64,000 nucleotides of DNA, taken from contig NC_092355.1 of the NCBI RefSeq assembly GCF_963676685.1, positions 81,158,001 through 81,222,000 on the forward strand, in the 5' to 3' direction. Each line of letters starts with the position of its first letter. Positions within the stretch are counted from its first letter, which is position 1. This document shows positions 1 through 64,000 of this stretch, piece by piece. Position numbers and translations under genes: made by a program. This DNA is from Mytilus edulis. Taxonomy: Eukaryota. The notes under the pieces are model-generated. The model saw only the letters and a program-made list of their open reading frames with translations, did not search any database and was not told where the DNA came from.

Positions 1-330
1 AGATTATTACAACACGTGTCATATATAATATTGTTATCTCATGTCACAGGGTAGGTAAAAATAAAGATTATTACAACACGTGTCATATATAATATTGTTA
101 TCTCCATCCTAATGAAACTGACAGAAAACCACGTAAATCATACGTTTGAAATTTGTTAGACGTCATTACGCTTGTGCATATGTTTTCAAAGCAGCAATTG
201 TGAATTGATGCCATCAAAATTAAATAATAACTAATTATTCAATTAGTTTAATGTTCAAATGATGATACATTAGAATGTCAAATTGATTCCTCATAGTCTG
301 TGATGATCCAGTGATTTATTTATTCTTCAG

Positions 331-509
331 CTTCCAGTACAGGATCAGTAGCATTAGATACAACATCTTTCACCAAAACTAAAACACATTCCAGAAACAG
401 ATCTACATCTCAGAAACCCACCAATAAGAAGACAGATACAAAGGTCAAAGATCAGTGGGGCGAAAAACTGGCAGCCATGTTTCCTTTACTGAGGATGCTT
501 CAAGTACAT
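331..509 (+). CDS. VPS13B: VPS13B exon (window exon 1), ...WGEKLAAMFPLLRMLQVH
   Basis: ttcttcag acceptor, gtaagg donor, open frame, phase 1 to 0. Confidence 0.75.
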
Positions 510-3500
510 GTAAGGTTTTTTAAATAAAATAATAAAACAGAGATGAAAGTTGGCAAGAAATTGATATTGTTCAAAGATAAATGTTATTATTTGATAAACA
601 TTACTTTTAATATCAGATTAATACTAAAGCAGTATTAAGTACTAAAATCTATTTCCATGTGCCAAGTAGGAACCTAGTCAGTAGTTGAAACATTCTGATA
701 TTTTTATGATCATTTCTGTTTTAATAGTTTTATACATGTTTTGATATCTTAAATAATCTTATAATACAAGTGATATAATCCACTAATCACAACTTAACCT
801 GACAGAACCTTGTTATTCAAATTTTAGATAGAGGCTCAAAGTTGTGCTATATTTATCAACCAATCACCACTTAACCTATAGCTAACAGACCCTTGTTATT
901 CAATATTTCAGATAGAGGTTAAAAGTTGTGCTATATATATCCACCAATCATCACTAAACATGACTTGTCACAGAATAAAAGTTCCATCATAATATAAGTT
1001 CCAAAAGGAAAAAATATTCTGGAACATTATTTCCACAGGAATAAATATTACAGAATATGTTCCTAACGGAATAAATGGTATAGAATATTTGTTCCAACAT
1101 GAATAGATATTATTACAATATTTATAAGATCTTATAACAAAGTTTTCATTGGAACTTCTGTTAGGTGGTACAAATATACGTTGACAAACTGACCTTAGTT
1201 ATTCAATATTTCAGATAGAGGTTAAAAGGTGTGCTATATTTCTCTACCAATCACCACTTAACCTGACAGTCCCTGGTTATTTAATATTTCTGATAGAGGT
1301 TAAAAGTTGTGTTTAAAATATTTATCAATCAATCATCACTAAACCTGACAAAACCTTTGTTTTTTTAATATTTCAGATAGAGGTTAAAAGTTGTGCTATA
1401 TTTATCCACCAATCACCTTTACACCTGACAGAACCCAGTGTAGACATTTCCCAGAATCTGATGTCAGCTGTTACATCTAATACGCTACCTCCCACTTTAG
1501 TGGTCTGTCTACCACAGATTCACATCACTAGTTCTGGTATGAAATCTACGTCCTGTATACAGGAGATACCTGTTAACTCTATGGAAGGATCGTTAGTTGG
1601 TAAGGTTATATTGCACAATGAAAAAGATATTTTAAGCCAGTTTTTCCTTAAATCATGAGTTTATGTTTCATGCAAGTGTAGAGGGAATCATACACAGAAA
1701 CAAGAACACAAATATTAATGGACTTATTGTAACAGACAACATTATATTGAAGAAGCATTGTTTCATAATTTAATTAAAAGACCCATTACATAAGTTTAAC
1801 TGTTGTGAAATTTTTGTTATTCTCAAATAAGGAAATATATATAACAAAAGCAAATAAAATTTATTATATACTGTTTATTCATTATTATTCATGTGATATC
1901 AATTTTCATTGATTTTGTGGATAAAGAATGTAGCAATACTTAAATAAAAAAAAAAGAATTGAGAATAGAATGGGGCAATGAGACAAGAACCTAACCAAAG
2001 AGTAAAAATCAATTGAAGGCCAATAGCAGGGATCGACAATAACACTTGTCTGATAGTCATGTACCAGAGTAAAAAAAGGTTGGACCTGTAAAAGCTTGTC
2101 CCACAAAACAAGAAAAATAGTCCTGTATAAAATAAATTAAATTCAACTTGTTGATCACAAAAAACAGAAAAAGAAGGTAAAACAAATTATTATATTTTTG
2201 TGTAACCATTATTTATTATACAGGAGAGAAGTTGCCATGGAGAATGGTATTGAATCATTTTTGTGTACATACGATACTCTCTAAACAGACTGTAGTACCA
2301 ATCATAAAACCTACGACTGTCAGCTGTACAATCGGTGTCACCACAAAGTATAACCCTCCCACGTCAGACAATATATCATCTCTAGGACTGTGTTTACATA
2401 CTGATATGCATGCCGTTGTCATGGCGATATCTAAATCTCAGGTATATTACATCAGTTTCAAGGTGACACACTTTTGACCTTGAAACTTAACATATCAGTT
2501 TATTTGTTAACACTTTACTTCTCTATTTTCATTGTACTGTGCAAAAATTTCTTTCACAAAATTTGTTTTGATTAGACTTAAATACATGGAACTTCTCTGT
2601 TTAACACAAATTCTTTTGGTGGAACACATCTTAATATGGGTAAGAAAAGCAAGACAGTCATTACAACTAAATATTACTAGCCATCACAATAGAAAAATGA
2701 CATTAGTGTCCCTTAATGAATTTATAATCCTATTCATTAGACATGATAAAATCAAACAAAAGTTTGAAAGGATTGCAAATTTTACAATGTTTGCAATTTG
2801 TGATGCCAAATAATGGCTCTCCTCAAATTGCTTTTTTTGTAAATTCTGAGAAATGAATTCAATATAAGTATAAATCATTAAAGATTATAACCTTGTACTC
2901 CTGATGTGTGTTTCATCTACAAAAGACTCATCAGTCACGATCTAATCAAAATCATAAAAGACTCATCAGTCACGATCCAATCAAAATCATAAAAGACTCA
3001 TCAGTCACGATCCAATCAAAATCATAAAAAGCCAAAATCAAGAAGAAAATAATATGTGGTGTTAAATAGTCTTAAAATCACTAAAAATGTCAACCACTAT
3101 TAAATATATTACTTTAACAGTACTTACAAAATAAACAAACCCAATGAATCATTCCAGAACATTCTTATTTCTCTGTTATTTTTATATATAAAAAAGAAGA
3201 TGTGGTATGATTGCCAATGAGACAGCTATCCACAAAAGACCAAAATGACACAGACATTAACAACTATAGGTCACCGTACGGCCTTTAACAAAGAGCAAAG
3301 CCCATACCGCATAGTGAGCTATAAAAGGCCCCGATAAGACAATGTAAAACAATTCAAACGAGAAAACTAACGGCCTTATTTATGTAAAAAAATGAAAAAA
3401 AAACAAATATGTAACACATAAACAAACGACAATCACTGAATTACAGGCTCCTGACTTGGGACAGGCACATACATAAATAATGTGGCGGGGTTAAACATGT

Positions 3501-6500
3501 TAGCGGGATCCCAACCCTCCCCTAACCTGGGACAGTGGTATAACAGTACAACATAAGAACGAACAATAAAAATCAGTTGAAAAAGGCTAAACTCATCAGA
3601 TGGACAAAAATACAAGTGGACGTGGCCGGGTACTTATACATCCCGACACAAAAAGACACAATAAACAGATCTGAGAGTACTCGCAGTTATCTGACAGCTA
3701 GTTCAGATGGCAATTTGTTTGTTTGCAGATAGTTTTATGTAGCAGTTTATTAAATCAGCTGACAGGACTATTTGGTATGGTAATGTCTTTAATCAAATCA
3801 CTACACAAATCAGAACAGACGGTTACACCTACAACAGACCCACCAGACTTATCAGAAATAGCCCTCCCAGAACCAACACCCCTAGGTCAGTCACGAGACT
3901 ACACAGGGATGACAGAAACTGAGACATCAGATGTCACATCACGAGAACCAACACCTAACCGTGACCTTGAAAAGTCACCAGACAAAGTCAAACTGTCACT
4001 ATGGTTACAATGGACACTTCCAAAGCTGGAGTTGAGATTATATAGTGAGGCTATCACTAAAGAAAGTAAGTACATGAACTTTTCGGACCTTAAAGGTCAA
4101 TTCTTCCTGTAATGGATCACAAAATGTTAAAAAAAAAAGTTAAAAGAAAAAAAAATATGCTACTGGATTCATTTATTTTCGTGGGTACTAATTCTGTTGA
4201 TTGCAGAAATTTTCCTTTTTTGTGTATATGTAATTTCAAGGTTTTGTCAAAGTCTGCATATGTGATAGAAAATTTGTACTGTTTTGAACATTGAAATTTG
4301 TGGTTCACCTGTACCCACAAAAACCACAAAAATTCATATCCCACGAATAATAATGAATCCACAGTAATTGAAAAAGATGAGTTGAAAGAAAAAAAAAAAG
4401 GACCAAGACCCAAGGAAGAGGCAAACTATCCTGTCCACAAAATACTTCAGTAGAAACTTTTAGACAAAGAGATTAACCATAATCACATGACTAAAGGCAA
4501 ACTATCCTGTCCACAAAATACTTCAGTAGAAACTTTTAGACCAAGAGATTAACCATAATCACATGACTAAAGGCCAACTATCCTGTCCACAAAATACTTC
4601 AGTAGAAACTTTTAGACCAAGAGATTAACCATAATCACATGACTAAAGGCCAACTATCCTGTCCACAAAATACTTCAGTAGAAACTTTTAGACCAAGAGA
4701 TTAACCATAATCACATGACTAAAGGCAAACTATCCTGTCCACAAAATACTTCAGTAGAAACTTTTAGACCAAGAGATTAACCATAATCACATGACTAAAG
4801 GCAAACTATCCTGTCCACAAAATACTTCAGTAGAAACTTTTAGACCAAGAGATTAACCATAATCACATGACTAAAGGCAAACTATCCTGTCCACAAAATA
4901 CTTCAGTAGAAACTTTTAGACCAAGAGATTAACCATAATCACATGACTAAAGGCAAACTATCCTGTCCACAAAATACTTCAGTAGAAACTTTTAGACCAA
5001 GAGATTAACCATAATCACATGACTAAAGGCAAACTATCCTGTCCACAAAATACTTCAGTAGAAACTTTTAGACCAAGAGATTAACCATAATCACATGACT
5101 AAAGGCAAACTATCCTGTCCACAAAATACTTCAGTAGAAACTTTTAGACCAAGAGATTAACCATAATCACATGACTAAAGGCCAACTATCCTGTCCACAA
5201 AATACTTCAGTAGAAACTTTTAGACCAAGAGATTAACCATAATCACATGACTAAAGGCCAACTATCCTGTCCACAAAATACTTCAGTAGAAACTTTTAGA
5301 CCAAGAGATTAACCATAATCACATGACTAAAGGCAAACTATCCTGTCCACAAAATACTTCAGTAGAAACTTTTAGACCAAGAGATTAACCATAATCACAT
5401 GACTAAAGGCAAACTATCCTGTCCACAAAATACTTCAGTAGAAACTTTTAGACCAAGAGATTAACCATAATCACATGACTAAAGGCAAACTATCCTGTCC
5501 ACAAAATACTTCAGTAGAAACTTTTAGACCAAGAGATTAACCATAATCACATGACTAAAGGCAAACTATCCTGTCCACAAAATACTTCAGTAGAAACTTT
5601 TAGACCAAGAGATTAACCATAATCACATGACTAAAGGCAAACTATCCTGTCCACAAAATACTTCAGTAGAAACTTTTAGACCAAGAGATTAACCATAATC
5701 ACATGACTAAAGGCCAACTATCCTGTCCACAAAATACTTCAGTAGAAACTTTTAGACCAAGAGATTAACCATAATCACATGACTAAAGGCAAACTATCCT
5801 GTCCACAAAATACTTCAGTAGAAACTTTTAGACCAAGAGATTAACCATAATCACATGACTAAAGGCAAACTATCCTGTCCACAAAATACTTCAGTAGAAA
5901 CTTTTAGACAAAGAGATTAACCATAATCACATGACTAAAGGCAAACTATCCTGTCCACAAAATACTTCAGTAGAAACTTTTAGACCAAGAGATTAACCAT
6001 AATCACATGACTAAAGGCAAACTATCCTGTCCACAAAATACTTCAGTAGAAACTTTTAGACCAAGAGATTAACCATAATCACATGACTAAAGGCCAACTA
6101 TCCTGTCCACAAAATACTTCAGTAGAAACTTTTAGACCAAGAGATTAACCATAATCACATGACTAAAGGCAAACTATCCTGTCCACAAAATACTTCAGTA
6201 GAAACTTTTAGACCAAGAGATTAACCATAATCACATGACTAAAGGCAAACTATCCTGTCCACAAAATACTTCAGTAGAAACTTTTAGACCAAGAGATTAA
6301 CCATAATCACATGACTAAAGGCAAACTATCCTGTCCACAAAATACTTCAGTAGAAACTTTTAGACAAAGAGATTAACCATAATCACATGACTAAAGGCAA
6401 ACTATCCTGTCCACAAAATACTTCAGTAGAAACTTTTAGACCAAGAGATTAACCATAATCACATGACTAAAGGCAAACTATCCTGTCCACAAAATACTTC

Positions 6501-9500
6501 AGTAGAAACTTTTAGACCAAGAGATTAACCATAATCACATGACTAAAGGCAAACTATCCTGTCCACAAAATACTTCAGTAGAAACTTTTAGACCAAGAGA
6601 TTAACCATAATCACATGACTAAAGGCAAACTATCCTGTCCACAAAATACTTCAGTAGAAACTTTTAGACCAAGAGATTAACCATAATCACATGACTAAAG
6701 GCAAACTATCCTGTCCACAAAATACTTCAGTAGAAACTTTTAGACCAAGAGATTAACCATAATCACATGACTAAAGGCAAACTATCCTGTCCACAAAATA
6801 CTTCAGTAGAAACTTTTAGACCAAGAGATTAACCATAATCACATGACTAAAGGCAAACTATCCTGTCCACAAAATACTTCAGTAGAAACTTTTAGACCAA
6901 GAGATTAACCATAATCACATGACTAAAGGCAAACTATCCTGTCCACAAAATACTTCAGTAGAAACTTTTAGACCAAGAGATTAACCATAATCACATGACT
7001 AAAGGCAAACTATCCTGTCCACAAAATACTTCAGTAGAAACTTTTAGACCAAGAGATTAACCATAATCACATGACTAAAGGCAAACTATCCTGTCCACAA
7101 AATACTTCAGTAGAAACTTTTAGACCAAGAGATTAACCATAATCACATGACTAAAGGCCAACTATCCTGTCCACAAAATACTTCAGTAGAAACTTTTAGA
7201 CCAAGAGATTAACCATAATCACATGACTAAAGGCCAACTATCCTGTCCACAAAATACTTCAGTAGAAACTTTTAGACCAAGAGATTAACCATAATCACAT
7301 GACTAAAGGCCAACTATCCTGTCCACAAAATACTTCAGTAGAAACTTTTAGACCAAGAGATTAACCATAATCACATGACTAAAGGCCAACTATCCTGTCC
7401 ACAAAATACTTCAGTAGAAACTTTTAGACCAAGAGATTAACCATAATCACATGACTAAAGGCCAACTATCCTGTCCACAAAATACTTCAGTAGAAACTTT
7501 TAGACCAAGAGATTAACCATAATCACATGACTAAAGGCCAACTATCCTGTCCACAAAATACTTCAGTAGAAACTTTTAGACCAAGAGATTAACCATAATC
7601 ACATGACTAAAGGCAAACTATCCTGTCCACAAAATACTTCAGTAGAAACTTTTAGACCAAGAGATTAACCATAATCACATGACTAAAGGCAAACTATCCT
7701 GTCCACAAAATACTTCAGTAGAAACTTTTAGACCAAGAGATTAACCATAATCACATGACTAAAGGCAAACTATCCTGTCCACAAAATACTTCAGTAGAAA
7801 CTTTTAGACCAAGAGATTAACCATAATCACATGACTAAAGGCCAACTATCCTGTCCACAAAATACTTCAGTAGAAACTTTTAGACCAAGAGATTAACCAT
7901 AATCACATGACTAAAGGCAAACTATCCTGTCCACAAAATACTTCAGTAGAAACTTTTAGACCAAGAGATTAACCATAATCACATGACTAAAGGCAAACTA
8001 TCCTGTCCACAAAATACTTCAGTAGAAACTTTTAGACAAAGAGATTAACCATAATCACATGACTAAAGGCAAACTATCCTGTCCACAAAATACTTCAGTA
8101 GAAACTTTTAGACCAAGAGATTAACCATAATCACATGACTAAAGGCAAACTATCCTGTCCACAAAATACTTCAGTAGAAACTTTTAGACCAAGAGATTAA
8201 CCATAATCACATGACTAAAGGCCAACTATCCTGTCCACAAAATACTTCAGTAGAAACTTTTAGACCAAGAGATTAACCATAATCACATGACTAAAGGCAA
8301 ACTATCCTGTCCACAAAATACTTCAGTAGAAACTTTTAGACCAAGAGATTAACCATAATCACATGACTAAAGGCAAACTATCCTGTCCACAAAATACTTC
8401 AGTAGAAACTTTTAGACCAAGAGATTAACCATAATCACATGACTAAAGGCAAACTATCCTGTCCACAAAATACTTCAGTAGAAACTTTTAGACAAAGAGA
8501 TTAACCATAATCACATGACTAAAGGCAAACTATCCTGTCCACAAAATACTTCAGTAGAAACTTTTAGACCAAGAGATTAACCATAATCACATGACTAAAG
8601 GCAAACTATCCTGTCCACAAAATACTTCAGTAGAAACTTTTAGACCAAGAGATTAACCATAATCACATGACTAAAGGCAAACTATCCTGTCCACAAAATA
8701 CTTCAGTAGAAACTTTTAGACCAAGAGATTAACCATAATCACATGACTAAAGGCAAACTATCCTGTCCACAAAATACTTCAGTAGAAACTTTTAGACCAA
8801 GAGATTAACCATAATCACATGACTAAAGGCAAACTATCCTGTCCACAAAATACTTCAGTAGAAACTTTTAGACCAAGAGATTAACCATAATCACATGACT
8901 AAAGGCAAACTATCCTGTCCACAAAATACTTCAGTAGAAACTTTTAGACCAAGAGATTAACCATAATCACATGACTAAACGTTTTTAATCTACAAATTGT
9001 ATTTACTTGAATGGCAAAGTAAAACTTTAATGTAGTACCCTGTTGGAAATGGTAGAAAATAATATGAAAGTAACCTCAGTAGTAGCTATATATACGAAAT
9101 TAGATTGTGTATAAAATTATACTGGGTGCATGTCTTAAGAAAGCATAGAGAGGGGAAATTTTCCTATAGATTCTCCTATAGATAATATTTTAGAATATTA
9201 ATTATATTTTAGGTAGTAGAGTGACCTTAACCTCAGATGATTTGACCTTGTCATTAGATGTAGAACAAGTTTATACCAAGGCCAAGGTTAAATGTGGGTC
9301 TTGCAATGCTCATATCTACAATAAAAGTAAAACAAGGTAAAATTGTAAATTATCACATATAGTTCTCTTGAATACTTTTGAAAATTTCAAAATTCTGACT
9401 ATGAAAAAAAAAAAGAATTCTTTGTACATTGTATGTGTAACAGCTTTAAGATTGAATAATAACGCCAAATTTAAATTCAAATAAATGTTTAATTTCTTTA

Positions 9501-12500
9501 GTTTTTTTCAAATGATAATATTCCTCTTTTGAATAAAGTAGTAAATGCCTAAAATGAAATTATCATACAACAGGATCAGAGAGGATCATAATATGGTTTA
9601 GAATGACTACTTTCTCTAGTTCAGGCATATTTCAATATACTTGATTAAGAGCATGTCATAGCTCCAAACTTTACGTTTACAAGTATCAAATGAAAAAAAA
9701 AAAAAATCATAATGAAATTCATTTATTAATGTTTTTTGTCTCTTTACCAGTAACCAATGGGATGAAGGTTCTTACTTAGGAATACTGATGACCTGCCAGA
9801 AGGAAATACCACATGACATTCACATAATCTCTAACAAAATGTGGTCAGCTGACCAACATACTCTTTCTAACTTCCCTTCTAGAGAAGCTACAACAAGAGA
9901 TGTAACTCACAGCTTTCTCAATTTCACTTTCACAAGAGCACTGTGTAAAAATGTGGCCAAGAAAATGAGGAAGTTAAACGATGATTTAGCGGACATGGGA
10001 AGTATAGGGGATGGTTCTGAGTCACATGACCTGTATTTTCATAAGTATATATGTGAAGTGTGTTTAACTATTGAACCATTTGATTTGATATTCCAAGCAC
10101 CTGCTGTGAACACAATTCTAGATTGTTTTAATATATCAAAAGGGAAATCATCAAAATCTAAAGACAAGAAATCAGAATATGTGTTAAAGTCTAATACACC
10201 AAAGCAGTCATTACCGATCCTGACAGCTGGTAACTTACCATTAATCTACATCAACATGTCAAGTGTAAGACTACTCATACCAAAGGTACAAAGTTCTAAT
10301 AAACAAGAGACTGACAGCAGTCTATCAGAGCCTGACTTGTTAGACCAGGATATCTTGATGGCATGTTTCCAGTCCATGTCTGTTGTACCTCAGGCTGATA
10401 ACCCACTGCCCAGGCATCCAACAGATAAGGAGCTATATCATAGAGCACTTCACGCTAACCTGACACATCAACCAGGGTCAGCCATAGAGAATAGACAATA
10501 TCAGATAGATGTTAAAGGCATCTCCATGAGTACAGGTAGTTATCATGAAGCCTTATTGATGCAATAGTCTTGATGATGATTTAAATCATAAACAGATTCA
10601 GATTGGAGAAACAAATGAGAATTAATAAAGATTAACAGCTTATCTTATACAATCACAACAATTAACAAACGTTCTATTATGTTCTTAATTTTTTTTTGAA
10701 TAAGTCATCATCAAGAATTTTTTTGAGCCAAAAATTAGAAAATTAAAGTGAAGATTTAGCAAAACAAATTGTTGATTACCAGCAAAAACAGATAAAAAGT
10801 AACTTAAATCTTTGTAGTATCCAGCCAACCGATTTGTTGTGAACTGAAAAAAGAATGAAAAGTAAAAAATCTTTTCCGGAATTAAAATATTCAAGGGATG
10901 ATATAAATTCAAACTAATTTAAAGAAAAGTTATACATGAAAACTGTTTATTGAACAGGAAGTTGGGCAGATTTTGTGGACAGAGTGAAGCATGATGGGAG
11001 ATTAGTTAACCAGCCTGCTGTACAGATACCTGCTTTAGAATGGAACACTGCAGACAAACATTTCAGGTCAATAATAATGTCACTTATTTCTTATAAGTAC
11101 AATGGGTAGACATGTATTGAATTTTTGTGTCCTTGGGTTGCTTTTATATGTACCTTATTTATTGATTAGACATGTTAGAAGCAACCCTAAAATATACTAC
11201 ATAGAAAATAAATATCAATATACGTATTTTCTGTAATTATTACAAATATAATCTTGAAATTCAATTATAATGCCAGTAATGCCTACTACTAATGGTCAGA
11301 ATAGAAATATAATGAATACTCATCCAAATCTGTCTGTTATAGGATATAATATGTTCAATAGATGGCTTTTGTTGGGATTTTTGTGTAATACTGTAGTTGA
11401 CTTATATAACACATCTCTTTTCCATGAAATCTTTGATTGTTCACTTGAATACTACAATAATTCAGATAATAAATTTTCTAACAATTTTACAATTTATTGA
11501 ACAATATGCATTGCAAGAAAGCAAGAGTTATCTCCCATATACCACAACTTGAATTTTCATACAAATGATTTGGATATTTGCAGAAAACCTAAGGAGGATA
11601 TTGAGTTACTGCCCTTGGTAACTGGTGTTGATGTTAAGATAGTAGCTGCTCCTGCTATTGTATACCAAACACCAGGTGTCACTGACTGCAGTATTTCGAA
11701 GGTATGTATACTATCAATGATTTAACAGTATCATTACTACCCTATATTAACCAGACTCTTAAGGATTTATAGAGTTGTGGCCCTTATTTACTGTTGACAT
11801 AGTTTCTAATGTATTCACAGAATAATAATTGGTTTATTAGAGGTAAAAATACCCCAAAAGATTCTAATTAAATTCAGAGGTACATTTTAAAAATATTGCA
11901 TTGTCATAAATGAGGACAATTTGATAAAGCAAGACTTTTTTTACGTTTTTTATATCCCTTCTCCAATATTTATATAAGGTACACATTTTTAACATTATTT
12001 ATAATTGAAAAAAACATAAAGACAGAGGAAAAATTCAGATTTGTACTTTTTAAATACTTCTTTATTCCAAAACTGTGTCATGGATATAAAAAAATAGAAA
12101 ATCATATATTGAAAGAGAATAAATTAGATAACATTATTCAACTCTTACAACTGAGAAGAGGAGATTTATTTAATGTTTATTTATTTTTTTAAAAAGGGAG
12201 GAGTCATTCTTTTACTCTGACTTGACATGATTTGTATTTCAGATTTTAGTTTGTGGACATGCTTTAGAAATGAACTTCACCAATGACCTTGACATTTATG
12301 TCAGTACAAACCAGGTCAAGTTAATGTCAGAGATAACTATACAAACAATGGCTAAACTCAGAGAAACAAGGAAAGACGATCTTATAGAAGAGACTGTTGA
12401 CAGAGCAGATTTATCAGGAAGTGGATCAGATATTATAGTAGCCGACAGTGGAATAGAGAGTGATGTATCCACTATAACGGGGAGAAAGGTCAAGGACAAG

Positions 12501-15500
12501 AATCCTGATGTCGTCATGACACCACATGATTTAGACATGAGGTCAAAGGTCATCACACCATTAGATATTCTTTTGACAGCCAGTAGAATATCAGTGATAA
12601 CATACACACATAAACACAACAAAGACCAGAGACATAAAGTCAAACTAGCCGAGACCCCAGATCTGACAAGGTCACCATCAGGGAAGCACACGTTTATAAA
12701 ACTAGATGTGCCTGACCCTGACGATACAACCCAGCTGTCTGTCGATCCATTCCTTTATGTTTACATATCACAACCTCATACAGTATTATCATGTCATCAA
12801 AGTCAACAGAAGTTTGAGATGTCTTGTTATGATGTTCTTGTCAAGGGGTCGTCTTTACAGTCAGCTTTACAGTCAGCTCATTTAGGTAAAAAATTAATGG
12901 TCTAATTTATCACTTATATTATTATTTGATATGAAACTCTAAATAGATTATGATGTTCTTGTTAAGGGGTTGTGTCTTTTCCGTCAGTACATCTAGGTAA
13001 GAAATAGTCATATTTTTCACTTATATTATTATTTATTAACATCAAGTTTTGGAAATATTTTCAGGAACAAAATAGCTTATAATTTTAAATGTTAGCAAAG
13101 TTGAAAGTTTTGTGGAGATTTTTTTTCAGTGATATATTTAAAATTATTTATCAGTAAAATATATCAACCCATTTAAAAAAAAATTGTATGATATAGTCTA
13201 TAAACAACCATATAAAAAGCCAATATGTAAAAAGGTACAATTTGGCATCTTAAAACAGGTTAATTATGATTTGACCAAATTTTTCTTTTTATATAGACAT
13301 GAAGACCATACCAAAGACAACAGATTTCAATGTGTATTGGTTTGAAACCAGACCCGGAAAACCTCATCCAAAAACAGGAATACCCCCAAGTCTATATACA
13401 CTAAAAATAGAGGACTTTCTAATCGATCCAGGTAATTCTATTTAAAGAAAAACACCCATGGTCCAGGTAATTTCTTATAAGGAAATGCCACAAAGTTTAT
13501 CATACTCTAACCATATGTATACATGTATATACACTGAAAGTAGAACATCTCTAAAATCTCTTTCCTCATGTACACTATTATTCCCCCAAAGCTTGTGTCC
13601 AATTATTGCAATGTTTTTCACACCAGAAAAATAACAAAATAGATTTCACTGTTCACAATTAAAATTTTAATGAGGAAAATTATACATGCAACTTTCTTTT
13701 AACATAGGGACAGTATAAAGGTAACACATGGATAGATATGAAATTAACCACAAACATCAAGGAGAGAAAAACAAACATTGTGTGATATTAGAATATCTTT
13801 GTATATTATGAATAGTATTAATATAATGTTATATCTTTAGCAATTATTTTATGAATAGTATTAATATAATATTTTATCTTTAGCAATTATTTTATGATCT
13901 TTAGCAATTATTTTATGAATAGTATTAATATAATATTTTATCGTTAGCAATTATTTTATGAATAGTATTAATATAATATTTTATCTTTAGCAATTATTTT
14001 ATGAATAGTATTAATATAATATTTTATCTTTAGCAATTATTTTATGAATAGTATTAATATAATATTTTATCTTTAGCAATTATACATCTAAGATTAGACA
14101 GGCCACTAAAGGTGAACTTCAGTCTGGATAAGATTGACCATGTTAAATATTTCATCTCTGAGATTGTCCCTCAGACAAAATCCTCTGAGAGACCACCCAG
14201 AACTGAGAAGACAACAACAGAGCATGCTCCTGATCCATTCCAAGGTAAAGAAGAATTAGATTAACTTGTTTATAAACGTCCAGTGTTTTGGTTAAAGGAT
14301 GTACTTATGTAAGCTATAGAAATTTTTTGTCAAATGTTCAGACTCCCTGATTTTTTTTTCAAAGATATCTGGGTAAATTATTTTGCCCCTTAACATACAC
14401 TTTTCTTTTTGTATAAGACTTCAACAGCTCAAAAAAAGGTTGTTTACCAAAATTTAAGCAGATTCTAGATTTCTTTTCTTACGAATTCAGATCATAATAA
14501 TGGCCATGCCTAATATAAGATAAAAGTCAAGAATCAGCCTTTACTTTCCATTTAAAAAAAAAGTATCTCAATAAGGAGATCCATAACCTATCAATATTTT
14601 GAGCGTATTTTGTTCCATAACTAATGCTCTTCTGACTTATGATAACAATTTTAAATTCTAGATTTTTTCAAATTTCACTTAAGAACATCCTTAAGTCAAT
14701 TTGAAAATCTTTCCAGTAACAATTGAGAGGGTGGTAAAGGGTTATTTTCGTGCAACGTGATCGCCATTTTTTATTTCACGTTCAACGTGTTTTTACTTTA
14801 TTTATTTGACGTTCAGACGTGCAAGACAGTTGCCTCGTTCAACGTGTTCTTCTTATTTAATTTTACGTGCATCGTGATATTCAAATTCTTATTTTGCGTG
14901 CTCGGTAATTTTCAAATAAATTTCAAACGCTAGGCAGGGATCGTGAAGAAAAAATTGATTAAGGTGGAAAGACCTATTATGTTGTTCTTTTATTTGCATT
15001 TTAAAAGTTCAGACTATTGATAAATATTTTATTAAAAGCCATAAATCATTTCTAGCATAAAAGTGTATACTAAATAGGGAATAATATGTAAAACAGAGAG
15101 TTTATATATACAAGAGGACAGTGACATAGTCACAAAAGATTCACATCAAAGTCTTTATTTTTCGTGCAATGTTCATGACACAAATTATTTCACGCTCATC
15201 GTGAACTGATGTCTTATTTCCAGTTTTTCCGTACAAGCACCCCCCTTTACCACCTTCAATTGAGATAAGAAGTATAACAATGGTTTTCCTTTGACAAACT
15301 GGTTGTTTCAGAGTATTGAAGTGTTGATGAACTTGGTTATATTATAAAGATGAACATTTATATAATGTGATAGCAGAAAGTTTAAATGGATATTGATGTT
15401 TTTTACTTTTGCTGTTCAGGAGTTATGGCTCTTGATTGATTGATAAATAGTACTTAAGTCATCCAATATGACAACTTTAGAACAATTTAACGAATACTTT

Positions 15501-18500
15501 TCATTTTTAAAGGCAGTGCTTTAAGGCCTGACTTTCAAGTCATGAGGTTAATCTTTTCATACGCAATCTATGCAGGGGGTCTTTTGGCCAGAAAAAGATC
15601 CGGAAATGTTCGAATTTCTCCTCTTCTTTTTATGGTATGATATGGTTTTTGTTTCTTTCATTTACATTGGGGACTAAAGAAACGATCAGTGTGTATTGTT
15701 CGTTTTATAGAACTTGTTATTAATGTGTATTTTGCATTATAAGCAGTCAACCTGACTACAAACTATCATTATATGTATTCCGTGTGGAAAGAGGTCGGGT
15801 CAATTTTGAGTGTTATCTGAGATCTAAAGATTTTTTAATTAGTTCAGACGTTGATATAACAATGAAAAGTCGACTGAACATGATTAATATTGCATCTTCT
15901 ATAATTCAAAGCGGAATTCAGTTTATAAACGAAAAACCGTAAAGCGTTTTCAATTTCGGTATTAGTTATGTATGTTGTCTACGTATTATCCTGGTTCCCG
16001 GTACTACGTTCCGGGTATTAGCTATTTGATATATCTGATGTGTAACATTACGATCAGGTACCAGCCAATCTACGTGTGTATGTGTACATGATTTCCCGCC
16101 AAAATGACCGACTTACAGCTATGGAAAAATAGTCCATAAACGTTCCGTATAATGATATGCAAATTCATAATTAATCGTAACTTTTTTTATCTTTATATAA
16201 TAAATATAACAAAATGGATTCCACAAAATTGAAAATAGCATTATTTTACGAGGATTTCTAATATTTTTTTCACTTCCGGGCGCAGTAATACGTATGTTTT
16301 GAAGGAGCTCGAAGAAATTGACAAAGTGAATTGAGAAGGAAACGGATAGATATACGTCCTTGCTATCAGGTAAAACAATTTAAATGTACAGAAAAAACAC
16401 ATTTACTTCACACAAATAGTACAGGCTGAAGCATTTTATTGTCTTATACACGACTGTAGTCTAGTGTTTAAACGACGGCGGTGACCTACAAGGTACGGGT
16501 CATACTGGGTCAAGTCTAAATATGTAAACATATCCACGTGCTATTAGGTAGAAAGCATCGTAATGCAATATCTGCAATTTTTTCCTCCTTTATACATCGT
16601 TTAACCAGATATATTTCTCTTTCAAATACACTTAAACACGGGTTGTATGTACGTATCTTTTCTAGTGTTTTCTTGTCCTTTAATATTAAAGTTCATTTGT
16701 TGATGTTTAAATATTTTTGAACGACTGAACACAGGAGTGAATGAATGCAACAATGATATATACTGAAGACTTGGGCTGTACAATGATAGTGTACGTATAT
16801 CATACTGATAATTATTCTAGCAGTAATTATGTTAATTTAGGATGTAATGACAGGAATTCATGAGCTATGCCTCAGGCTTTCTGAAAAAATATCAATGACA
16901 ATGTAAACAGGAACAAAACATTGACACGAATGATGCTCTCTTCTATGTTATAGTTATTTAGGTATGTGTGTTGCACAAGTTTCAAAAAAACTTAAGTTAT
17001 TAAACTTTTTTTCAGGGCACAAACCCACTTTAAAGAGACTTGTCTACTGCCATACCAATCCTATTTTCATGCACCATTTGCAAGCAAGAGACTGAATGGT
17101 TTGCAAAATTAAAAATCAGGACGGTGTCCAATTAAACCAAAAGAACTAAACTGGATGAATATTGTAGGAGAAATCTAGAGGAAAGTTTTGATTTGTGAAA
17201 TTGGTTTTCCTGAAAAGTCATTCATCCTAGCCTGCAGAAAGGAACTATAACTGTCCACCACCAACTGACGAGCTAATGTTGAGCTTCACATATGGAATTA
17301 CTCAAATACCATCAATGTCTATGTTTTCAGCACAGATTTCACAAGTTATGACACAGCTGTGCTTTTTTTTTATACCTGTTAAAGAGTTGTATACTAAATT
17401 TTATTTTTTTTATCAATAAATATATCTTGTGTCTTTTAAGAACTTGTATTTTGCCAAAAGATGCATACTAGTGAATGAAAGTGGTGCAGTTCATTTTGCT
17501 TTGGTATATAGAATTGAATTACAATTGTTCATGTTATTGGAATGCATATAAAAATAAGGAGATGTGGTACAATGTATATACATGATATTTAGTGAGTTTA
17601 TCAAGCAAAAGTGAATAAGAAATAGGTATAAGCAGTTACAGGTACTACTGTACAATCTCAAACAATGAGAAAAACTCATACCGTAAAGAGAATTTCATAT
17701 TTACAAGTAAGTTTTGTTTTTGCGTTGAATAATTTTCTTCTATTGTTTTAATTGCAAATATGGGAAGTGGTTAAAATGCTAATGAGACAGCTGTTATGGC
17801 CACAGAGCCTTAATTGAAAACTTCTTTTTCATTCATACCGGTAGATTTTGCCTGGAGTTAGAAACATATCTGCCAACTTTTCAAAATGCACATGGGGGTT
17901 TTACGTGAAAGATTGTTCATATAGTCATACAAAACCTACAAGGGGGCCTTCAAATGGAAGCAGGACAAGTCGCCCCACTGGCTAATCGCCCAACCACCAC
18001 AAACTGATTTATCAAATCGCCCCACATGTGAAATTGGTTAAATCATGTTAAATATTACTCCTGCCAACCCGCCCTACTTATAAAAAAACGGTAATATTTA
18101 GATTAATATAAATTGTATCATAATGCAATATAAGGAATTTAACTTATATTCAACGGGATAACATCTTTTTCCATAAGTGGGGAGAGTGGCAAGACCTTTT
18201 CAGCTTTTGGTCTTCGGTGCTGTCTGGCTTTGTGCCTTTTTCACTTTCGATCTTTTATATCTGGGCGTTATGTATTCGGGTTTAGTTTTCTGTAATTAGT
18301 TAATACTTCAGTTTCTTTATGTATATCTCTTTCATATTCATTTGATAAAATTTACTGTTTGCAATAGCATGAATTGTTCTATATAATAAGAATGTTCTTA
18401 TCCCGGGCATAAAAACAATGCCGTATTTGGCGAAACCTTTTCAACTTTTTATCTCCAGTGCTGTACAACTTTGTACTTTTTTCTCTTTCGATCTTTTATA

Positions 18501-21500
18501 TCTGGGCGTCACTTGTAAGTCCTTTGTGGACAAGGCGCGTTTTTGGCGTATTGAATTTTAAACCTGATGCTTTTTGTTATCTATTAATCATGTTTTTCTT
18601 TGTCTAATATGTTCTCCTATTTATTTGTATTGTAGTCCTGTAATATGTTGTCATTTCAATGTTATATTTAACTTTGCCATTAAAGTGCGAGGTTTGGCAT
18701 GCCACAAAACCAGGTTCAACCCACCACTTTTATTCCCTTTAAAAGTGTCCTGTACCAAGTCAGGAAGATGGCCATTGTTTTATTATTGTTCGTTTCTGTG
18801 TGTGTTGCATTTTAACGTTGAGTCGTTTGTGTTTTCTCTTATTTTTGAGATATTGAGATCAGACGTGGCACGGTACTTGTCTATCCCTCATTCATGTATT
18901 TGGTTTTCATGTTATATTTGTTATTCTCGTGGTGTTTTGTCTGATGCTTGGTCCGTTTCTGTGTGTGTTACATTTCGGTGTTATGTCGTTGTTCTCCTCT
19001 TATATTTAATGCGTTTCCCTCGGTTTTAGTTTGTTACCCCGATTTTGTTTTTTGTCCCTGGATTTATGAGTTTTGAACAGCGGTATACTACTGTTGCCTT
19101 TATTTGGCATTACTAAATTCATGCTGGTTAATAATATATTTATCTAGATTTCACTGATTTCCATTAGGTGGGACCAGTTGGCAGGAGTAATATTAACGGA
19201 ATTTAACTTATATACAACGGGATAACATCTTTTTACATGAGTGGGGCGAGTTGGCATTAGTAAATTCTTCCTGGTTAATAATATATTTATCTAGATCTTA
19301 TCGTTTTCTATAAGTTGGGGCAAGTTGGCAGGAGTAATATTAAGGGATATAACACATTTCACAAGTGGGGCGATTTGGTTATCCAGGTTGGGGCAGTTTT
19401 TTTTTAAAGTGGGGCGAGTTAGTGAAAAAGTGGGGCTATTTGCTAATGGGGCGATTTGTCATGGATTCCCTTCAAATATATTCTAATGTGGATTTTGGCT
19501 TCTTCGTGCATAAACAAGCTCATTGCCATTGTTGAATTAATTGTTTTCTTTAAAATAGTCGACAAAATTGCTCTTACAAAATTTCCATTTGGGAGCCTCG
19601 AGCTCGATGGGGGAAATACTCTGCAAATACTGACAGTTGGCAGGTATGGTCATCAAAAAAGTTGATGTGTTACTATGTACATTTACCATTATGTTACTTG
19701 ATGTTCTTGCTATACACACAGTACAGAGACTAGTCAATCTTTGTGAACTTCTTTTTATGGGAGTCATAGAATATGCGTATACAATCAATAATTAAAAATA
19801 GTCTATTTATATTGAAAAGGAAAAGTTCTTATATGTCTAAAGAAGAGGGACGAAAGACACATAAGGGACAGTCAAACTCATAAATTTAAAGCAAACTGAC
19901 AAGGCCATGGCTAAAAATGCATTTCATGGCGAGGCACAGAAAATATACTGTAAACAGTAGACTATAGATATAGGTGAACTAGGTACAAAAGAACTCTAAA
20001 TCTTAAATTCTACAAACCACCTCTGTTCTATGGAAGATAATGATATAACTGGACTAGAAATACACACAACCTGTAATTAACTGCCTTTACAGCGCTTTCG
20101 CGCTTTGATTTTTAATGGAGTGTTTCTGGGGACAAATTTGTGGTCAATTTTGATTTTGACAATTTCAACCGAAAATTCTGTTCAGATTTGTGGCCCTTGG
20201 TTTCTTTAACGATGGTGCCAATAAATACAATAAATCCTAGTTAGTGTCACCTTGACAGTTTCTTGTGATTATTATTTCACTGATTTGAATTTTAAAAAAG
20301 GAAATATTCTTTTTTCAGCAATATTATCAAAAGTGAGCAAGTTTGACCTATATACAGACCAGGTTGTTGTTGCTATGGAGACAGGAGACAAGAATCATGG
20401 GATTACAGGGAGTTTAGATTGGTTGTCATTAGAAACTAATTTTAATCACAATAAAATAGGTAGGGTTTATAAAAGAGTAGATTTTTGTTAAGTTTGCTAC
20501 GCTTGGTTCTTTTAAAATTCCATAATTGATAAGAATAAATAGACATGAGGTTTACATCACTGAGACAGCAACCTAGTAACACAAAGAACATCTGGAGGTC
20601 AATATACTGTTTACTGAGACAGCAACCTAGTAACACAAAGAACATCTGGAGGTCAATATACTATCTACAATAACCTAGTAACACAAAGAACATCTGGAGG
20701 TCAATATACTGTTTACATCACTGAGACAGCAACCTTGTAACACAAAGAACATCTGGAGGTCAATATACTGTCTACAGCCTAGTCACACAAAGAACATCTG
20801 GAGGTCAATATACTGTTTACAATAACCTAGTAACACAAAGAACATCTGGAGGTCAATATACTGAGACAGCAACCTAGTAACACAAAGAACATCTGGAGGT
20901 CAATACACTGTCTACAATAACCTAGTAACACAAAGAACATCTGGAGGTCAATATACTTGTCAAGTATTAGCCGCTGTACATTTACTAAGTAACTAACGTC
21001 ACTAATGTTACCTATTGTTTACGTTGTCTATTGTTTACGTAACGTTGCCTTGTGTGCAACGTCTCATAACTTGAATACAATTTGATATGAACACAACGCC
21101 TTTCATTACTAACCCTAAAGCGAAGTACTAACCACAAGAAACACGATACACGATAATACTGTCTACAATAACCTAGTAACACAAAGAACATCTGGAGGTC
21201 AATATACTGTCTACAATAACCTAGTAACACAAAGAACATCTGGAGGTCAATACACTGTCTACAATAACCTAGTAACACAAAGAACATCTGGAGGTCAATA
21301 TACTTGTCAAGTATTAGCCGCTGTACATTTACTAAGTAACTAACGTCACTAATGTTACCTATTGTTTACGTTGTCTATTGTTTACGTAACGTTGCCTTGT
21401 GTGCAACGTCTCATAACTTGAATACAATTTGATATGAACACAACGCCTTTCATTACTAACCCTAAAGCGAAGTACTAACCACAAGAAACACGATACACAA

Positions 21501-24500
21501 TATTGGTGCCGTGACCCATGGAGAAATTAAAAGCAATTCGTGGTGGTCACCGTAGTGCAGTTACAAGATTAATTAATAGAACAAAGGAAAGAATTTCGCA
21601 AGAAGATATTGGACATGAAGAACTTTCGGCTGCCGCAGACAACCTTACAAAGAAGAGGAACCTGCTTGAATCTTTAGACTCACAGATCTTAGATGGAACC
21701 GAATTAGAAGACATGGAACAAGAAATTCTTGACGCGGACGATTATGCAATGAATATGGAAGTCGCCATTCGCCGATTCAAGGACATAGTTTCTGGAAACA
21801 AAACAACCCCATTTCAGCAAACGGTGAGTGAAACAACTTATGTTCCAATAGCCAATACACTTGATTCATCAAATTTTCCGTCAACAAGTATTGCAAATCA
21901 TAATTCAAACCATTCAGAAAATGTATTTACCGTAGATAATAACTCCGTTTATACGAATGCAAACCCAACAACAGCAACAAACTTCTATCACAAACTACCT
22001 AAGCTTGATTTACCGAGTTTTACGGGAGATATATTAACATGGCAGACATTTTGGGAATCGTTTGAGACAACCATTCATCACAATCCCTCTTTGACAAATA
22101 TACAAAAGTTCAGCTATCTCAAATCTCAGGTTCACAGTGAAGCCGCACAATGCATATCCGGTTTATCTCTATCAAACGCCAACTATGAACACGCAATCAT
22201 ATTGTTAAAGGAGAGGTATGGACAGACACAAACCATTATAAACGCATACATGCAGAATCTACTTGAACTTACGCATCCGTCACTTACGCCGCACAGCATA
22301 AGAGTATTTTACGATAAAATGGAATCGTGCATAAGGGGATTAGAGTCGCTCGGACAATCGCAAGACACATTCGGATCACTTTTAGTACCAATCATATTTG
22401 GAAAGTTGCCCGACGAAATGAAAAAACTCATGACCAGAGAAAACGGAAAACGAAATTGGGATATAAGGTCCCTTAGAGAAGCAATCGGCAAAGAGATGTA
22501 CGTACAGGAAACTGGTAATTCAGATAAATTAGACAGTTTCACACCCACAGCGTCATTTCACACAACAGTTGAACCCAAAATCACTACAAGACCTCAATAT
22601 TCAATAAATCAGTTCAAACCCAAAACCTGTATTTATTGCAAACAATCGCATTCTTCAGTCGAATGTACCAGTGTAGTAGACAGAGAAAGCCGCTTAGCTA
22701 TCATTGAACAGAAAAAAGTATGTTACAGTTGCTTTGGAAGTCATAAAGTTTCAGAATGCCGCTCGCGTTTTAGATGCAGAAAATGTGATAACAAGCACCA
22801 CCCTAGTCTTTGTGACAGTAATAAGAATCAAGAAAAGGAAAGCGTAAGCGTAAGTACAGCAAAATATTTACCGCAAAACACCATAGTAAGTACAGTAGAG
22901 AGCAAAAATGATGCATTAACATGTTACACGTCGACATTGAACATTAAACCAAGGACAGACATTTTATTAAAGACAGCCATTTCACCAGTTTGGGTAGATG
23001 ACAGGTCAGCTACCGCTAATATTCTTTTAGATGAAGGATCTCAGAAGTCGTTTATTAGCGAGGAATTAGCCGCTGAATTGCAATTAAAACCGAATGGAAC
23101 CTCGACAGTTAGCCTAGCAGCATTTGGAGATGAAAACAGAAATATACGATATTTGGACATTGCCGTAATAGATTTACAAACTCAGAATGGGAAGAAAATA
23201 CCAATGGAAGTATTTATTGTCCCTACTATCGCAGCCCCATTACACAATCGCATGCCATACAATGCTGCTAATCTGCCTTACCTCAGTGGACTTACATTAG
23301 CGCACCCTGTGAGCGACATGGATAAATTCAGGATTTCATTTTTAATAGGTTCGGATTACTACTGGGATATCGTAGAAGACACAGTTATCCGAGGACCAGG
23401 CCCGACCGCAGTAGAATCAAAACTCGGATACCTACTTTCTGGACCAATGAAAGACTCAGCTGGACCCACATCCTCATCTTTCATGTTACAACACAAGACA
23501 GAAGAAGTCGATTTGAAACGTTTTGGGAAAATCGAATCAATGGGAGAAGTATCTGACAATTCAATGAAATTTAACAAAGACTACTTTGAGACGTATCATT
23601 CAAAAAGCAACACAATGAAGAACAATGGTAGGATTCACACATTTAGCAGGGAACCAGGAATAATGAAAATCCACGGAGACAGAGCACCGAGTAAAACTGA
23701 AGCCAAGCTAAAGATTCAAACATGGACTTAATACTTTCATGACAATATACTTACTGGTATCAAGTGCGCCGTAATTTTGATAATGATCATAGTGAATAGA
23801 CAGTTTAACAATTTCTATTTATTTACATGGACTTTAAATAGTTAATTATCATTTCACACTTTGTATGTTAATTTCTTTTTCATAATTTTAGATTAATTTT
23901 CACTTTTCGGCGCCCCCAGTGTCAAGTATTAGCCGCTGTACATTTTACTAAGTAACTAACGTCACTAATGTTACCTATTGTTTACGTTGTCTATTGTTTA
24001 CGTAACGTTGCCTTGTGTGCAACGTCTCATAACTTGAATACAATTTGATATGAACACAACGCCTTTCATTACTAACCCTAAAGCGAAGTACTAACCACAA
24101 GAAACACGATACACGATAATACTGTCTACAATAACCTAGTAACACAAAGAACATCTGGAGGTCAATATACTGTCTACAATAACCTAGTAACACAAAGAAC
24201 ATCTGGAGGTCAATACACTGTCTACAATAACCTAGTAACACAAAGAACATCTGGAGGTCAATACACTGTCTACAATAACCTAGTAACACAAAGAACATCT
24301 GGAGGTCAATATACTATCTACAATAACCTAGTAACACAAAGAACATCTGGAGGTCAATTACTATCTACAATAACCTAGTAACACAAAGAACATCTGGAGG
24401 TCAATACACTGTCTACAATAACCTAGTAACACAAAGAACATCTGGAGGTCAATATACTATCTACAATAACCTAGTAACACAAAGAACATCTGGAGGTCAA

Positions 24501-27500
24501 TATACTGTTTACAACCTAGTAACACAAAGAACATCTGGAGGTCAATATACTGTTAACAACAACCTAGTAACACAAAGAACATCTGGAGGTCAATACACTG
24601 TTTACAACAACAAAAAATGACATAACAATATTCCAAGCACTTAATTTAACCTGATTCAGAAAAGTAATTAATGAATTTTTGAATTTCAAAAATCTGCTAT
24701 CAAAATCAGAGGTAACAAGAAATAACTAAAGGCAACCATTGAAAAGGACACGAGAAGTTATCTTATAAACATTGATATCACAGCAACTCACAAAGTAAAC
24801 ATTTTACATACAAACAATTTCTTTTAATCTGTTACTTATTGCATATAACTTCTATTCTATTTTTTTAAACTCTGTAATTTGAATTTTATTTTAAAAAGTT
24901 TTAAAATTTTATACAATGTATATGAATTACTTGACTGTTGTCCAATGCCATGCCATCATTTTACTTCAGATTCAAATTTTGTTCTACTATATGGATTCAG
25001 TTATTTTCATTGATCCATCTTGAGTTTAATTTTTCTATTAAAAACTTTCAGGAAAAACTATGGAAGTTTACATTAATATGCACCTGAAGAATGCTACAGT
25101 GAAAACTTCATTTGAGAAGCTATCAAGGACATTGATCCAGCCGTTTGGTATTACCATAGAAACAGATATACAGCTTTACAGTGACATTGATGAAGATGTC
25201 ACAACACCTAGATCAGTTGTTACCCTGACAACAGGACTGCTGTCTGTTTTGATTGGACAAGAGCATATCATGTGCTTTGATAAAATTTTGAAAGAGCTTG
25301 CTGCACTTGTTCCTGTAAGTATTTTTTTTTTTAGGAAAACCTCCATTCCAAAGAGAGAGGTATTCTGGTTTATATCTGTTCTTCTATCCCATGAAATTCA
25401 AGTCAAATGTTTCTCAGGAACTGTGAATCAGGGCTTCCTTAATTTTTGTGTTTCATGTGAGCATGCTGTCATGTGTAATTAACTTTCACATTAATTGTTT
25501 ACCAACTCCCTCTTCATAGAATACTTTTATGGGGGAGGGGAAGATAGCTCATACAGTTCAACTTAATTGAATACCAAAGAAACTCGCTTTTTAATAGTTT
25601 ATGAGTAAAGATTTATGTTTTTTTTAAATTTGCGGTTTTTGATAAAATGTACACAAAAATAAATTTGCATCTAGAATAGGAAATATTTTTTCAAGACAAA
25701 ATACACTTTATAGAATCTTATACAGAAATTCAGTTAACACAGTCTGGCATAAAAATGTTCAAAATATAATTCTAGAAAAAATCTAAGGGAGATAAACCTG
25801 ATACAGGGGAAACAGAAAGTAAGAAGACTGGTACTAGATCATTTACTACAGACCAAACTCAAGATGATCTAAGACAGGGTCAGTTCAATTATGTCATCGA
25901 CCAAGGTATGTTCATTTATATACGAATCAGACAATGATTAAAGTTATGAATATAGAAATAAGTAGATATTGTACGATTGCCTATGAGACAGCTTTCCTCC
26001 AGACCCCAAAAGTCAGCAACATAAGGTCACCATATACATCAATAATGAGCAAAATCCATGCCTCATAGCAAGATATAAAATGTCTAAATATGACCAAAAC
26101 AATTCAAAAAAGAAGAAAAATTACCTGATTTATGTATAAACAATTATAAACAACAAATAATTTAAGGAAAATACTCATAGCATACTCATACAAGTTTATG
26201 AAAATGTAGTTAATTGGGTTATACTTTAAATTGTGTTCTCAATTTGTAAAAAGATTTATTGGTAATCTCTATTTCAATTCATTAAATGACTGCAATCAGT
26301 GATCGGGAAGGAAGTGCGCCCTGCGCCTATAGCGCATATTGACCAGAAATGGCGCATAGAGTGACTTATGTAAGCGCCCACGTGGCGCACGATATTTTTC
26401 ACTTCGTTTCGAAACGTTTAAATATCATCAACATGGATTAACGATCGTATTCCGTGCAGCCATGTGTGTGTACACAACTGTGTAATGTTCCTCCAATGAT
26501 AGGAGCACCTATATATTTTTGGGACGTCTCGGGTGTTTTCATATGACATTAGACATTATTTTTATTATACCAATCATGGGCACTTGTCGGGCAAGATACA
26601 AAAACATCATAATACAATGATTATATAAACATTAGTGAAATACACAATAAGTAATACATAAATAATAAATTGATAATATGAACAATGTAGGATATAATTA
26701 TGGTCAGAGGCATTGAGTTTAATGAGGCCGATTTAATATTAAAAGAATATGATATAAAGTTTATTAATACGGAAACAAAAAAGTAAAAAAAGTAAAATTA
26801 GAACAGGGAATATAGTATCTTATTCTGCAGTAGTTCTCCTCATGACCAGTGCACAGCAGTGAGGGACTTTTACATCACAACAATGCAAAGGTCATCAAGG
26901 GGAGATCCTTCAGATCCTTCATATGTTTTCATATGGTAATAATAGAACCATGCGGTACAACTGATTACCCAAAAAACGTAATTAACCATCATTCATGGTA
27001 TGATTTTTCATAAATAACTTTAAATTTGTGAAATTTGGCTAGTACAGACAAGATTTATCTCTAATTATAATCTTTTAAATAAGTTTAGCTTGCTATTATT
27101 TTGATTAAAAAAAAACAAAGCTTTTTTATGAATATATTTTTTGTCTCCATAAAAGGCGCGTAACTGTCCTTGTCACTTTTTGGTCTTTGGCTCGTTTTGA
27201 CATTTTGTAAACATGCCTTCAACAAATAGTTGTTTTGTTCTATCATTTAATGATACTCTCTACTGTTATTATTGTCAATGTGATGAAGTAATAATAACAC
27301 AAGAAGTGCAGAGGATATGCCAGAAACGTCCTCTAATACGGAACGTTGGAATAAGTATGGTATCGATGAAGACCCAAATTTAATGTAAAAAAAACATGAA
27401 CATGAACAAGACAACAATACCAGTTTAAACATTGTAAATAAAGGTTATCTTAAATATTGTCTGGTTTGGAAGAACTCATTTTATATTCTTTGAAATTGAA

Positions 27501-30500
27501 ATTACAAAATCACAGCAACAATATCCATGATATTATTTAGAATCAGTAAGGTATATAAGTACAAAAAATGTACCACCACCTCTTTGGCGAAATATACACC
27601 ATTAATTTTTTTCTCACTGTAGTCAATTCAAATCATGCAAATGGCCCACTCATTTGACAACATGGCCCATATTTTTTTTAAATGGCCCATTGAATTTATT
27701 TTTGAGGGGCCCTAGGCCAATAGAGAAAAAATCCTTCCAGATCACTGTGCAATTGCAACTTAATTAAACATTTATGCTTGACATTTTCAGATGAAATCTC
27801 CAGTAAGTGTGATCCAGGGGAGATAATCTTTTGTAACAGGGATAAAGATGGGAATAGTCACATGACCTGGTGTTACCATCAACCTAGAGTTGTCTCCCTT
27901 GTCAAGTTTACACCAATACCATTTAATGTCCCTGTTAAACAGATGACAGAGGAGTATGATGAAGAACAGCTAGTAAGTACTTGTCTAGAGTTGTCTCCCT
28001 TGTCAAGTTTACACCAATACCATTTAATGTCCCTGTTAAACAGATGACAGAGGAGTATGATGAAGAACAGCTGGTAAGTACTTGTCTAGAGTTGTCTCCC
28101 TTGTCAAGTTTACACCAATACCATTTAATGTCCCTGTTAAACAGATGACAGAGGAGTATGATGAAGAACAGCTAGTAAGTACTTGTCTAGAGTTGTCTCC
28201 CTTGTCAAGTTTACACCAATACCATTTAATGTCCCTGTTAAACAGATGACAGAGGAGTATGATGAAGAACAGCTAGTAAGTACTTGTCTAGAGTTGTCTC
28301 CCTTGTCAAGTTTACACCAATACCATTTAATGTCCCTGTTAAACAGATGACAGAGGAGTATGATGAAGAACAGCTAGTAAGTACTTGTCTAGAGTTGTCT
28401 CCCTTGTCAAGTTTACACCAATACCATTTAATGTCCCTGTTAAACAGATGACAGAGGAGTATGATGAAGAACAGCTAGTAAGTACTTGTCTAGAGTTGTC
28501 TCCCTTGTCAAGTTTACACCAATACCATTTAATGTCCCTGTTAAACAGATGACAGAGGAGTATGATGAAGAACAGCTAGTAAGTACTTGTCTAGAGTTGT
28601 CTCCCTTGTCAAGTTTACACCAATACCATTTAATGTCCCTGTTAAACAGATGACAGAGGAGTATGATGAAGAACAGCTAGTAAGTACTTGTCTAGAGTTG
28701 TCTCCCTTGTCAAGTTTACACCAATACCATTTAATGTCCCTGTTAAACAGATGACAGAGGAGTATGATGAAGAACAGCTAGTAAGTACTTGTCTAGAGTT
28801 GTCTCCCTTGTCAAGTTTACACCAATACCATTTAATGTCCCTGTTAAACAGATGACAGAGGAGTATGATGAAGAACAGCTAGTAAGTACTTGTCTAGAGT
28901 TGTCTCCCTTGTCAAGTTTACACCAATACCATTTAATGTCCCTGTTAAACAGATGACAGAGGAGTATGATGAAGAACAGCTGGTAAGTACTTGTCTAGAG
29001 TTGTCTCCCTTGTCAAGTTTACACCAATACCATTTAATGTCCCTGTTAAACAGATGACAGAGGAGTATGATGAAGAACAGCTAGTAAGTACTTGTCTAGA
29101 GTTGTCTCCCTTGTCAAGTTTACACCAATACCATTTAATGTCCCTGTTAAACAGATGACAGAGGAGTATGATGAAGAACAGCTAGTAAGTACTTGTCTAG
29201 AGTTGTCTCCCTTGTCAAGTTTACACCAATACCATTTAATGTCCCTGTTAAACAGATGACAGAGGAGTATGCTGAAGAACAGCTAGTAAGTACTTGTCTA
29301 GAGTTGTCTCCCTTGTCAAGTTTACACCAATACCATTTAATGTCCCTGTTAAACAGATGACAGAGGAGTATGATGAAGAACAGCGAGTAAGTACTTGTCT
29401 AGAGTTGTCTCCCTTGTCAAGTTTACACCAATACGTGGCTTCCGGTTCCGGTTAGAAGTTGTGAAAGAAAAAGCTAAGAGAAATCAGATTTAAATCCGTG
29501 GTTATTGTTGGTAATCAGTGTACATCCATAAAATAAAACATCATTTACGAATCATCCAAACCTTTATATAGCATATACACAAAATTTTGATCATCCCAAC
29601 ACCAAAATGTAGATTATATCATCTTTCGTCAGAATTTGGTGGTCAAACCACGTTGCCGAAAAATTGGACATTCATATTTTTAATTGACATTTATATTCTG
29701 TATTTTGCGCTTTTCTGCTCCGATATTTAAATTATATAATTATAGGGAAGCCCTATCATTATATTTTGTATTTATATACTTCGTTTTTTGCGTTCGCCTA
29801 GAATAATACTGTTTGTGTACAAAAAATAGGGAAGCCCTATTTTTCATTTACACCGCTTGTGCTATAGTCTATTAAAGTAATATACAGTCGTAGTAACAAT
29901 CATTATATATATGTCTGTGAGGAAGATAATTAAAGAGAGGAAAAAGATATACCAAAGGGTTAGGGGAGCACACCTGGAAAGAGACACTATCTTGTTCACG
30001 GACAGCAAAGGGGTGGGCCTAAAAGAATATATCCCAGAATCAACTGGGCAAAAATTTAAAGTGTTGTATAAGAGAGGAGGATCGATCGACAACAAAAAAC
30101 ACATAAAATCACTCATAGACACGGTGAAAGATTTGGATCACCCAATAATACTGATCTGGCTAGGTACATGTGAAATTACACAGAAGATAAACAAAACCAT
30201 CCAGTTTAGAAAATCACCGTATCAAAATATAGAAGAAACTTTAACACAATATAGGGATCTCAAACAACAAATCATAACAACAAAACCATCTGCCACAGTG
30301 CTTTTTATAGAGTGTCCATACTATTCGATCACAAGGGCCAATAAACCTAAAGATTCAATTAACTTAATTGTGAATAGTAAAAAAAAGACATATCCGTCAC
30401 TCCTGGTAAATAAAGCCACCAAAGGTTACAGAAAAGTCCAATTGGCAACAAACATAGACAAAGAACTAAGCGAACAGATTGACTACTTCAACGATCACCT

Positions 30501-33500
30501 AAAATTGATTAATCGCCTTTATTCTACACCAAGAATTTCTCAAGATTTTATCCTTTCAAACAAGACAAAAAGAGACACTAAAGTTAAATATAGAAAGAAT
30601 TTCAACCTAACATCGGACGGAGTACATCCCATAAGAGCTGTAAATAAATTGTGGATGCTGAAATTCATAGATTTGGCACTTGAACTGTCAGAGCAAGGAT
30701 GTTAATTAAATAGCCAGCAAAATAGACAATAAAAACAAGAAAAATAGTTAAATAAGGAAGCCTTGTTTAACATACTAGATCCGAATTATCCTGCGTAATA
30801 TAATTAAGGAAGCCTTAATTATAAAGCAAAGAGGAAAATCAACAACATAGGGAAGCCCTATTAGATCATAAATTAAAAAGTTATTTAAAAAATTGAATAA
30901 AATATTAGAAAAGTAGGGAAGCCCTGTTTTTTCTAGGAATTAACAACATAAAAGACCATACAGAGATAGCTAGCATAACTAAGTATAGAACAAATAACAG
31001 GGGGCCTAAAATAGATAGAGAAGCTCTATCTAGCATTAACATACTTCATAATTATTTAGTTCGAATAGGGAAGCCCTATTCGTCCGGATAAATAGAAAGG
31101 AGATACAACTTAACGATCAATTCTATTAGGGAAGCCCTAATATAGGACATAGGAAAGAGCAGAATAAAGGGACAACAAGCTTAGAAAAAATAATTATAGA
31201 TAGAGAAGCTCTATCTAATATCAGGAAGATAAATAATATTATCTAGAGAAATTTTATTTTTAGGGAAGCCCTAAATTTTAAAATAGTGGAAAAAGTGACC
31301 ACTGCGTCCTATCCTTTGATTTTAACTGTTATGTAAATATAAAAAGAGCACCGAAAATAGCAAATCTGTACAATCATGGAAATTACAAAGAATTTATTCA
31401 AGAGCTGAATAAAATAGACTGGCATAATAAGCTTAATGCTGAAAATTCCATTGATAAAAATTGGAATTATTTTTTAACCATTTTAAAAGAATTAGAGAGC
31501 AGATTTGTACCAACAAAAACTATGACACAAATAGGAAAAAAGAGAAATGTATTCCCCATAGATAAAAAGACGAGAGAGTTAATTAGAAGGAAAAATATTC
31601 TATCCAAAAAAATTATAACTAAACAAGATCCTGAAACAAGAGCTGAATACAATCAAGTCAGAAACCAGGCCAAAACATCAGTCAATAAACAAAAGAAATT
31701 ATTCGAAAAAGGATTATCTGAAAATGCCAAAAGAAACCCAAAGGCTATATGGAGCTACATAAAATCTAAATCAAAGACCAGGGAAGGTATAGGGGACCTA
31801 CATGTAGATACAGAAGATGTAAAATCCGAAAAAACAGATGACAATAAACAAAAGGCCGAGATACTATCAGAATATTTTACAAGCGTATTCACTAATGAAC
31901 CACAAGGCAATATTCCAGAGCCTAAGCATATTCCATTAGATAAAAAAATAGAGGAATTAAATATTGGCACTGATTTGGTTTTGAAACACCTACAAAAAAT
32001 AAAAACGGATAAATCACCCGGCCCTGATAATTTACACCCAAGACTGCTGTTTGAAGTCAAAGAAGGTATAGCTGAACCACTTGGCATCATTTTTAGCCAA
32101 TCTTTAACACAAAAAGTAGTTCCAAAGGATTGGAAAAGCGCCCTAGTGAGTGCAATATTCAAAAAAGGGAATAAATCACAAGCTAAAAATTATAGACCAG
32201 TAAGTCTCACATCAGTCGTCTGTAAAATAATGGAGAAAATAATAAGAGAACATATAATTAATTACATGAAAGAAAATAAACTATTTTCAAACAAACAATA
32301 CGGATTTATCTCTGGGAGATCGACATCACTACAACTATTAGAGGTAATAGATAAATGGACAGAAGCTATAGACAATGGTTATGAGATTGACTGCATATAT
32401 ACAGACTTCATGAAAGCCTTTGATACGGTACCCCATAGACGACTCGTTAAGAAAATCGAAAATTTTGGGATAACTAATCCATTCCTAGAGTGGATAACAG
32501 ATTTTCTATCGTATAGAAAACAACGAGTTTCAGTTAATGGGGAAACATCAGAGTGGAAAGATGTAACCTCAGGAATTCCACAAGGCTCAGTATTAGGTCC
32601 CCTGTTATTTGTTCTATATATAAATGATTTGCCAGATTGCGTGACATCAGATGCCTACTTATTCGCGGATGACACAAAAATCTTCAGAATTATTGAAAGC
32701 AAAACAGATCAAACTATATTGCAAGATGATCTAAAAAATCTCGAGAAATGGAGTGATACATGGCTGTTAAAGTTCCATCCAGAAAAATGCAAACACATAA
32801 ATATAAGTAGAGGGGTAAGGGAAGAAAAGACAAGTTACAAACTATTAGGTCAGGATATAAGTAAATGTCAAGAAGAGAAAGATATTGGAGTAGTAATTGA
32901 TGAAGATCTAACCTTTGAAAGACACATATGCGAAAAAGTGAATAAAGCTAATTCAACTTTTGCCGCAATTAGAAGGACATTTAAAAACTTAAACGAAAAA
33001 ATCTTCATACCTCTATACAAAACATTAGTGCGAACACACTTAGACTATGCTAGCTCTGTATGGTCACCTTTTAAAAAGAAATCCATCGACAAAATCGAAA
33101 ATGTACAAAAAAGGGCAACACGACAGATACCAGGTTTCAATAAAATGAGCTACCCGGAAAGACTGAAAAAACTCAAGCTGCCAACATTGTCATATAGAAG
33201 GGTCCGAGGGGACATGATTGAGACATATAAGATACTAAATGGTAATTACGATCCAGAAACAAGTTCATTCCTTAAATTAATTTCAAGCACTGAAAATAGA
33301 CATAGCACAAGAGTAAACAGTAATAAAATCATTCACCAACGATTCAAAACAAGTCTGAGGAAAAACAGTTTTTCTGTAAGAATAGCCAAATTATGGAACA
33401 AGTTACCAGATAAAGTAACTAAAGCGCCATCTATAAACTCATTCAAAAATAGGCTAGATAGATACTGGGAGTACGAAGAAATCTATTATTCTGATTATCG

Positions 33501-36500
33501 AGCTGAATTAACCGGAAGCAGCATCAGAAATAATGGAGACAATATTCAATTATATGAGTCTGGTGAAGAGGAACCGTGAAGGATCCTGTACTGGAAAACA
33601 TCATTAAGTATCATTAAGTATTAAGTAATACCATTTAATGTCCCTGTTAAACAGATGACAGAGGAGTAAGTACTAGCCTAGAGTTACTTCCCTTGTCAAG
33701 TTTACATAAAAACAACTTTATGTATCTGACTCATAAGATACACAAACTCCATTGAAAGTTCCAAATAAAGATAAAGGGGACCAATGTAAAGGCTGATATA
33801 TATAAATGGAGGGAGGTGTATTGACAAAGTCTCACAATTTTATTTTCAGCTTATAACATCTTTTTAATGTTATTTTTAGATACCATGTTGTCTGCAGTAT
33901 TATGATCCAGCCACGCACAACTTTGTAAACTACATTGATTTTGAGTTATCTGAAAATGAGGAGACATCATTACTTTTCCCAGAAATCAAGGCTGATAATG
34001 CAAGGGACATAACTGTGTCATACCTCTGGAGGGTGGTGGTATATCAAGGATTTATAGAGAACCCTCAACAGTAAGTTTATTGTGGTCCAAGGGACATAAC
34101 TGTGTCATACCTCTCACAGTCTTGGTTTATTTCTAGACATTAGAATGAATAATGAAGTAGCTACTCTAGCCATCTTACCAATATCTTTTGCTGTACACAG
34201 CCATGAGAGGAGCTTTTTGTAACAACTCCAGGTTAATTCCTGTCACATGATCTTCCTGTTCGATTGTTGTTTTTTTTATTCCAGACATAAGAATGATGAA
34301 GCTACTTTAGTCATCTTACCGATATCTTTAGCTGCAGCCACGAGAGTAGACTCTTGTTATATCTCTGTCTTACTTCCTTGTTTGTTTTTTTATTCCAGAC
34401 ATAAGAATGATGAAGCTACTTTAGTCATCTTACCGATATCTTTAGCTGCAGCCACGAGAGTAGACTCTTGTTATATCTCTGTCTTACTTCCTTGTTTGTT
34501 TTTTTATTCCAGACATAAGAATGATGAAGCTACTTTAGTCATCTTACCGATATCTTTAGCTGCAGCCACGAGAGTAGACTCTTGTTATATCTCTGTCTTA
34601 CTTCCTTGTTTGTTTTTTTATTCCAGACATAAGAATGATGAAGCTACTTTAGTCATCTTACCGATATCTTTAGCTGCGGCCACGAGAGTAGACTCTTGTT
34701 ATATCTCTATCTTACTTCCTTGTTTGTTTTTTTATTCCAGACATAAGAATGATGAAGCTACTTTAGTCATCTTACCGATATCTTTAGCTGCGGCCACGAG
34801 AGTAGACTCTTGTTATATCTCTATCTTACTTCCTTGTTTGTTTTTTTATTCCAGACATAAGAATGATGAAGCTACTTTAGCCATCTTACCGATATCTTAA
34901 GCTGCGGCCACGAGAGTAGACTCTTGTTATATCTCTGTCTTACTTCCTTGTTTGTTTTTTTATTCCAGACATAAGAATGATGAAGCTACTTTAGCCATCT
35001 TACCGATATCTTTAGCTGCAGCCATGAGAGTAGACTCTTGTTATATCTCCACGTTAGTTCCAGTCACACAGGTCTGTTTGTCCTGTCCTGTTATAGAAGT
35101 CAGACTACAGAATCATCCTCAACACTTGGGACAAGGTATTTATATATTCTAAGTTAAGGTTGTGAACTTGTTATACCTTTATAGTCCAGAATAAATAATT
35201 AGTTATTGATAAAACTTGGTTTTGAAAATAAGATTGAAGAGGAATACGAACAGATTGTTTTGTAAAGAAATAATTGTTTTCATCATCTTGTCTGTATTGA
35301 TAGATATATTGTATTTATCCAGTTTGCTGTAAACTTTGAAGTACATTGGTGTCATCATTGCTTACAGTTTAATTGGTTGATTTTTTGTGGTTGACTTTTG
35401 TAATGATAGATGTATCAAGGGGGAGATAATCTGCTAAAAAAAGCATTTCTGTGTTTATACATTGTACTATAAATATTTGTAGGTCCCTTCAGTGCAATGT
35501 AGAGCTGCTGCAAGACATTATAAGTCAAGCATCTGTAAATGTCTGTAGTTGTGTGGATTCATTATTATTCATCTGGTACCAATTTTTTTGGATTTCGTGG
35601 TTACATGAACCATGAATTCAAATGTTCAACGAATTATAAAGTTTCTATAGGTTTGGCAGCCAGAGATACGAAATCAAATATCCACGAAACTGCAAGTTTT
35701 CCTCAATCCTTGAAAATTGATACCCACGAACATAAATAAATCCACAGTATCGTATTTATTTTTATTTTTAGCTCACCTGGCCCGAAGGGCCAAGTGAGCT
35801 TTTCTCATCACTTGGCGTCCGGCGTCCGGCGTCCGTCGTCCGTCGTCCGTCGTCCGTCGTCGTCGTCGTCGTTAACTTTTACAAAAATCTTCTCCTCTGA
35901 AACTACTAGGCCAAATTGAACCAAACTTGGCCACAATCATCATTGGGGTATCTAGTTTAAAAAATGTGTGGCGTGACCCGGTCAACCAACCAAGATGGCC
36001 GCCACGGCTAAAAATAGAACATAGGGGTAAAATGCAGTTTTTGGCTTATAACTCAAAAACCAAAGCATTTAGAGGAAATCTGACATGGAGTAAAAATGTG
36101 TATCAGGTCAAGATCTATCTGCCCTGAAATTTTTAGATGAATCGGTCAACCCGTTGTTGGGTTGCTGCCCCTGAATTGGTAATTTTGAGGAAATTTTGCT
36201 GTTTTTGGTTATTATCTTGAATATTATTATAGATAGAGATAAACTGTAAACAGCAATAATCTTCGGCAAAGTTAGATTTACAAATAAGTCAACATGACCG
36301 AAATGGTCAGTTGACCCCTTTAGGAGTTATTGCCCTTTATAGTCAATTTTTAACCATTTTTCATAAATCTAAGTAATCTTTTACAAAAATCTTCTCCTCT
36401 GAAACTACTGGGCCAAATTAATCCAAACTTGGCCACAATCATCTTTGGGGTATCTAGTTTAAAAAATGTGTGGCGTGACCCGGTCAACCAACCAAGATGG

Positions 36501-39500
36501 CCGCCACGGCTAAAAATAGAACATAGGGGTAAAATGCAGTTTTTGGCTTATAACTCAAAAACCAAAGCATTTAGAGGAAATCTGACACGGGGTAAAAATG
36601 TTTATCAGGTCAAGATCTATCTGCCCTGAAATTTTCAGATGAATCGGTCAACCCGTTGTTGGGTTGCTGTCCCTGAATTGGTAATTTTGAGGAAATTTTG
36701 CTGTTTTTGGTTATTATCTTGAATATTATTATAGATAGAAATAAACTGTAAACAGCAATAATGTTCATTAAAGTAAGATTTACAAATAGGTCAACATGAC
36801 CGAAATGGTCAGTTGACCCCTTTAGGAGTTATTGCCCTTTATAGTAAATTTTTAACCATTTTTCGTAAATCTTAGTTATCTTTTACAAAAATCTTCTCCT
36901 CTGAAACTACTGGGCCAAATTAATTCAAACTTGGCCACAATCATCTTTGAGGTACCTTGTTTGAAAAATGTGTCCGATGACCTGGCCATCCAACCAAGAT
37001 GGCCACCACGGCTAAAAATAGAAAGGGGGTAAAGTGTAGTTTTTTGCTTATAACTCGGAAACCAAATCATTTAGAGGAAATCTGACAAGGAGTTAAATTG
37101 TTAATCAAGTCAATATATATATGCCCTGAAATATTCAAATGAATTGGACAACCGGTTGTTGGGTTGCTGCCCTCCAATTGGTAATTTTTAAAGAAATTTT
37201 GCTGTTTTTGGTTATTATCTTGAATACTATTATAGATATCGATAAACTGTAAACAGCGATAATGTTCATCAAAGTAAGATCTACAAATAAGTCAACATGA
37301 CCAAAATGGTCAATTGACCCCTTAAGGAGTTATTGCCCTTTATAGTCAATTTTTAACAATTTTCATTAATTTGGTAAATTTATGTAAATTTTTAACAAAT
37401 ATTTTTCTCTGTTACTAATGGGCAAAGTTCATTATAGATTTAATTGTAAGAAGCAAGAAAGTTCAGTAAAGTAAGAACTTCAAACACATCACCATCACCA
37501 AAATACAATTTTGTCATGAATCCATTTGTGTCCTTTGTTTAATATACACATAGACCAAGGTGAGCGACACAGGCTCTTTAGAGCCTCTAGTTTTGTTTCT
37601 TTTGTGAATTATTTAGTCTAGTGTATATAGTTAAGAAAAAATTATATTTGTTTTCAATGTGTTTCAGATGTACCCGGGAAGTTGAAGCCATTTATGTTTG
37701 ATGACACATCCATTGTTGACGAAGAGTTTGCTGTTGTAACAATGAAAAACCTGATGATAACAGGCCATCAACTAGTAGGAGATCTGGCTAGAATATGTAC
37801 ACAGGTACTGACCCTTATTTTTACTTCATTGGTTATTAACCTGAACAATTCAGTCCCTCCCCATAATCAATCTTTTCTTATTGTGAGGGTCTGAAATCTT
37901 AACAACATATAAAGCTCTTCATGAATCCTAGATTTAGATTTATACCAATAAAATTGAAAATGGAAATGGGGAATGTGTCAAAGAGACAACACCCCGACCA
38001 TAGAGCAGATTACAACCGAAGGGTACCAAAGGGTCTGCAATACAGTGAGAAACTCCCACACCTGGAAGTGTCCTTCAACTAGCCCCTAAACAAATATGTA
38101 TACTAGTTCAGTGATAATGGACATACTAAACTCCAAATTATACACAAGAAACTAAACTTAAAAATCATACAAGACGAACAAAGTCCAGAGGCTCCTGACT
38201 TAGGACAGGCACAAAAATGTTGCTGGATTAAACATGTTTTTTGAGATCTCAGCACTCCTCCTATACTTCTCGCCAGTGTAGAAAAAACAAACGCACTTTA
38301 GCATTGTGTTACATCATTTCTATTTATAGGTCAGCAGTAATGTAGGTTTGAGTGTGGTAGAAATGAAACATTTAACAGTCCACCCGGTGATACCTCTAAC
38401 TGATGTTTACTGTGACGTCAACTTTCTACAACATCTGAAGGTAAGATAAGAAAACTTTATTTTGATTTGGCATGGTATAGACATACAAGCATAAGCTCTT
38501 TAGAGCTTTTCACCTAATATAAAAAACAAACACATACAGACAAAGCATTCATATATATTATCAGTAACACATAACCACACATAAAATGAATGAAAGCAAT
38601 CAAAATCATTTAGCACTATAAGCAACTAAAAAGTAAATGAAAATTTAGAATCTATGAGAACAAATTTAAAAAAAAAAGGTAAATTGAGGAGATTTGTAGT
38701 AGTTTAGCAACTTATTATATGTATGCTACTGTATATATATACACTTATTATATGTATGCTACTGTATATATATACCAGTGATATTTAAAATGAGGAATAT
38801 CAGTAGTGTAAACAATCATTACACACGCAAGGAAACAAAAAAAGTTAAGTAAGAGTGTTTTTTTATAATACATGTCAACCCTCCTGTTTTTTGGAAGTTT
38901 AAGTCGTATTTTATATCACATTGTAGTTACATTTAAAGCAGCTATACCTTTTCCAAATGTGAACAAGATAGTTATACCATTTTTAATCTGTTCATCAAAA
39001 TGTAACATAAGCTATAAATATGTTTTCCCCTTTTCAGCCACCAGCCTTAGAGAGTAACTTTAATGTTGGACCTTTGTCACTAAGTGTAGGACAGGGGAAT
39101 GTTCATACCATTCACTGTGCTGTCAACTCATTTTCCCAGGTATGGTACTTAAGTTGGACAAATATTTTGTAAATGCAAATCTTCAGGCTGCAAAGTTAAC
39201 TGAGAATATTTGTTTGAGACCTTATTTATACACCTTATCGCTATTCCCGGCTGACCCAAGAATCTGTTCCTCTTGAACTATTGACGTCATACATCAATAA
39301 CTTTTCCGTTGTGGCATCAGATGCTTTGTATTATTATGTCAAATTTTACAGGAACCTGTGTGATGGCCAGTAATGGCAGACAAAAAGCGATATTAAAGGT
39401 ATATTTCAGTTCTTACTTTGTTCCTAATTTATTGAGCAAGAGATATGCATCTCATTTGTACACAAGATTTAATGAAATACATTATTAATTACAGAGTTTA

Positions 39501-42500
39501 CTTAGTTAAAGGTTTCCACCAATCAGAACCACTGAAAAGTTTGATAATTAGAATATTTTAAAATCAGGGACAGTTTTTTGGGGGTGGGGAAATTGTAGAA
39601 ATAACTTATATTATTTGCTTTAAGCAATTTATTATATTTTCAGATAACTAAGCCTAGTGAAGATAGAATGGTTTACAGCCAGTATGTTATTTGTAATGAT
39701 ACAAGTCACACAGTCAGGTTTGGTCAGGTAATCCATCTTGAATTAAGTCATATACTGGTAATTTAATAAACTTGTCTGCTAGACAAAGTTTTTGTGAGAT
39801 GATGCGGCCCTGAAGATTTCACTATATTTCCCCTTCTCTACATTTACTGTTGTTGCCATTATCTGATACTATGTGTCTCTGATTCATCATTATATATTGT
39901 ATTATGTTATCTGATACTATGTGTCTCTGATTCATCATTATATATTGTATTATGTTATCTGATACTATGTGTCTCTGATTCATCATTATATATTGTATTA
40001 TGTTATCTGATACTATGTGTCTCTGATTCATCATTATATATTGTATTATGTTATCTGGTTTAAATCAGGTAATAATATCAGATTATTACATGGCATTTTT
40101 CATATCGCATGTATTATCAGCCCTAGGTTCAATATCAGACCAAGAGCCGCATGGCTCGAGGGCTGATATTGACCGAGGGCTGATAATACATGCGATATGA
40201 AAAATGACATGTTATGATCTTTTTATCATATGCTTCAACAGTAGAAAAAAATAACAGATTCATATATTGATCCTTCTACGTGGTTCCCGAAAAGAAGTTG
40301 AAAGACCCAAAATTTGATACATTCAATATGAAATCTTTCCATCATATGCCTCAACAGAGAAAAAAACAACAGATTTTAATATAAACGAATCGACAAAAAA
40401 ATAATTCAACAATATACATAATGAACATTGTTTGGAAAGTCAACTTTTTTAAAGTAACTTTCTAAATTATGTTTCAGAAAAACTTAAAAAATGCATTTAT
40501 TTAATATTTTTTTTAAATTAAATTAAATTTAATTATTTTACACAATATACTTTCCAGTATTCAAATAATTGTTTTGTACACTACTTTGTAATGTTTTTCA
40601 CTGAAAACGTAGCATTGAGGTGTATTTTCCGGAATTTGCCGAGTATCACCGGAATGCCATGTGATAACGTTACGGAAAGGCATGTGATAACAATCGAAGC
40701 ATGTGATAAACTTTTCATATCAGCCCGCTAAGCACCAATTCGAAAAATATGGAAAATACTTTAATTTAATGCTATTATCATACGGTAAAAATCATATGTT
40801 ATTTAGTCTAAGTATATGATAACTGTTTATATTTTATAGCTTAAATACCCATAAATATTAATTTAAAATTAAATTGCAGAATTACATAAACCTTTTATTA
40901 TTTGACCTTTACATGCTTGCAAATAATGCAAAGCACGAAAACTATAGATCATTGAGTATCTGTCAGATTAAAACTATAGATCCTTGAGTATCGGTCAGAT
41001 TAAAACTATAGATCCTTGAGTATCGGTCAGATTAAAACTATAGATCCTTGAGTATCGGTCAGATTAAAACTATAGATCCTTGAGTATCGGTCAGATTAAA
41101 ACTATAGATCCTTGAGTATCGGTCAGATTAAAACTATAGATCCTTGAGTATCGGTCAGGTTAAAACTATAGATCCTTGAGTATCGGTCAGGTTAAAACTA
41201 TAGATCCTTGAGTATCGGTCAGGTTAAAACTATAGATCCTTGAGTATCGGTCAGATTAAAACTATAGATCCTTGAGTATCGGTCAGATTAAAACTATAGA
41301 TCCTTGAGTATCGGTCAGATTAAAACTATAGATCCTTGAGTATCGGTCAGATTAAAACTATAGATCATTGAGTATCGGTCAGATTAAAACTATAGATCCT
41401 TGAGTATCGGTCAGATTAAAACTATAGATCCTTGAGTATCGGTCAGATTAAAACTATAGATCCTTGAGTATCTGTCAGATTAAAACTATAGATCATTGAG
41501 TATCGGTCAGATTAAAACTATAGATCCTTGAGTATCTGTCAGATTAAAACTATAGATCCTTGAGTATCTGTCAGATTAAAACTATAGATCCTTGAGTATC
41601 TGTCAGATTAAAACTATAGATCCTTGAGTATCTGTCAGATTAAAACTATAGATCATTGAGTATCTGTCAGATTAAAACTATAGATCATTGAGTATCTGTC
41701 AGATTAAAACTATAGATCATTGAGTATCTGTCAGATTAAAACTATAGATCCTTGAGTATCTGTCAGATTAAAACTATAGATCCTTGAGTATCTGTCAGAT
41801 TAAAACTATAGATCATTGAGTATCGGTCAGATTTATAGATGATGGTTATCTACAATTTTAATTTAGAAACAAACAAACTTGCTAACGATTGTGAATAACT
41901 ATTTTATAATTATTTTAAGAACAGACTTATAATAATGACCTTGAATTTCAATTGAAGGTTGGCACAGAAGAAAATATTCTGCTACATTCCAGACAGATGA
42001 ACTGCTATAGTTGGAGATCTCAGAAAACTAAACAGGTATGATATAAAATAACAGGTAACACATCACAAACATAAGACATTGTTATTTAAAAGTTAACTGC
42101 TGTAAGATTTGCAAATGGCACACCATGATTTATTATATTTGGTGTGAAAACAGTGAAACTATAAGACTTTAAGATAGTGTAGTTTCTGTAAAGGAATTTA
42201 AAATGTGATTGTAGTAACAAGTCAAGTTTAAGTTTTGTTCAGCCTCGCTTATTTTTGCGGGAATTATAGGCTTTGGACTATGAGAAATTGTTGAAAATGA
42301 CAGTTATATGGAATTTTTTCTAAACACCTTAAGAGATTAGGCTGATTTTCAGTATGTGAGTTAACCATGATGAGTTACAGGTCAAGTTTAAGTTTCGTTC
42401 CGCTCCGCTAATTTTTCCAACTATCAGAACCACTGAAAAGTTTGAAAATTAGAAAAAATCTAAAATCGGGGACACAGTTTTAGGGGGTGGGGGGAAATTG

Positions 42501-45500
42501 TAGAAATAAAGTATATTATTTGCTTAAAGCAATTTATAATATTTTCAGATAACTAGAGTGGGGTGCTCATTTTCACCACATCTTTCCATGTTTTCTACAG
42601 TTTATGTTCTGACAGGTCTAAATGTTTTTGAAGTATACTGATATTTCTATATGAAGATAACTTCAAATACAAAATATACTTAAGCTTGAAAACCGGTTTG
42701 TTTTAAGAAAATCATCTGAAAAGTTAGATTAAAGGGTGTTTGAAATTTCCGGATGTTTTGTCAATGGGGGACACATATTCGCCGTTTTTACACATCTATT
42801 TAAAACCAAATAACCGCAGCTTTTAACAATTTTTATCAAATCAATTGCATTATAGATGAATAGCAGACATTTCAAAGGTATAAAGAATTCAAAATTAGGG
42901 CATTCAGTCAAATATTTACTTAGAAATACTTCTTTGAAATCTTGTTTTTTATTCAGGAAATTGTCCGAAAATCGTTGTCCGTTTTTCGGTCATTTTCGGT
43001 AGGAGCCGCAATTTTGTCTCAGTTTAAAAAAATATTATATTTGTTATAAAAATATAATTTACGGGTACATTTCTTCCATTTCAGCCATCCTTTGAAGTTT
43101 TTACACCTCAAAATCCTTAAACGGCGAAATTGTGTCCCCGGCGAAAATGAGCACCCCACTCTAGATTGTAGTAATCTTGGTGACTAATCTCTACATATGT
43201 GTTTGCTATGATCTTTGTGACTTAGAGTTACACATGGGTTTTGAGAGCTACACATATGTTTGTTAGTATATTTGACTAAGTGCTGCACATGTGTTTGTTA
43301 TAATTCTGTGACTAAGAGCTATACATCTGTTTGTAGTTATCGGTGTGACTATAAATTTATTGTTCTGTTATCTTTGTTATAAATAGCTACACATGTCATG
43401 ATGTATTTGTAGTAACTAATTTTATTTTAGGAGCTACACATGTGTTTGGATGGTAAGATATGGAAATGGTGTGAAGCGTTTGACCTAGATACTATTGGTA
43501 CAGTTGTCAGAGTAGTAAAAACTATAGACAGACGGTATACAGTTCTAATTCAGATAAAACAAATCTCTAACTCACAGAAACAGGTAATACTATAGACCTA
43601 GAGACCATTGTTTAATGGGAGATAACTCAAACTGTCTTAGTGATCAGTAACCAGATTTCCTAGTGATATAGAATAAGAATACTTTATTAATCCAATTATG
43701 GACCCTTGCAGGTTTTAAATTTCATACAATGATTACAATGATTTGTGTTATAACAATGAAATAATAAAATAAAATACCTCACAATAGAACACTGAACAGT
43801 TATTGCATGCACATGGAAGAGAATTATATACATGTATATGACAGGTGATTCACATTGAAATAATGTTTTTATGGCCTCACCAAAAAGTCTTTTTAGACTC
43901 TCTTTCATATTTTGTATTTGGTCTCTTGTGGAGAGTTGTCTCATTGGCAATTATATCACATCTTTTTTTTATATAATTTTTTGTTGTTGAAAATAAACAG
44001 TTATACAGTTTTTTTTTCTCTAAATGCCTTCACAAATTGAGCTGGTTTTTCGTATGTGTGTCTACAATGATGAGTTACAGAGTTAAAGCTCTGTTGATTT
44101 TTTACCAAATTGAGGTGTTGGACTTGAGAAAAAAAATCTTGAAACAGATAAACAGAATTGAAAGAGAGCTATTCTGTTTGCAACTGCCTTTGGTTGGAAG
44201 ATAACTAACAGTCTAATTTCTTAGAATGTATATGACTAGCATTAGTCAATATTGGAAAGTTATAAACAAAATGGACAAGCTCTTTTCACTTTTTGGATCA
44301 TAATGAGGTTTTCATAACTTTGAAATGATGCCCGAGTGTACTTTATTTTACAGATTATAATAAAAGGACAGTTTTTATTGGCCAACAGACTATCATGTGA
44401 CCTAGATATAGAAATGCACTCACCATCATTAGAGTCAGGAAAAGTTGCAGATGTATTGCCAGGGGCAACAGCTTCCCACACATATGTCCTTGAACTTGAT
44501 GATAACATAATGATGAAGGTCAGAAGGAAAGGGAAGACTTTATCCTGGTCAAAGGACATACTGATCTCCAAAGATAAAGTTCCCTCCAGTCAAATGATTT
44601 ATGTAAGTTTTTAGTAGAGAAGTTTTTGTTTTTTATGTTCTTGTTCAATTAAAATCACATCTAAATTAACTGATTATATATCAAGGTCCCGAAAGAAAAG
44701 TCCACCTCATTCAGTAATAAACTTTTGCAAACTTTTAAAATAACCTTATACAATGAAACCTGGGTAAACCGAACCCTGATAAAACCGAATTTCAGTTTAA
44801 ACCGAACAATTTTCAAAGTCCCACACAATTTCCCTATCAATTAAAGTTAATCTAACCTGAAATAACCGAACCCTGTCAACACAGAATTTCGAAAGCTTTT
44901 TGAAGGCTCGTTAGTAAATATGTATTTAAATATTACCTGTCAAAATCGATCGATAGCAATCAAAACAAAAACGTTTTTTTAATTGTTTGCGTGATTTAAA
45001 TAAACATACACAGGATGACAGAGTATCCCCGAGGGTATTTGAGGTTAAATTAATTGGTGAGTTGTTATTACAAATTAATTAGCATGTTTGTGTCCATGTT
45101 TTCAGTGACAAACAATTTTCTTGTAAAGAAATGTTAAACTTGTCAATTACCCCCATCGCCGATAAAGACAAGAAAGGAACTATCCATTAGATCAATTAAA
45201 TGCACCTTAGAGGCCCTATATATATATAATTCAGATGCTCCTAGAGACTTCCGTTAGCTATTTAGCAACGATAAAGTCCGAGAATAAACTGGACCTCTGC
45301 TGTTGTTTCACTCTTATCTTGTGGCGAAGTATCAATCAGCGGGTGGCCAGTTTAGTGCGAGAACTCGTGTGTACAATGACGATCTCGATTCAACTACTGT
45401 TCGTCATTTGACAGTGACTGGGAATCTAAATTGGTTAGTGAATTAACAGCTGAGAAAATAATTATAAAAGCAAAATCGCTCCATGCCGGATATTATTAAA

Positions 45501-48500
45501 GGATTTATAGTTTCTAAACGACGAGCGTGATTGACAAGTTGGCGTTTTATTTATAAACAAAAATGAAGCAATACGTGTATCTTCATCCCCTGATATTTTT
45601 ACATTTTCATCTAAATCAACATGAAAAAAAAATGTTGTTTGTTGTGTCACCTAGCTATTATCCCTTGTCAGTAAGTGCGAAAATTATTTTGGTGTCGACT
45701 TCCGTTTACCTCTACAATCCGAACACCTTTGAAAACCGAACAAAACTCAAAGTCCTGTGGGTGTTCGGTTTGGACAGGTTTCACTGTATCAGGTTGAAAG
45801 ATTTATTCTGTTGTTAATAGAGATTATATATTTGTAAGGTTGACCTAATTAGGTATATTCTAACAATTACTAGTACCAAGTTAGGAATAGGAATCTTCAA
45901 TGGGAAATTTAAGTGAGTGGTTTATTTTTATGCAGATTTCATGATTAACAGTAAATTGCAAAAATATCTTCTGGCAGACATTTGATTCTAACAGAATTTC
46001 AGAATCCAGGCCAAGAAAACTGGAAAATAAAATGTAGGAGATGATGCTTAGATCCAATAAATGTAAATTGAAACTCTGAGAAAATGAAATATTAAAAACA
46101 ACATTTGAAATTACCACATAGTAATTGTTTTAATGGTTGACTGGTTTCACCATCAGGTTTGTCATCTTCAGGACACACTTTGTTATTATAGTAATGTCTT
46201 TCAGGTACCATGTGTACAGGAGTCTTACATTCATGTGTGGTGTCATGTTATTATTGTAATGTCTTTCAGGTACCATGTGTACAGGAGTCTTACATTCATG
46301 TGTGGTGTCATGTTATTATTGTAATGTCTTTCAGGTACCATGTGTACAGGAGTCTTACATTCATGTGTGGTGTCATGTTATTATTGTTATGTTTTTCAGA
46401 TACCATGTGTACAGGAGTCTTACATTCATGTGTGGTGTCATGTTATTATTGTAATGTCTTTCAGGTACCATGTGTACAGGAGTCTTACATTCATGTGTGG
46501 TGTCATGTTATTATTGTAATGTCTTTCAGATACCATGTGTACAGGAGTCTTACATTCATGTGTGGTGTCATGTTATTATTGTAATGTCTTTCAGGTACCA
46601 TGTGTACAGGAGTCTTACATTCATGTGTGGTGTCATGTTATTATTGTTATGTTTTTCAGATACCATGTGTACAGGAGTCTTACATTCATGTGTGGTGTCA
46701 TGTTATTATTGTAATGTCTTTCAGATACCATGTGTACAGGAGTCTTACATTCATGTGTGGTGTCATGTATATGAACAGATTACCAAAGGAGCATCCAGAT
46801 TATTGGTAAACATATACATATTATATTTTAGGGTTTTCCCTCCTGAAAACTGATTTTTTATTCCACTTTATGTTAACAAACAATATTTAAATAACCACTG
46901 CCTTATTTTATCATTTAATTGTAACTTATTTTACATTTTCCTATGGCAAACATTTATTTGCATCTTTTTTTGCCTTGATGGATATAAAAAAGAAGATGTG
47001 GTATGATTGCCAATGAGACAACTGACACAGAAATTAACAACTATAGGTTACCGTACGGCCTTCAACAATGAGCAAAGCCCATACCGCATAGTAAGCTATA
47101 AAAGGCCGTGATAAGACAATGTAAAACAATTCAAAAGAGAAAACTGACGGCCTTATTTCTATAAAAAAAAAAATGAACGAAAACAAATATGTTGCACATA
47201 AACAAACGACAACCACTGAATTACAGACTGGGGACAGGCACATACATAAATAATGTGGCGGGGTTAAATATGTTAGTGGAGTATAGAAGAAAGACTTAAC
47301 TCACCTGTTTCCTTCGGGTGCATCAACACTTAAAGGGGAACTACTTACTGTTGATTCAATTATTGTTGTGTGTGTTATTTGTACTGAAATAATAAAGCTC
47401 TTTAGACATTGTTTGTGACTAATGAATGAATGAATCCACATTATATACAGTACTTTTGATAATAAGAAAGAAAGAACGAGTCCGAAAATGTTAATTACTA
47501 AAATTATATCATGTTATAAACTTTACAATATTTTTATTTTTTTTTATAAATTAGACCGTTAGTTTTCCTGTTTGAATGGCTTTACACTAGTAATTTTTGG
47601 GCCCTTTATAGCTTGTTGTTCAGTGTGGGCCAAGGCTCTGTGTTAAAGGCCGTACATTGACCTATAATGGTTTAATTTTATAAATTGTTATTTGGATGGA
47701 GAGTTGTCTCATTTGCACTCCTACCACATCTTCCTATATCTATTTAAATTTTCAAGATTTAAGAATTTTTTTTTTAAAAAGTATTATAATTGACAGAACA
47801 GCATGATAGTGTTGGGGGCCTTATATAGCTGGCTTTCTTGTGTGAATTTTGTTCAATGTTAAAGGCTATGCAGTGACCTATAGTTTTGACATCATTTGAT
47901 TGGTCTTTGATGGAGAGTTGTCTCAGTGGCAATCGTACCACTTTATTATTATATTATATGATCCATAGGTGATGTTTTGTCCTCTGTATGTCCTGAGATC
48001 ACACTTGCCCTGTTCTCTGTTTGTTTCCATGGCGATACCAAACCTTGGGAAGAAAAAGGAAGTGGAAATGGCTGGCAAAGGGAGATCACTACAGCTAGAA
48101 CTATTGGGTGATGCTAAATATGATCTGAGTTTTAAATTGAGGTATTGAATATGATTATTATGCTACAACTTTGAAATATAACATAGAAGTTGAATCTGAA
48201 TGAATCATATGGTAATGTCCTAATGTATTTCTGAAACAAGACACAACAATTCCATTTTATGTAGAAAATCCAACAAAACATAGTTAAGGATGTTCGCTGC
48301 TCAGTTTCAAAATAAATAACTTTTCACAAAACTAGTATGTATTGATAGGGAATACATTGAGGAATAAAAAAAGCAAAAAATATATACGGGTCAATGTGCT
48401 TGTTTTCGAGATATTAGCCAAAATTTAATTTTGGATGTTAAGCATCTTCTGATTGGCTGACATTATTTTGTTATCAGCCCATAGACATAATTTAGTCATG

Positions 48501-51500
48501 TGACCGTGACGTCATCAACGTTTTTTAATTGTTTTCAACGGTTTAAAATGGAATTTGGAATTGAATTATAAGAAATGACTGTAATATTTTTTCTGTCTGT
48601 TCGAAATAACATAAAAAATGTGGTGCACACTGTGAAATAACCCGCTATGCGCTCTATTCAGTGTGCACCAATTTTTTGTTGTTATTTCTTCATAGACAGA
48701 AAAAATATTACAGTCATTCCTTAATTGGAATTTTGGCGGGAAAATATTCTCTCTTGATTTTTCATAGCTTTATCATTGACCAGTTAAAGTTCTCAAATAC
48801 TGTTAAAAAATAAATAAAATTTTATAAGACTTTTACAAATGACTTATAATTATACATGTAAAAGATTTATAAAAAGAAAAATGGGGGTTTATGGGGAATT
48901 TTTTTTTTTGCATTCAAATAGATAAAACCAGAGGATTCCGAAAATCTGTAAAAAATTCCAAAACATGACAAGCATACATCCTTAAAGCAGTCTGTTAAAT
49001 AATGCTTTCTATGTAAATACTACACAGAAAAGGATTAATTATGACTGTTTGCCAATTCTTTTAAAATTACAAGTAACATTGAAGAAGAATAAGTTGATGG
49101 TTTTTTAAAATATATTTATCAAAATTATAAAAAGTAAAGTAGGGGTTAATAGGCAAAATATTTGTTTGAATTACATGGATATAACTAGAGGATTCCATAT
49201 ACCTAACAAAAACTGAAAAACAAGAGGATTCAATATACCTGACAAAAACTAGAGGATTCCAAATACCTGACAAAAACTAGAGGATTCCAAATACCTGACA
49301 AAAACTAGAGGATTCCAAATACCTGACAAAAACTTCATATACCTGACAAAAACTAGAGGATTCCAAATACCTGACAAAAACTGGAGGATTCCAAATACCT
49401 GACAAAAACTAGAGGATTCCAAATACCTGACAAAAACTAGAGGATTCCATATACCTGACAAAAACTGGAGGATTCCAAATACCTGACAAAAACTGGAGGA
49501 TTCCAAATACCTGACAAAAACTAGAGGATTCCAAATACCTGACAAAAACTGGAGGATTCCAAATACCTGACAAAAACTGGAGGATTCCAAATACCTGACA
49601 AAAACTGGAGGATTCCAAATACCTGACAAAAACTGGAGGATTCCAAATACCTGACAAAAACTAGAGGATTCCAAATACCTGACAAAAACTGGAGGATTCC
49701 AAATACCTGACAAAAACTAGAGGATTCCAAATACCTGACAAAAACTCAAAAACAAGACGAGCAAACATCCTTATAAACCTTTTAAGAATGATTTATTTTA
49801 GAGATCATATTGAGGCAAATTGGTGCAGTACTGACCTTGACCACAATTTAAGATCTCATGTAATAACCTTGACCTCTCTTTATAATCTTTTAAGGATGAA
49901 TATTTTCTATTTCAGGTCAGATACTGACAAAGTTGACCCTGCATTGACCTTGACCCCTGAGCTTATTAACCAGGTTGAGAGGAAAGAAACTAAAAAATGT
50001 GATTTTGATAAGATGTTGGCTGTGATGAATGACCAGTGGTCAGATAAATGGCCATACACAGGATACTCTATTAGGTAAGTTGACAGTGATTGACCAGGAA
50101 TTACAATGGTCACCATACAGATTTGTATACATATAGTAGTAAGTAACAAGGTTAGGTTTGAACATTAATGTCCATTGGTCAGTTAAATGGTCAGACACCA
50201 AATATTCCATATACCATAGAATATTAAAAGTTATATCAGACCATGAAAGTCCAGTGGTCAGTTAAATGGTCAGACACCAAACATTCCATCTACCATATAG
50301 TATCAAGTTTTCAGACCATGAGTGACTAGTGGCCACATACATTTCCTTAGGCAATATTGTTGTGTTTTGTGAATATTTTAACTCATTGTTTGATTGTGTT
50401 AATGTCAACATGGCTGATGTTTCATTTTAAATTGTTTAGGTATTTCAAAAAAGTATTTAATTGAGTCATTCTACTGTAGATCCATTTATTTTCGTGGGTT
50501 AAGGAAAAGTAACATGTTCGTGGATATTTAATTTCGTGGTTTTGCTGAAGTTTGCATACAAGACTTAAGAAAATTTGGTATTTGTTGAACTTTTAATTTC
50601 ATGGTTCACTGGTTCCCACGAAATCCACGAAAATTGGTATCCAACGAATAATAATGAATCCACAGTATATCTATTTAGTTTGAACTCAAAAAAGAAAAAC
50701 TACCAATAATTGTCCCTCCTTACAATTAAGTACCATCCGTTCTGTTAGGTATATGTTTAAGTGTGTGTTTATTCTGTACATTATGATCACTTACTGACTT
50801 ATAAAACTCATGTGTATTCTACTTCACAGTGATGAAAGTCAGTTACAGAAACAGCCAGCTAGTGAATTAAGTGACCTTGACCTATCATTACCTAGTATTG
50901 ACCTGAGTTTGACCTTGACAGAGTTTTGGCCTGGATGTAGTACTTTGCTTATTGATGTGTGTCCATGGTGTCTATTGACCAATCACAGCACATTAGATCT
51001 AGTATTTATAGATTCTAGTAAAGAAACATGGCCACTTCCTCAAGGAAAGACATTTAGTCCTCCTAAACTACAGGTAATTTATTATTGCAAATTTTGGGTT
51101 AACAATTTATTTACAATACAGACTTGATTTTTTTTCTAACCACAAAGTCAAATATAAAAATAAAATCTGTAATCTATGAAAATTGATACCTTCAAAAGAA
51201 AATGAATCCATAGTATTTTAAAAATAATTACTGCAGAAGATTAAAAAAAACCATCTTGAGATGTTCAGACACTATATTATCATTAGAAACTGACGTAATC
51301 TTTAAAATTTATTTTCAATTGGATAGTAAATAGATGAAAGAAGATGTGGTATGAGTGCAAAAGAGACAGTTCTCCATCCATGTCACAATTTGTTCAACAC
51401 CAGGGATGATTCCACTATATAGTTTAGGGCCGCTTAACGGCCCTTAAATCTGACAGCGGCCCCAAAAAAATGTACATGAAAATGAATTCTCAATTCAGGA

Positions 51501-54500
51501 AAATAAAATAAAAATCGATATTTCCGGAAAAGTTTCTGTCACCGATTTTAAAGGCAACTATAATTTTTCATAGTTTGTTGTCAAAACGTTTTAAAATCCG
51601 GATAAGAATGCTGTTCACGATCGAATTTTATTAACAATGATTTAATTATGTCAACATGTGGCAAACAATTTTATCAGCCGAATTCAACTGATTAATATGT
51701 AACAGGAGTATTCGATCTTGTAAAGGCAGATCGCCCAGCAGGTTGATAAAAATGGGTGTCAAAGCACACCTCGGCAGAGAGAAAATTCAAATTTTGATAT
51801 AACATATTGATGGATAAAGATTAATTGGCGCCGATCTCGTAAAAGCAGATCGCCCAGCAGAGCAGGTTATATAATGTGATGAAAACTTGTTTTGTAAAAG
51901 AAATTATTTCCTCAAAAGACAAAAGTTTGAGCGTTTTTTGAAAATAATGTTGATTAAAGACCATTCATGAAATACGATGTCATCATTATGGAACTATTTC
52001 AAAAGTTTTGGTTCAATGCTTGAAATATCTTATCAATTAAGTATATGAACTTTTGTAATTGCTTTTCTGAATTCGACAAATGACTAGTTCAATTTGAAAT
52101 CCATTTGAATCAAGGTAAATTTATAGAGATGACCTGCTGTTGAAAAAATACCCGATGAATGATTTTTTTCAGTGGTTTATGTTAGCTGAAATATATGTTT
52201 TTGTAATAGGCCTAGGTAACGATAGCTAAGATGATAGACTAGTGCATTATCTTCAATGATATTCATGTAATAACAGTAACCCATCCAGAATTATTGAAAA
52301 TGTTACAACTTACATGAACATCAGTGTACAGGTTAAACTTAATAATATACATTTTCCGTTTTTACAGGAAAATAATGTTATTTCATCTTAGATTTTATGC
52401 TTAAAAAATTCCCAATTAGAATAAAAATTCCCAATTTGATGTTCAAGGGACCCATTTGAAAACACCTGGAATCATCCCTGAACACAGAGCCTTGGCTCAC
52501 ACCGAATAAATGACAAGTATAAAACCTTTATAACGAGAAAACAAAGGTATAATCTATATAAAAAACAAGAAAAGAAAAACACTTATGAACCACATAAACA
52601 AACAACCACTGAACAACAGGCTCCTGATTAAGGTCAGGTGCAGTAATTCTATAATGTGTATACAATAGATCTCATTTGATTTATTTATGTTTTAAACATT
52701 AACATAACTACCTAGAAACACAGGTAAAGCACAAGAAAACATTTTGTTTATATATTTGAATGTTTTAATTGTAAATGTTAATTGTGTAAAGTTTTTTGTC
52801 TGTTCATTCATTTCTTAAGTTTTCCTTTTTTTGCGCCCATTGATTCATGTTGAATGGTGTAAATGTCCACCACTTGAATAAGATGACATTGACATCATTT
52901 TACACATGTATTTCTTGTTTTAAAAAAAAAACCATCAATTGGAAAATTAATTATTTTTTTAATTTTGACTTAACAAGAATACTTTAAAAACAAAAGATTT
53001 TCATCCTTTATCCCATTACAGACATCCTTTAGTATTGGTATAGTTATAAATGGTAATCTCCACCAAGGAGGTGAGATAGGTCTATTTATAAGTTGTTTCT
53101 ATATACATTACAGTCATCCTTTAGTATTGGTATAGTTATAAATGGTAATCTCCATCAAGGAGGTGAGATAGGTCTATTTATAAGTTGTTTCTATGTATTA
53201 CAGTTATCCTTTAGTATTGGTATAGTTATAAATGGTAATCTCCATCAAGGAGGTGAGATAGGTCTATTTATAAGTTGTTTCTATGTATTACAGTCATCCT
53301 TTAGTATTGGTATAGTTATAAATGGTAATCTCCATCAAGGAGGTGAGATATGTCTATTTATAAGTTGTTTCTATATACATTACAGTCATCCTTTAGTATT
53401 GGTATAGTTATAAATGGTAATCTCCTTCAAGGAGGTGAGATAGGTCTATTTATAAGTTGTTTCTATGTATTACAGTCATCCTTTAGTATTGGTATAGTTA
53501 TAAATGGTAATCTCCATCAAGGAGGTGAGATAGGTCTATTTATAAGTTGTTTCTATGTACATTGTATTACAGTCATCCTTTAGTATTGGTATAGTTATAA
53601 ATGGTAATCTCCATCAAGGAGGTGAGATAGGTCTATTTATAAGTTGTTTCTATGTATTACAGTCATCCTTTAGTATTGGTATAGTTATAAATGGTAATCT
53701 CCATCAAGGAGGTGAGATAGGTCTATTTATAAGTTGTTTCTATGTATTACAGTCATCCTTTAGTATTGGTATAGTTATAAATGGTAATCTCCATCAAGGA
53801 GGTGAGATAGGTCTATTTATAAGTTGTTTCTATGTATTACAGTCATCCTTTACTATTGGTATAGTTATAAATGGTAATCTCCATCGAGGAGAAGAGATAG
53901 GTCTATTTATAAGTTGTTTCTATGTATTACAGTCATCCTTTAGTATTGGTATAGTTATAAATGGTAATCTCCATCAAGGATTTAACTTCGCGATATTTTT
54001 CTACTCGCGAAAATTATTTGGTTTACAGTATTTATAAGTTGTTTCTATGTATTACAGTCATCCTTTAGTATTGGTATAGTTATAAATGGTAATCTCCATC
54101 AAGGAGGTGAGATAGGTCTATTTATAAGTTGTTTCTATGTATTACAGTCATCCTTTAGTATTGGTATAGTTATAAATGGTAATCTCCATCGAGGAGGTGA
54201 GATAGGTCTATTTATAAGTCGTTTCTATGTATTACAGTCATCCTTTAGTATTGGTATAGTTTTAAATGGTAATCTCCATCAAGGAGGTGAGATAGGTCTA
54301 TTTATAAGTTGTTTCTATGTATTACAGTCATCCTTTAGTATTGGTATAGTTATAAATGGTAATCTCCATCAAGGAGGTGAGATATGTATATCTGAGGAGG
54401 CTGTAGCAGACCAGAGGTATAGACAGGATCTAGGTAAAACCCTGTACAAAGATGGGTATGCTCAGACACAGATATTGGTGACATCACATCAAAACATGCA

Positions 54501-57500
54501 TGTAAGTTAATAACCAGAGGTATAGACAGGACCTAGGTAAAACCATGTACATAGATGGGTATGCTCAAACACAGATATTGATGACATCACAGCAAAACAT
54601 GCACGTAAGTCAATAACCTTTCCTGGGCCATTAATAGCTTGCTATATATATAGCTATGTAAGTAAGTAATTTTATTGAAATAAAGTCCAGATATTGAACT
54701 ATCATTAAATGAAGATATACATACATGTGTTTACACAATTGAACAAAATTATCAGACAACAATACAGTGAACACAACAATTAACAATGATTCCACATCGG
54801 AGTTCATGATGATGTAATTTATTTATTCTTAGTTATTTCAAAGAATTTACAGGTTATCTCTCTTATTACACAACAATGAAAATACTTTAATTCAGTAAAA
54901 TGTATGTCTACAGTGAATGATTGGTACATCTTGTTTATATGAATGTGAGACAGTAGTACTTGATAACTCCTCATGTTTATTATTGCAGGTTTGTGTTACT
55001 TAACATCAAACATAAGGGGTTTGCTGAAATGTTCCTTAATTGAGACGTATCAGATAGATTTTATGTTAAACTATTTTATTAATTATTTTTGTGTTTTTGG
55101 AAATGTATTTTGCATTTGCAATCATTTTGTTGATATCCTGAAATGTTCTGTCCATAAGAATACTCATAGAAAAATAAATGTTCTTTTAAAGTCTGTGGGT
55201 ATTTTTTAAAGAAAAAAGAAAATGAGACTTTTTACCTGTAAAACAAATGTAAACTCCTGAGCTTCCTATACAGGTTTGAAATTGTACAGGTATTTCTCTA
55301 TAGTTTAGATACATTATAATCTGTTTTAGGTATACTTCCTAACCCTGCAGTCTAAGATGGTGAATGGTATGAGGATTGTCAATGTCAGAGAGACGTACTG
55401 TATCAGTAATCATACCTCCATTGATCTGTTACTGTCACATCACAGTCTGCAGCCCTGTCCGCAAAAGGTAGCTACTTTTTCCTGTATTGTCTTAGTTGGC
55501 TAAAAAAAAAAAAAAGTATATATTCAATAGGTATATGGAAAGTCATAATTATGATGTGTTTAAAACAAGAAAGAAAATAATCATTACTCATGTTCTAGTA
55601 TCAACCAAACCAGCAAACTCTGATAATAACTTATAAAAAATTGTTATACCTGATCAATAATTGTAATAACTGATCAATGATTGTAATAACTGATCAATGA
55701 TTGTAATAACTGATCAATGATTGTAATACCTGATCAATGATTGTAATACCTGATCAATAATTGTAATAACTGATCAATGATTGTAATACCTGATCAATAA
55801 TTGTAATAACTGATCAATGATTGTAATACCTGATCAATAATTGTAATAACTGATCAATGATTGTAATACATGATCAATGATTGTAATACCTGATTAATAA
55901 TTGTAATTACTGGTCAATAATTGTAATAACTGATAAAAAATTGTAATACCTGATTAATAATTGTAATACCTGATCAATAATTGTAATAACTGATCAATAA
56001 TTGTAATAACTGATCAATGATTGTAATAACTGATCAATGATTGTTACAGGGATGATTCCAGGTGTTTACAAATGGGTCCCTTGAATATCAAATTGGGAAT
56101 TTTTATCCCAATTGGGAATTTTTGATGCATACAATATAAAACGAAATAATATATCATTTTCCTGTAAAAACGGAAAATAAATATTAAGTTAATTTCTTCT
56201 GTACACTGATTGAAGAAATTATTGGATTCAGACCAGGGAAGTTGTAATACATGAATATCATTGCATAGGATGCACTATCATCTTAACTTTGGTAAATGAG
56301 GCCTATATACCACAGGTACGAGCTAACATAAACATTTAGCTATTTATTCGAATTTCAAATTATCTCATAATATATACGATATCTCATATAATATATAAGA
56401 TTTATTTAAGATATCTTAAAGGATATGAAATATCTTATAAATATGTTTTGTATAAGATATTTCATATAGTTTATTGGATATCATATTAGGAAAATTATAT
56501 GAGATATCTTATAAACTACATGACTTTTTGTATAAGACATCTCATAAATTATTTCAGATATCTCGTGAACTATATAAGATATCTTATAAACTTTATAAGA
56601 TATCTTTCAAACTATATCAAATATCTAATGAACTATTATATAAGATATCTTATAAAGTTTATGAGATATCCTGAAGTAAGATTAAATAGCAAAACGGCTT
56701 GCCATATTAACCAGTGAAAAAAGTTTAAATGTATTTCAAATAGAACTGGCCAATTGTTGAATTAAGAAAAGCAATTACAAACGTATATATATATATATGC
56801 TTAATTGATAAGTTAATTAAAGCAATTGAACCAGTGAACTTTAAAATTATTTGGATCATTTTCATATCTTTTGAAACAGTTCCATAATGATGACATTTCA
56901 GGGGGGGGGTCTCATTTCATGAAGGGTCTATCATCAACATTATTTTCAAAAACGCTCAAACTTTTGTCTTTTGCGGAAAAAAGAGCAAAATATAAAATAA
57001 TTTCTTTTACAAAACAAGTTTTAATCAACATAACCGGCTCTGCTGGGCGATCTGCTTTTACCATTCAAATTCATTCATCAATGTTATATAAAATTTGGTC
57101 TTTGCCGAGGTCTGTTTTGACACCCATTTGGACAAAAAGCATATTTTTTATCAACCTGCTGAGCGATCTACTTTTACGAGACCACATACTCTCATAACAT
57201 TTTAACTTCAATTGAATCTGGCCGTTAAAATTGTTTACCTCATGTTGACATAATTAAATCGTTGTTAATAAAATGAGATCATAGTCAACATTTTTATCCG
57301 AATTTTACTATGTTTCAACGACAAACTATGAAAAATTATAGTCGCCGTTATCGGTGACGGAAACTTTGCTGGAAATAACGATTTTTGTTTTATTTTCCTG
57401 AATTGGGAATTTATATTGACAAACATTTTTTGGGGGCCGCTGGCCGATTTAAGGGCCGTTAAGCGGCCCTAAACTACATAGTGGAATCATCCCTGTGTTA

Positions 57501-60500
57501 TAACTGATTAATTAATATAATTACTGATCAATGATTGTAATAACTGATCAAACTGATAAAAAATTGTTATACCTGATTAATAATTGTAATACCTGATCAA
57601 TAATTGTAATACCTGATCAATAATTGTAATAATTGATCAATAATTGTAATACCTGATTAATAATTGTAATAACTGGTCAATAATTGTAATAACTGATTAA
57701 TAATTGTAATACCTGATTATTAATTGTAATAACTGATCAATGATTGTAATACCTGATTAATAATTGTAATACCTGATCAATAATTGTAATAACTGGTCAA
57801 TAACGGTAATAACTGATCAAAAATTGTAATACCTGATTAATAATTGTTATAACTGATCAATAATTGTAATAACTGATCAAGGATTATAATAACTGATCAA
57901 TAATTGTAATAACTGATCAATAATTGTAATAACTGATAAAAAATTATAATAACTGATCAATAATTATAATAACTGATCAATAATTACAATAACTGATAAT
58001 AAATTGTTATAACTGATTAATACTTATATACAAGTATTAGCTAAGCTAGTGGTGGATTTGCTGATCCAGTGTCCCTGCTTTCCACCTAGATTTACGAGAT
58101 TTCAACATTTGTGATAGTAGAAACTGTCATATTCCTGGCTTGGTACAGGCATTTTTATATGTAGAAAATGGTGGATTAAACATGGTTATTGCTAGCTTGA
58201 CATCTCACTTGTATGACAGTTGGCAACTTACAGAAAGTTCCATTATATTGACAACAGCTTGTGAACAAAACAAACAGACATAAAATGTAAAGATGTCAAA
58301 AATAGCAGTAAAGCAGTCAACATTGTGTCATAATTTTAATCACTAGAAACGACCTTTAAAATTCAATAGACCAGCATTGACCTGTATAATCCCCTTGAGG
58401 AGTATTGACTGGAGCAGTCTATTTCTCGATCATATTCAAATTTATATGTGAAGGTTGTTCCACTCAAAGTCATTCTATATTAATATGATTTTTATTTGAT
58501 TTCAGTTTTCTGTAAAATGTTCTGATGATAACATCAGGTATTTACAGTCAAAATCTACTGAAACTACACCACTACCTTCCTGGGCAGGCTACACCATGGA
58601 GGACACATCTAACATTGATATCAGCTTTGTTAACTATGTTATGATTAGACAACAGATAACCAATCAGAATACTGCATCTTCAGATAGATCTAGCACAAAT
58701 GATGATTGGTCATTCCCAGTTAGACTTGTAGCCAATGAAAATCCAGGAAGAGTAACAGTGTCTATTCCAGTTCAGACAGAGACTGTGATGTCACTTCCTC
58801 TATGCATTGTGGGTCAAACAAGGAATGGAGTCAGTTATTTTATAGTGAAAGAAGACAATTCCCCATCATGTTTATTGTATAACTTCACCACTGTACCAAT
58901 AGTCTATGGTTATCAGAATATCTCCATTTCTAGAGCAGGTTTGTATAACTTTACCACTGTACCAATAGTCTATGGTTATCAGAATATCTCCATTTCTAGA
59001 GCAGGTTTGTATAACTTCACCACTGTACCAATAGTCTATGGTTATCAGAATATCTCCATTTCTAGAGCAGGTTTGTATAACTTTACCACTGTACCAATAG
59101 TCTATGGTTATCAGAATATCTCCATTTCTAGAGCAGGTTTGTAGTTTTTTCTGACTTTTTGTTTAATTTTTAAAATGATACGAAAAGCTTATTTGCAGAG
59201 AAGCTTTATCAGAAATATACTTCTTAATTACTAATTTTACTAGGTTTAACCTTGTACGTCTGTCTGTATGTACGTCCCATAATTGGTTTTCATTCTTTAA
59301 CTTTAGTTTGCCTTAACCAAATGTTATGAAACTGGTACACAATGCTAATTACCTTAAAACACAGACCAAGTTTGAAATTTGGTTGCATTATTTAAAGTTA
59401 TGGAAAGAATTCAGTGTTAAAATTCTCAAAAATATCTATTAAAGAAATTGCAAGAATTTGAAATATTTTGTATATTTGTACTTATGTACTTTTACACACC
59501 AATAAATTTAAATAAGTAAAAAGAATCATTTAATTCTCAAGAAAATCTTTTTTTCTAATATAAGTACATTCAACTGTAATCTTATGAAATAGAACATTAT
59601 ACATGGAACTTTCATTCACAAATTTTTGTTTACAGGGTACACAACACAAGAGGAAGCTGAACTGACAGATATTTTACCCACAATTCCCCCAAATCAACAT
59701 GTGTTCTATACACCTTCCTCAACAAACCGTCAATTTTTATTATCCATTGGTGACTCAGGTTTACCAAAGATTCATGTGGGTGTTCAGCAAGCTTTGGAAA
59801 CTGATGAATCAAATACAGAGAGTAAACACTCAAGTGACCAAGATTCAGGGGTGTCATGGAGTGACCCTCTGGATGTTAATGAAGAAATGGAGAGATTTAT
59901 CTCAATCCCTAACAATATGAACTTGAAAATCAAGGTCATTAAGGTTTCCATGGTGACTCATGTTGTTATAAATGCAGCAAACAAAGCTGAAGTTTCTGCA
60001 AAGGAAATAAGGAATAAAATTGGCAAGGTGACAACAATGGAAAGTCATCCCTCATCAGACGATACCAATGTCAGCATCAGAGAGTATGATGTGTGTGTTC
60101 CTAAACAAGATGTGTTCATACACTCCAATTCAATCACTAGAAACTTAGAATTGTATATTAGTTTACACTTTCATCACTTATGTCTGATCCTACAGGATGA
60201 AACCAGTTCAAACAATGAAATCACAGAGATAATCCGTGTGTCATGTGACCATCTATTTTTAGCACATTATCCATTAATTGAAGGCTTTGATGATGATAGT
60301 CCAAGTCATGATTGCTATTCAATATCAGCAGAAAACCTTCAAGTTGATAATCAGTTGTATACTACCAAAGGGCTTTATGACTTTCCTGTAATTTTTGCAC
60401 GTCAGGAACTTAAATCTAAAGACAAGGATTTCCTTGTAGAATTCCATTCCATGAACCTGTCAGAAAAGTTAGCTGTGATAAAATCCAGAAGTTTTGCTCA

Positions 60501-63500
60501 CATTCAAGTTGTCATGGAAACTGATTGTTTGAGTCACTCATTAGTTAAAAGTGTTGAGATTGCTATGGAACCAGTCATAGGCAATATAGATGATAGATTT
60601 GTGTATCGAATGTTAGAGGAAGTGGAAAAACTTCTACCAACTTCTCTGCAAGACAACAAGAAAGGTCTAAAAGAAATAACCAGACTACCACAAGCTTTAA
60701 AAGTGATGTCACATGGTCTAAGTTCACCAATCAGAATAGAGCATTTGGTGATACATCCCTGTTCTTTACTGATTAGTGTGCATGCCTCATTGAAGGTATT
60801 TATAGCGTCTGACAAGACTCCGCTGTCCTTTGGGAAGTTTGAGAAAAAGAATGTGAACTCTACAGCCCACCAGCTGACTCGCGTACTAGCCATGCATTAT
60901 GCTTCTGGTGCCTTGTTTAGAGCAGGTTATTATATAAATATGCTAATATGATTTGACAATCCAAGTTTTAGTATATTTACTCTTAAGTAATGTAAAGAGA
61001 GGTGAAAGATACTAAAGAGAGAGTCAAACTCATAAGTTGACAACAAACTCAACATTTCATGACAAAAAAACGCAAAACACCTAAAAGAATAACAACAGTA
61101 CACAAAACACAACCAGTACCAAGGAAATGAAAGACTTAGCAACTTCAAAACATACACCATGGGGTGATCTCAGGTGATCTGGGGGTGATCTCGGGTGATC
61201 AGGGGGTGATCTCAGGTGATCTGGGGGTAATCTCGGGTGATCAGGGGGGGATCTCAGGTGATCTGGGGGTGATCTCGGGTGATCAGGGGGGATCTCGGGT
61301 GATCTGGGGGTGATCTCGGGTGATCAGGGGGGATCTCGGGTGATCAGGGGGTGATCTCAGGTGATCTGAGGGTGATCTCAGGTGAATGAGGTGATCTGGG
61401 GGTGATCTCAGGTGATTATTGATAGTTAGCAGATCCTCCTAAAAGATACTGTTACTGTTCACTATAGTAGTTTATATTTTTCGTAGATTACCGTAGTTAT
61501 AAAACTTTCCCACTAAACATTTAGTACACGACAACAATGATGTTTATAAACTCTACATATCTTTTCCAAATCTTTTTAACAGGTAAAAACAGCATTTGTG
61601 TATTTGTTACATTGTGACTGTATATTGAGATGGCATGTATTGAGATTGAAATTCAAAGATATATGAAGTCTAACTGCACAAAATCCAAGTTTTAACAATA
61701 AAATTGAGAATGGAAATGGGGAATGTATCAAAGAGACAATAACCAGACCATAGAAAAAACAACAGCAGAAGGTCACCAACAGGTCTTCAATGTAACGAGA
61801 AAATAACGCACCCGGAGGCGTCCTTCAGCTGGCCCCTAAACAAATATATACTAGTTCAGTGAATAACGTTTATTTTCCTGGGTACCAATTGTGGTTGGAT
61901 CTTTAGAATTTTTATATTATAGATGGTATGATAGTTGAAGGTGACTAATTTGACTTATTATTTTGACAGGTATTGTGGTTGGATCTTTGGAGATATTGGG
62001 GAACCCCACAGGGTTAGTCAGATCTATAGGCTCTGGTGTAGCAGACTTAGTACGATTACCCTATGGTGGCCTCACACAAGGACCAGGAGCATTTGTATCT
62101 GGGGTATCATCAGGGATGTCTTCCTTTGTCAGGAATATTTCTTCAGGTAATCAGTATTAATTAATTAGAGCCCCACCGAATGGAGGGTCTCCCTATAATG
62201 ATCAGTCTGTCCGTCCTTAACAAATTGTGTCCACACTATATTTAGAGAACCCTTATGATTGCATACTTAATACTTGACATGTATATTAAACAACACCAGA
62301 GGGTGGGTCATACTGTTTGTACAACTCTCTAGGTCAAAGATAGGTCAAGGTAAAAAAACTTTGGTTTCTGTGGACAACCCATTGTCCAATGGTAAAGATC
62401 TTGTCCGCTCTATTTCTTGAGAACCTTTCTGATATCAAAGTATATACTTGACATGTATAATTAAATAATTATGTATGTACAACGTCCTAAGTCCAAGGTC
62501 AAAAACTTTGGTTACAGTTGACAAATTACAACTTCATGTCCTAAGGTAAAGATACAATTGTTTTATACTCCACATTATTCACAGCGGGGCCACAGAGATG
62601 GCTCCCAGGAATATTTGTCTGCTCAATTATTTTTCAGGAATGTTGACCTCTATTAAATTATTTTTCAGGAATGCTGACCTCTGTTACAAACTTTGCCTCG
62701 AGTGTTTCCCGTAACATGGAACGACTATCAATGGACGACACACATAGAGAAAGACAGGAAGAAAGAAGGAGACAACATCCAGAGGGGTTGACTAGCGGAC
62801 TTAAAAATGGTCTAACAGGATTTGGAATGAGTCTTTTAGGTAGGTATATACATTTTGTACTAAAACATCAACTTATTTATTTGTATCTGGTTCAGGGGAG
62901 TGAGAAACATGGTCTAACCGGATTTTGGAATGAGTCTCTAAGGTCAGTATATTCTGAAGCATCAACTTATTTATTATACCCCCGCTTTCAAATTTTTTTT
63001 TACCTCTGTCTGTCCATCCATCCATCTGTCATTCTGTCCTTCCCAAGAATATTTTTTCACATTTCTCTGGAACTACATTAAAAGAATTTCTGAAATTTGG
63101 TTTCAGGGTTTATATAAGTCAGTTATACTGTGTGATGCGTTTTCAGATTCATCACTAAACAACTTTCTATTTACTGAATACTTGTATCATTTTACACATG
63201 ATAGCCAAGTTGAAAATTTCTCCACATTTTTCTCAGGAACTACAATACAAGGATTTCTGAATTTTGTTTCGGGGTTTATATAAGTCAGTTATACCGTGTG
63301 ATGGGTTTTCAGATTCATCAGTCAGAAACTTTCTGTTTACCTAAATATTTCGTCAGGGGCATCATCAGTGAGCAGTAGCTCACAGTTTAACTTTTTTATT
63401 TATGGTCTAGTGACTGATAAAAAGTTGTCATGTTCTGCTGAATTAGAGCTCATGAGTACGAAGCATTAAACTACTTCTATGTCTCCTTTTTAATAAAGAC

Positions 63501-63743
63501 TAATAACTTGAGTGAATAATGTTTTTACACCATTTACATTCTGACAAAAAGGTCTTCTTTTCATGACAGGTGCTGTTGCTGGTCTAGCTGATCAGCCATT
63601 ACAAAATCTGATGTCACGAAGTGAGAGTGAAGGTCAAAGGTCAGCTGCCACAGAATTAGTATCAGGTGTCGGAAAAGGACTTGTGGGAGTGTTTACCAAG
63701 CCTATTGGTGGTGCAGCAGAATTCTTTTCCCAGACAGGTCAAG
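331..63743 (+). CDS. VPS13B: VPS13B/COH1 orthologue (bridge-like lipid transfer protein), partial gene, 35 coding exons in window
   Basis: Spliced translation contains motifs I recognise from VPS13B: LAMHYASGALFRAG-IVVGSLEILGNPTGLVRSIG, SVHASLKVFIASD, YVICNDT..RFGQV.TEENILL, LAAAMRVDSC, PALEWN, VCGHALEMN, GVGKGLVGVFTKPIGGAAE. All exons are GT-AG bounded and phases match across every junction. Confidence 0.93.
770..1420 (+). repeat. Degenerate ~83-bp tandem copies of the exon-2 acceptor plus exon start
   Basis: tttcagatagaggttaaaagttgtgctata recurs near 822, 905, 1208, 1287 and at the real acceptor 1371; unrelated insert at ~966-1186. Confidence 0.8.
1377..1599 (+). CDS. VPS13B: VPS13B exon 2, IEVKSCAIFIHQ...EGSLV
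   Basis: tttcag / gtaagg, overlaps ORF 1461..1658, phase 0 to 1. Confidence 0.8.
2224..2441 (+). CDS. VPS13B: VPS13B exon 3, EKLPW...SLGLCLHTDM...SKSQ
   Basis: tacag / gtatat, ORF 2232..2477, phase 1 to 0. Confidence 0.85.
2921..3030. repeat. ~34-bp tandem repeat, 3 copies
   Basis: aaaagactcatcagtcacgatccaatcaaaatcat x3. Confidence 0.85.
3189..3704 (+). mobile_element. Dispersed interspersed repeat (family starting aaagaagatgtggtatgattgccaatgagaca)
   Basis: Near-identical copy at 46986-47278; fragments at ~25960, 43900 (rc), 47545-47945 (rc), 51335/52481. Confidence 0.75.
3729..4065 (+). CDS. VPS13B: VPS13B exon 4, ...KLSLWLQWTLPKL
   Basis: ttgcag / gtaagt, ORF 3723..4112, SLWLQW.LPK motif. 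Confidence 0.88.
4161..4364. mobile_element. ~200-bp TA-flanked MITE (Tc1/mariner-like); related copies at ~35551-35749 and 50472-50667
   Basis: Terminal inverted repeats tactg(t)ggattcat / atgaatccacagta shared by three loci. Confidence 0.7.
4420..8979. repeat. 76-bp minisatellite, 60 near-identical copies
   Basis: Unit ggcaaactatcctgtccacaaaatacttcagtagaaacttttagaccaagagattaaccataatcacatgactaaa; 4560 bp = 60 x 76. Confidence 0.97.
9213..9336 (+). CDS. VPS13B: VPS13B exon 5, ...LSLDVEQVYTKAKVKC
   Basis: ttttag / gtaaaa, phase 1 to 2. Confidence 0.82.
9751..10535 (+). CDS. VPS13B: VPS13B exon 6
   Basis: taccag / gtagtt, ORF 9788..10567 (FLNFTFTRA, PQADNPLPR, ENRQYQID). Confidence 0.9.
10958..11066 (+). 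CDS. VPS13B: VPS13B exon 7, ...QIPALEWN
   Basis: gaacag / gtcaat, phase 1 to 2. Confidence 0.82.
11584..11701 (+). CDS. VPS13B: VPS13B exon 8, ...VAAPAIVY
   Basis: ttgcag / gtatgt, phase 2 to 0. Confidence 0.82.
12243..12885 (+). CDS. VPS13B: VPS13B exon 9, ILVCGHALEMN...
   Basis: tttcag / gtaaaa, ORF 12270..12905. Confidence 0.9.
13297..13431 (+). CDS. VPS13B: VPS13B exon 10, ...WFETRPGKPHPKTGIPPSL
   Basis: atatag / gtaatt, phase 1 to 1. Confidence 0.85.
13806..14083 (+). repeat. 43-bp tandem repeat of the exon-11 acceptor
   Basis: tttatgaatagtattaatataatattttatctttagcaattat, about 6.5 copies. Confidence 0.9.
14077..14244 (+). CDS. VPS13B: VPS13B exon 11, ...RPLKVNFSL
   Basis: ctttag / gtaaag, phase 1 to 1. 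Confidence 0.8.
14292..14694. mobile_element. TTAA-bounded non-autonomous DNA element (Kolobok-like)
   Basis: ttaaaggatgt ... acatccttaa termini. Confidence 0.55.
14727..15257. mobile_element. MITE
   Basis: TIR gagggtggtaaaggg / ccctttaccaccttc, flanked by aattga direct repeat. Confidence 0.65.
17956..19469. mobile_element. Non-autonomous DNA transposon with subterminal ggggcga repeats and a nested repeat insertion (~18195-19103)
   Basis: Imperfect TIRs ggaagcaggacaagtcgcccc / ggggcgatttgtcatggattcc; 8-bp TSD cttcaaat. Confidence 0.7.
20319..20459 (+). CDS. VPS13B: VPS13B exon 12
   Basis: tttcag / gtaggg, inside ORF 20252..20491. Confidence 0.78.
20958..21155 (+). mobile_element. Solo LTR of the BEL/Pao element
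   Basis: 198 bp nearly identical to both LTRs of the downstream element; flanked by ATACT on both sides. Confidence 0.9.
21504..21517 (+). promoter_or_regulatory. Primer binding site complementary to the 3' end of tRNA-His
   Basis: TGGTGCCGTGACCC lies 1 nt after the 5' LTR and directly abuts the gag ATG. Confidence 0.75.
21518..23731 (+). CDS. BEL/Pao Gag (DUF1759-type, CCHC knuckles) plus DUF1758-type aspartic protease
   Basis: KLPKLDLPSFTGD..WQTFWESF, KFSYLKS, C-x2-C-x3-H-x4-C knuckles (CIYCKQSHSSVEC, CYSCFGSHKVSEC) plus CRKCDNKHHPSLC, ILLDEGSQKSF, LIGSDYYW, AVESKLGYLLSGP; no RT, RNase H or integrase core. Confidence 0.92.
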   Translation: MEKLKAIRGGHRSAVTRLINRTKERISQEDIGHEELSAAADNLTKKRNLLESLDSQILDGTELEDMEQEILDADDYAMNMEVAIRRFKDIVSGNKTTPFQQTVSETTYVPIANTLDSSNFPSTSIANHNSNHSENVFTVDNNSVYTNANPTTATNFYHKLPKLDLPSFTGDILTWQTFWESFETTIHHNPSLTNIQKFSYLKSQVHSEAAQCISGLSLSNANYEHAIILLKERYGQTQTIINAYMQNLLELTHPSLTPHSIRVFYDKMESCIRGLESLGQSQDTFGSLLVPIIFGKLPDEMKKLMTRENGKRNWDIRSLREAIGKEMYVQETGNSDKLDSFTPTASFHTTVEPKITTRPQYSINQFKPKTCIYCKQSHSSVECTSVVDRESRLAIIEQKKVCYSCFGSHKVSECRSRFRCRKCDNKHHPSLCDSNKNQEKESVSVSTAKYLPQNTIVSTVESKNDALTCYTSTLNIKPRTDILLKTAISPVWVDDRSATANILLDEGSQKSFISEELAAELQLKPNGTSTVSLAAFGDENRNIRYLDIAVIDLQTQNGKKIPMEVFIVPTIAAPLHNRMPYNAANLPYLSGLTLAHPVSDMDKFRISFLIGSDYYWDIVEDTVIRGPGPTAVESKLGYLLSGPMKDSAGPTSSSFMLQHKTEEVDLKRFGKIESMGEVSDNSMKFNKDYFETYHSKSNTMKNNGRIHTFSREPGIMKIHGDRAPSKTEAKLKIQTWT
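25052..25314 (+). CDS. VPS13B: VPS13B exon 13, ...IGQEHI
   Basis: tttcag / gtaagt, ORF 25060..25482. Confidence 0.85.
25776..25905 (+). CDS. VPS13B: VPS13B exon 14, ...DDLRQGQFNYVID
   Basis: weak ttctag acceptor, gtatgt donor, DDLR.G.F.Y motif, phase 0 to 1. Confidence 0.72.
26297..27747. mobile_element. hAT-like non-autonomous element with 6-bp TSD
   Basis: TIR cagtgatcgggaagga / tccttccagatcactg; TGCAAT on both sides. Confidence 0.72.
27791..27972 (+). CDS. VPS13B: VPS13B exon 15, ...MTWCYHQPRVV...TPIPF
   Basis: tttcag / gtaagt, ORF 27778..28047. Confidence 0.85.
27885..29434 (+). repeat. 101-bp tandem array of the exon-15 3' half plus donor (15 donors); remnant resumes at 33627-33706 after the LINE
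   Basis: Donor gtaagt recurs every 101 bp from 27973 to 29387. Confidence 0.95.
29911..30705 (+). CDS. LINE ORF1, SGNH/GDSL esterase-like
   Basis: Block I ILFTDSKG, block III-like IWLGTCE, block V SDGVHP. Confidence 0.75.
   Translation: MSVRKIIKERKKIYQRVRGAHLERDTILFTDSKGVGLKEYIPESTGQKFKVLYKRGGSIDNKKHIKSLIDTVKDLDHPIILIWLGTCEITQKINKTIQFRKSPYQNIEETLTQYRDLKQQIITTKPSATVLFIECPYYSITRANKPKDSINLIVNSKKKTYPSLLVNKATKGYRKVQLATNIDKELSEQIDYFNDHLKLINRLYSTPRISQDFILSNKTKRDTKVKYRKNFNLTSDGVHPIRAVNKLWMLKFIDLALELSEQGC
31522..33579 (+). CDS. LINE ORF2 reverse transcriptase (frame open from ~31281; only the GKSDH tail of the APE endonuclease remains)
   Basis: KSPGPDNLHP, NYRPVSLTS, DFMKAFDTVPH, PQGSVLGPLLF, LFADDTKIF, RRVRGDMIETYK, WNKLP, FKNRLD. 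Confidence 0.95.
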   Translation: MTQIGKKRNVFPIDKKTRELIRRKNILSKKIITKQDPETRAEYNQVRNQAKTSVNKQKKLFEKGLSENAKRNPKAIWSYIKSKSKTREGIGDLHVDTEDVKSEKTDDNKQKAEILSEYFTSVFTNEPQGNIPEPKHIPLDKKIEELNIGTDLVLKHLQKIKTDKSPGPDNLHPRLLFEVKEGIAEPLGIIFSQSLTQKVVPKDWKSALVSAIFKKGNKSQAKNYRPVSLTSVVCKIMEKIIREHIINYMKENKLFSNKQYGFISGRSTSLQLLEVIDKWTEAIDNGYEIDCIYTDFMKAFDTVPHRRLVKKIENFGITNPFLEWITDFLSYRKQRVSVNGETSEWKDVTSGIPQGSVLGPLLFVLYINDLPDCVTSDAYLFADDTKIFRIIESKTDQTILQDDLKNLEKWSDTWLLKFHPEKCKHINISRGVREEKTSYKLLGQDISKCQEEKDIGVVIDEDLTFERHICEKVNKANSTFAAIRRTFKNLNEKIFIPLYKTLVRTHLDYASSVWSPFKKKSIDKIENVQKRATRQIPGFNKMSYPERLKKLKLPTLSYRRVRGDMIETYKILNGNYDPETSSFLKLISSTENRHSTRVNSNKIIHQRFKTSLRKNSFSVRIAKLWNKLPDKVTKAPSINSFKNRLDRYWEYEEIYYSDYRAELTGSSIRNNGDNIQLYESGEEEP
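33880..34070 (+). CDS. VPS13B: VPS13B exon 16, IPCCLQYYD...FELSE
   Basis: ttttag / gtaagt, phase 0 to 2. Confidence 0.85.
34125..35050 (+). repeat. 114-bp tandem array of the exon-17 acceptor plus 5' half
   Basis: AG at 34284, 34398, 34512, 34626, 34740, 34854 and 34968, plus a decayed copy at ~34136. Confidence 0.95.
34969..35135 (+). CDS. VPS13B: VPS13B exon 17, ...LAAAMRVDSC
   Basis: ttccag / gtattt; this is the last and only complete copy of a duplicated acceptor unit. Confidence 0.85.
35768..37591 (+). mobile_element. Helentron-associated non-autonomous element (HINE/DINE-type) with ~502-bp internal tandem repeats
   Basis: 5' gctcacctgg, (cgtc)n microsatellite, over 3 internal units, 3' ggtgagc plus ggctctttagagcc hairpin, T-rich flanks. 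Confidence 0.85.
37668..37804 (+). CDS. VPS13B: VPS13B exon 18
   Basis: tttcag / gtactg, phase 1 to 0. Confidence 0.8.
37947..38295 (+). mobile_element. Dispersed repeat (aataaaattgagaatggaaatggggaatgtgtcaaagagac family); second copy 61697-61864
   Basis: Two alignable copies within the window. Confidence 0.7.
38330..38440 (+). CDS. VPS13B: VPS13B exon 19
   Basis: ttatag / gtaaga, 111 nt open. Confidence 0.75.
39038..39139 (+). CDS. VPS13B: VPS13B exon 20, ...VGQGNVHT
   Basis: tttcag / gtatgg, 102 nt open. Confidence 0.8.
39644..39727 (+). CDS. VPS13B: VPS13B exon 21, YVICNDTSHTVRFGQ
   Basis: tttcag / gtaatc, conserved motif. Confidence 0.87.
39859..40057. repeat. 48-bp tandem repeat, ~4 copies
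   Basis: ttatctgatactatgtgtctctgattcatcattatatattgtattatg. Confidence 0.9.
40080..40220. repeat. ~140-bp foldback palindrome, probably part of a non-autonomous element extending to ~40820
   Basis: catttttcatatcgcatgtattatcagccct ... agggctgataatacatgcgatatgaaaaatg. Confidence 0.8.
40938..41833. repeat. 32-bp minisatellite, ~28 copies
   Basis: taaaactatagatccttgagtatcggtcagat. Confidence 0.95.
41958..42035 (+). CDS. VPS13B: VPS13B exon 22, VGTEENILL...YSWRS
   Basis: ttgaag / gtatga, conserved motif. Confidence 0.87.
42553..43164. mobile_element. MITE with perfect 22-bp TIRs
   Basis: ctagagtggggtgctcattttc / gaaaatgagcaccccactctag. Confidence 0.8.
43431..43583 (+). CDS. VPS13B: VPS13B exon 23, ELHMCLDG..WKWCEAF
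   Basis: ttttag / gtaata, 153 nt open. Confidence 0.85.
44354..44602 (+). CDS. VPS13B: VPS13B exon 24
   Basis: ttacag / gtaagt, ORF 44336..44614. Confidence 0.82.
44751..45786. mobile_element. Tc1/mariner(pogo)-like MITE
   Basis: TA|caatgaaacctgggtaaaccgaac ... gttcggtttggacaggtttcactg|TA. Confidence 0.75.
46183..46768 (+). repeat. 65-bp tandem array of the exon-25 acceptor plus 5' half (9 acceptors)
   Basis: AG every 65 bp from 46204 to 46724. Confidence 0.95.
46725..46805 (+). CDS. VPS13B: VPS13B exon 25, IPCVQESYIHVWCHV
   Basis: last copy of the 65-bp acceptor array continues into unique sequence and a gtaaac donor. Confidence 0.8.
47969..48141 (+). CDS. VPS13B: VPS13B exon 26, VMFCPLYVLRSHLP
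   Basis: ccatag / gtattg, conserved motif, phase 0 to 2. Confidence 0.85.
48284..48985. mobile_element. TTAA-bounded (Kolobok-like) element with a nested palindromic element (48569-48723)
   Basis: ttaaggatgt ... acatccttaa; internal foldback taagaaatgactgtaatattttttctgtct / agacagaaaaaatattacagtcattcctta. Confidence 0.65.
49185..49746. repeat. 28-bp minisatellite, ~19 copies
   Basis: ctagaggattccaaatacctgacaaaaa. Confidence 0.93.
49916..50074 (+). CDS. VPS13B: VPS13B exon 27, ...DKWPY
   Basis: tttcag / gtaagt, phase 2 to 2. Confidence 0.78.
50830..51073 (+). CDS. VPS13B: VPS13B exon 28, ...TLLIDVCPWCLLTN
   Basis: tcacag / gtaatt, ORF 50810..51127. Confidence 0.85.
51401..52480 (+). mobile_element. 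hAT-like MITE with 5-bp TSD (copy 1)
   Basis: TIR cagggatgattcca / tggaatcatccctg, TSD AACAC; splits a dispersed repeat. Confidence 0.85.
53013..54385 (+). repeat. ~90-bp tandem array of the exon-29 acceptor plus 5' part (15 acceptors)
   Basis: ttacag|tcatcctttagtattggt recurs from 53021 to 54327. Confidence 0.95.
54328..54501 (+). CDS. VPS13B: VPS13B exon 29
   Basis: last copy of the 90-bp acceptor array continues into unique coding sequence and a gtaagt donor; phase 0 to 0. Confidence 0.78.
55330..55467 (+). CDS. VPS13B: VPS13B exon 30
   Basis: ttttag / gtagct, 138 nt open, phase 0 to 0. Confidence 0.78.
55620..58021. repeat. 20-bp minisatellite split by MITE copy 2
   Basis: tgatcaataattgtaataac units at 55620-56046 and 57496-58021. 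Confidence 0.9.
56047..57495 (-). mobile_element. hAT-like MITE copy 2 (inverted relative to 51401-52480) with a nested gatatct-rich insert at ~56345-56706
   Basis: Same TIRs, TSD TGTTA, body aligns in reverse complement to copy 1. Confidence 0.85.
58506..58938 (+). CDS. VPS13B: VPS13B exon 31 (3' end ambiguous: in-frame donors after 58938, 59004, 59070, 59136)
   Basis: tttcag acceptor, ORF 58596..59144. Confidence 0.8.
58875..59142 (+). repeat. 66-bp tandem array of the exon-31 3' end plus donor, 4 copies
   Basis: LYNFTTVPIVYGYQNISISRAG x4, each ending GCAG|GTTTGT. Confidence 0.95.
59636..60925 (+). CDS. VPS13B: VPS13B exon 32 (large exon), ...LAMHYASGALFRA
   Basis: ttacag / gttatt, ORF 59626..60951. 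Confidence 0.93.
61161..61416. repeat. G-rich ~10-bp degenerate repeat (ggggtgatct)n
   Basis: Direct inspection. Confidence 0.9.
61970..62146 (+). CDS. VPS13B: VPS13B exon 33, VVGSLEILGNP (ATG2_C-like glycine-rich region)
   Basis: tgacag / gtaatc, ORF 61963..62160. Confidence 0.93.
62165..62607 (+). mobile_element. HINE-like element; a second HINE-like element lies at ~62974-63388
   Basis: 5' gcccca/acccccgc, (gtcc/atcc)n microsatellite, 3' gcggggc/ggggc plus short hairpin. Confidence 0.55.
62669..62839 (+). CDS. VPS13B: VPS13B exon 34, MLTSVTNFASSVSRNMERLS
   Basis: tttcag / gtaggt, ORF 62671..63081. Confidence 0.92.
63570..63743 (+). CDS. VPS13B: VPS13B exon 35, AVAGLADQP...FTKPIGGAAEFFSQTGQ
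   Basis: tgacag / gtaagg, ORF 63563..63781. Confidence 0.92.
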
Positions 63744-64000
63744 GTAAGGTTAAAGGTCAGCTGTCACAGAAGAAGTGTTAGGTTAGTGGTTCTACAGAAT
63801 TCCTGAACCAGACAGGTCAAGGTAAGGTTAGAGGTCAGGTGTTACAGAAGAAGTGTTAGGTTAGTGGTTCTACAGCATTCCTGAACCAGACAGGTCAAGG
63901 TAAGGTTAGAGGTCAGCTGTTACAGAAGAAGTGTTAGGTTAGTGGTTCTACAGAATTCTTTTCCCAGACAGGTCAAGGTAAGGTTAGAGGTCAGGTGTTA
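63716..64000 (+). repeat. 78-bp tandem array of the exon-35 3' end plus donor (at least 4 donors, runs off the window)
   Basis: cagacaggtcaag|gtaagg ending at 63743, 63821, 63899 and 63977. Confidence 0.92.

Follow-up and report, generated by a model that had tools for sequence, protein, structure and literature searches.

Mirage minisatellites straddling exon–intron junctions in a mussel VPS13B gene

Why do tandem repeats lie across so many splice junctions of one mussel gene? In the 64,000-nucleotide stretch of Mytilus edulis DNA analyzed here (hereafter called the "window"), our hand reading of the sequence yielded a model of 35 internal exons (331..63743; this and all features below are on the forward strand, in window coordinates). 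All of the exons are bounded by AG and GT, and the joined ORF of 2,746 amino acids is stop-free. Sequence identity and colinearity identify the host gene as a VPS13B orthologue: its product is 97% identical to the Mytilus coruscus VPS13B over 429 amino acids, and the ark shell and pearl oyster VPS13B proteins match it colinearly. Bivalve VPS13B proteins cover most of exons 10–35 (tblastn), while exons 1–9 are based on frame continuity. The gene is large, extending from about −28,900 to +70,300, and only 1.1 Mb separate it from the end of the contig.

The first-pass annotation named 17 sites with duplications at or near the junctions, and 16 of them are the top 16 in our local-alignment scan of 70 junctions. 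The 17th, A21 (A, acceptor; D, donor; number, exon), does have a copy, which includes the 3′ end of intron 20, but it is displaced and non-tandem (42413..42555; about 140 nt, about 2.9 kb downstream). Ten of the 70 junctions are straddled by arrays detected with Tandem Repeats Finder (TRF): A2, A11, A17, A25, A29 and A34, and D15, D29, D31 and D35. The tally of sides hit in the window stands at five acceptor and five donor arrays. D9, D10, A23, D27 and A33 score 29–35 and are singly not above background, because 8–11% of 400 intronic control positions attain such scores; the alignments at D10, D27 and A33 stop short of crossing the junction, and D9 is a decayed two-copy duplication (12826..13000). 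D34, also a decayed two-copy duplication (62790..62945), falls under the TRF threshold, and its score of 59 is borderline, being reached by 5.5% of the controls.

The window arrays are mirage minisatellites: head-to-tail units of minisatellite size that span exon–intron boundaries and retain the AG or GT. The array at A2 (802..1436) consists of decayed 84-nt units (78–88% matches; exon part 60 nt) in two blocks. At A11 (13793..14083), the 43-nt unit is intron-rich, with an exon part of 7 nt and six decoy AGs. D15 (27884..29434) carries 15.4 copies of a 101-nt unit with 99% matches and 14 decoy donors; a LINE-like insertion splits the last unit, which continues at 33626. A17 (34264..35049) has 6.9 copies of 114 nt, with all seven decoys leading to a stop, and an additional decayed unit near 34137. 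A25 (46181..46768; 65 nt, nine copies) has eight decoys, one of them frame-keeping, and A29 (53015..54391; 90 nt, about 14.6 copies in two blocks) has 14, three of them frame-keeping. D29 (54410..54618; 103 nt) and A34 (62625..62686; 31 nt) are two-copy duplications. At D31 (58875..59143; 66 nt, 4.1 copies), all three decoys are in frame without a stop. The 78-nt unit of D35 (63730..64000) is intron-rich, with an exon part of 14 nt, and its array extends past the window to 64166, with 5.6 copies in all. Finally, the window begins in the tail of a donor mirage (1..104; 64 nt, 12 copies), whose exon ends 653 bases before the window. The annotated copy range of 2–15 holds within the window (up to 15–16), but one VPS13B array just upstream reaches about 130.

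Could the assembler have multiplied the units? Some arrays are 97–99% uniform, and their copy numbers may be off. However, the units carry private substitutions, decayed edges and transposon insertions, the TRF matches range from 78% to 100%, and similar arrays occur at 22 other places and in the gene models of another species. We regard an assembly artefact as extremely improbable.

Repeats of this type are already known from amphioxus, at Adh3, the globins BflGb6 and BflGb9, TnC and PGBD5, in passages of PMC3087553 and PMC3902484 that also relay the original description by Canestro et al. 2002; the "mirage" of PMC13712769 has another meaning. The amphioxus and mussel arrays share tandem minisatellite-like units that cross exon–intron boundaries at the 5′ end as well as the 3′ end. 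The unit lengths are 10–160 nt in amphioxus, many with AG or GT, and 31–114 nt in the mussel window, with AG or GT (27–139 nt in the arrays elsewhere). According to the same passages, amphioxus mirages show length polymorphism and somatic instability (at Adh3), their splicing is reported as unaffected, and their mechanism is called unclear. The present arrays differ in belonging to a mollusc, in their number within one gene and in their highest copy number, and we measure the excess over chance and the exon content of the units, whereas the amphioxus passages contain no such test. The open-access main texts searched contain no genome-wide junction-enrichment test and no mollusc report.

Do the arrays straddle junctions more often than expected by chance? 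The window contains 25 independent TRF events, one of which is wholly exonic and was dropped; among the remaining 24, 10 straddle a junction, versus 1.74 expected (P = 1.6e-6). Masking transposons and applying a footprint of 1.5 units gives an expectation of 3.6 (P = 1e-3). These P values are inflated, because the window was chosen for the pattern. Outside the window, the 27 flanking VPS13B junctions bear five further straddling arrays, all upstream, which brings the gene's total to 15 arrays for its 97 junctions. The sample of unrelated genes comprises 654 junctions, of which 19 are straddled; all 654 were inferred through Pfam matches and a weight matrix rather than transcript evidence, two calls in myosin are questionable, and the 30 best kinase loci, mostly intronless, were left out of the test exons. 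In single-copy DNA (232 arrays), the 19 cases compare with 7.7 expected, and the block-bootstrap ratio is 2.47 (95%, 1.37–3.85). It becomes 1.93 (1.02–3.04) without the C7 cluster at 9–11 Mb, and 2.48 when the arrays are limited to those with at least 90% matches. Without repeat masking, 11.35 are expected (P = 0.019; 1.7-fold, bootstrap 0.9–2.65), and when the unmasked test is given a 1.5-unit footprint, the excess in the independent genes disappears (19 versus 16.6). The pre-set hold-out showed no significant excess, with 3 of 110 junctions straddled, against an expectation of 1.8 with masking (P = 0.26) and 2.7 without it. Arrays merely hugging junctions in the independent genes are at chance level (20 of 213 within 100 nt, versus 18.5 expected).

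The junction bias is thus likely real but modest, and this VPS13B gene is an outlier: the independent genes and the hold-out together have 22 of 764 junctions straddled, about 3%, versus 14% in the VPS13B window. The annotation was right that junction-straddling duplication is recurrent, and an excess of about 2–2.5-fold extends to independent genes. The gene-wide tendency it described exists in the window, but not at that level in other genes, and a sampled version of the enrichment check it proposed returned an excess in single-copy DNA, but a weak one without masking and no significant one in the hold-out.

These two weak points would fit an explanation by chance, in which duplications occur anywhere in a repeat-rich chromosome end and those at junctions are tolerated, seen in a large gene near a contig end that was picked for its pattern. 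Consistently, array density peaks within 2 Mb of the ends (46 versus 24 events per 100 kb), and 15 of the 25 window events, including the largest (76 nt, 60 copies), are junction-free. However, the nulls already condition on the local array number, the flanking VPS13B exons were unselected and are nevertheless hit, and chance leaves the composition of the units unaccounted for. We consider this explanation unlikely.

The straddling excess resides in exon-rich units. The mean exon share of the unit is 0.77, versus 0.50 under the null (19 independent cases), and 20 of 22 units, including the hold-out, are exon-rich, about four times the 4.75 expected (P = 6e-5). The intron-rich exceptions are 2 of 22 outside VPS13B and 2 of 10 in the window (A11 and D35). 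The annotation had offered two options. That the arrays are simply tolerated survivors is a misfit, since it predicts at most a chance frequency and no exon-rich units; that junction DNA is prone to duplication captures the proneness, but is better worded as exon-containing DNA being prone. Several other causes were rejected. A GC-weighted null expects 6.9–7.4 cases instead of 6.4, with 18 observed; arrays that hug or do not straddle junctions are not nearer to them than chance, contrary to a shielding of near-exon DNA from deletion; and 14 of 34 periods are divisible by 3, which argues against frame selection on unit length. Templating by spliced cDNA is unlikely, as the units contain 2–64 intron bases.

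How would such arrays arise? With slightly better than even confidence, we propose that mirage arrays are exon-born microhomology duplications, kept when they include a splice signal and grown by minisatellite turnover. Short duplications of the microhomology type are likely the start, being more frequent in exon-containing DNA; we infer both this higher rate and its cause. A duplication likely survives only if its unit includes the splice signal, by which the extra copies land in the intron, while wholly exonic duplications would be purged. The surviving array likely grows by ordinary minisatellite turnover. Young arrays end with terminal remainders of 0–7 nt.

The median intron part of a unit is 12 nt in donor arrays and 24 nt in acceptor arrays (P = 0.03), matching the signal footprints. 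These short intron parts would also fit inter-homologue recombination that is initiated within conserved exons and slips at the point where homology runs out past the splice signal, thereby fixing the intron-side breakpoint. High heterozygosity, a trait of amphioxus as well as of mussels, counts for this explanation, as does the first sample, in which straddled junctions are more frequent within 12 Mb of the ends (14 of 205, versus 5 of 449 elsewhere, with the cut picked after looking). However, five of the 14 sit in one C7 region, and the hold-out did not reproduce the effect (1 of 36 versus 2 of 74), which leaves a chromosome-end effect unproven; moreover, the need for an intact signal sets the same lower limits on the intron part. 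We judge slippage at the edge of homology to be improbable. As for the exon-born duplications that we favor, we tentatively suggest that exons may be about four-fold mutational hot spots for 30–150-nt tandem duplication in mussels, possibly as homology islands between very divergent haplotypes, with mirages as the visible survivors.

Which copy does the spliceosome use? The window arrays contain 60 decoys with AG or GT, and 46 of them score about equal to the real site. The intact exon always lies at the exon-proximal end, as annotated, because the array geometry dictates so. The RNA contigs of run X15 are consistent with use of the proximal site at five of the ten arrays (A29, D29, D31, A34 and D35), each with a single copy; this RNA is from a different individual, possibly without the arrays, and contigs lose rare forms. 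The last AG is used at A29 and the first GT at D29, the D31 contig connects 58938 to 59636, and the spacing at A34 is consistent with the proximal AG. In the raw RNA reads X22–X24 on 44200–64000, the joints are mostly from transposon reads, and the VPS13B depth is 0–6. A donor precedent is the 37-bp VNTR in intron 7 of human F7 (PMC1557585): its first unit spans the exon–intron junction, and among 5–9 identical donors, the most upstream alone is used, though the others are functional. F7 is a single donor-side locus tested by mutagenesis, whereas the mussel window has arrays on both sides and its site choice comes from RNA contigs. In mussels, the spliceosome would pick the site adjoining the intact exon, the first donor or the last acceptor, and most slips would probably be cleared by nonsense-mediated decay.

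Might the decoys instead tune splicing or yield repeat-length protein variants, maintained by selection? Seven decoys out of 60, at A25, A29 and D31, preserve the frame, and the exon 30 tail, single in this gene, has 2, 3 or 5 copies in M. coruscus gene models; these copies, which may be prediction artefacts, would be an independent event at another junction and in that way also count for the exon-born origin. On the other hand, the remaining 53 decoys lead to a stop, the periods have no bias to multiples of 3, the two Mytilus species differ in their arrays, and the RNA contigs hold one copy. Function is highly improbable, and a role as neutral passengers, rather than as regulators, is most likely. 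The annotation saw in the arrays raw material for alternative splice sites and repeat-length protein polymorphism, for which few decoys are frame-keeping, and for intron gain, a proposal already made for mirages in PMC3087553. In potato RdRp, an intron was gained through tandem duplication across an intron–exon boundary (PMC4974935). Its unit crosses the acceptor junction and carries the signals along, like the mussel acceptor arrays; the potato duplication became a new intron, whereas the mussel arrays are known as repeats alone.

For bivalves, mirage arrays mislead gene prediction, as in the M. coruscus models with multiple copies of one exon tail, and also short-read mapping. The acceptor arrays are also relevant to how 3′ splice sites are chosen: as many as 14 equivalent AGs precede the authentic one, and first-AG scanning would take the wrong copy. 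The exon-rich skew provides a concrete clue to the cause of mirages, which one annotated genome could confirm. If exons are indeed duplication hot spots, then about 3% of all junctions would bear decoy arrays, and mussels would offer thousands of natural tests of spliceosome choice among identical sites, acceptors included.

The large exon at window positions 59636-60925 shares 97% identity with VPS13B of Mytilus coruscus, and the window (C12:81158001-81222000) is on an 82.3-Mb contig that ends about 1.1 Mb away. In our exon model, which was read by hand, all 35 exons have AG/GT ends, and the joined reading frame runs for 2,746 codons without a stop. Bivalve homologues align colinearly across most of exons 10-35, and the exon numbering of the first-pass annotation coincides with ours. 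The sole wholly exonic event is a 12-nt in-frame duplication just 5′ of the exon 9 donor (12853-12878).

Tandem Repeats Finder (TRF) reported 44 rows in the window, which merged into 28 clusters and 25 independent events, with arrays split by insertions counted as one. Ten of these events straddle acceptors (A) or donors (D) of the numbered exons: A2, A11, D15, A17, A25, A29, D29, D31, A34, and D35. When each array was collapsed to one unit and placed randomly outside exon interiors, 1.74 straddling events were expected among the 24 tested (P = 1.6e-6), rising to 3.6 under the most stringent null (P = 1e-3). The first-pass annotation had named 17 duplicated junction sites, and 16 of them rank highest when all 70 junctions are scanned with greater sensitivity. 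However, 8-11% of the 400 control positions in introns score as high as D9, D10, A23, D27, and A33, and the copy of A21 is displaced. The flanks of the window, unseen in that annotation, contain 14 further exons of the gene (27 junctions), and five of the donors there are straddled by arrays. Their units are 41 nt (in two blocks), 128 nt (47.5 copies), 90 nt (6 copies), about 90 nt (~130 copies across 11.8 kb; TRF row, 181 x 65), and 64 nt (12 copies). Straddling arrays therefore occupy 15 of the 97 VPS13B junctions, and the claim of a gene-wide tendency holds.

The region also carries other repeats. The largest array in the window (4419-8979; 76 nt x 60, 99% matches) is purely intronic. The 48-nt array of intron 12 encloses an LTR-type element (20946-24116) whose terminal repeat is tandemly duplicated on the left side. 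An ORF of this element (21515-23731) encodes DUF1759 and DUF1758; none of its listed ORFs encodes a reverse transcriptase. A LINE-like insertion (29435-33625) has an RVT_1 ORF (31282-33579) and an upstream ORF (29881-30705) with no Pfam match. It lies within the final unit of the D15 array, which is therefore the older of the two. By eye, 56047-57497 and 51400-52480 are related elements in opposite orientation, the former dividing a 20-nt array (55624-58022). At window coordinates ~115,000-161,000, a 3.69-kb unit is repeated in tandem at least 11 times; every copy has the same lysine-rich ORF of 191 aa, which resembles a linker histone H1. Intronless kinase-domain ORFs stand in tandem on two other contigs, every 1.87 kb (C1:44.21-44.23 Mb, at least 10 copies) and every 1.77 kb (C3:19.69 Mb, at least 4 copies).

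How are such junctions spliced? In the ten window arrays, 46 of the 60 decoys (extra AG or GT copies) score above the real site or within 0.5 bit of it, and seven of the 60 keep the reading frame. RNA contigs from another animal (run X15) contain exon 29 once (54323-54501, with five extra bases that also close exon 28), connect 58938 with 59636, leave 349 bases for exons 33 and 34, exactly as expected with the proximal acceptor, and end at the first exon 35 donor. This fits use of the proximal site at A29, D29, D31, A34, and D35 in that animal, with rare forms hidden by the contigs. PMC1557585 shows that splicing at the human F7 VNTR takes the first donor alone, although 5-9 identical ones are present.

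Three M. coruscus VPS13B models have one copy at A29 and at D31; in them the exon 30 tail, which is single in the present genome, occurs 2, 3, and 5 times. This points to separate duplication events in each Mytilus lineage, and suggests that such arrays mislead gene predictors. Beyond the stop position of the gene in the present genome, the M. coruscus VPS13B model P0001 carries at its C-terminus a 21-residue repeat in about eleven copies, possibly another mis-predicted array.

Is the bias general? As an independent sample, we used M. edulis exons matched by Pfam myosin, kinesin, SNF, Aldedh, HECT, and Cpn60. Of the 488 matches listed, 420 were taken and 360 fell in the 144 genome segments examined (1.16 Mb); omitted matches were mainly small-contig duplicates, intronless or tandemly repeated HECT-like sequences, and some lone SNF matches. 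Regions were picked for a high density of Pfam matches (counted per 10 kb), a choice biased toward compact genes, and 654 junctions above a weight-matrix threshold were used. Without masking, 19 arrays straddle junctions versus 11.35 expected among 318 (P = 0.019), and with a 1.5-unit footprint the excess is not significant. Many non-straddling arrays in this sample lie within transposons. When both the arrays and the null were restricted to DNA not found at two or more other loci (single-copy), 19 straddling arrays compare with 7.7 expected among 232. When aligned, 17 of the 19 show clear copies of the junction; without the two doubtful myosin arrays the ratio is 2.21. In a hold-out of 60 further exons (110 junctions) with predictions fixed in advance, three junctions were straddled, the same rate as in the first sample, versus 1.8 expected; these junctions showed no excess of straddling arrays near chromosome ends. 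The observed-to-expected ratio of the first sample is 2.47 in single-copy DNA (block-bootstrap range 1.37-3.85) and 1.67 unmasked (0.90-2.65); the hold-out alone gave P = 0.26. The junction bias across genes is probably real and modest. The pooled rate is 22/764 junctions (2.9%) versus 10/70 in the window (P = 1e-4); VPS13B, which lies in a repeat-rich region, is an outlier. Four kinesin genes at C7:9.3-10.7 Mb account for five of the 19 independent arrays, which suggests regional hot domains.

The units themselves are skewed toward exon. The mean exon share is 0.77 in the 19 independent arrays (0.65 in the window) versus 0.50 expected, and it exceeds one half in 20 of the 22 independent and hold-out arrays; the two intron-rich units among these 22 are no excess, and the exon-rich ones are about fourfold the 4.75 expected. 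The median intron part is 12 nt for donor arrays and 24 nt for acceptor arrays, and non-straddling arrays lie no nearer to junctions than chance. Base composition was rejected as the cause: intronic units are just slightly richer in GC than background (32.4% versus 30.1%), and a GC-weighted null still gives 6.9-7.4 expected versus 18 observed. Old two-copy arrays could remain detectable through slower decay of their exon copy; among arrays with at least 90% matches, the excess remains (13 straddling versus 5.25 expected). Terminal remainders of young arrays are 0-7 nt in straddling and intronic arrays alike, except at D15 and A17, whose ends are truncated or decayed.

A wholly exonic duplication alters the protein and should be purged, while the extra copies of one that takes in a splice signal would become intron. 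The first-pass annotation had proposed that junction arrays might simply be the tolerated survivors of genome-wide duplication. Taken alone, this offers no route to an above-chance count or to exon-skewed units; if selection acted on the units at all, it should prefer intron-rich ones at acceptors, since these retain the branch point. We propose a raised duplication rate in exon-containing DNA, which would account jointly for the excess, the exon skew, the shortness of the intron parts, and the lack of any excess of arrays that lie near junctions without straddling them. One candidate cause is recombination slip where homology between divergent haplotypes ends. The arrays would afterwards grow by ordinary minisatellite turnover, an established means of array expansion.

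The VPS13B arrays are real mirages, a name taken from amphioxus work for head-to-tail minisatellites whose unit spans an exon-intron boundary. We found no junction-enrichment test and no mollusc report in the open-access literature searched. The repeat type is already known, and VPS13B is an unusually rich example; the present analysis adds the modest excess at junctions and the exon-rich skew of the units, as measured in the genes sampled.

Follow-up and report, generated by a model that had tools for sequence, protein, structure and literature searches.

Sets of RNA hairpins that are read by proteins are known from single-stranded RNA viruses. MS2 and STNV show packaging-signal-mediated assembly, alphaviruses use 4-6 stem-loops with a GGG loop motif, and the 3' UTR of alfalfa mosaic virus presents hairpin/AUGC sites for the coat protein. 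Among LINEs, the stringent elements of the L2 clade, such as eel UnaL2 and zebrafish ZfL2, have a 3' stem-loop that is recognised by their RT. To our knowledge, no specific RNA signal other than these 3' hairpins of stringent L2-type elements has been described for most LINEs, and it has long been asked how a LINE protein chooses its own RNA (cis preference). LINEs of the CR1/L2 group with either an esterase or a PHD plus Transposase_22 ORF1 were reportedly described by Kapitonov and Jurka in 2003 and by Khazina and Weichenrieder in 2009. These two kinds of ORF1 are classed as type IV and type IIC, respectively (Schneider et al., 2013, PMC3905857; Metcalfe and Casane, 2014, PMC4120745), and the esterase kind was found only in vertebrate CR1/L2 subgroups (Metcalfe and Casane, 2014, PMC4120745).

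The window, a stretch of 64,000 nucleotides from the mussel Mytilus edulis, carries a LINE in which short hairpins recur on both sides of an open reading frame. Its boundaries were set by alignment with five or six other copies together with reading of the sequence, and its features are as follows.

29438 to 33626, + strand: internally deleted copy of the three-ORF mussel LINE, beginning GCTTCCGGTTCCGG and ending in a CATTAAGTAT-type short repeat
29742 to 29756, + strand: 5' UTR hairpin 1, AUAGGG AAG CCCUAU, each arm possibly extending, imperfectly, to 25 nt
29822 to 29844, + strand: 5' UTR hairpin 2, 10 bp, AAG loop
29911 to 30705, + strand: ORF-A, 264 aa, esterase of SGNH/GDSL fold (alignment, AlphaFold2, Foldseek)
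30747 to 30771, + strand: array hairpin 1, 11 bp, one U:G wobble, compensatory change in the L032 orthologue
30799 to 30823, + strand: array hairpin 2, 11 bp
30847 to 30861, + strand: array hairpin 3, 6 bp
30908 to 30932, + strand: array hairpin 4, 11 bp, three G:U wobbles
31012 to 31032, + strand: array hairpin 5, 9 bp, GAG/CUC variant
31062 to 31082, + strand: array hairpin 6, 9 bp
31124 to 31142, + strand: array hairpin 7, 8 bp
31197 to 31217, + strand: array hairpin 8, 9 bp, same sequence as hairpin 5
31259 to 31275, + strand: array hairpin 9, 7 bp, the last one remaining in this copy
31282 to 33579, + strand: ORF2 remnant, an open frame with the last APE residues (..SGKSDHCVLSFDF), then linker and RT (RVT_1)
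31285 to 31286, + strand: junction of an internal deletion of about 1.86 kb, from comparison with six other copies
33580 to 33626, + strand: short 3' UTR with a CATTAAGTAT-like short tandem repeat at its end and no G-AAG-C hairpin

The initial annotation, made from the letters alone, had described 11 hairpins here, and all were found where it had placed them: the AAG loop and the G-C closing pair are present in 11 of 11 (29742-31275), with 11 hairpins on the + strand and 0 on the - strand. The only non-Watson-Crick pairs are + strand G:U, as it had also said. The hairpins are far more numerous than chance would give. GGAAGCC, with 1.8 occurrences expected, was observed 11 times, a count that none of 100 shuffles reached, and AGRGAAGCYCT 9 times against 0.09 expected, while the interval 30706-31285 holds 9 hairpins with a stem of at least 7 bp and a 3-nt loop, compared with 0.5 in 1000 dinucleotide shuffles. 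Tandem Repeats Finder detected no tandem repeats in the array, so the reading of a repeat-spacer layout rather than a tandem duplication was correct. The minimum-energy fold contains all 11 window hairpins (z = -7.2); the individual hairpins are weak (-5 to -11 kcal/mol), and closure of the whole gap in this fold is weak as well, with 5 bp only. Downstream of 31275 the element, including its 3' UTR of about 47 nt, contains no G-AAG-C hairpin. Rfam 15 covariance models gave 0 matches at E <= 1 on either strand of 29400-31400, and no description of such a hairpin array in a LINE was found in the literature searched, in agreement with the suggestion that none had been described.

The intact copies show how the array is placed. 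In these, a 5' UTR with two hairpins is followed by the esterase ORF-A, an intercistronic array of 11 hairpins, ORF-B, and an ORF2 with APE and RT domains, giving 13 hairpins per intact element, 2 before ORF-A and 11 after it. The array fills the gap between ORF-A and ORF-B, starting 12-42 nt past the ORF-A stop and ending 17-45 nt before the ORF-B AUG in four subfamilies. Relative to this arrangement, the window copy has lost two hairpins, all of ORF-B, and most of the APE domain. Its array abuts the RT because of the internal deletion; the description of the array as lying directly upstream of the RT thus holds for this copy and fails for intact ones, in which ORF-B and APE lie between. For the same reason the array is not an ORF1-ORF2 spacer, as had been supposed, but separates the esterase ORF from a PHD/L1-ORF1p-like ORF. 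ORF2 of the intact copy L020 matches Exo_endo_phos_2 (8.5e-16) and RVT_1 (3.8e-35), while the window copy keeps RVT_1 but only the final APE residues. All copies end in CATCATTAAGTATCATTAAG(TA)AGTA, a short tandem repeat in place of poly(A). The element is an APE-type non-LTR retrotransposon and plausibly belongs to the CR1/L2 group (Jockey superfamily), an assignment based on architecture and 3' tail. It is flanked by a probable 5-bp target duplication, AATAC (29430-29434 and 33627-33631). A giant target duplication, considered on account of long flank similarity, was rejected, since the insertion lies within a host tandem repeat of about 100 bp.

The ORF between the hairpins, taken in the initial annotation for ORF1, is an extra esterase ORF and not the RNA-binding ORF1 of the element. 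A sequence-profile search of ORF-A against the PDB gave no match, so a fold search was needed: the AlphaFold2 model (pLDDT 83.4) found its best Foldseek matches among GDSL/SGNH esterases (E 1e-6). ORF-A carries the motifs DSKG (Ser32) and DGxHP (Asp236, His239) and a conserved basic N-terminal helix at residues 3-17 (alignment and AlphaFold2), and a Mytilus edulis protein is 97% identical to it. [quoted passage not shown] The three-ORF architecture thereby unites in one element both kinds of ORF1 described for CR1/L2, the esterase (ORF-A) and the L1-ORF1p-like protein with PHD, coiled coil, RRM, and CTD (ORF-B).

Arrays of about 8 to 13 hairpins occupy the same place in three further subfamilies, two from the mussel genome and one from metagenome contig L032, with ORF-A 50-61% identical and the spacers between subfamilies beyond alignment. 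The one more distant relative compared, L033 (ORF-A 35% identical), is without an array. The hairpins share a common head, in which an AAG triloop closed by G-C is followed by two purine-pyrimidine pairs, an A-U that never varies, and a Y-R pair; beneath it, a distal stem of up to 11-14 bp is free in sequence and keeps its pairing. Neither the loop nor the closing G-C nor the A-U at pair 4 varies in any of 39 hairpins from the four subfamilies. In this set of paralogous hairpins, selected for at least 5 pairs and unbiased at pairs 6-11 only, 83.9% of cells were paired compared with 68% in shuffles, and the covariation score was 0.481, whereas shuffles gave 0.207 and none of 500 reached the observed value. 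Pair 7, for example, is A-U in 16 hairpins, G-C in 10, U-A in 6, C-G in 1, and a G:U wobble in 2, with 4 cells unpaired. An orthologous compensatory change was also found, the stem of array hairpin 1 being GUUAAAUAAGG/CCUUGUUUAAC in the window and GUUAGAUAAGG/CCUUAUCUAAC in L032. Mispairs at pairs 1-9 were G:U in 21 cases and A:C in 3 (p = 3e-4), and in a wider hairpin list 63 and 6, an excess that points to the sense RNA.

Stranded RNA-seq showed unspliced sense reads crossing the array, at very low depth (50 reads); the array as a spliced intron was rejected, as neither RNA reads nor contigs showed joints. The exact head motif, TAGGGAAGCCCTA, has 63 hits in the 1.37 Gb genome, nearly all of them within copies of this LINE lineage. 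A reversed-pattern control was equally frequent genome-wide (62 hits), so that the count alone proves nothing and the clustering is the informative part. Taken together, the covariation among hairpins, the retention of hairpins between unalignable spacers across subfamilies, the G:U bias, and the sense reads support the conclusion, already proposed in the initial annotation, that the sense transcript forms these hairpins and that they are under selection.

The best explanation is that the hairpins act in cis, as structural elements of the sense RNA, in a Mytilus LINE with three ORFs. Since they were kept while everything between them changed, they are most likely repeated protein docking sites on the element RNA. 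As for their function, we tentatively propose, at a likelihood only a little short of even, that they are multivalent protein-binding sites nucleating the RNP of the element. Thirteen identical heads per RNA would offer docking sites to one RNA-binding protein that recognises both sequence and shape, and the likeliest binder would be a multimer encoded by the element itself. Candidates are the L1-ORF1p-like ORF-B (PHD, coiled coil, RRM, CTD), encoded immediately downstream, and the esterase protein ORF-A, which may bind via its basic N-terminal helix; high-avidity binding could then seed the assembly of an RNP on the RNA of the same element. Docking is preferred to a barrier because single hairpins are weak and because it is the head, not overall stability, that is conserved. 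Against ORF-B as the binder, L1-type ORF1p binds RNA with little sequence specificity. Against ORF-A, the esterase class of ORF1p is without a defined RNA-binding domain (Schneider et al., 2013, PMC3905857). The stronger proposal that virus-like, sequence-specific packaging evolved in a non-LTR retrotransposon, with a 13-hairpin array that would be recognised by a multimeric protein of the element itself, ORF1p-like or esterase, is possible but rather doubtful.

The exact fit of the array in the intercistronic gap also counts against docking, in that it suits a translational role equally well. An array that brought ribosomes to ORF-B on a tricistronic RNA, whether as an IRES-like platform, by recruitment of initiation factors, or through reinitiation or shunting after ORF-A, would account for the occupation of the whole gap in all four subfamilies, and a three-ORF eukaryotic RNA requires some unconventional initiation. 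Any such role would concern ORF-B; internal initiation of ORF2, which had been suggested earlier, is the wrong target, as the array precedes ORF-B in intact copies. The gap of subfamily C has 2 ATG against 7.8 expected (p = 0.002) and that of the window copy has none, but the depletion is not general (observed/expected 13/13.2 in L032, 5/5.7 in L025, and 2/2.8 in L020), and this inconsistency between subfamilies is why it was not used as support for scanning or reinitiation. An intercistronic device would have no need of the two 5' UTR hairpins upstream of ORF-A, hairpins of -5 to -11 kcal/mol are too weak for ribosome stalling or a forced shunt, and with only the weak 5-bp closure of the gap, take-off and landing sites would not be firmly held together. 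On balance translation control appears unlikely. We consider it no more probable that the hairpins bind a cellular protein, for nuclear export of unspliced RNA, germ-cell localisation, stabilisation, or as a decoy against silencing. The structural evidence is the same for a host factor as for element-encoded docking, sequence-specific RNA binding is unproven for either element protein, and stem-loops for export or localisation are known in retroelement RNAs, the L1 NXF1 element and the I-factor localisation signal being examples; however, known signals of this kind use fewer than thirteen copies, and with TAGGGAAGCCCTA nearly confined to the LINE lineage there is no evident host RNA that shares the signal.

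Two further readings would dispense with a functional RNA. Palindromes with a 3-nt centre could be repeated DNA sites for a dimeric transcription factor, or an internal promoter; repeated promoter units are frequent in LINE 5' regions, and contigs of runs X1 and X3 (RNA by the tool's guess only) break near the 5' UTR hairpins, an ambiguous observation. Yet a reader of half-sites would not need distal stems that vary and keep their pairing to 11-14 bp, tolerance of G:U but not of A:C is meaningless in duplex DNA, the sense strand invariably reads AAG in the non-palindromic loop, and a tandem monomer structure is absent, all of which makes a DNA-level element very improbable. Just as remote is a functionless by-product of snap-back or template-switching synthesis or of local duplication. 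Reverse transcriptases can produce snap-back products, and the identity of hairpins 5 and 8 suggests duplication or conversion inside the array, but the arrays persist at 50-61% ORF-A identity with spacers diverged past alignment, and the invariant head, the strand-specific wobble bias, and the orthologous compensatory change speak for purifying selection.

The mussel family offers a compact signal for the question of cis preference: a head of about 13 nt with invariant and covarying positions, present in 13 copies, with candidate binders encoded on either side. The array would be a new variant of the cis-acting RNA signals of retroelements. If it is read by the element's own protein, it would represent genuine cis, or self, recognition of a LINE RNA, tie the added esterase gene to the RNP, and provide the first case of a LINE with a defined high-valency code for RNA-protein recognition; if binding were confirmed, the hairpin-protein pair could be used as an orthogonal RNA-tagging module.

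In comparison with the described systems, the array most resembles viral packaging signals in its many hairpins, short invariant motif, variable stems, and unconstrained spacers. Unlike those signals, it is found in a capsid-less non-LTR retrotransposon and is a candidate rather than an established binding site, and it has 13 copies with a far more uniform head, held in two short regions flanking one ORF. With the UnaL2 and ZfL2 signal it shares the character of a cis-acting hairpin on a LINE RNA, specific reading by an element protein having been shown for UnaL2 and ZfL2 and being a candidate function in the mussel; theirs, however, consists of one hairpin, placed beside the repeat tail at the 3' end, whereas the mussel array falls within the 5' third of its RNA. 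Mouse L1 tandem monomer promoters likewise repeat a unit within the 5' region of a LINE, but the mussel array is without a tandem repeat, only its hairpins of about 13-25 nt recur, and the signal is specific to the RNA strand. The SGNH esterase, PHD finger, coiled coil, RRM, CTD, and APE-RT modules and the 3' short tandem repeat are those of CR1/L2-group LINEs. In contrast to these, the mussel element has its esterase and its PHD/ORF1p-like protein as separate ORFs with the array between them and, unlike the esterase-bearing elements of the earlier survey (Metcalfe and Casane, 2014, PMC4120745), it belongs to a mollusc.

The array of AAG-loop hairpins claimed in the initial annotation was recovered in a reading of 29400-31700 and in a window-wide scan for hairpins. 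All eleven hairpins (29742-31275) have a 3-nt AAG loop closed by G-C and stems of 6-11 bp, wobbles counted. All 11 lie on the + strand, and the scan found no hairpins of this kind on the - strand anywhere in the window. The hairpin and motif counts are well above chance, including in the comparison with shuffled sequence that the annotation had proposed:

Motifs and hairpins observed in the window and expected by chance
GGAAGCC, window: 11 observed, 1.8 expected; 0 of 100 shuffles as high
AGRGAAGCYCT, window: 9 observed, 0.09 expected
Stems of at least 7 bp with 3-nt loops, 30706-31285: 9 observed, 0.5 expected (1000 dinucleotide shuffles)

Tandem Repeats Finder detected no tandem repeat in the array, so its description as a repeat-spacer layout is right.

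The element carrying the array (29438-33626, + strand) is an internally deleted copy of a three-ORF LINE. Six other copies are present in the same genome (1.37 Gb assembly), with 88-99% identity to the window copy over the whole element and 89-94% over the array region; alignment with them shows that about 1.86 kb is absent from the window copy between 31285 and 31286. Intact, the element spans about 6.06 kb, and its best copy (L020, reverse strand) contains, from 5' to 3', a 5' UTR with 2 hairpins, ORF-A (264 aa), 11 hairpins, ORF-B (325 aa), ORF2 (~1040 aa) overlapping the end of ORF-B, and a 3' end formed by a short CATTAAGTAT-type repeat. The array had been placed directly upstream of the RT, and this is true of the window copy only, because the frame past the deletion junction starts with the last APE residues, SGKSDHCVL; in intact copies, ORF-B and most of the APE intervene. 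The two ORFs overlap in different frames in intact copies (L020, reverse strand, 5606-5696), ORF2 opening about 90 nt ahead of the ORF-B stop; judging from this sequence arrangement, ORF2 expression may therefore need frameshifting or reinitiation.

ORF-A (29911-30705) shares 97% identity with a protein of Mytilus edulis, and ORF-B of intact copies shares 99% with one of M. galloprovincialis, which identifies the window as mussel DNA. ORF-A has no Pfam match. Its AlphaFold2 model (pLDDT 83.4) is closest to GDSL/SGNH esterases, among them PAF acetylhydrolase (E 1e-6); DSKG and DGxHP are conserved in the family alignment, and the N-terminus forms a conserved basic helix. ORF-B contains a PHD finger. 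[quoted passage not shown] ORF2 contains APE and RT domains.

The LINE is inserted in a ~100-bp tandem repeat of the host (unit ...AACAGATGACAGAGGAGTA...CCCTTGTCAAGTTTACA...; window 29250-29437 and 33627-33710), which is why its flanks are alike over about 80 nt; the true target duplication is probably limited to AATAC (29430-29434 and 33627-33631). Two old copies of about 80% identity (L018 and L019; G000:C11:24818000-24827999 and 31346000-31355999) have arrays interrupted by some 4 kb of other repeats, which recur at window 35765-36430 and are therefore nested insertions of another repeat family. Elsewhere in the window, a 737-aa ORF (21518-23731, + strand) encodes DUF1759 (E 1e-36) together with DUF1758, a putative peptidase; the pair typifies the gag-protease region of Bel/Pao-type LTR retrotransposons. 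A 217-aa ORF (34247-34900, + strand) has weak cysteine-rich low-complexity Pfam matches only and is probably not a real gene.

Two further subfamilies in the genome share the order esterase ORF, hairpin array, PHD ORF and ORF2, and their best-preserved arrays contain 8 to 13 hairpins:

Subfamilies sharing the arrangement
Subfamily B (loci L025, L026, L029): ORF-A 58% identical
Subfamily C (loci L027, L028, L030): ORF-A ~50% identical

A metagenome contig (L032, Ga0256844_10020659; ORF-A 61% identical) has at least 8 hairpins directly after ORF-A, and a more distant relative (L033; ORF-A 35% identical) has no hairpin array. Between subfamilies the hairpins line up, while the spacers are unalignable. 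When 39 distinct hairpins from four subfamilies were placed in register and their pairs counted outward from the loop, the AAG loop, the closing G-C and an A-U at pair 4 were invariant in all 39; pairs 2 and 3 alternate between G-C and A-U, and pair 5 is U-A, U-G or C-G. The distal pairs, which lie outside the selection criterion, use all four Watson-Crick types, as at pair 7 (16 A-U, 10 G-C, 6 U-A, 1 C-G, 2 wobbles and 4 unpaired cells). Pairing holds in 83.9% of all cells, compared with 68% after shuffling. For covariation the score is 0.481, against 0.207 for shuffles, none of 500 of which scored as high, and slid registers give at most 0.21; since the hairpins were picked for at least 5 pairs, pairs 6-11 alone are free of bias, and paralogues do not count as independent. 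An orthologous compensatory change is seen in the first array hairpin: the window has GUUAAAUAAGG/CCUUGUUUAAC, the metagenome contig GUUAGAUAAGG/CCUUAUCUAAC. Together with the covariation score, this change upholds the claim that pairing is kept while stem sequence varies.

Several observations place the structure in the sense transcript, as had been proposed. Mispairs in pairs 1-9 comprise 21 G:U versus 3 A:C (p = 3e-4), those in the unselected pairs 6-9 comprise 10 versus 3, and those in a wider hairpin list 63 versus 6; the AAG loop is invariably on the coding strand. Stranded raw RNA-seq from a Mytilus species (run X21, of which ~6% was read) yielded 50 reads, a depth too low for mapping RNA ends or cuts; nearly all are in sense-RNA orientation, and they cross ORF-A, the array and ORF-B with no joint. 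A 5.6 kb contig from another run, taken as RNA by guess only, spans ORF2 to ORF-A unbroken. In the sense RNA of the intact array, all 11 hairpins appear in the minimum-energy structure (z = -7.2), and the antisense strand likewise folds well, as expected of palindromes. In the L020 locus, contigs from two independent runs, X1 and X3, and raw X21 RNA reads stop or thin between the two 5' UTR hairpins (6871-7001), which could reflect a transcription start or an assembly break. Two other explanations of the hairpins, a promoter acting at the DNA level and neutral palindromes, fit poorly with the asymmetry in wobbles, the covariation of the distal stems and the conservation seen from one subfamily to another.

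The hairpin array is thus conserved, strand-specific and covarying, and is present on transcribed sense RNA; each hairpin carries an invariant head (the AAG triloop, the closing G-C and the next stem pairs), while the spacers and distal-stem sequence are free. We infer that one specific RNA-binding protein, most economically a multimer encoded by the element itself, docks on each of these repeated heads. One candidate would be the L1-ORF1p-like ORF-B protein, encoded just downstream of the array; another would be the esterase, which might bind via its basic N-terminal helix; according to Schneider et al. (PMC3905857), esterase-type ORF1 proteins otherwise have no RNA-binding domain. The 13 sites would provide high avidity and could nucleate an RNP on the element's own RNA. 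A rival reading makes the array a translational device for ORF-B, whose gap from ORF-A it exactly fills; however, AUG depletion is inconsistent, the single hairpins are weak (-5 to -11 kcal/mol each), and two of the hairpins lie upstream of ORF-A. Alternatively, the hairpins might recruit a host factor involved in export, localisation or protection.

The exact head, TAGGGAAGCCCTA, has 63 matches in the genome, nearly all clustered inside copies of this LINE lineage. The reversed control pattern, ATCCCGAAGGGAT, is about as frequent (62 matches), so only the clustering of the head counts as evidence. The control is in its own right a short palindrome, centred on GAA, and its matches exceed a rough base-composition estimate several-fold; they may therefore come from another repeat family. 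Relatives of ORF-B at 32-36% identity have no ORF-A nearby, and many relatives of ORF-A (~30% identity) are located elsewhere in the genome; for these reasons the esterase and hairpin module seems to have been added to a single PHD/ORF1p-type LINE lineage.

The protein modules are already known; their three-ORF arrangement, the presence of the esterase in an element from a mollusc and the array of hairpins are new. The array region has no match in Rfam, and no such array turned up in full-text literature searches covering LINE ORF1 types, bivalve LINEs, packaging hairpins and AAG triloops, in agreement, within that scope, with the initial annotation. By kind, the array is classed with the hairpins that act in cis as recognition signals in retroelement and viral RNAs. 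In nucleating an RNP it would resemble the dispersed packaging hairpins of ssRNA viruses.
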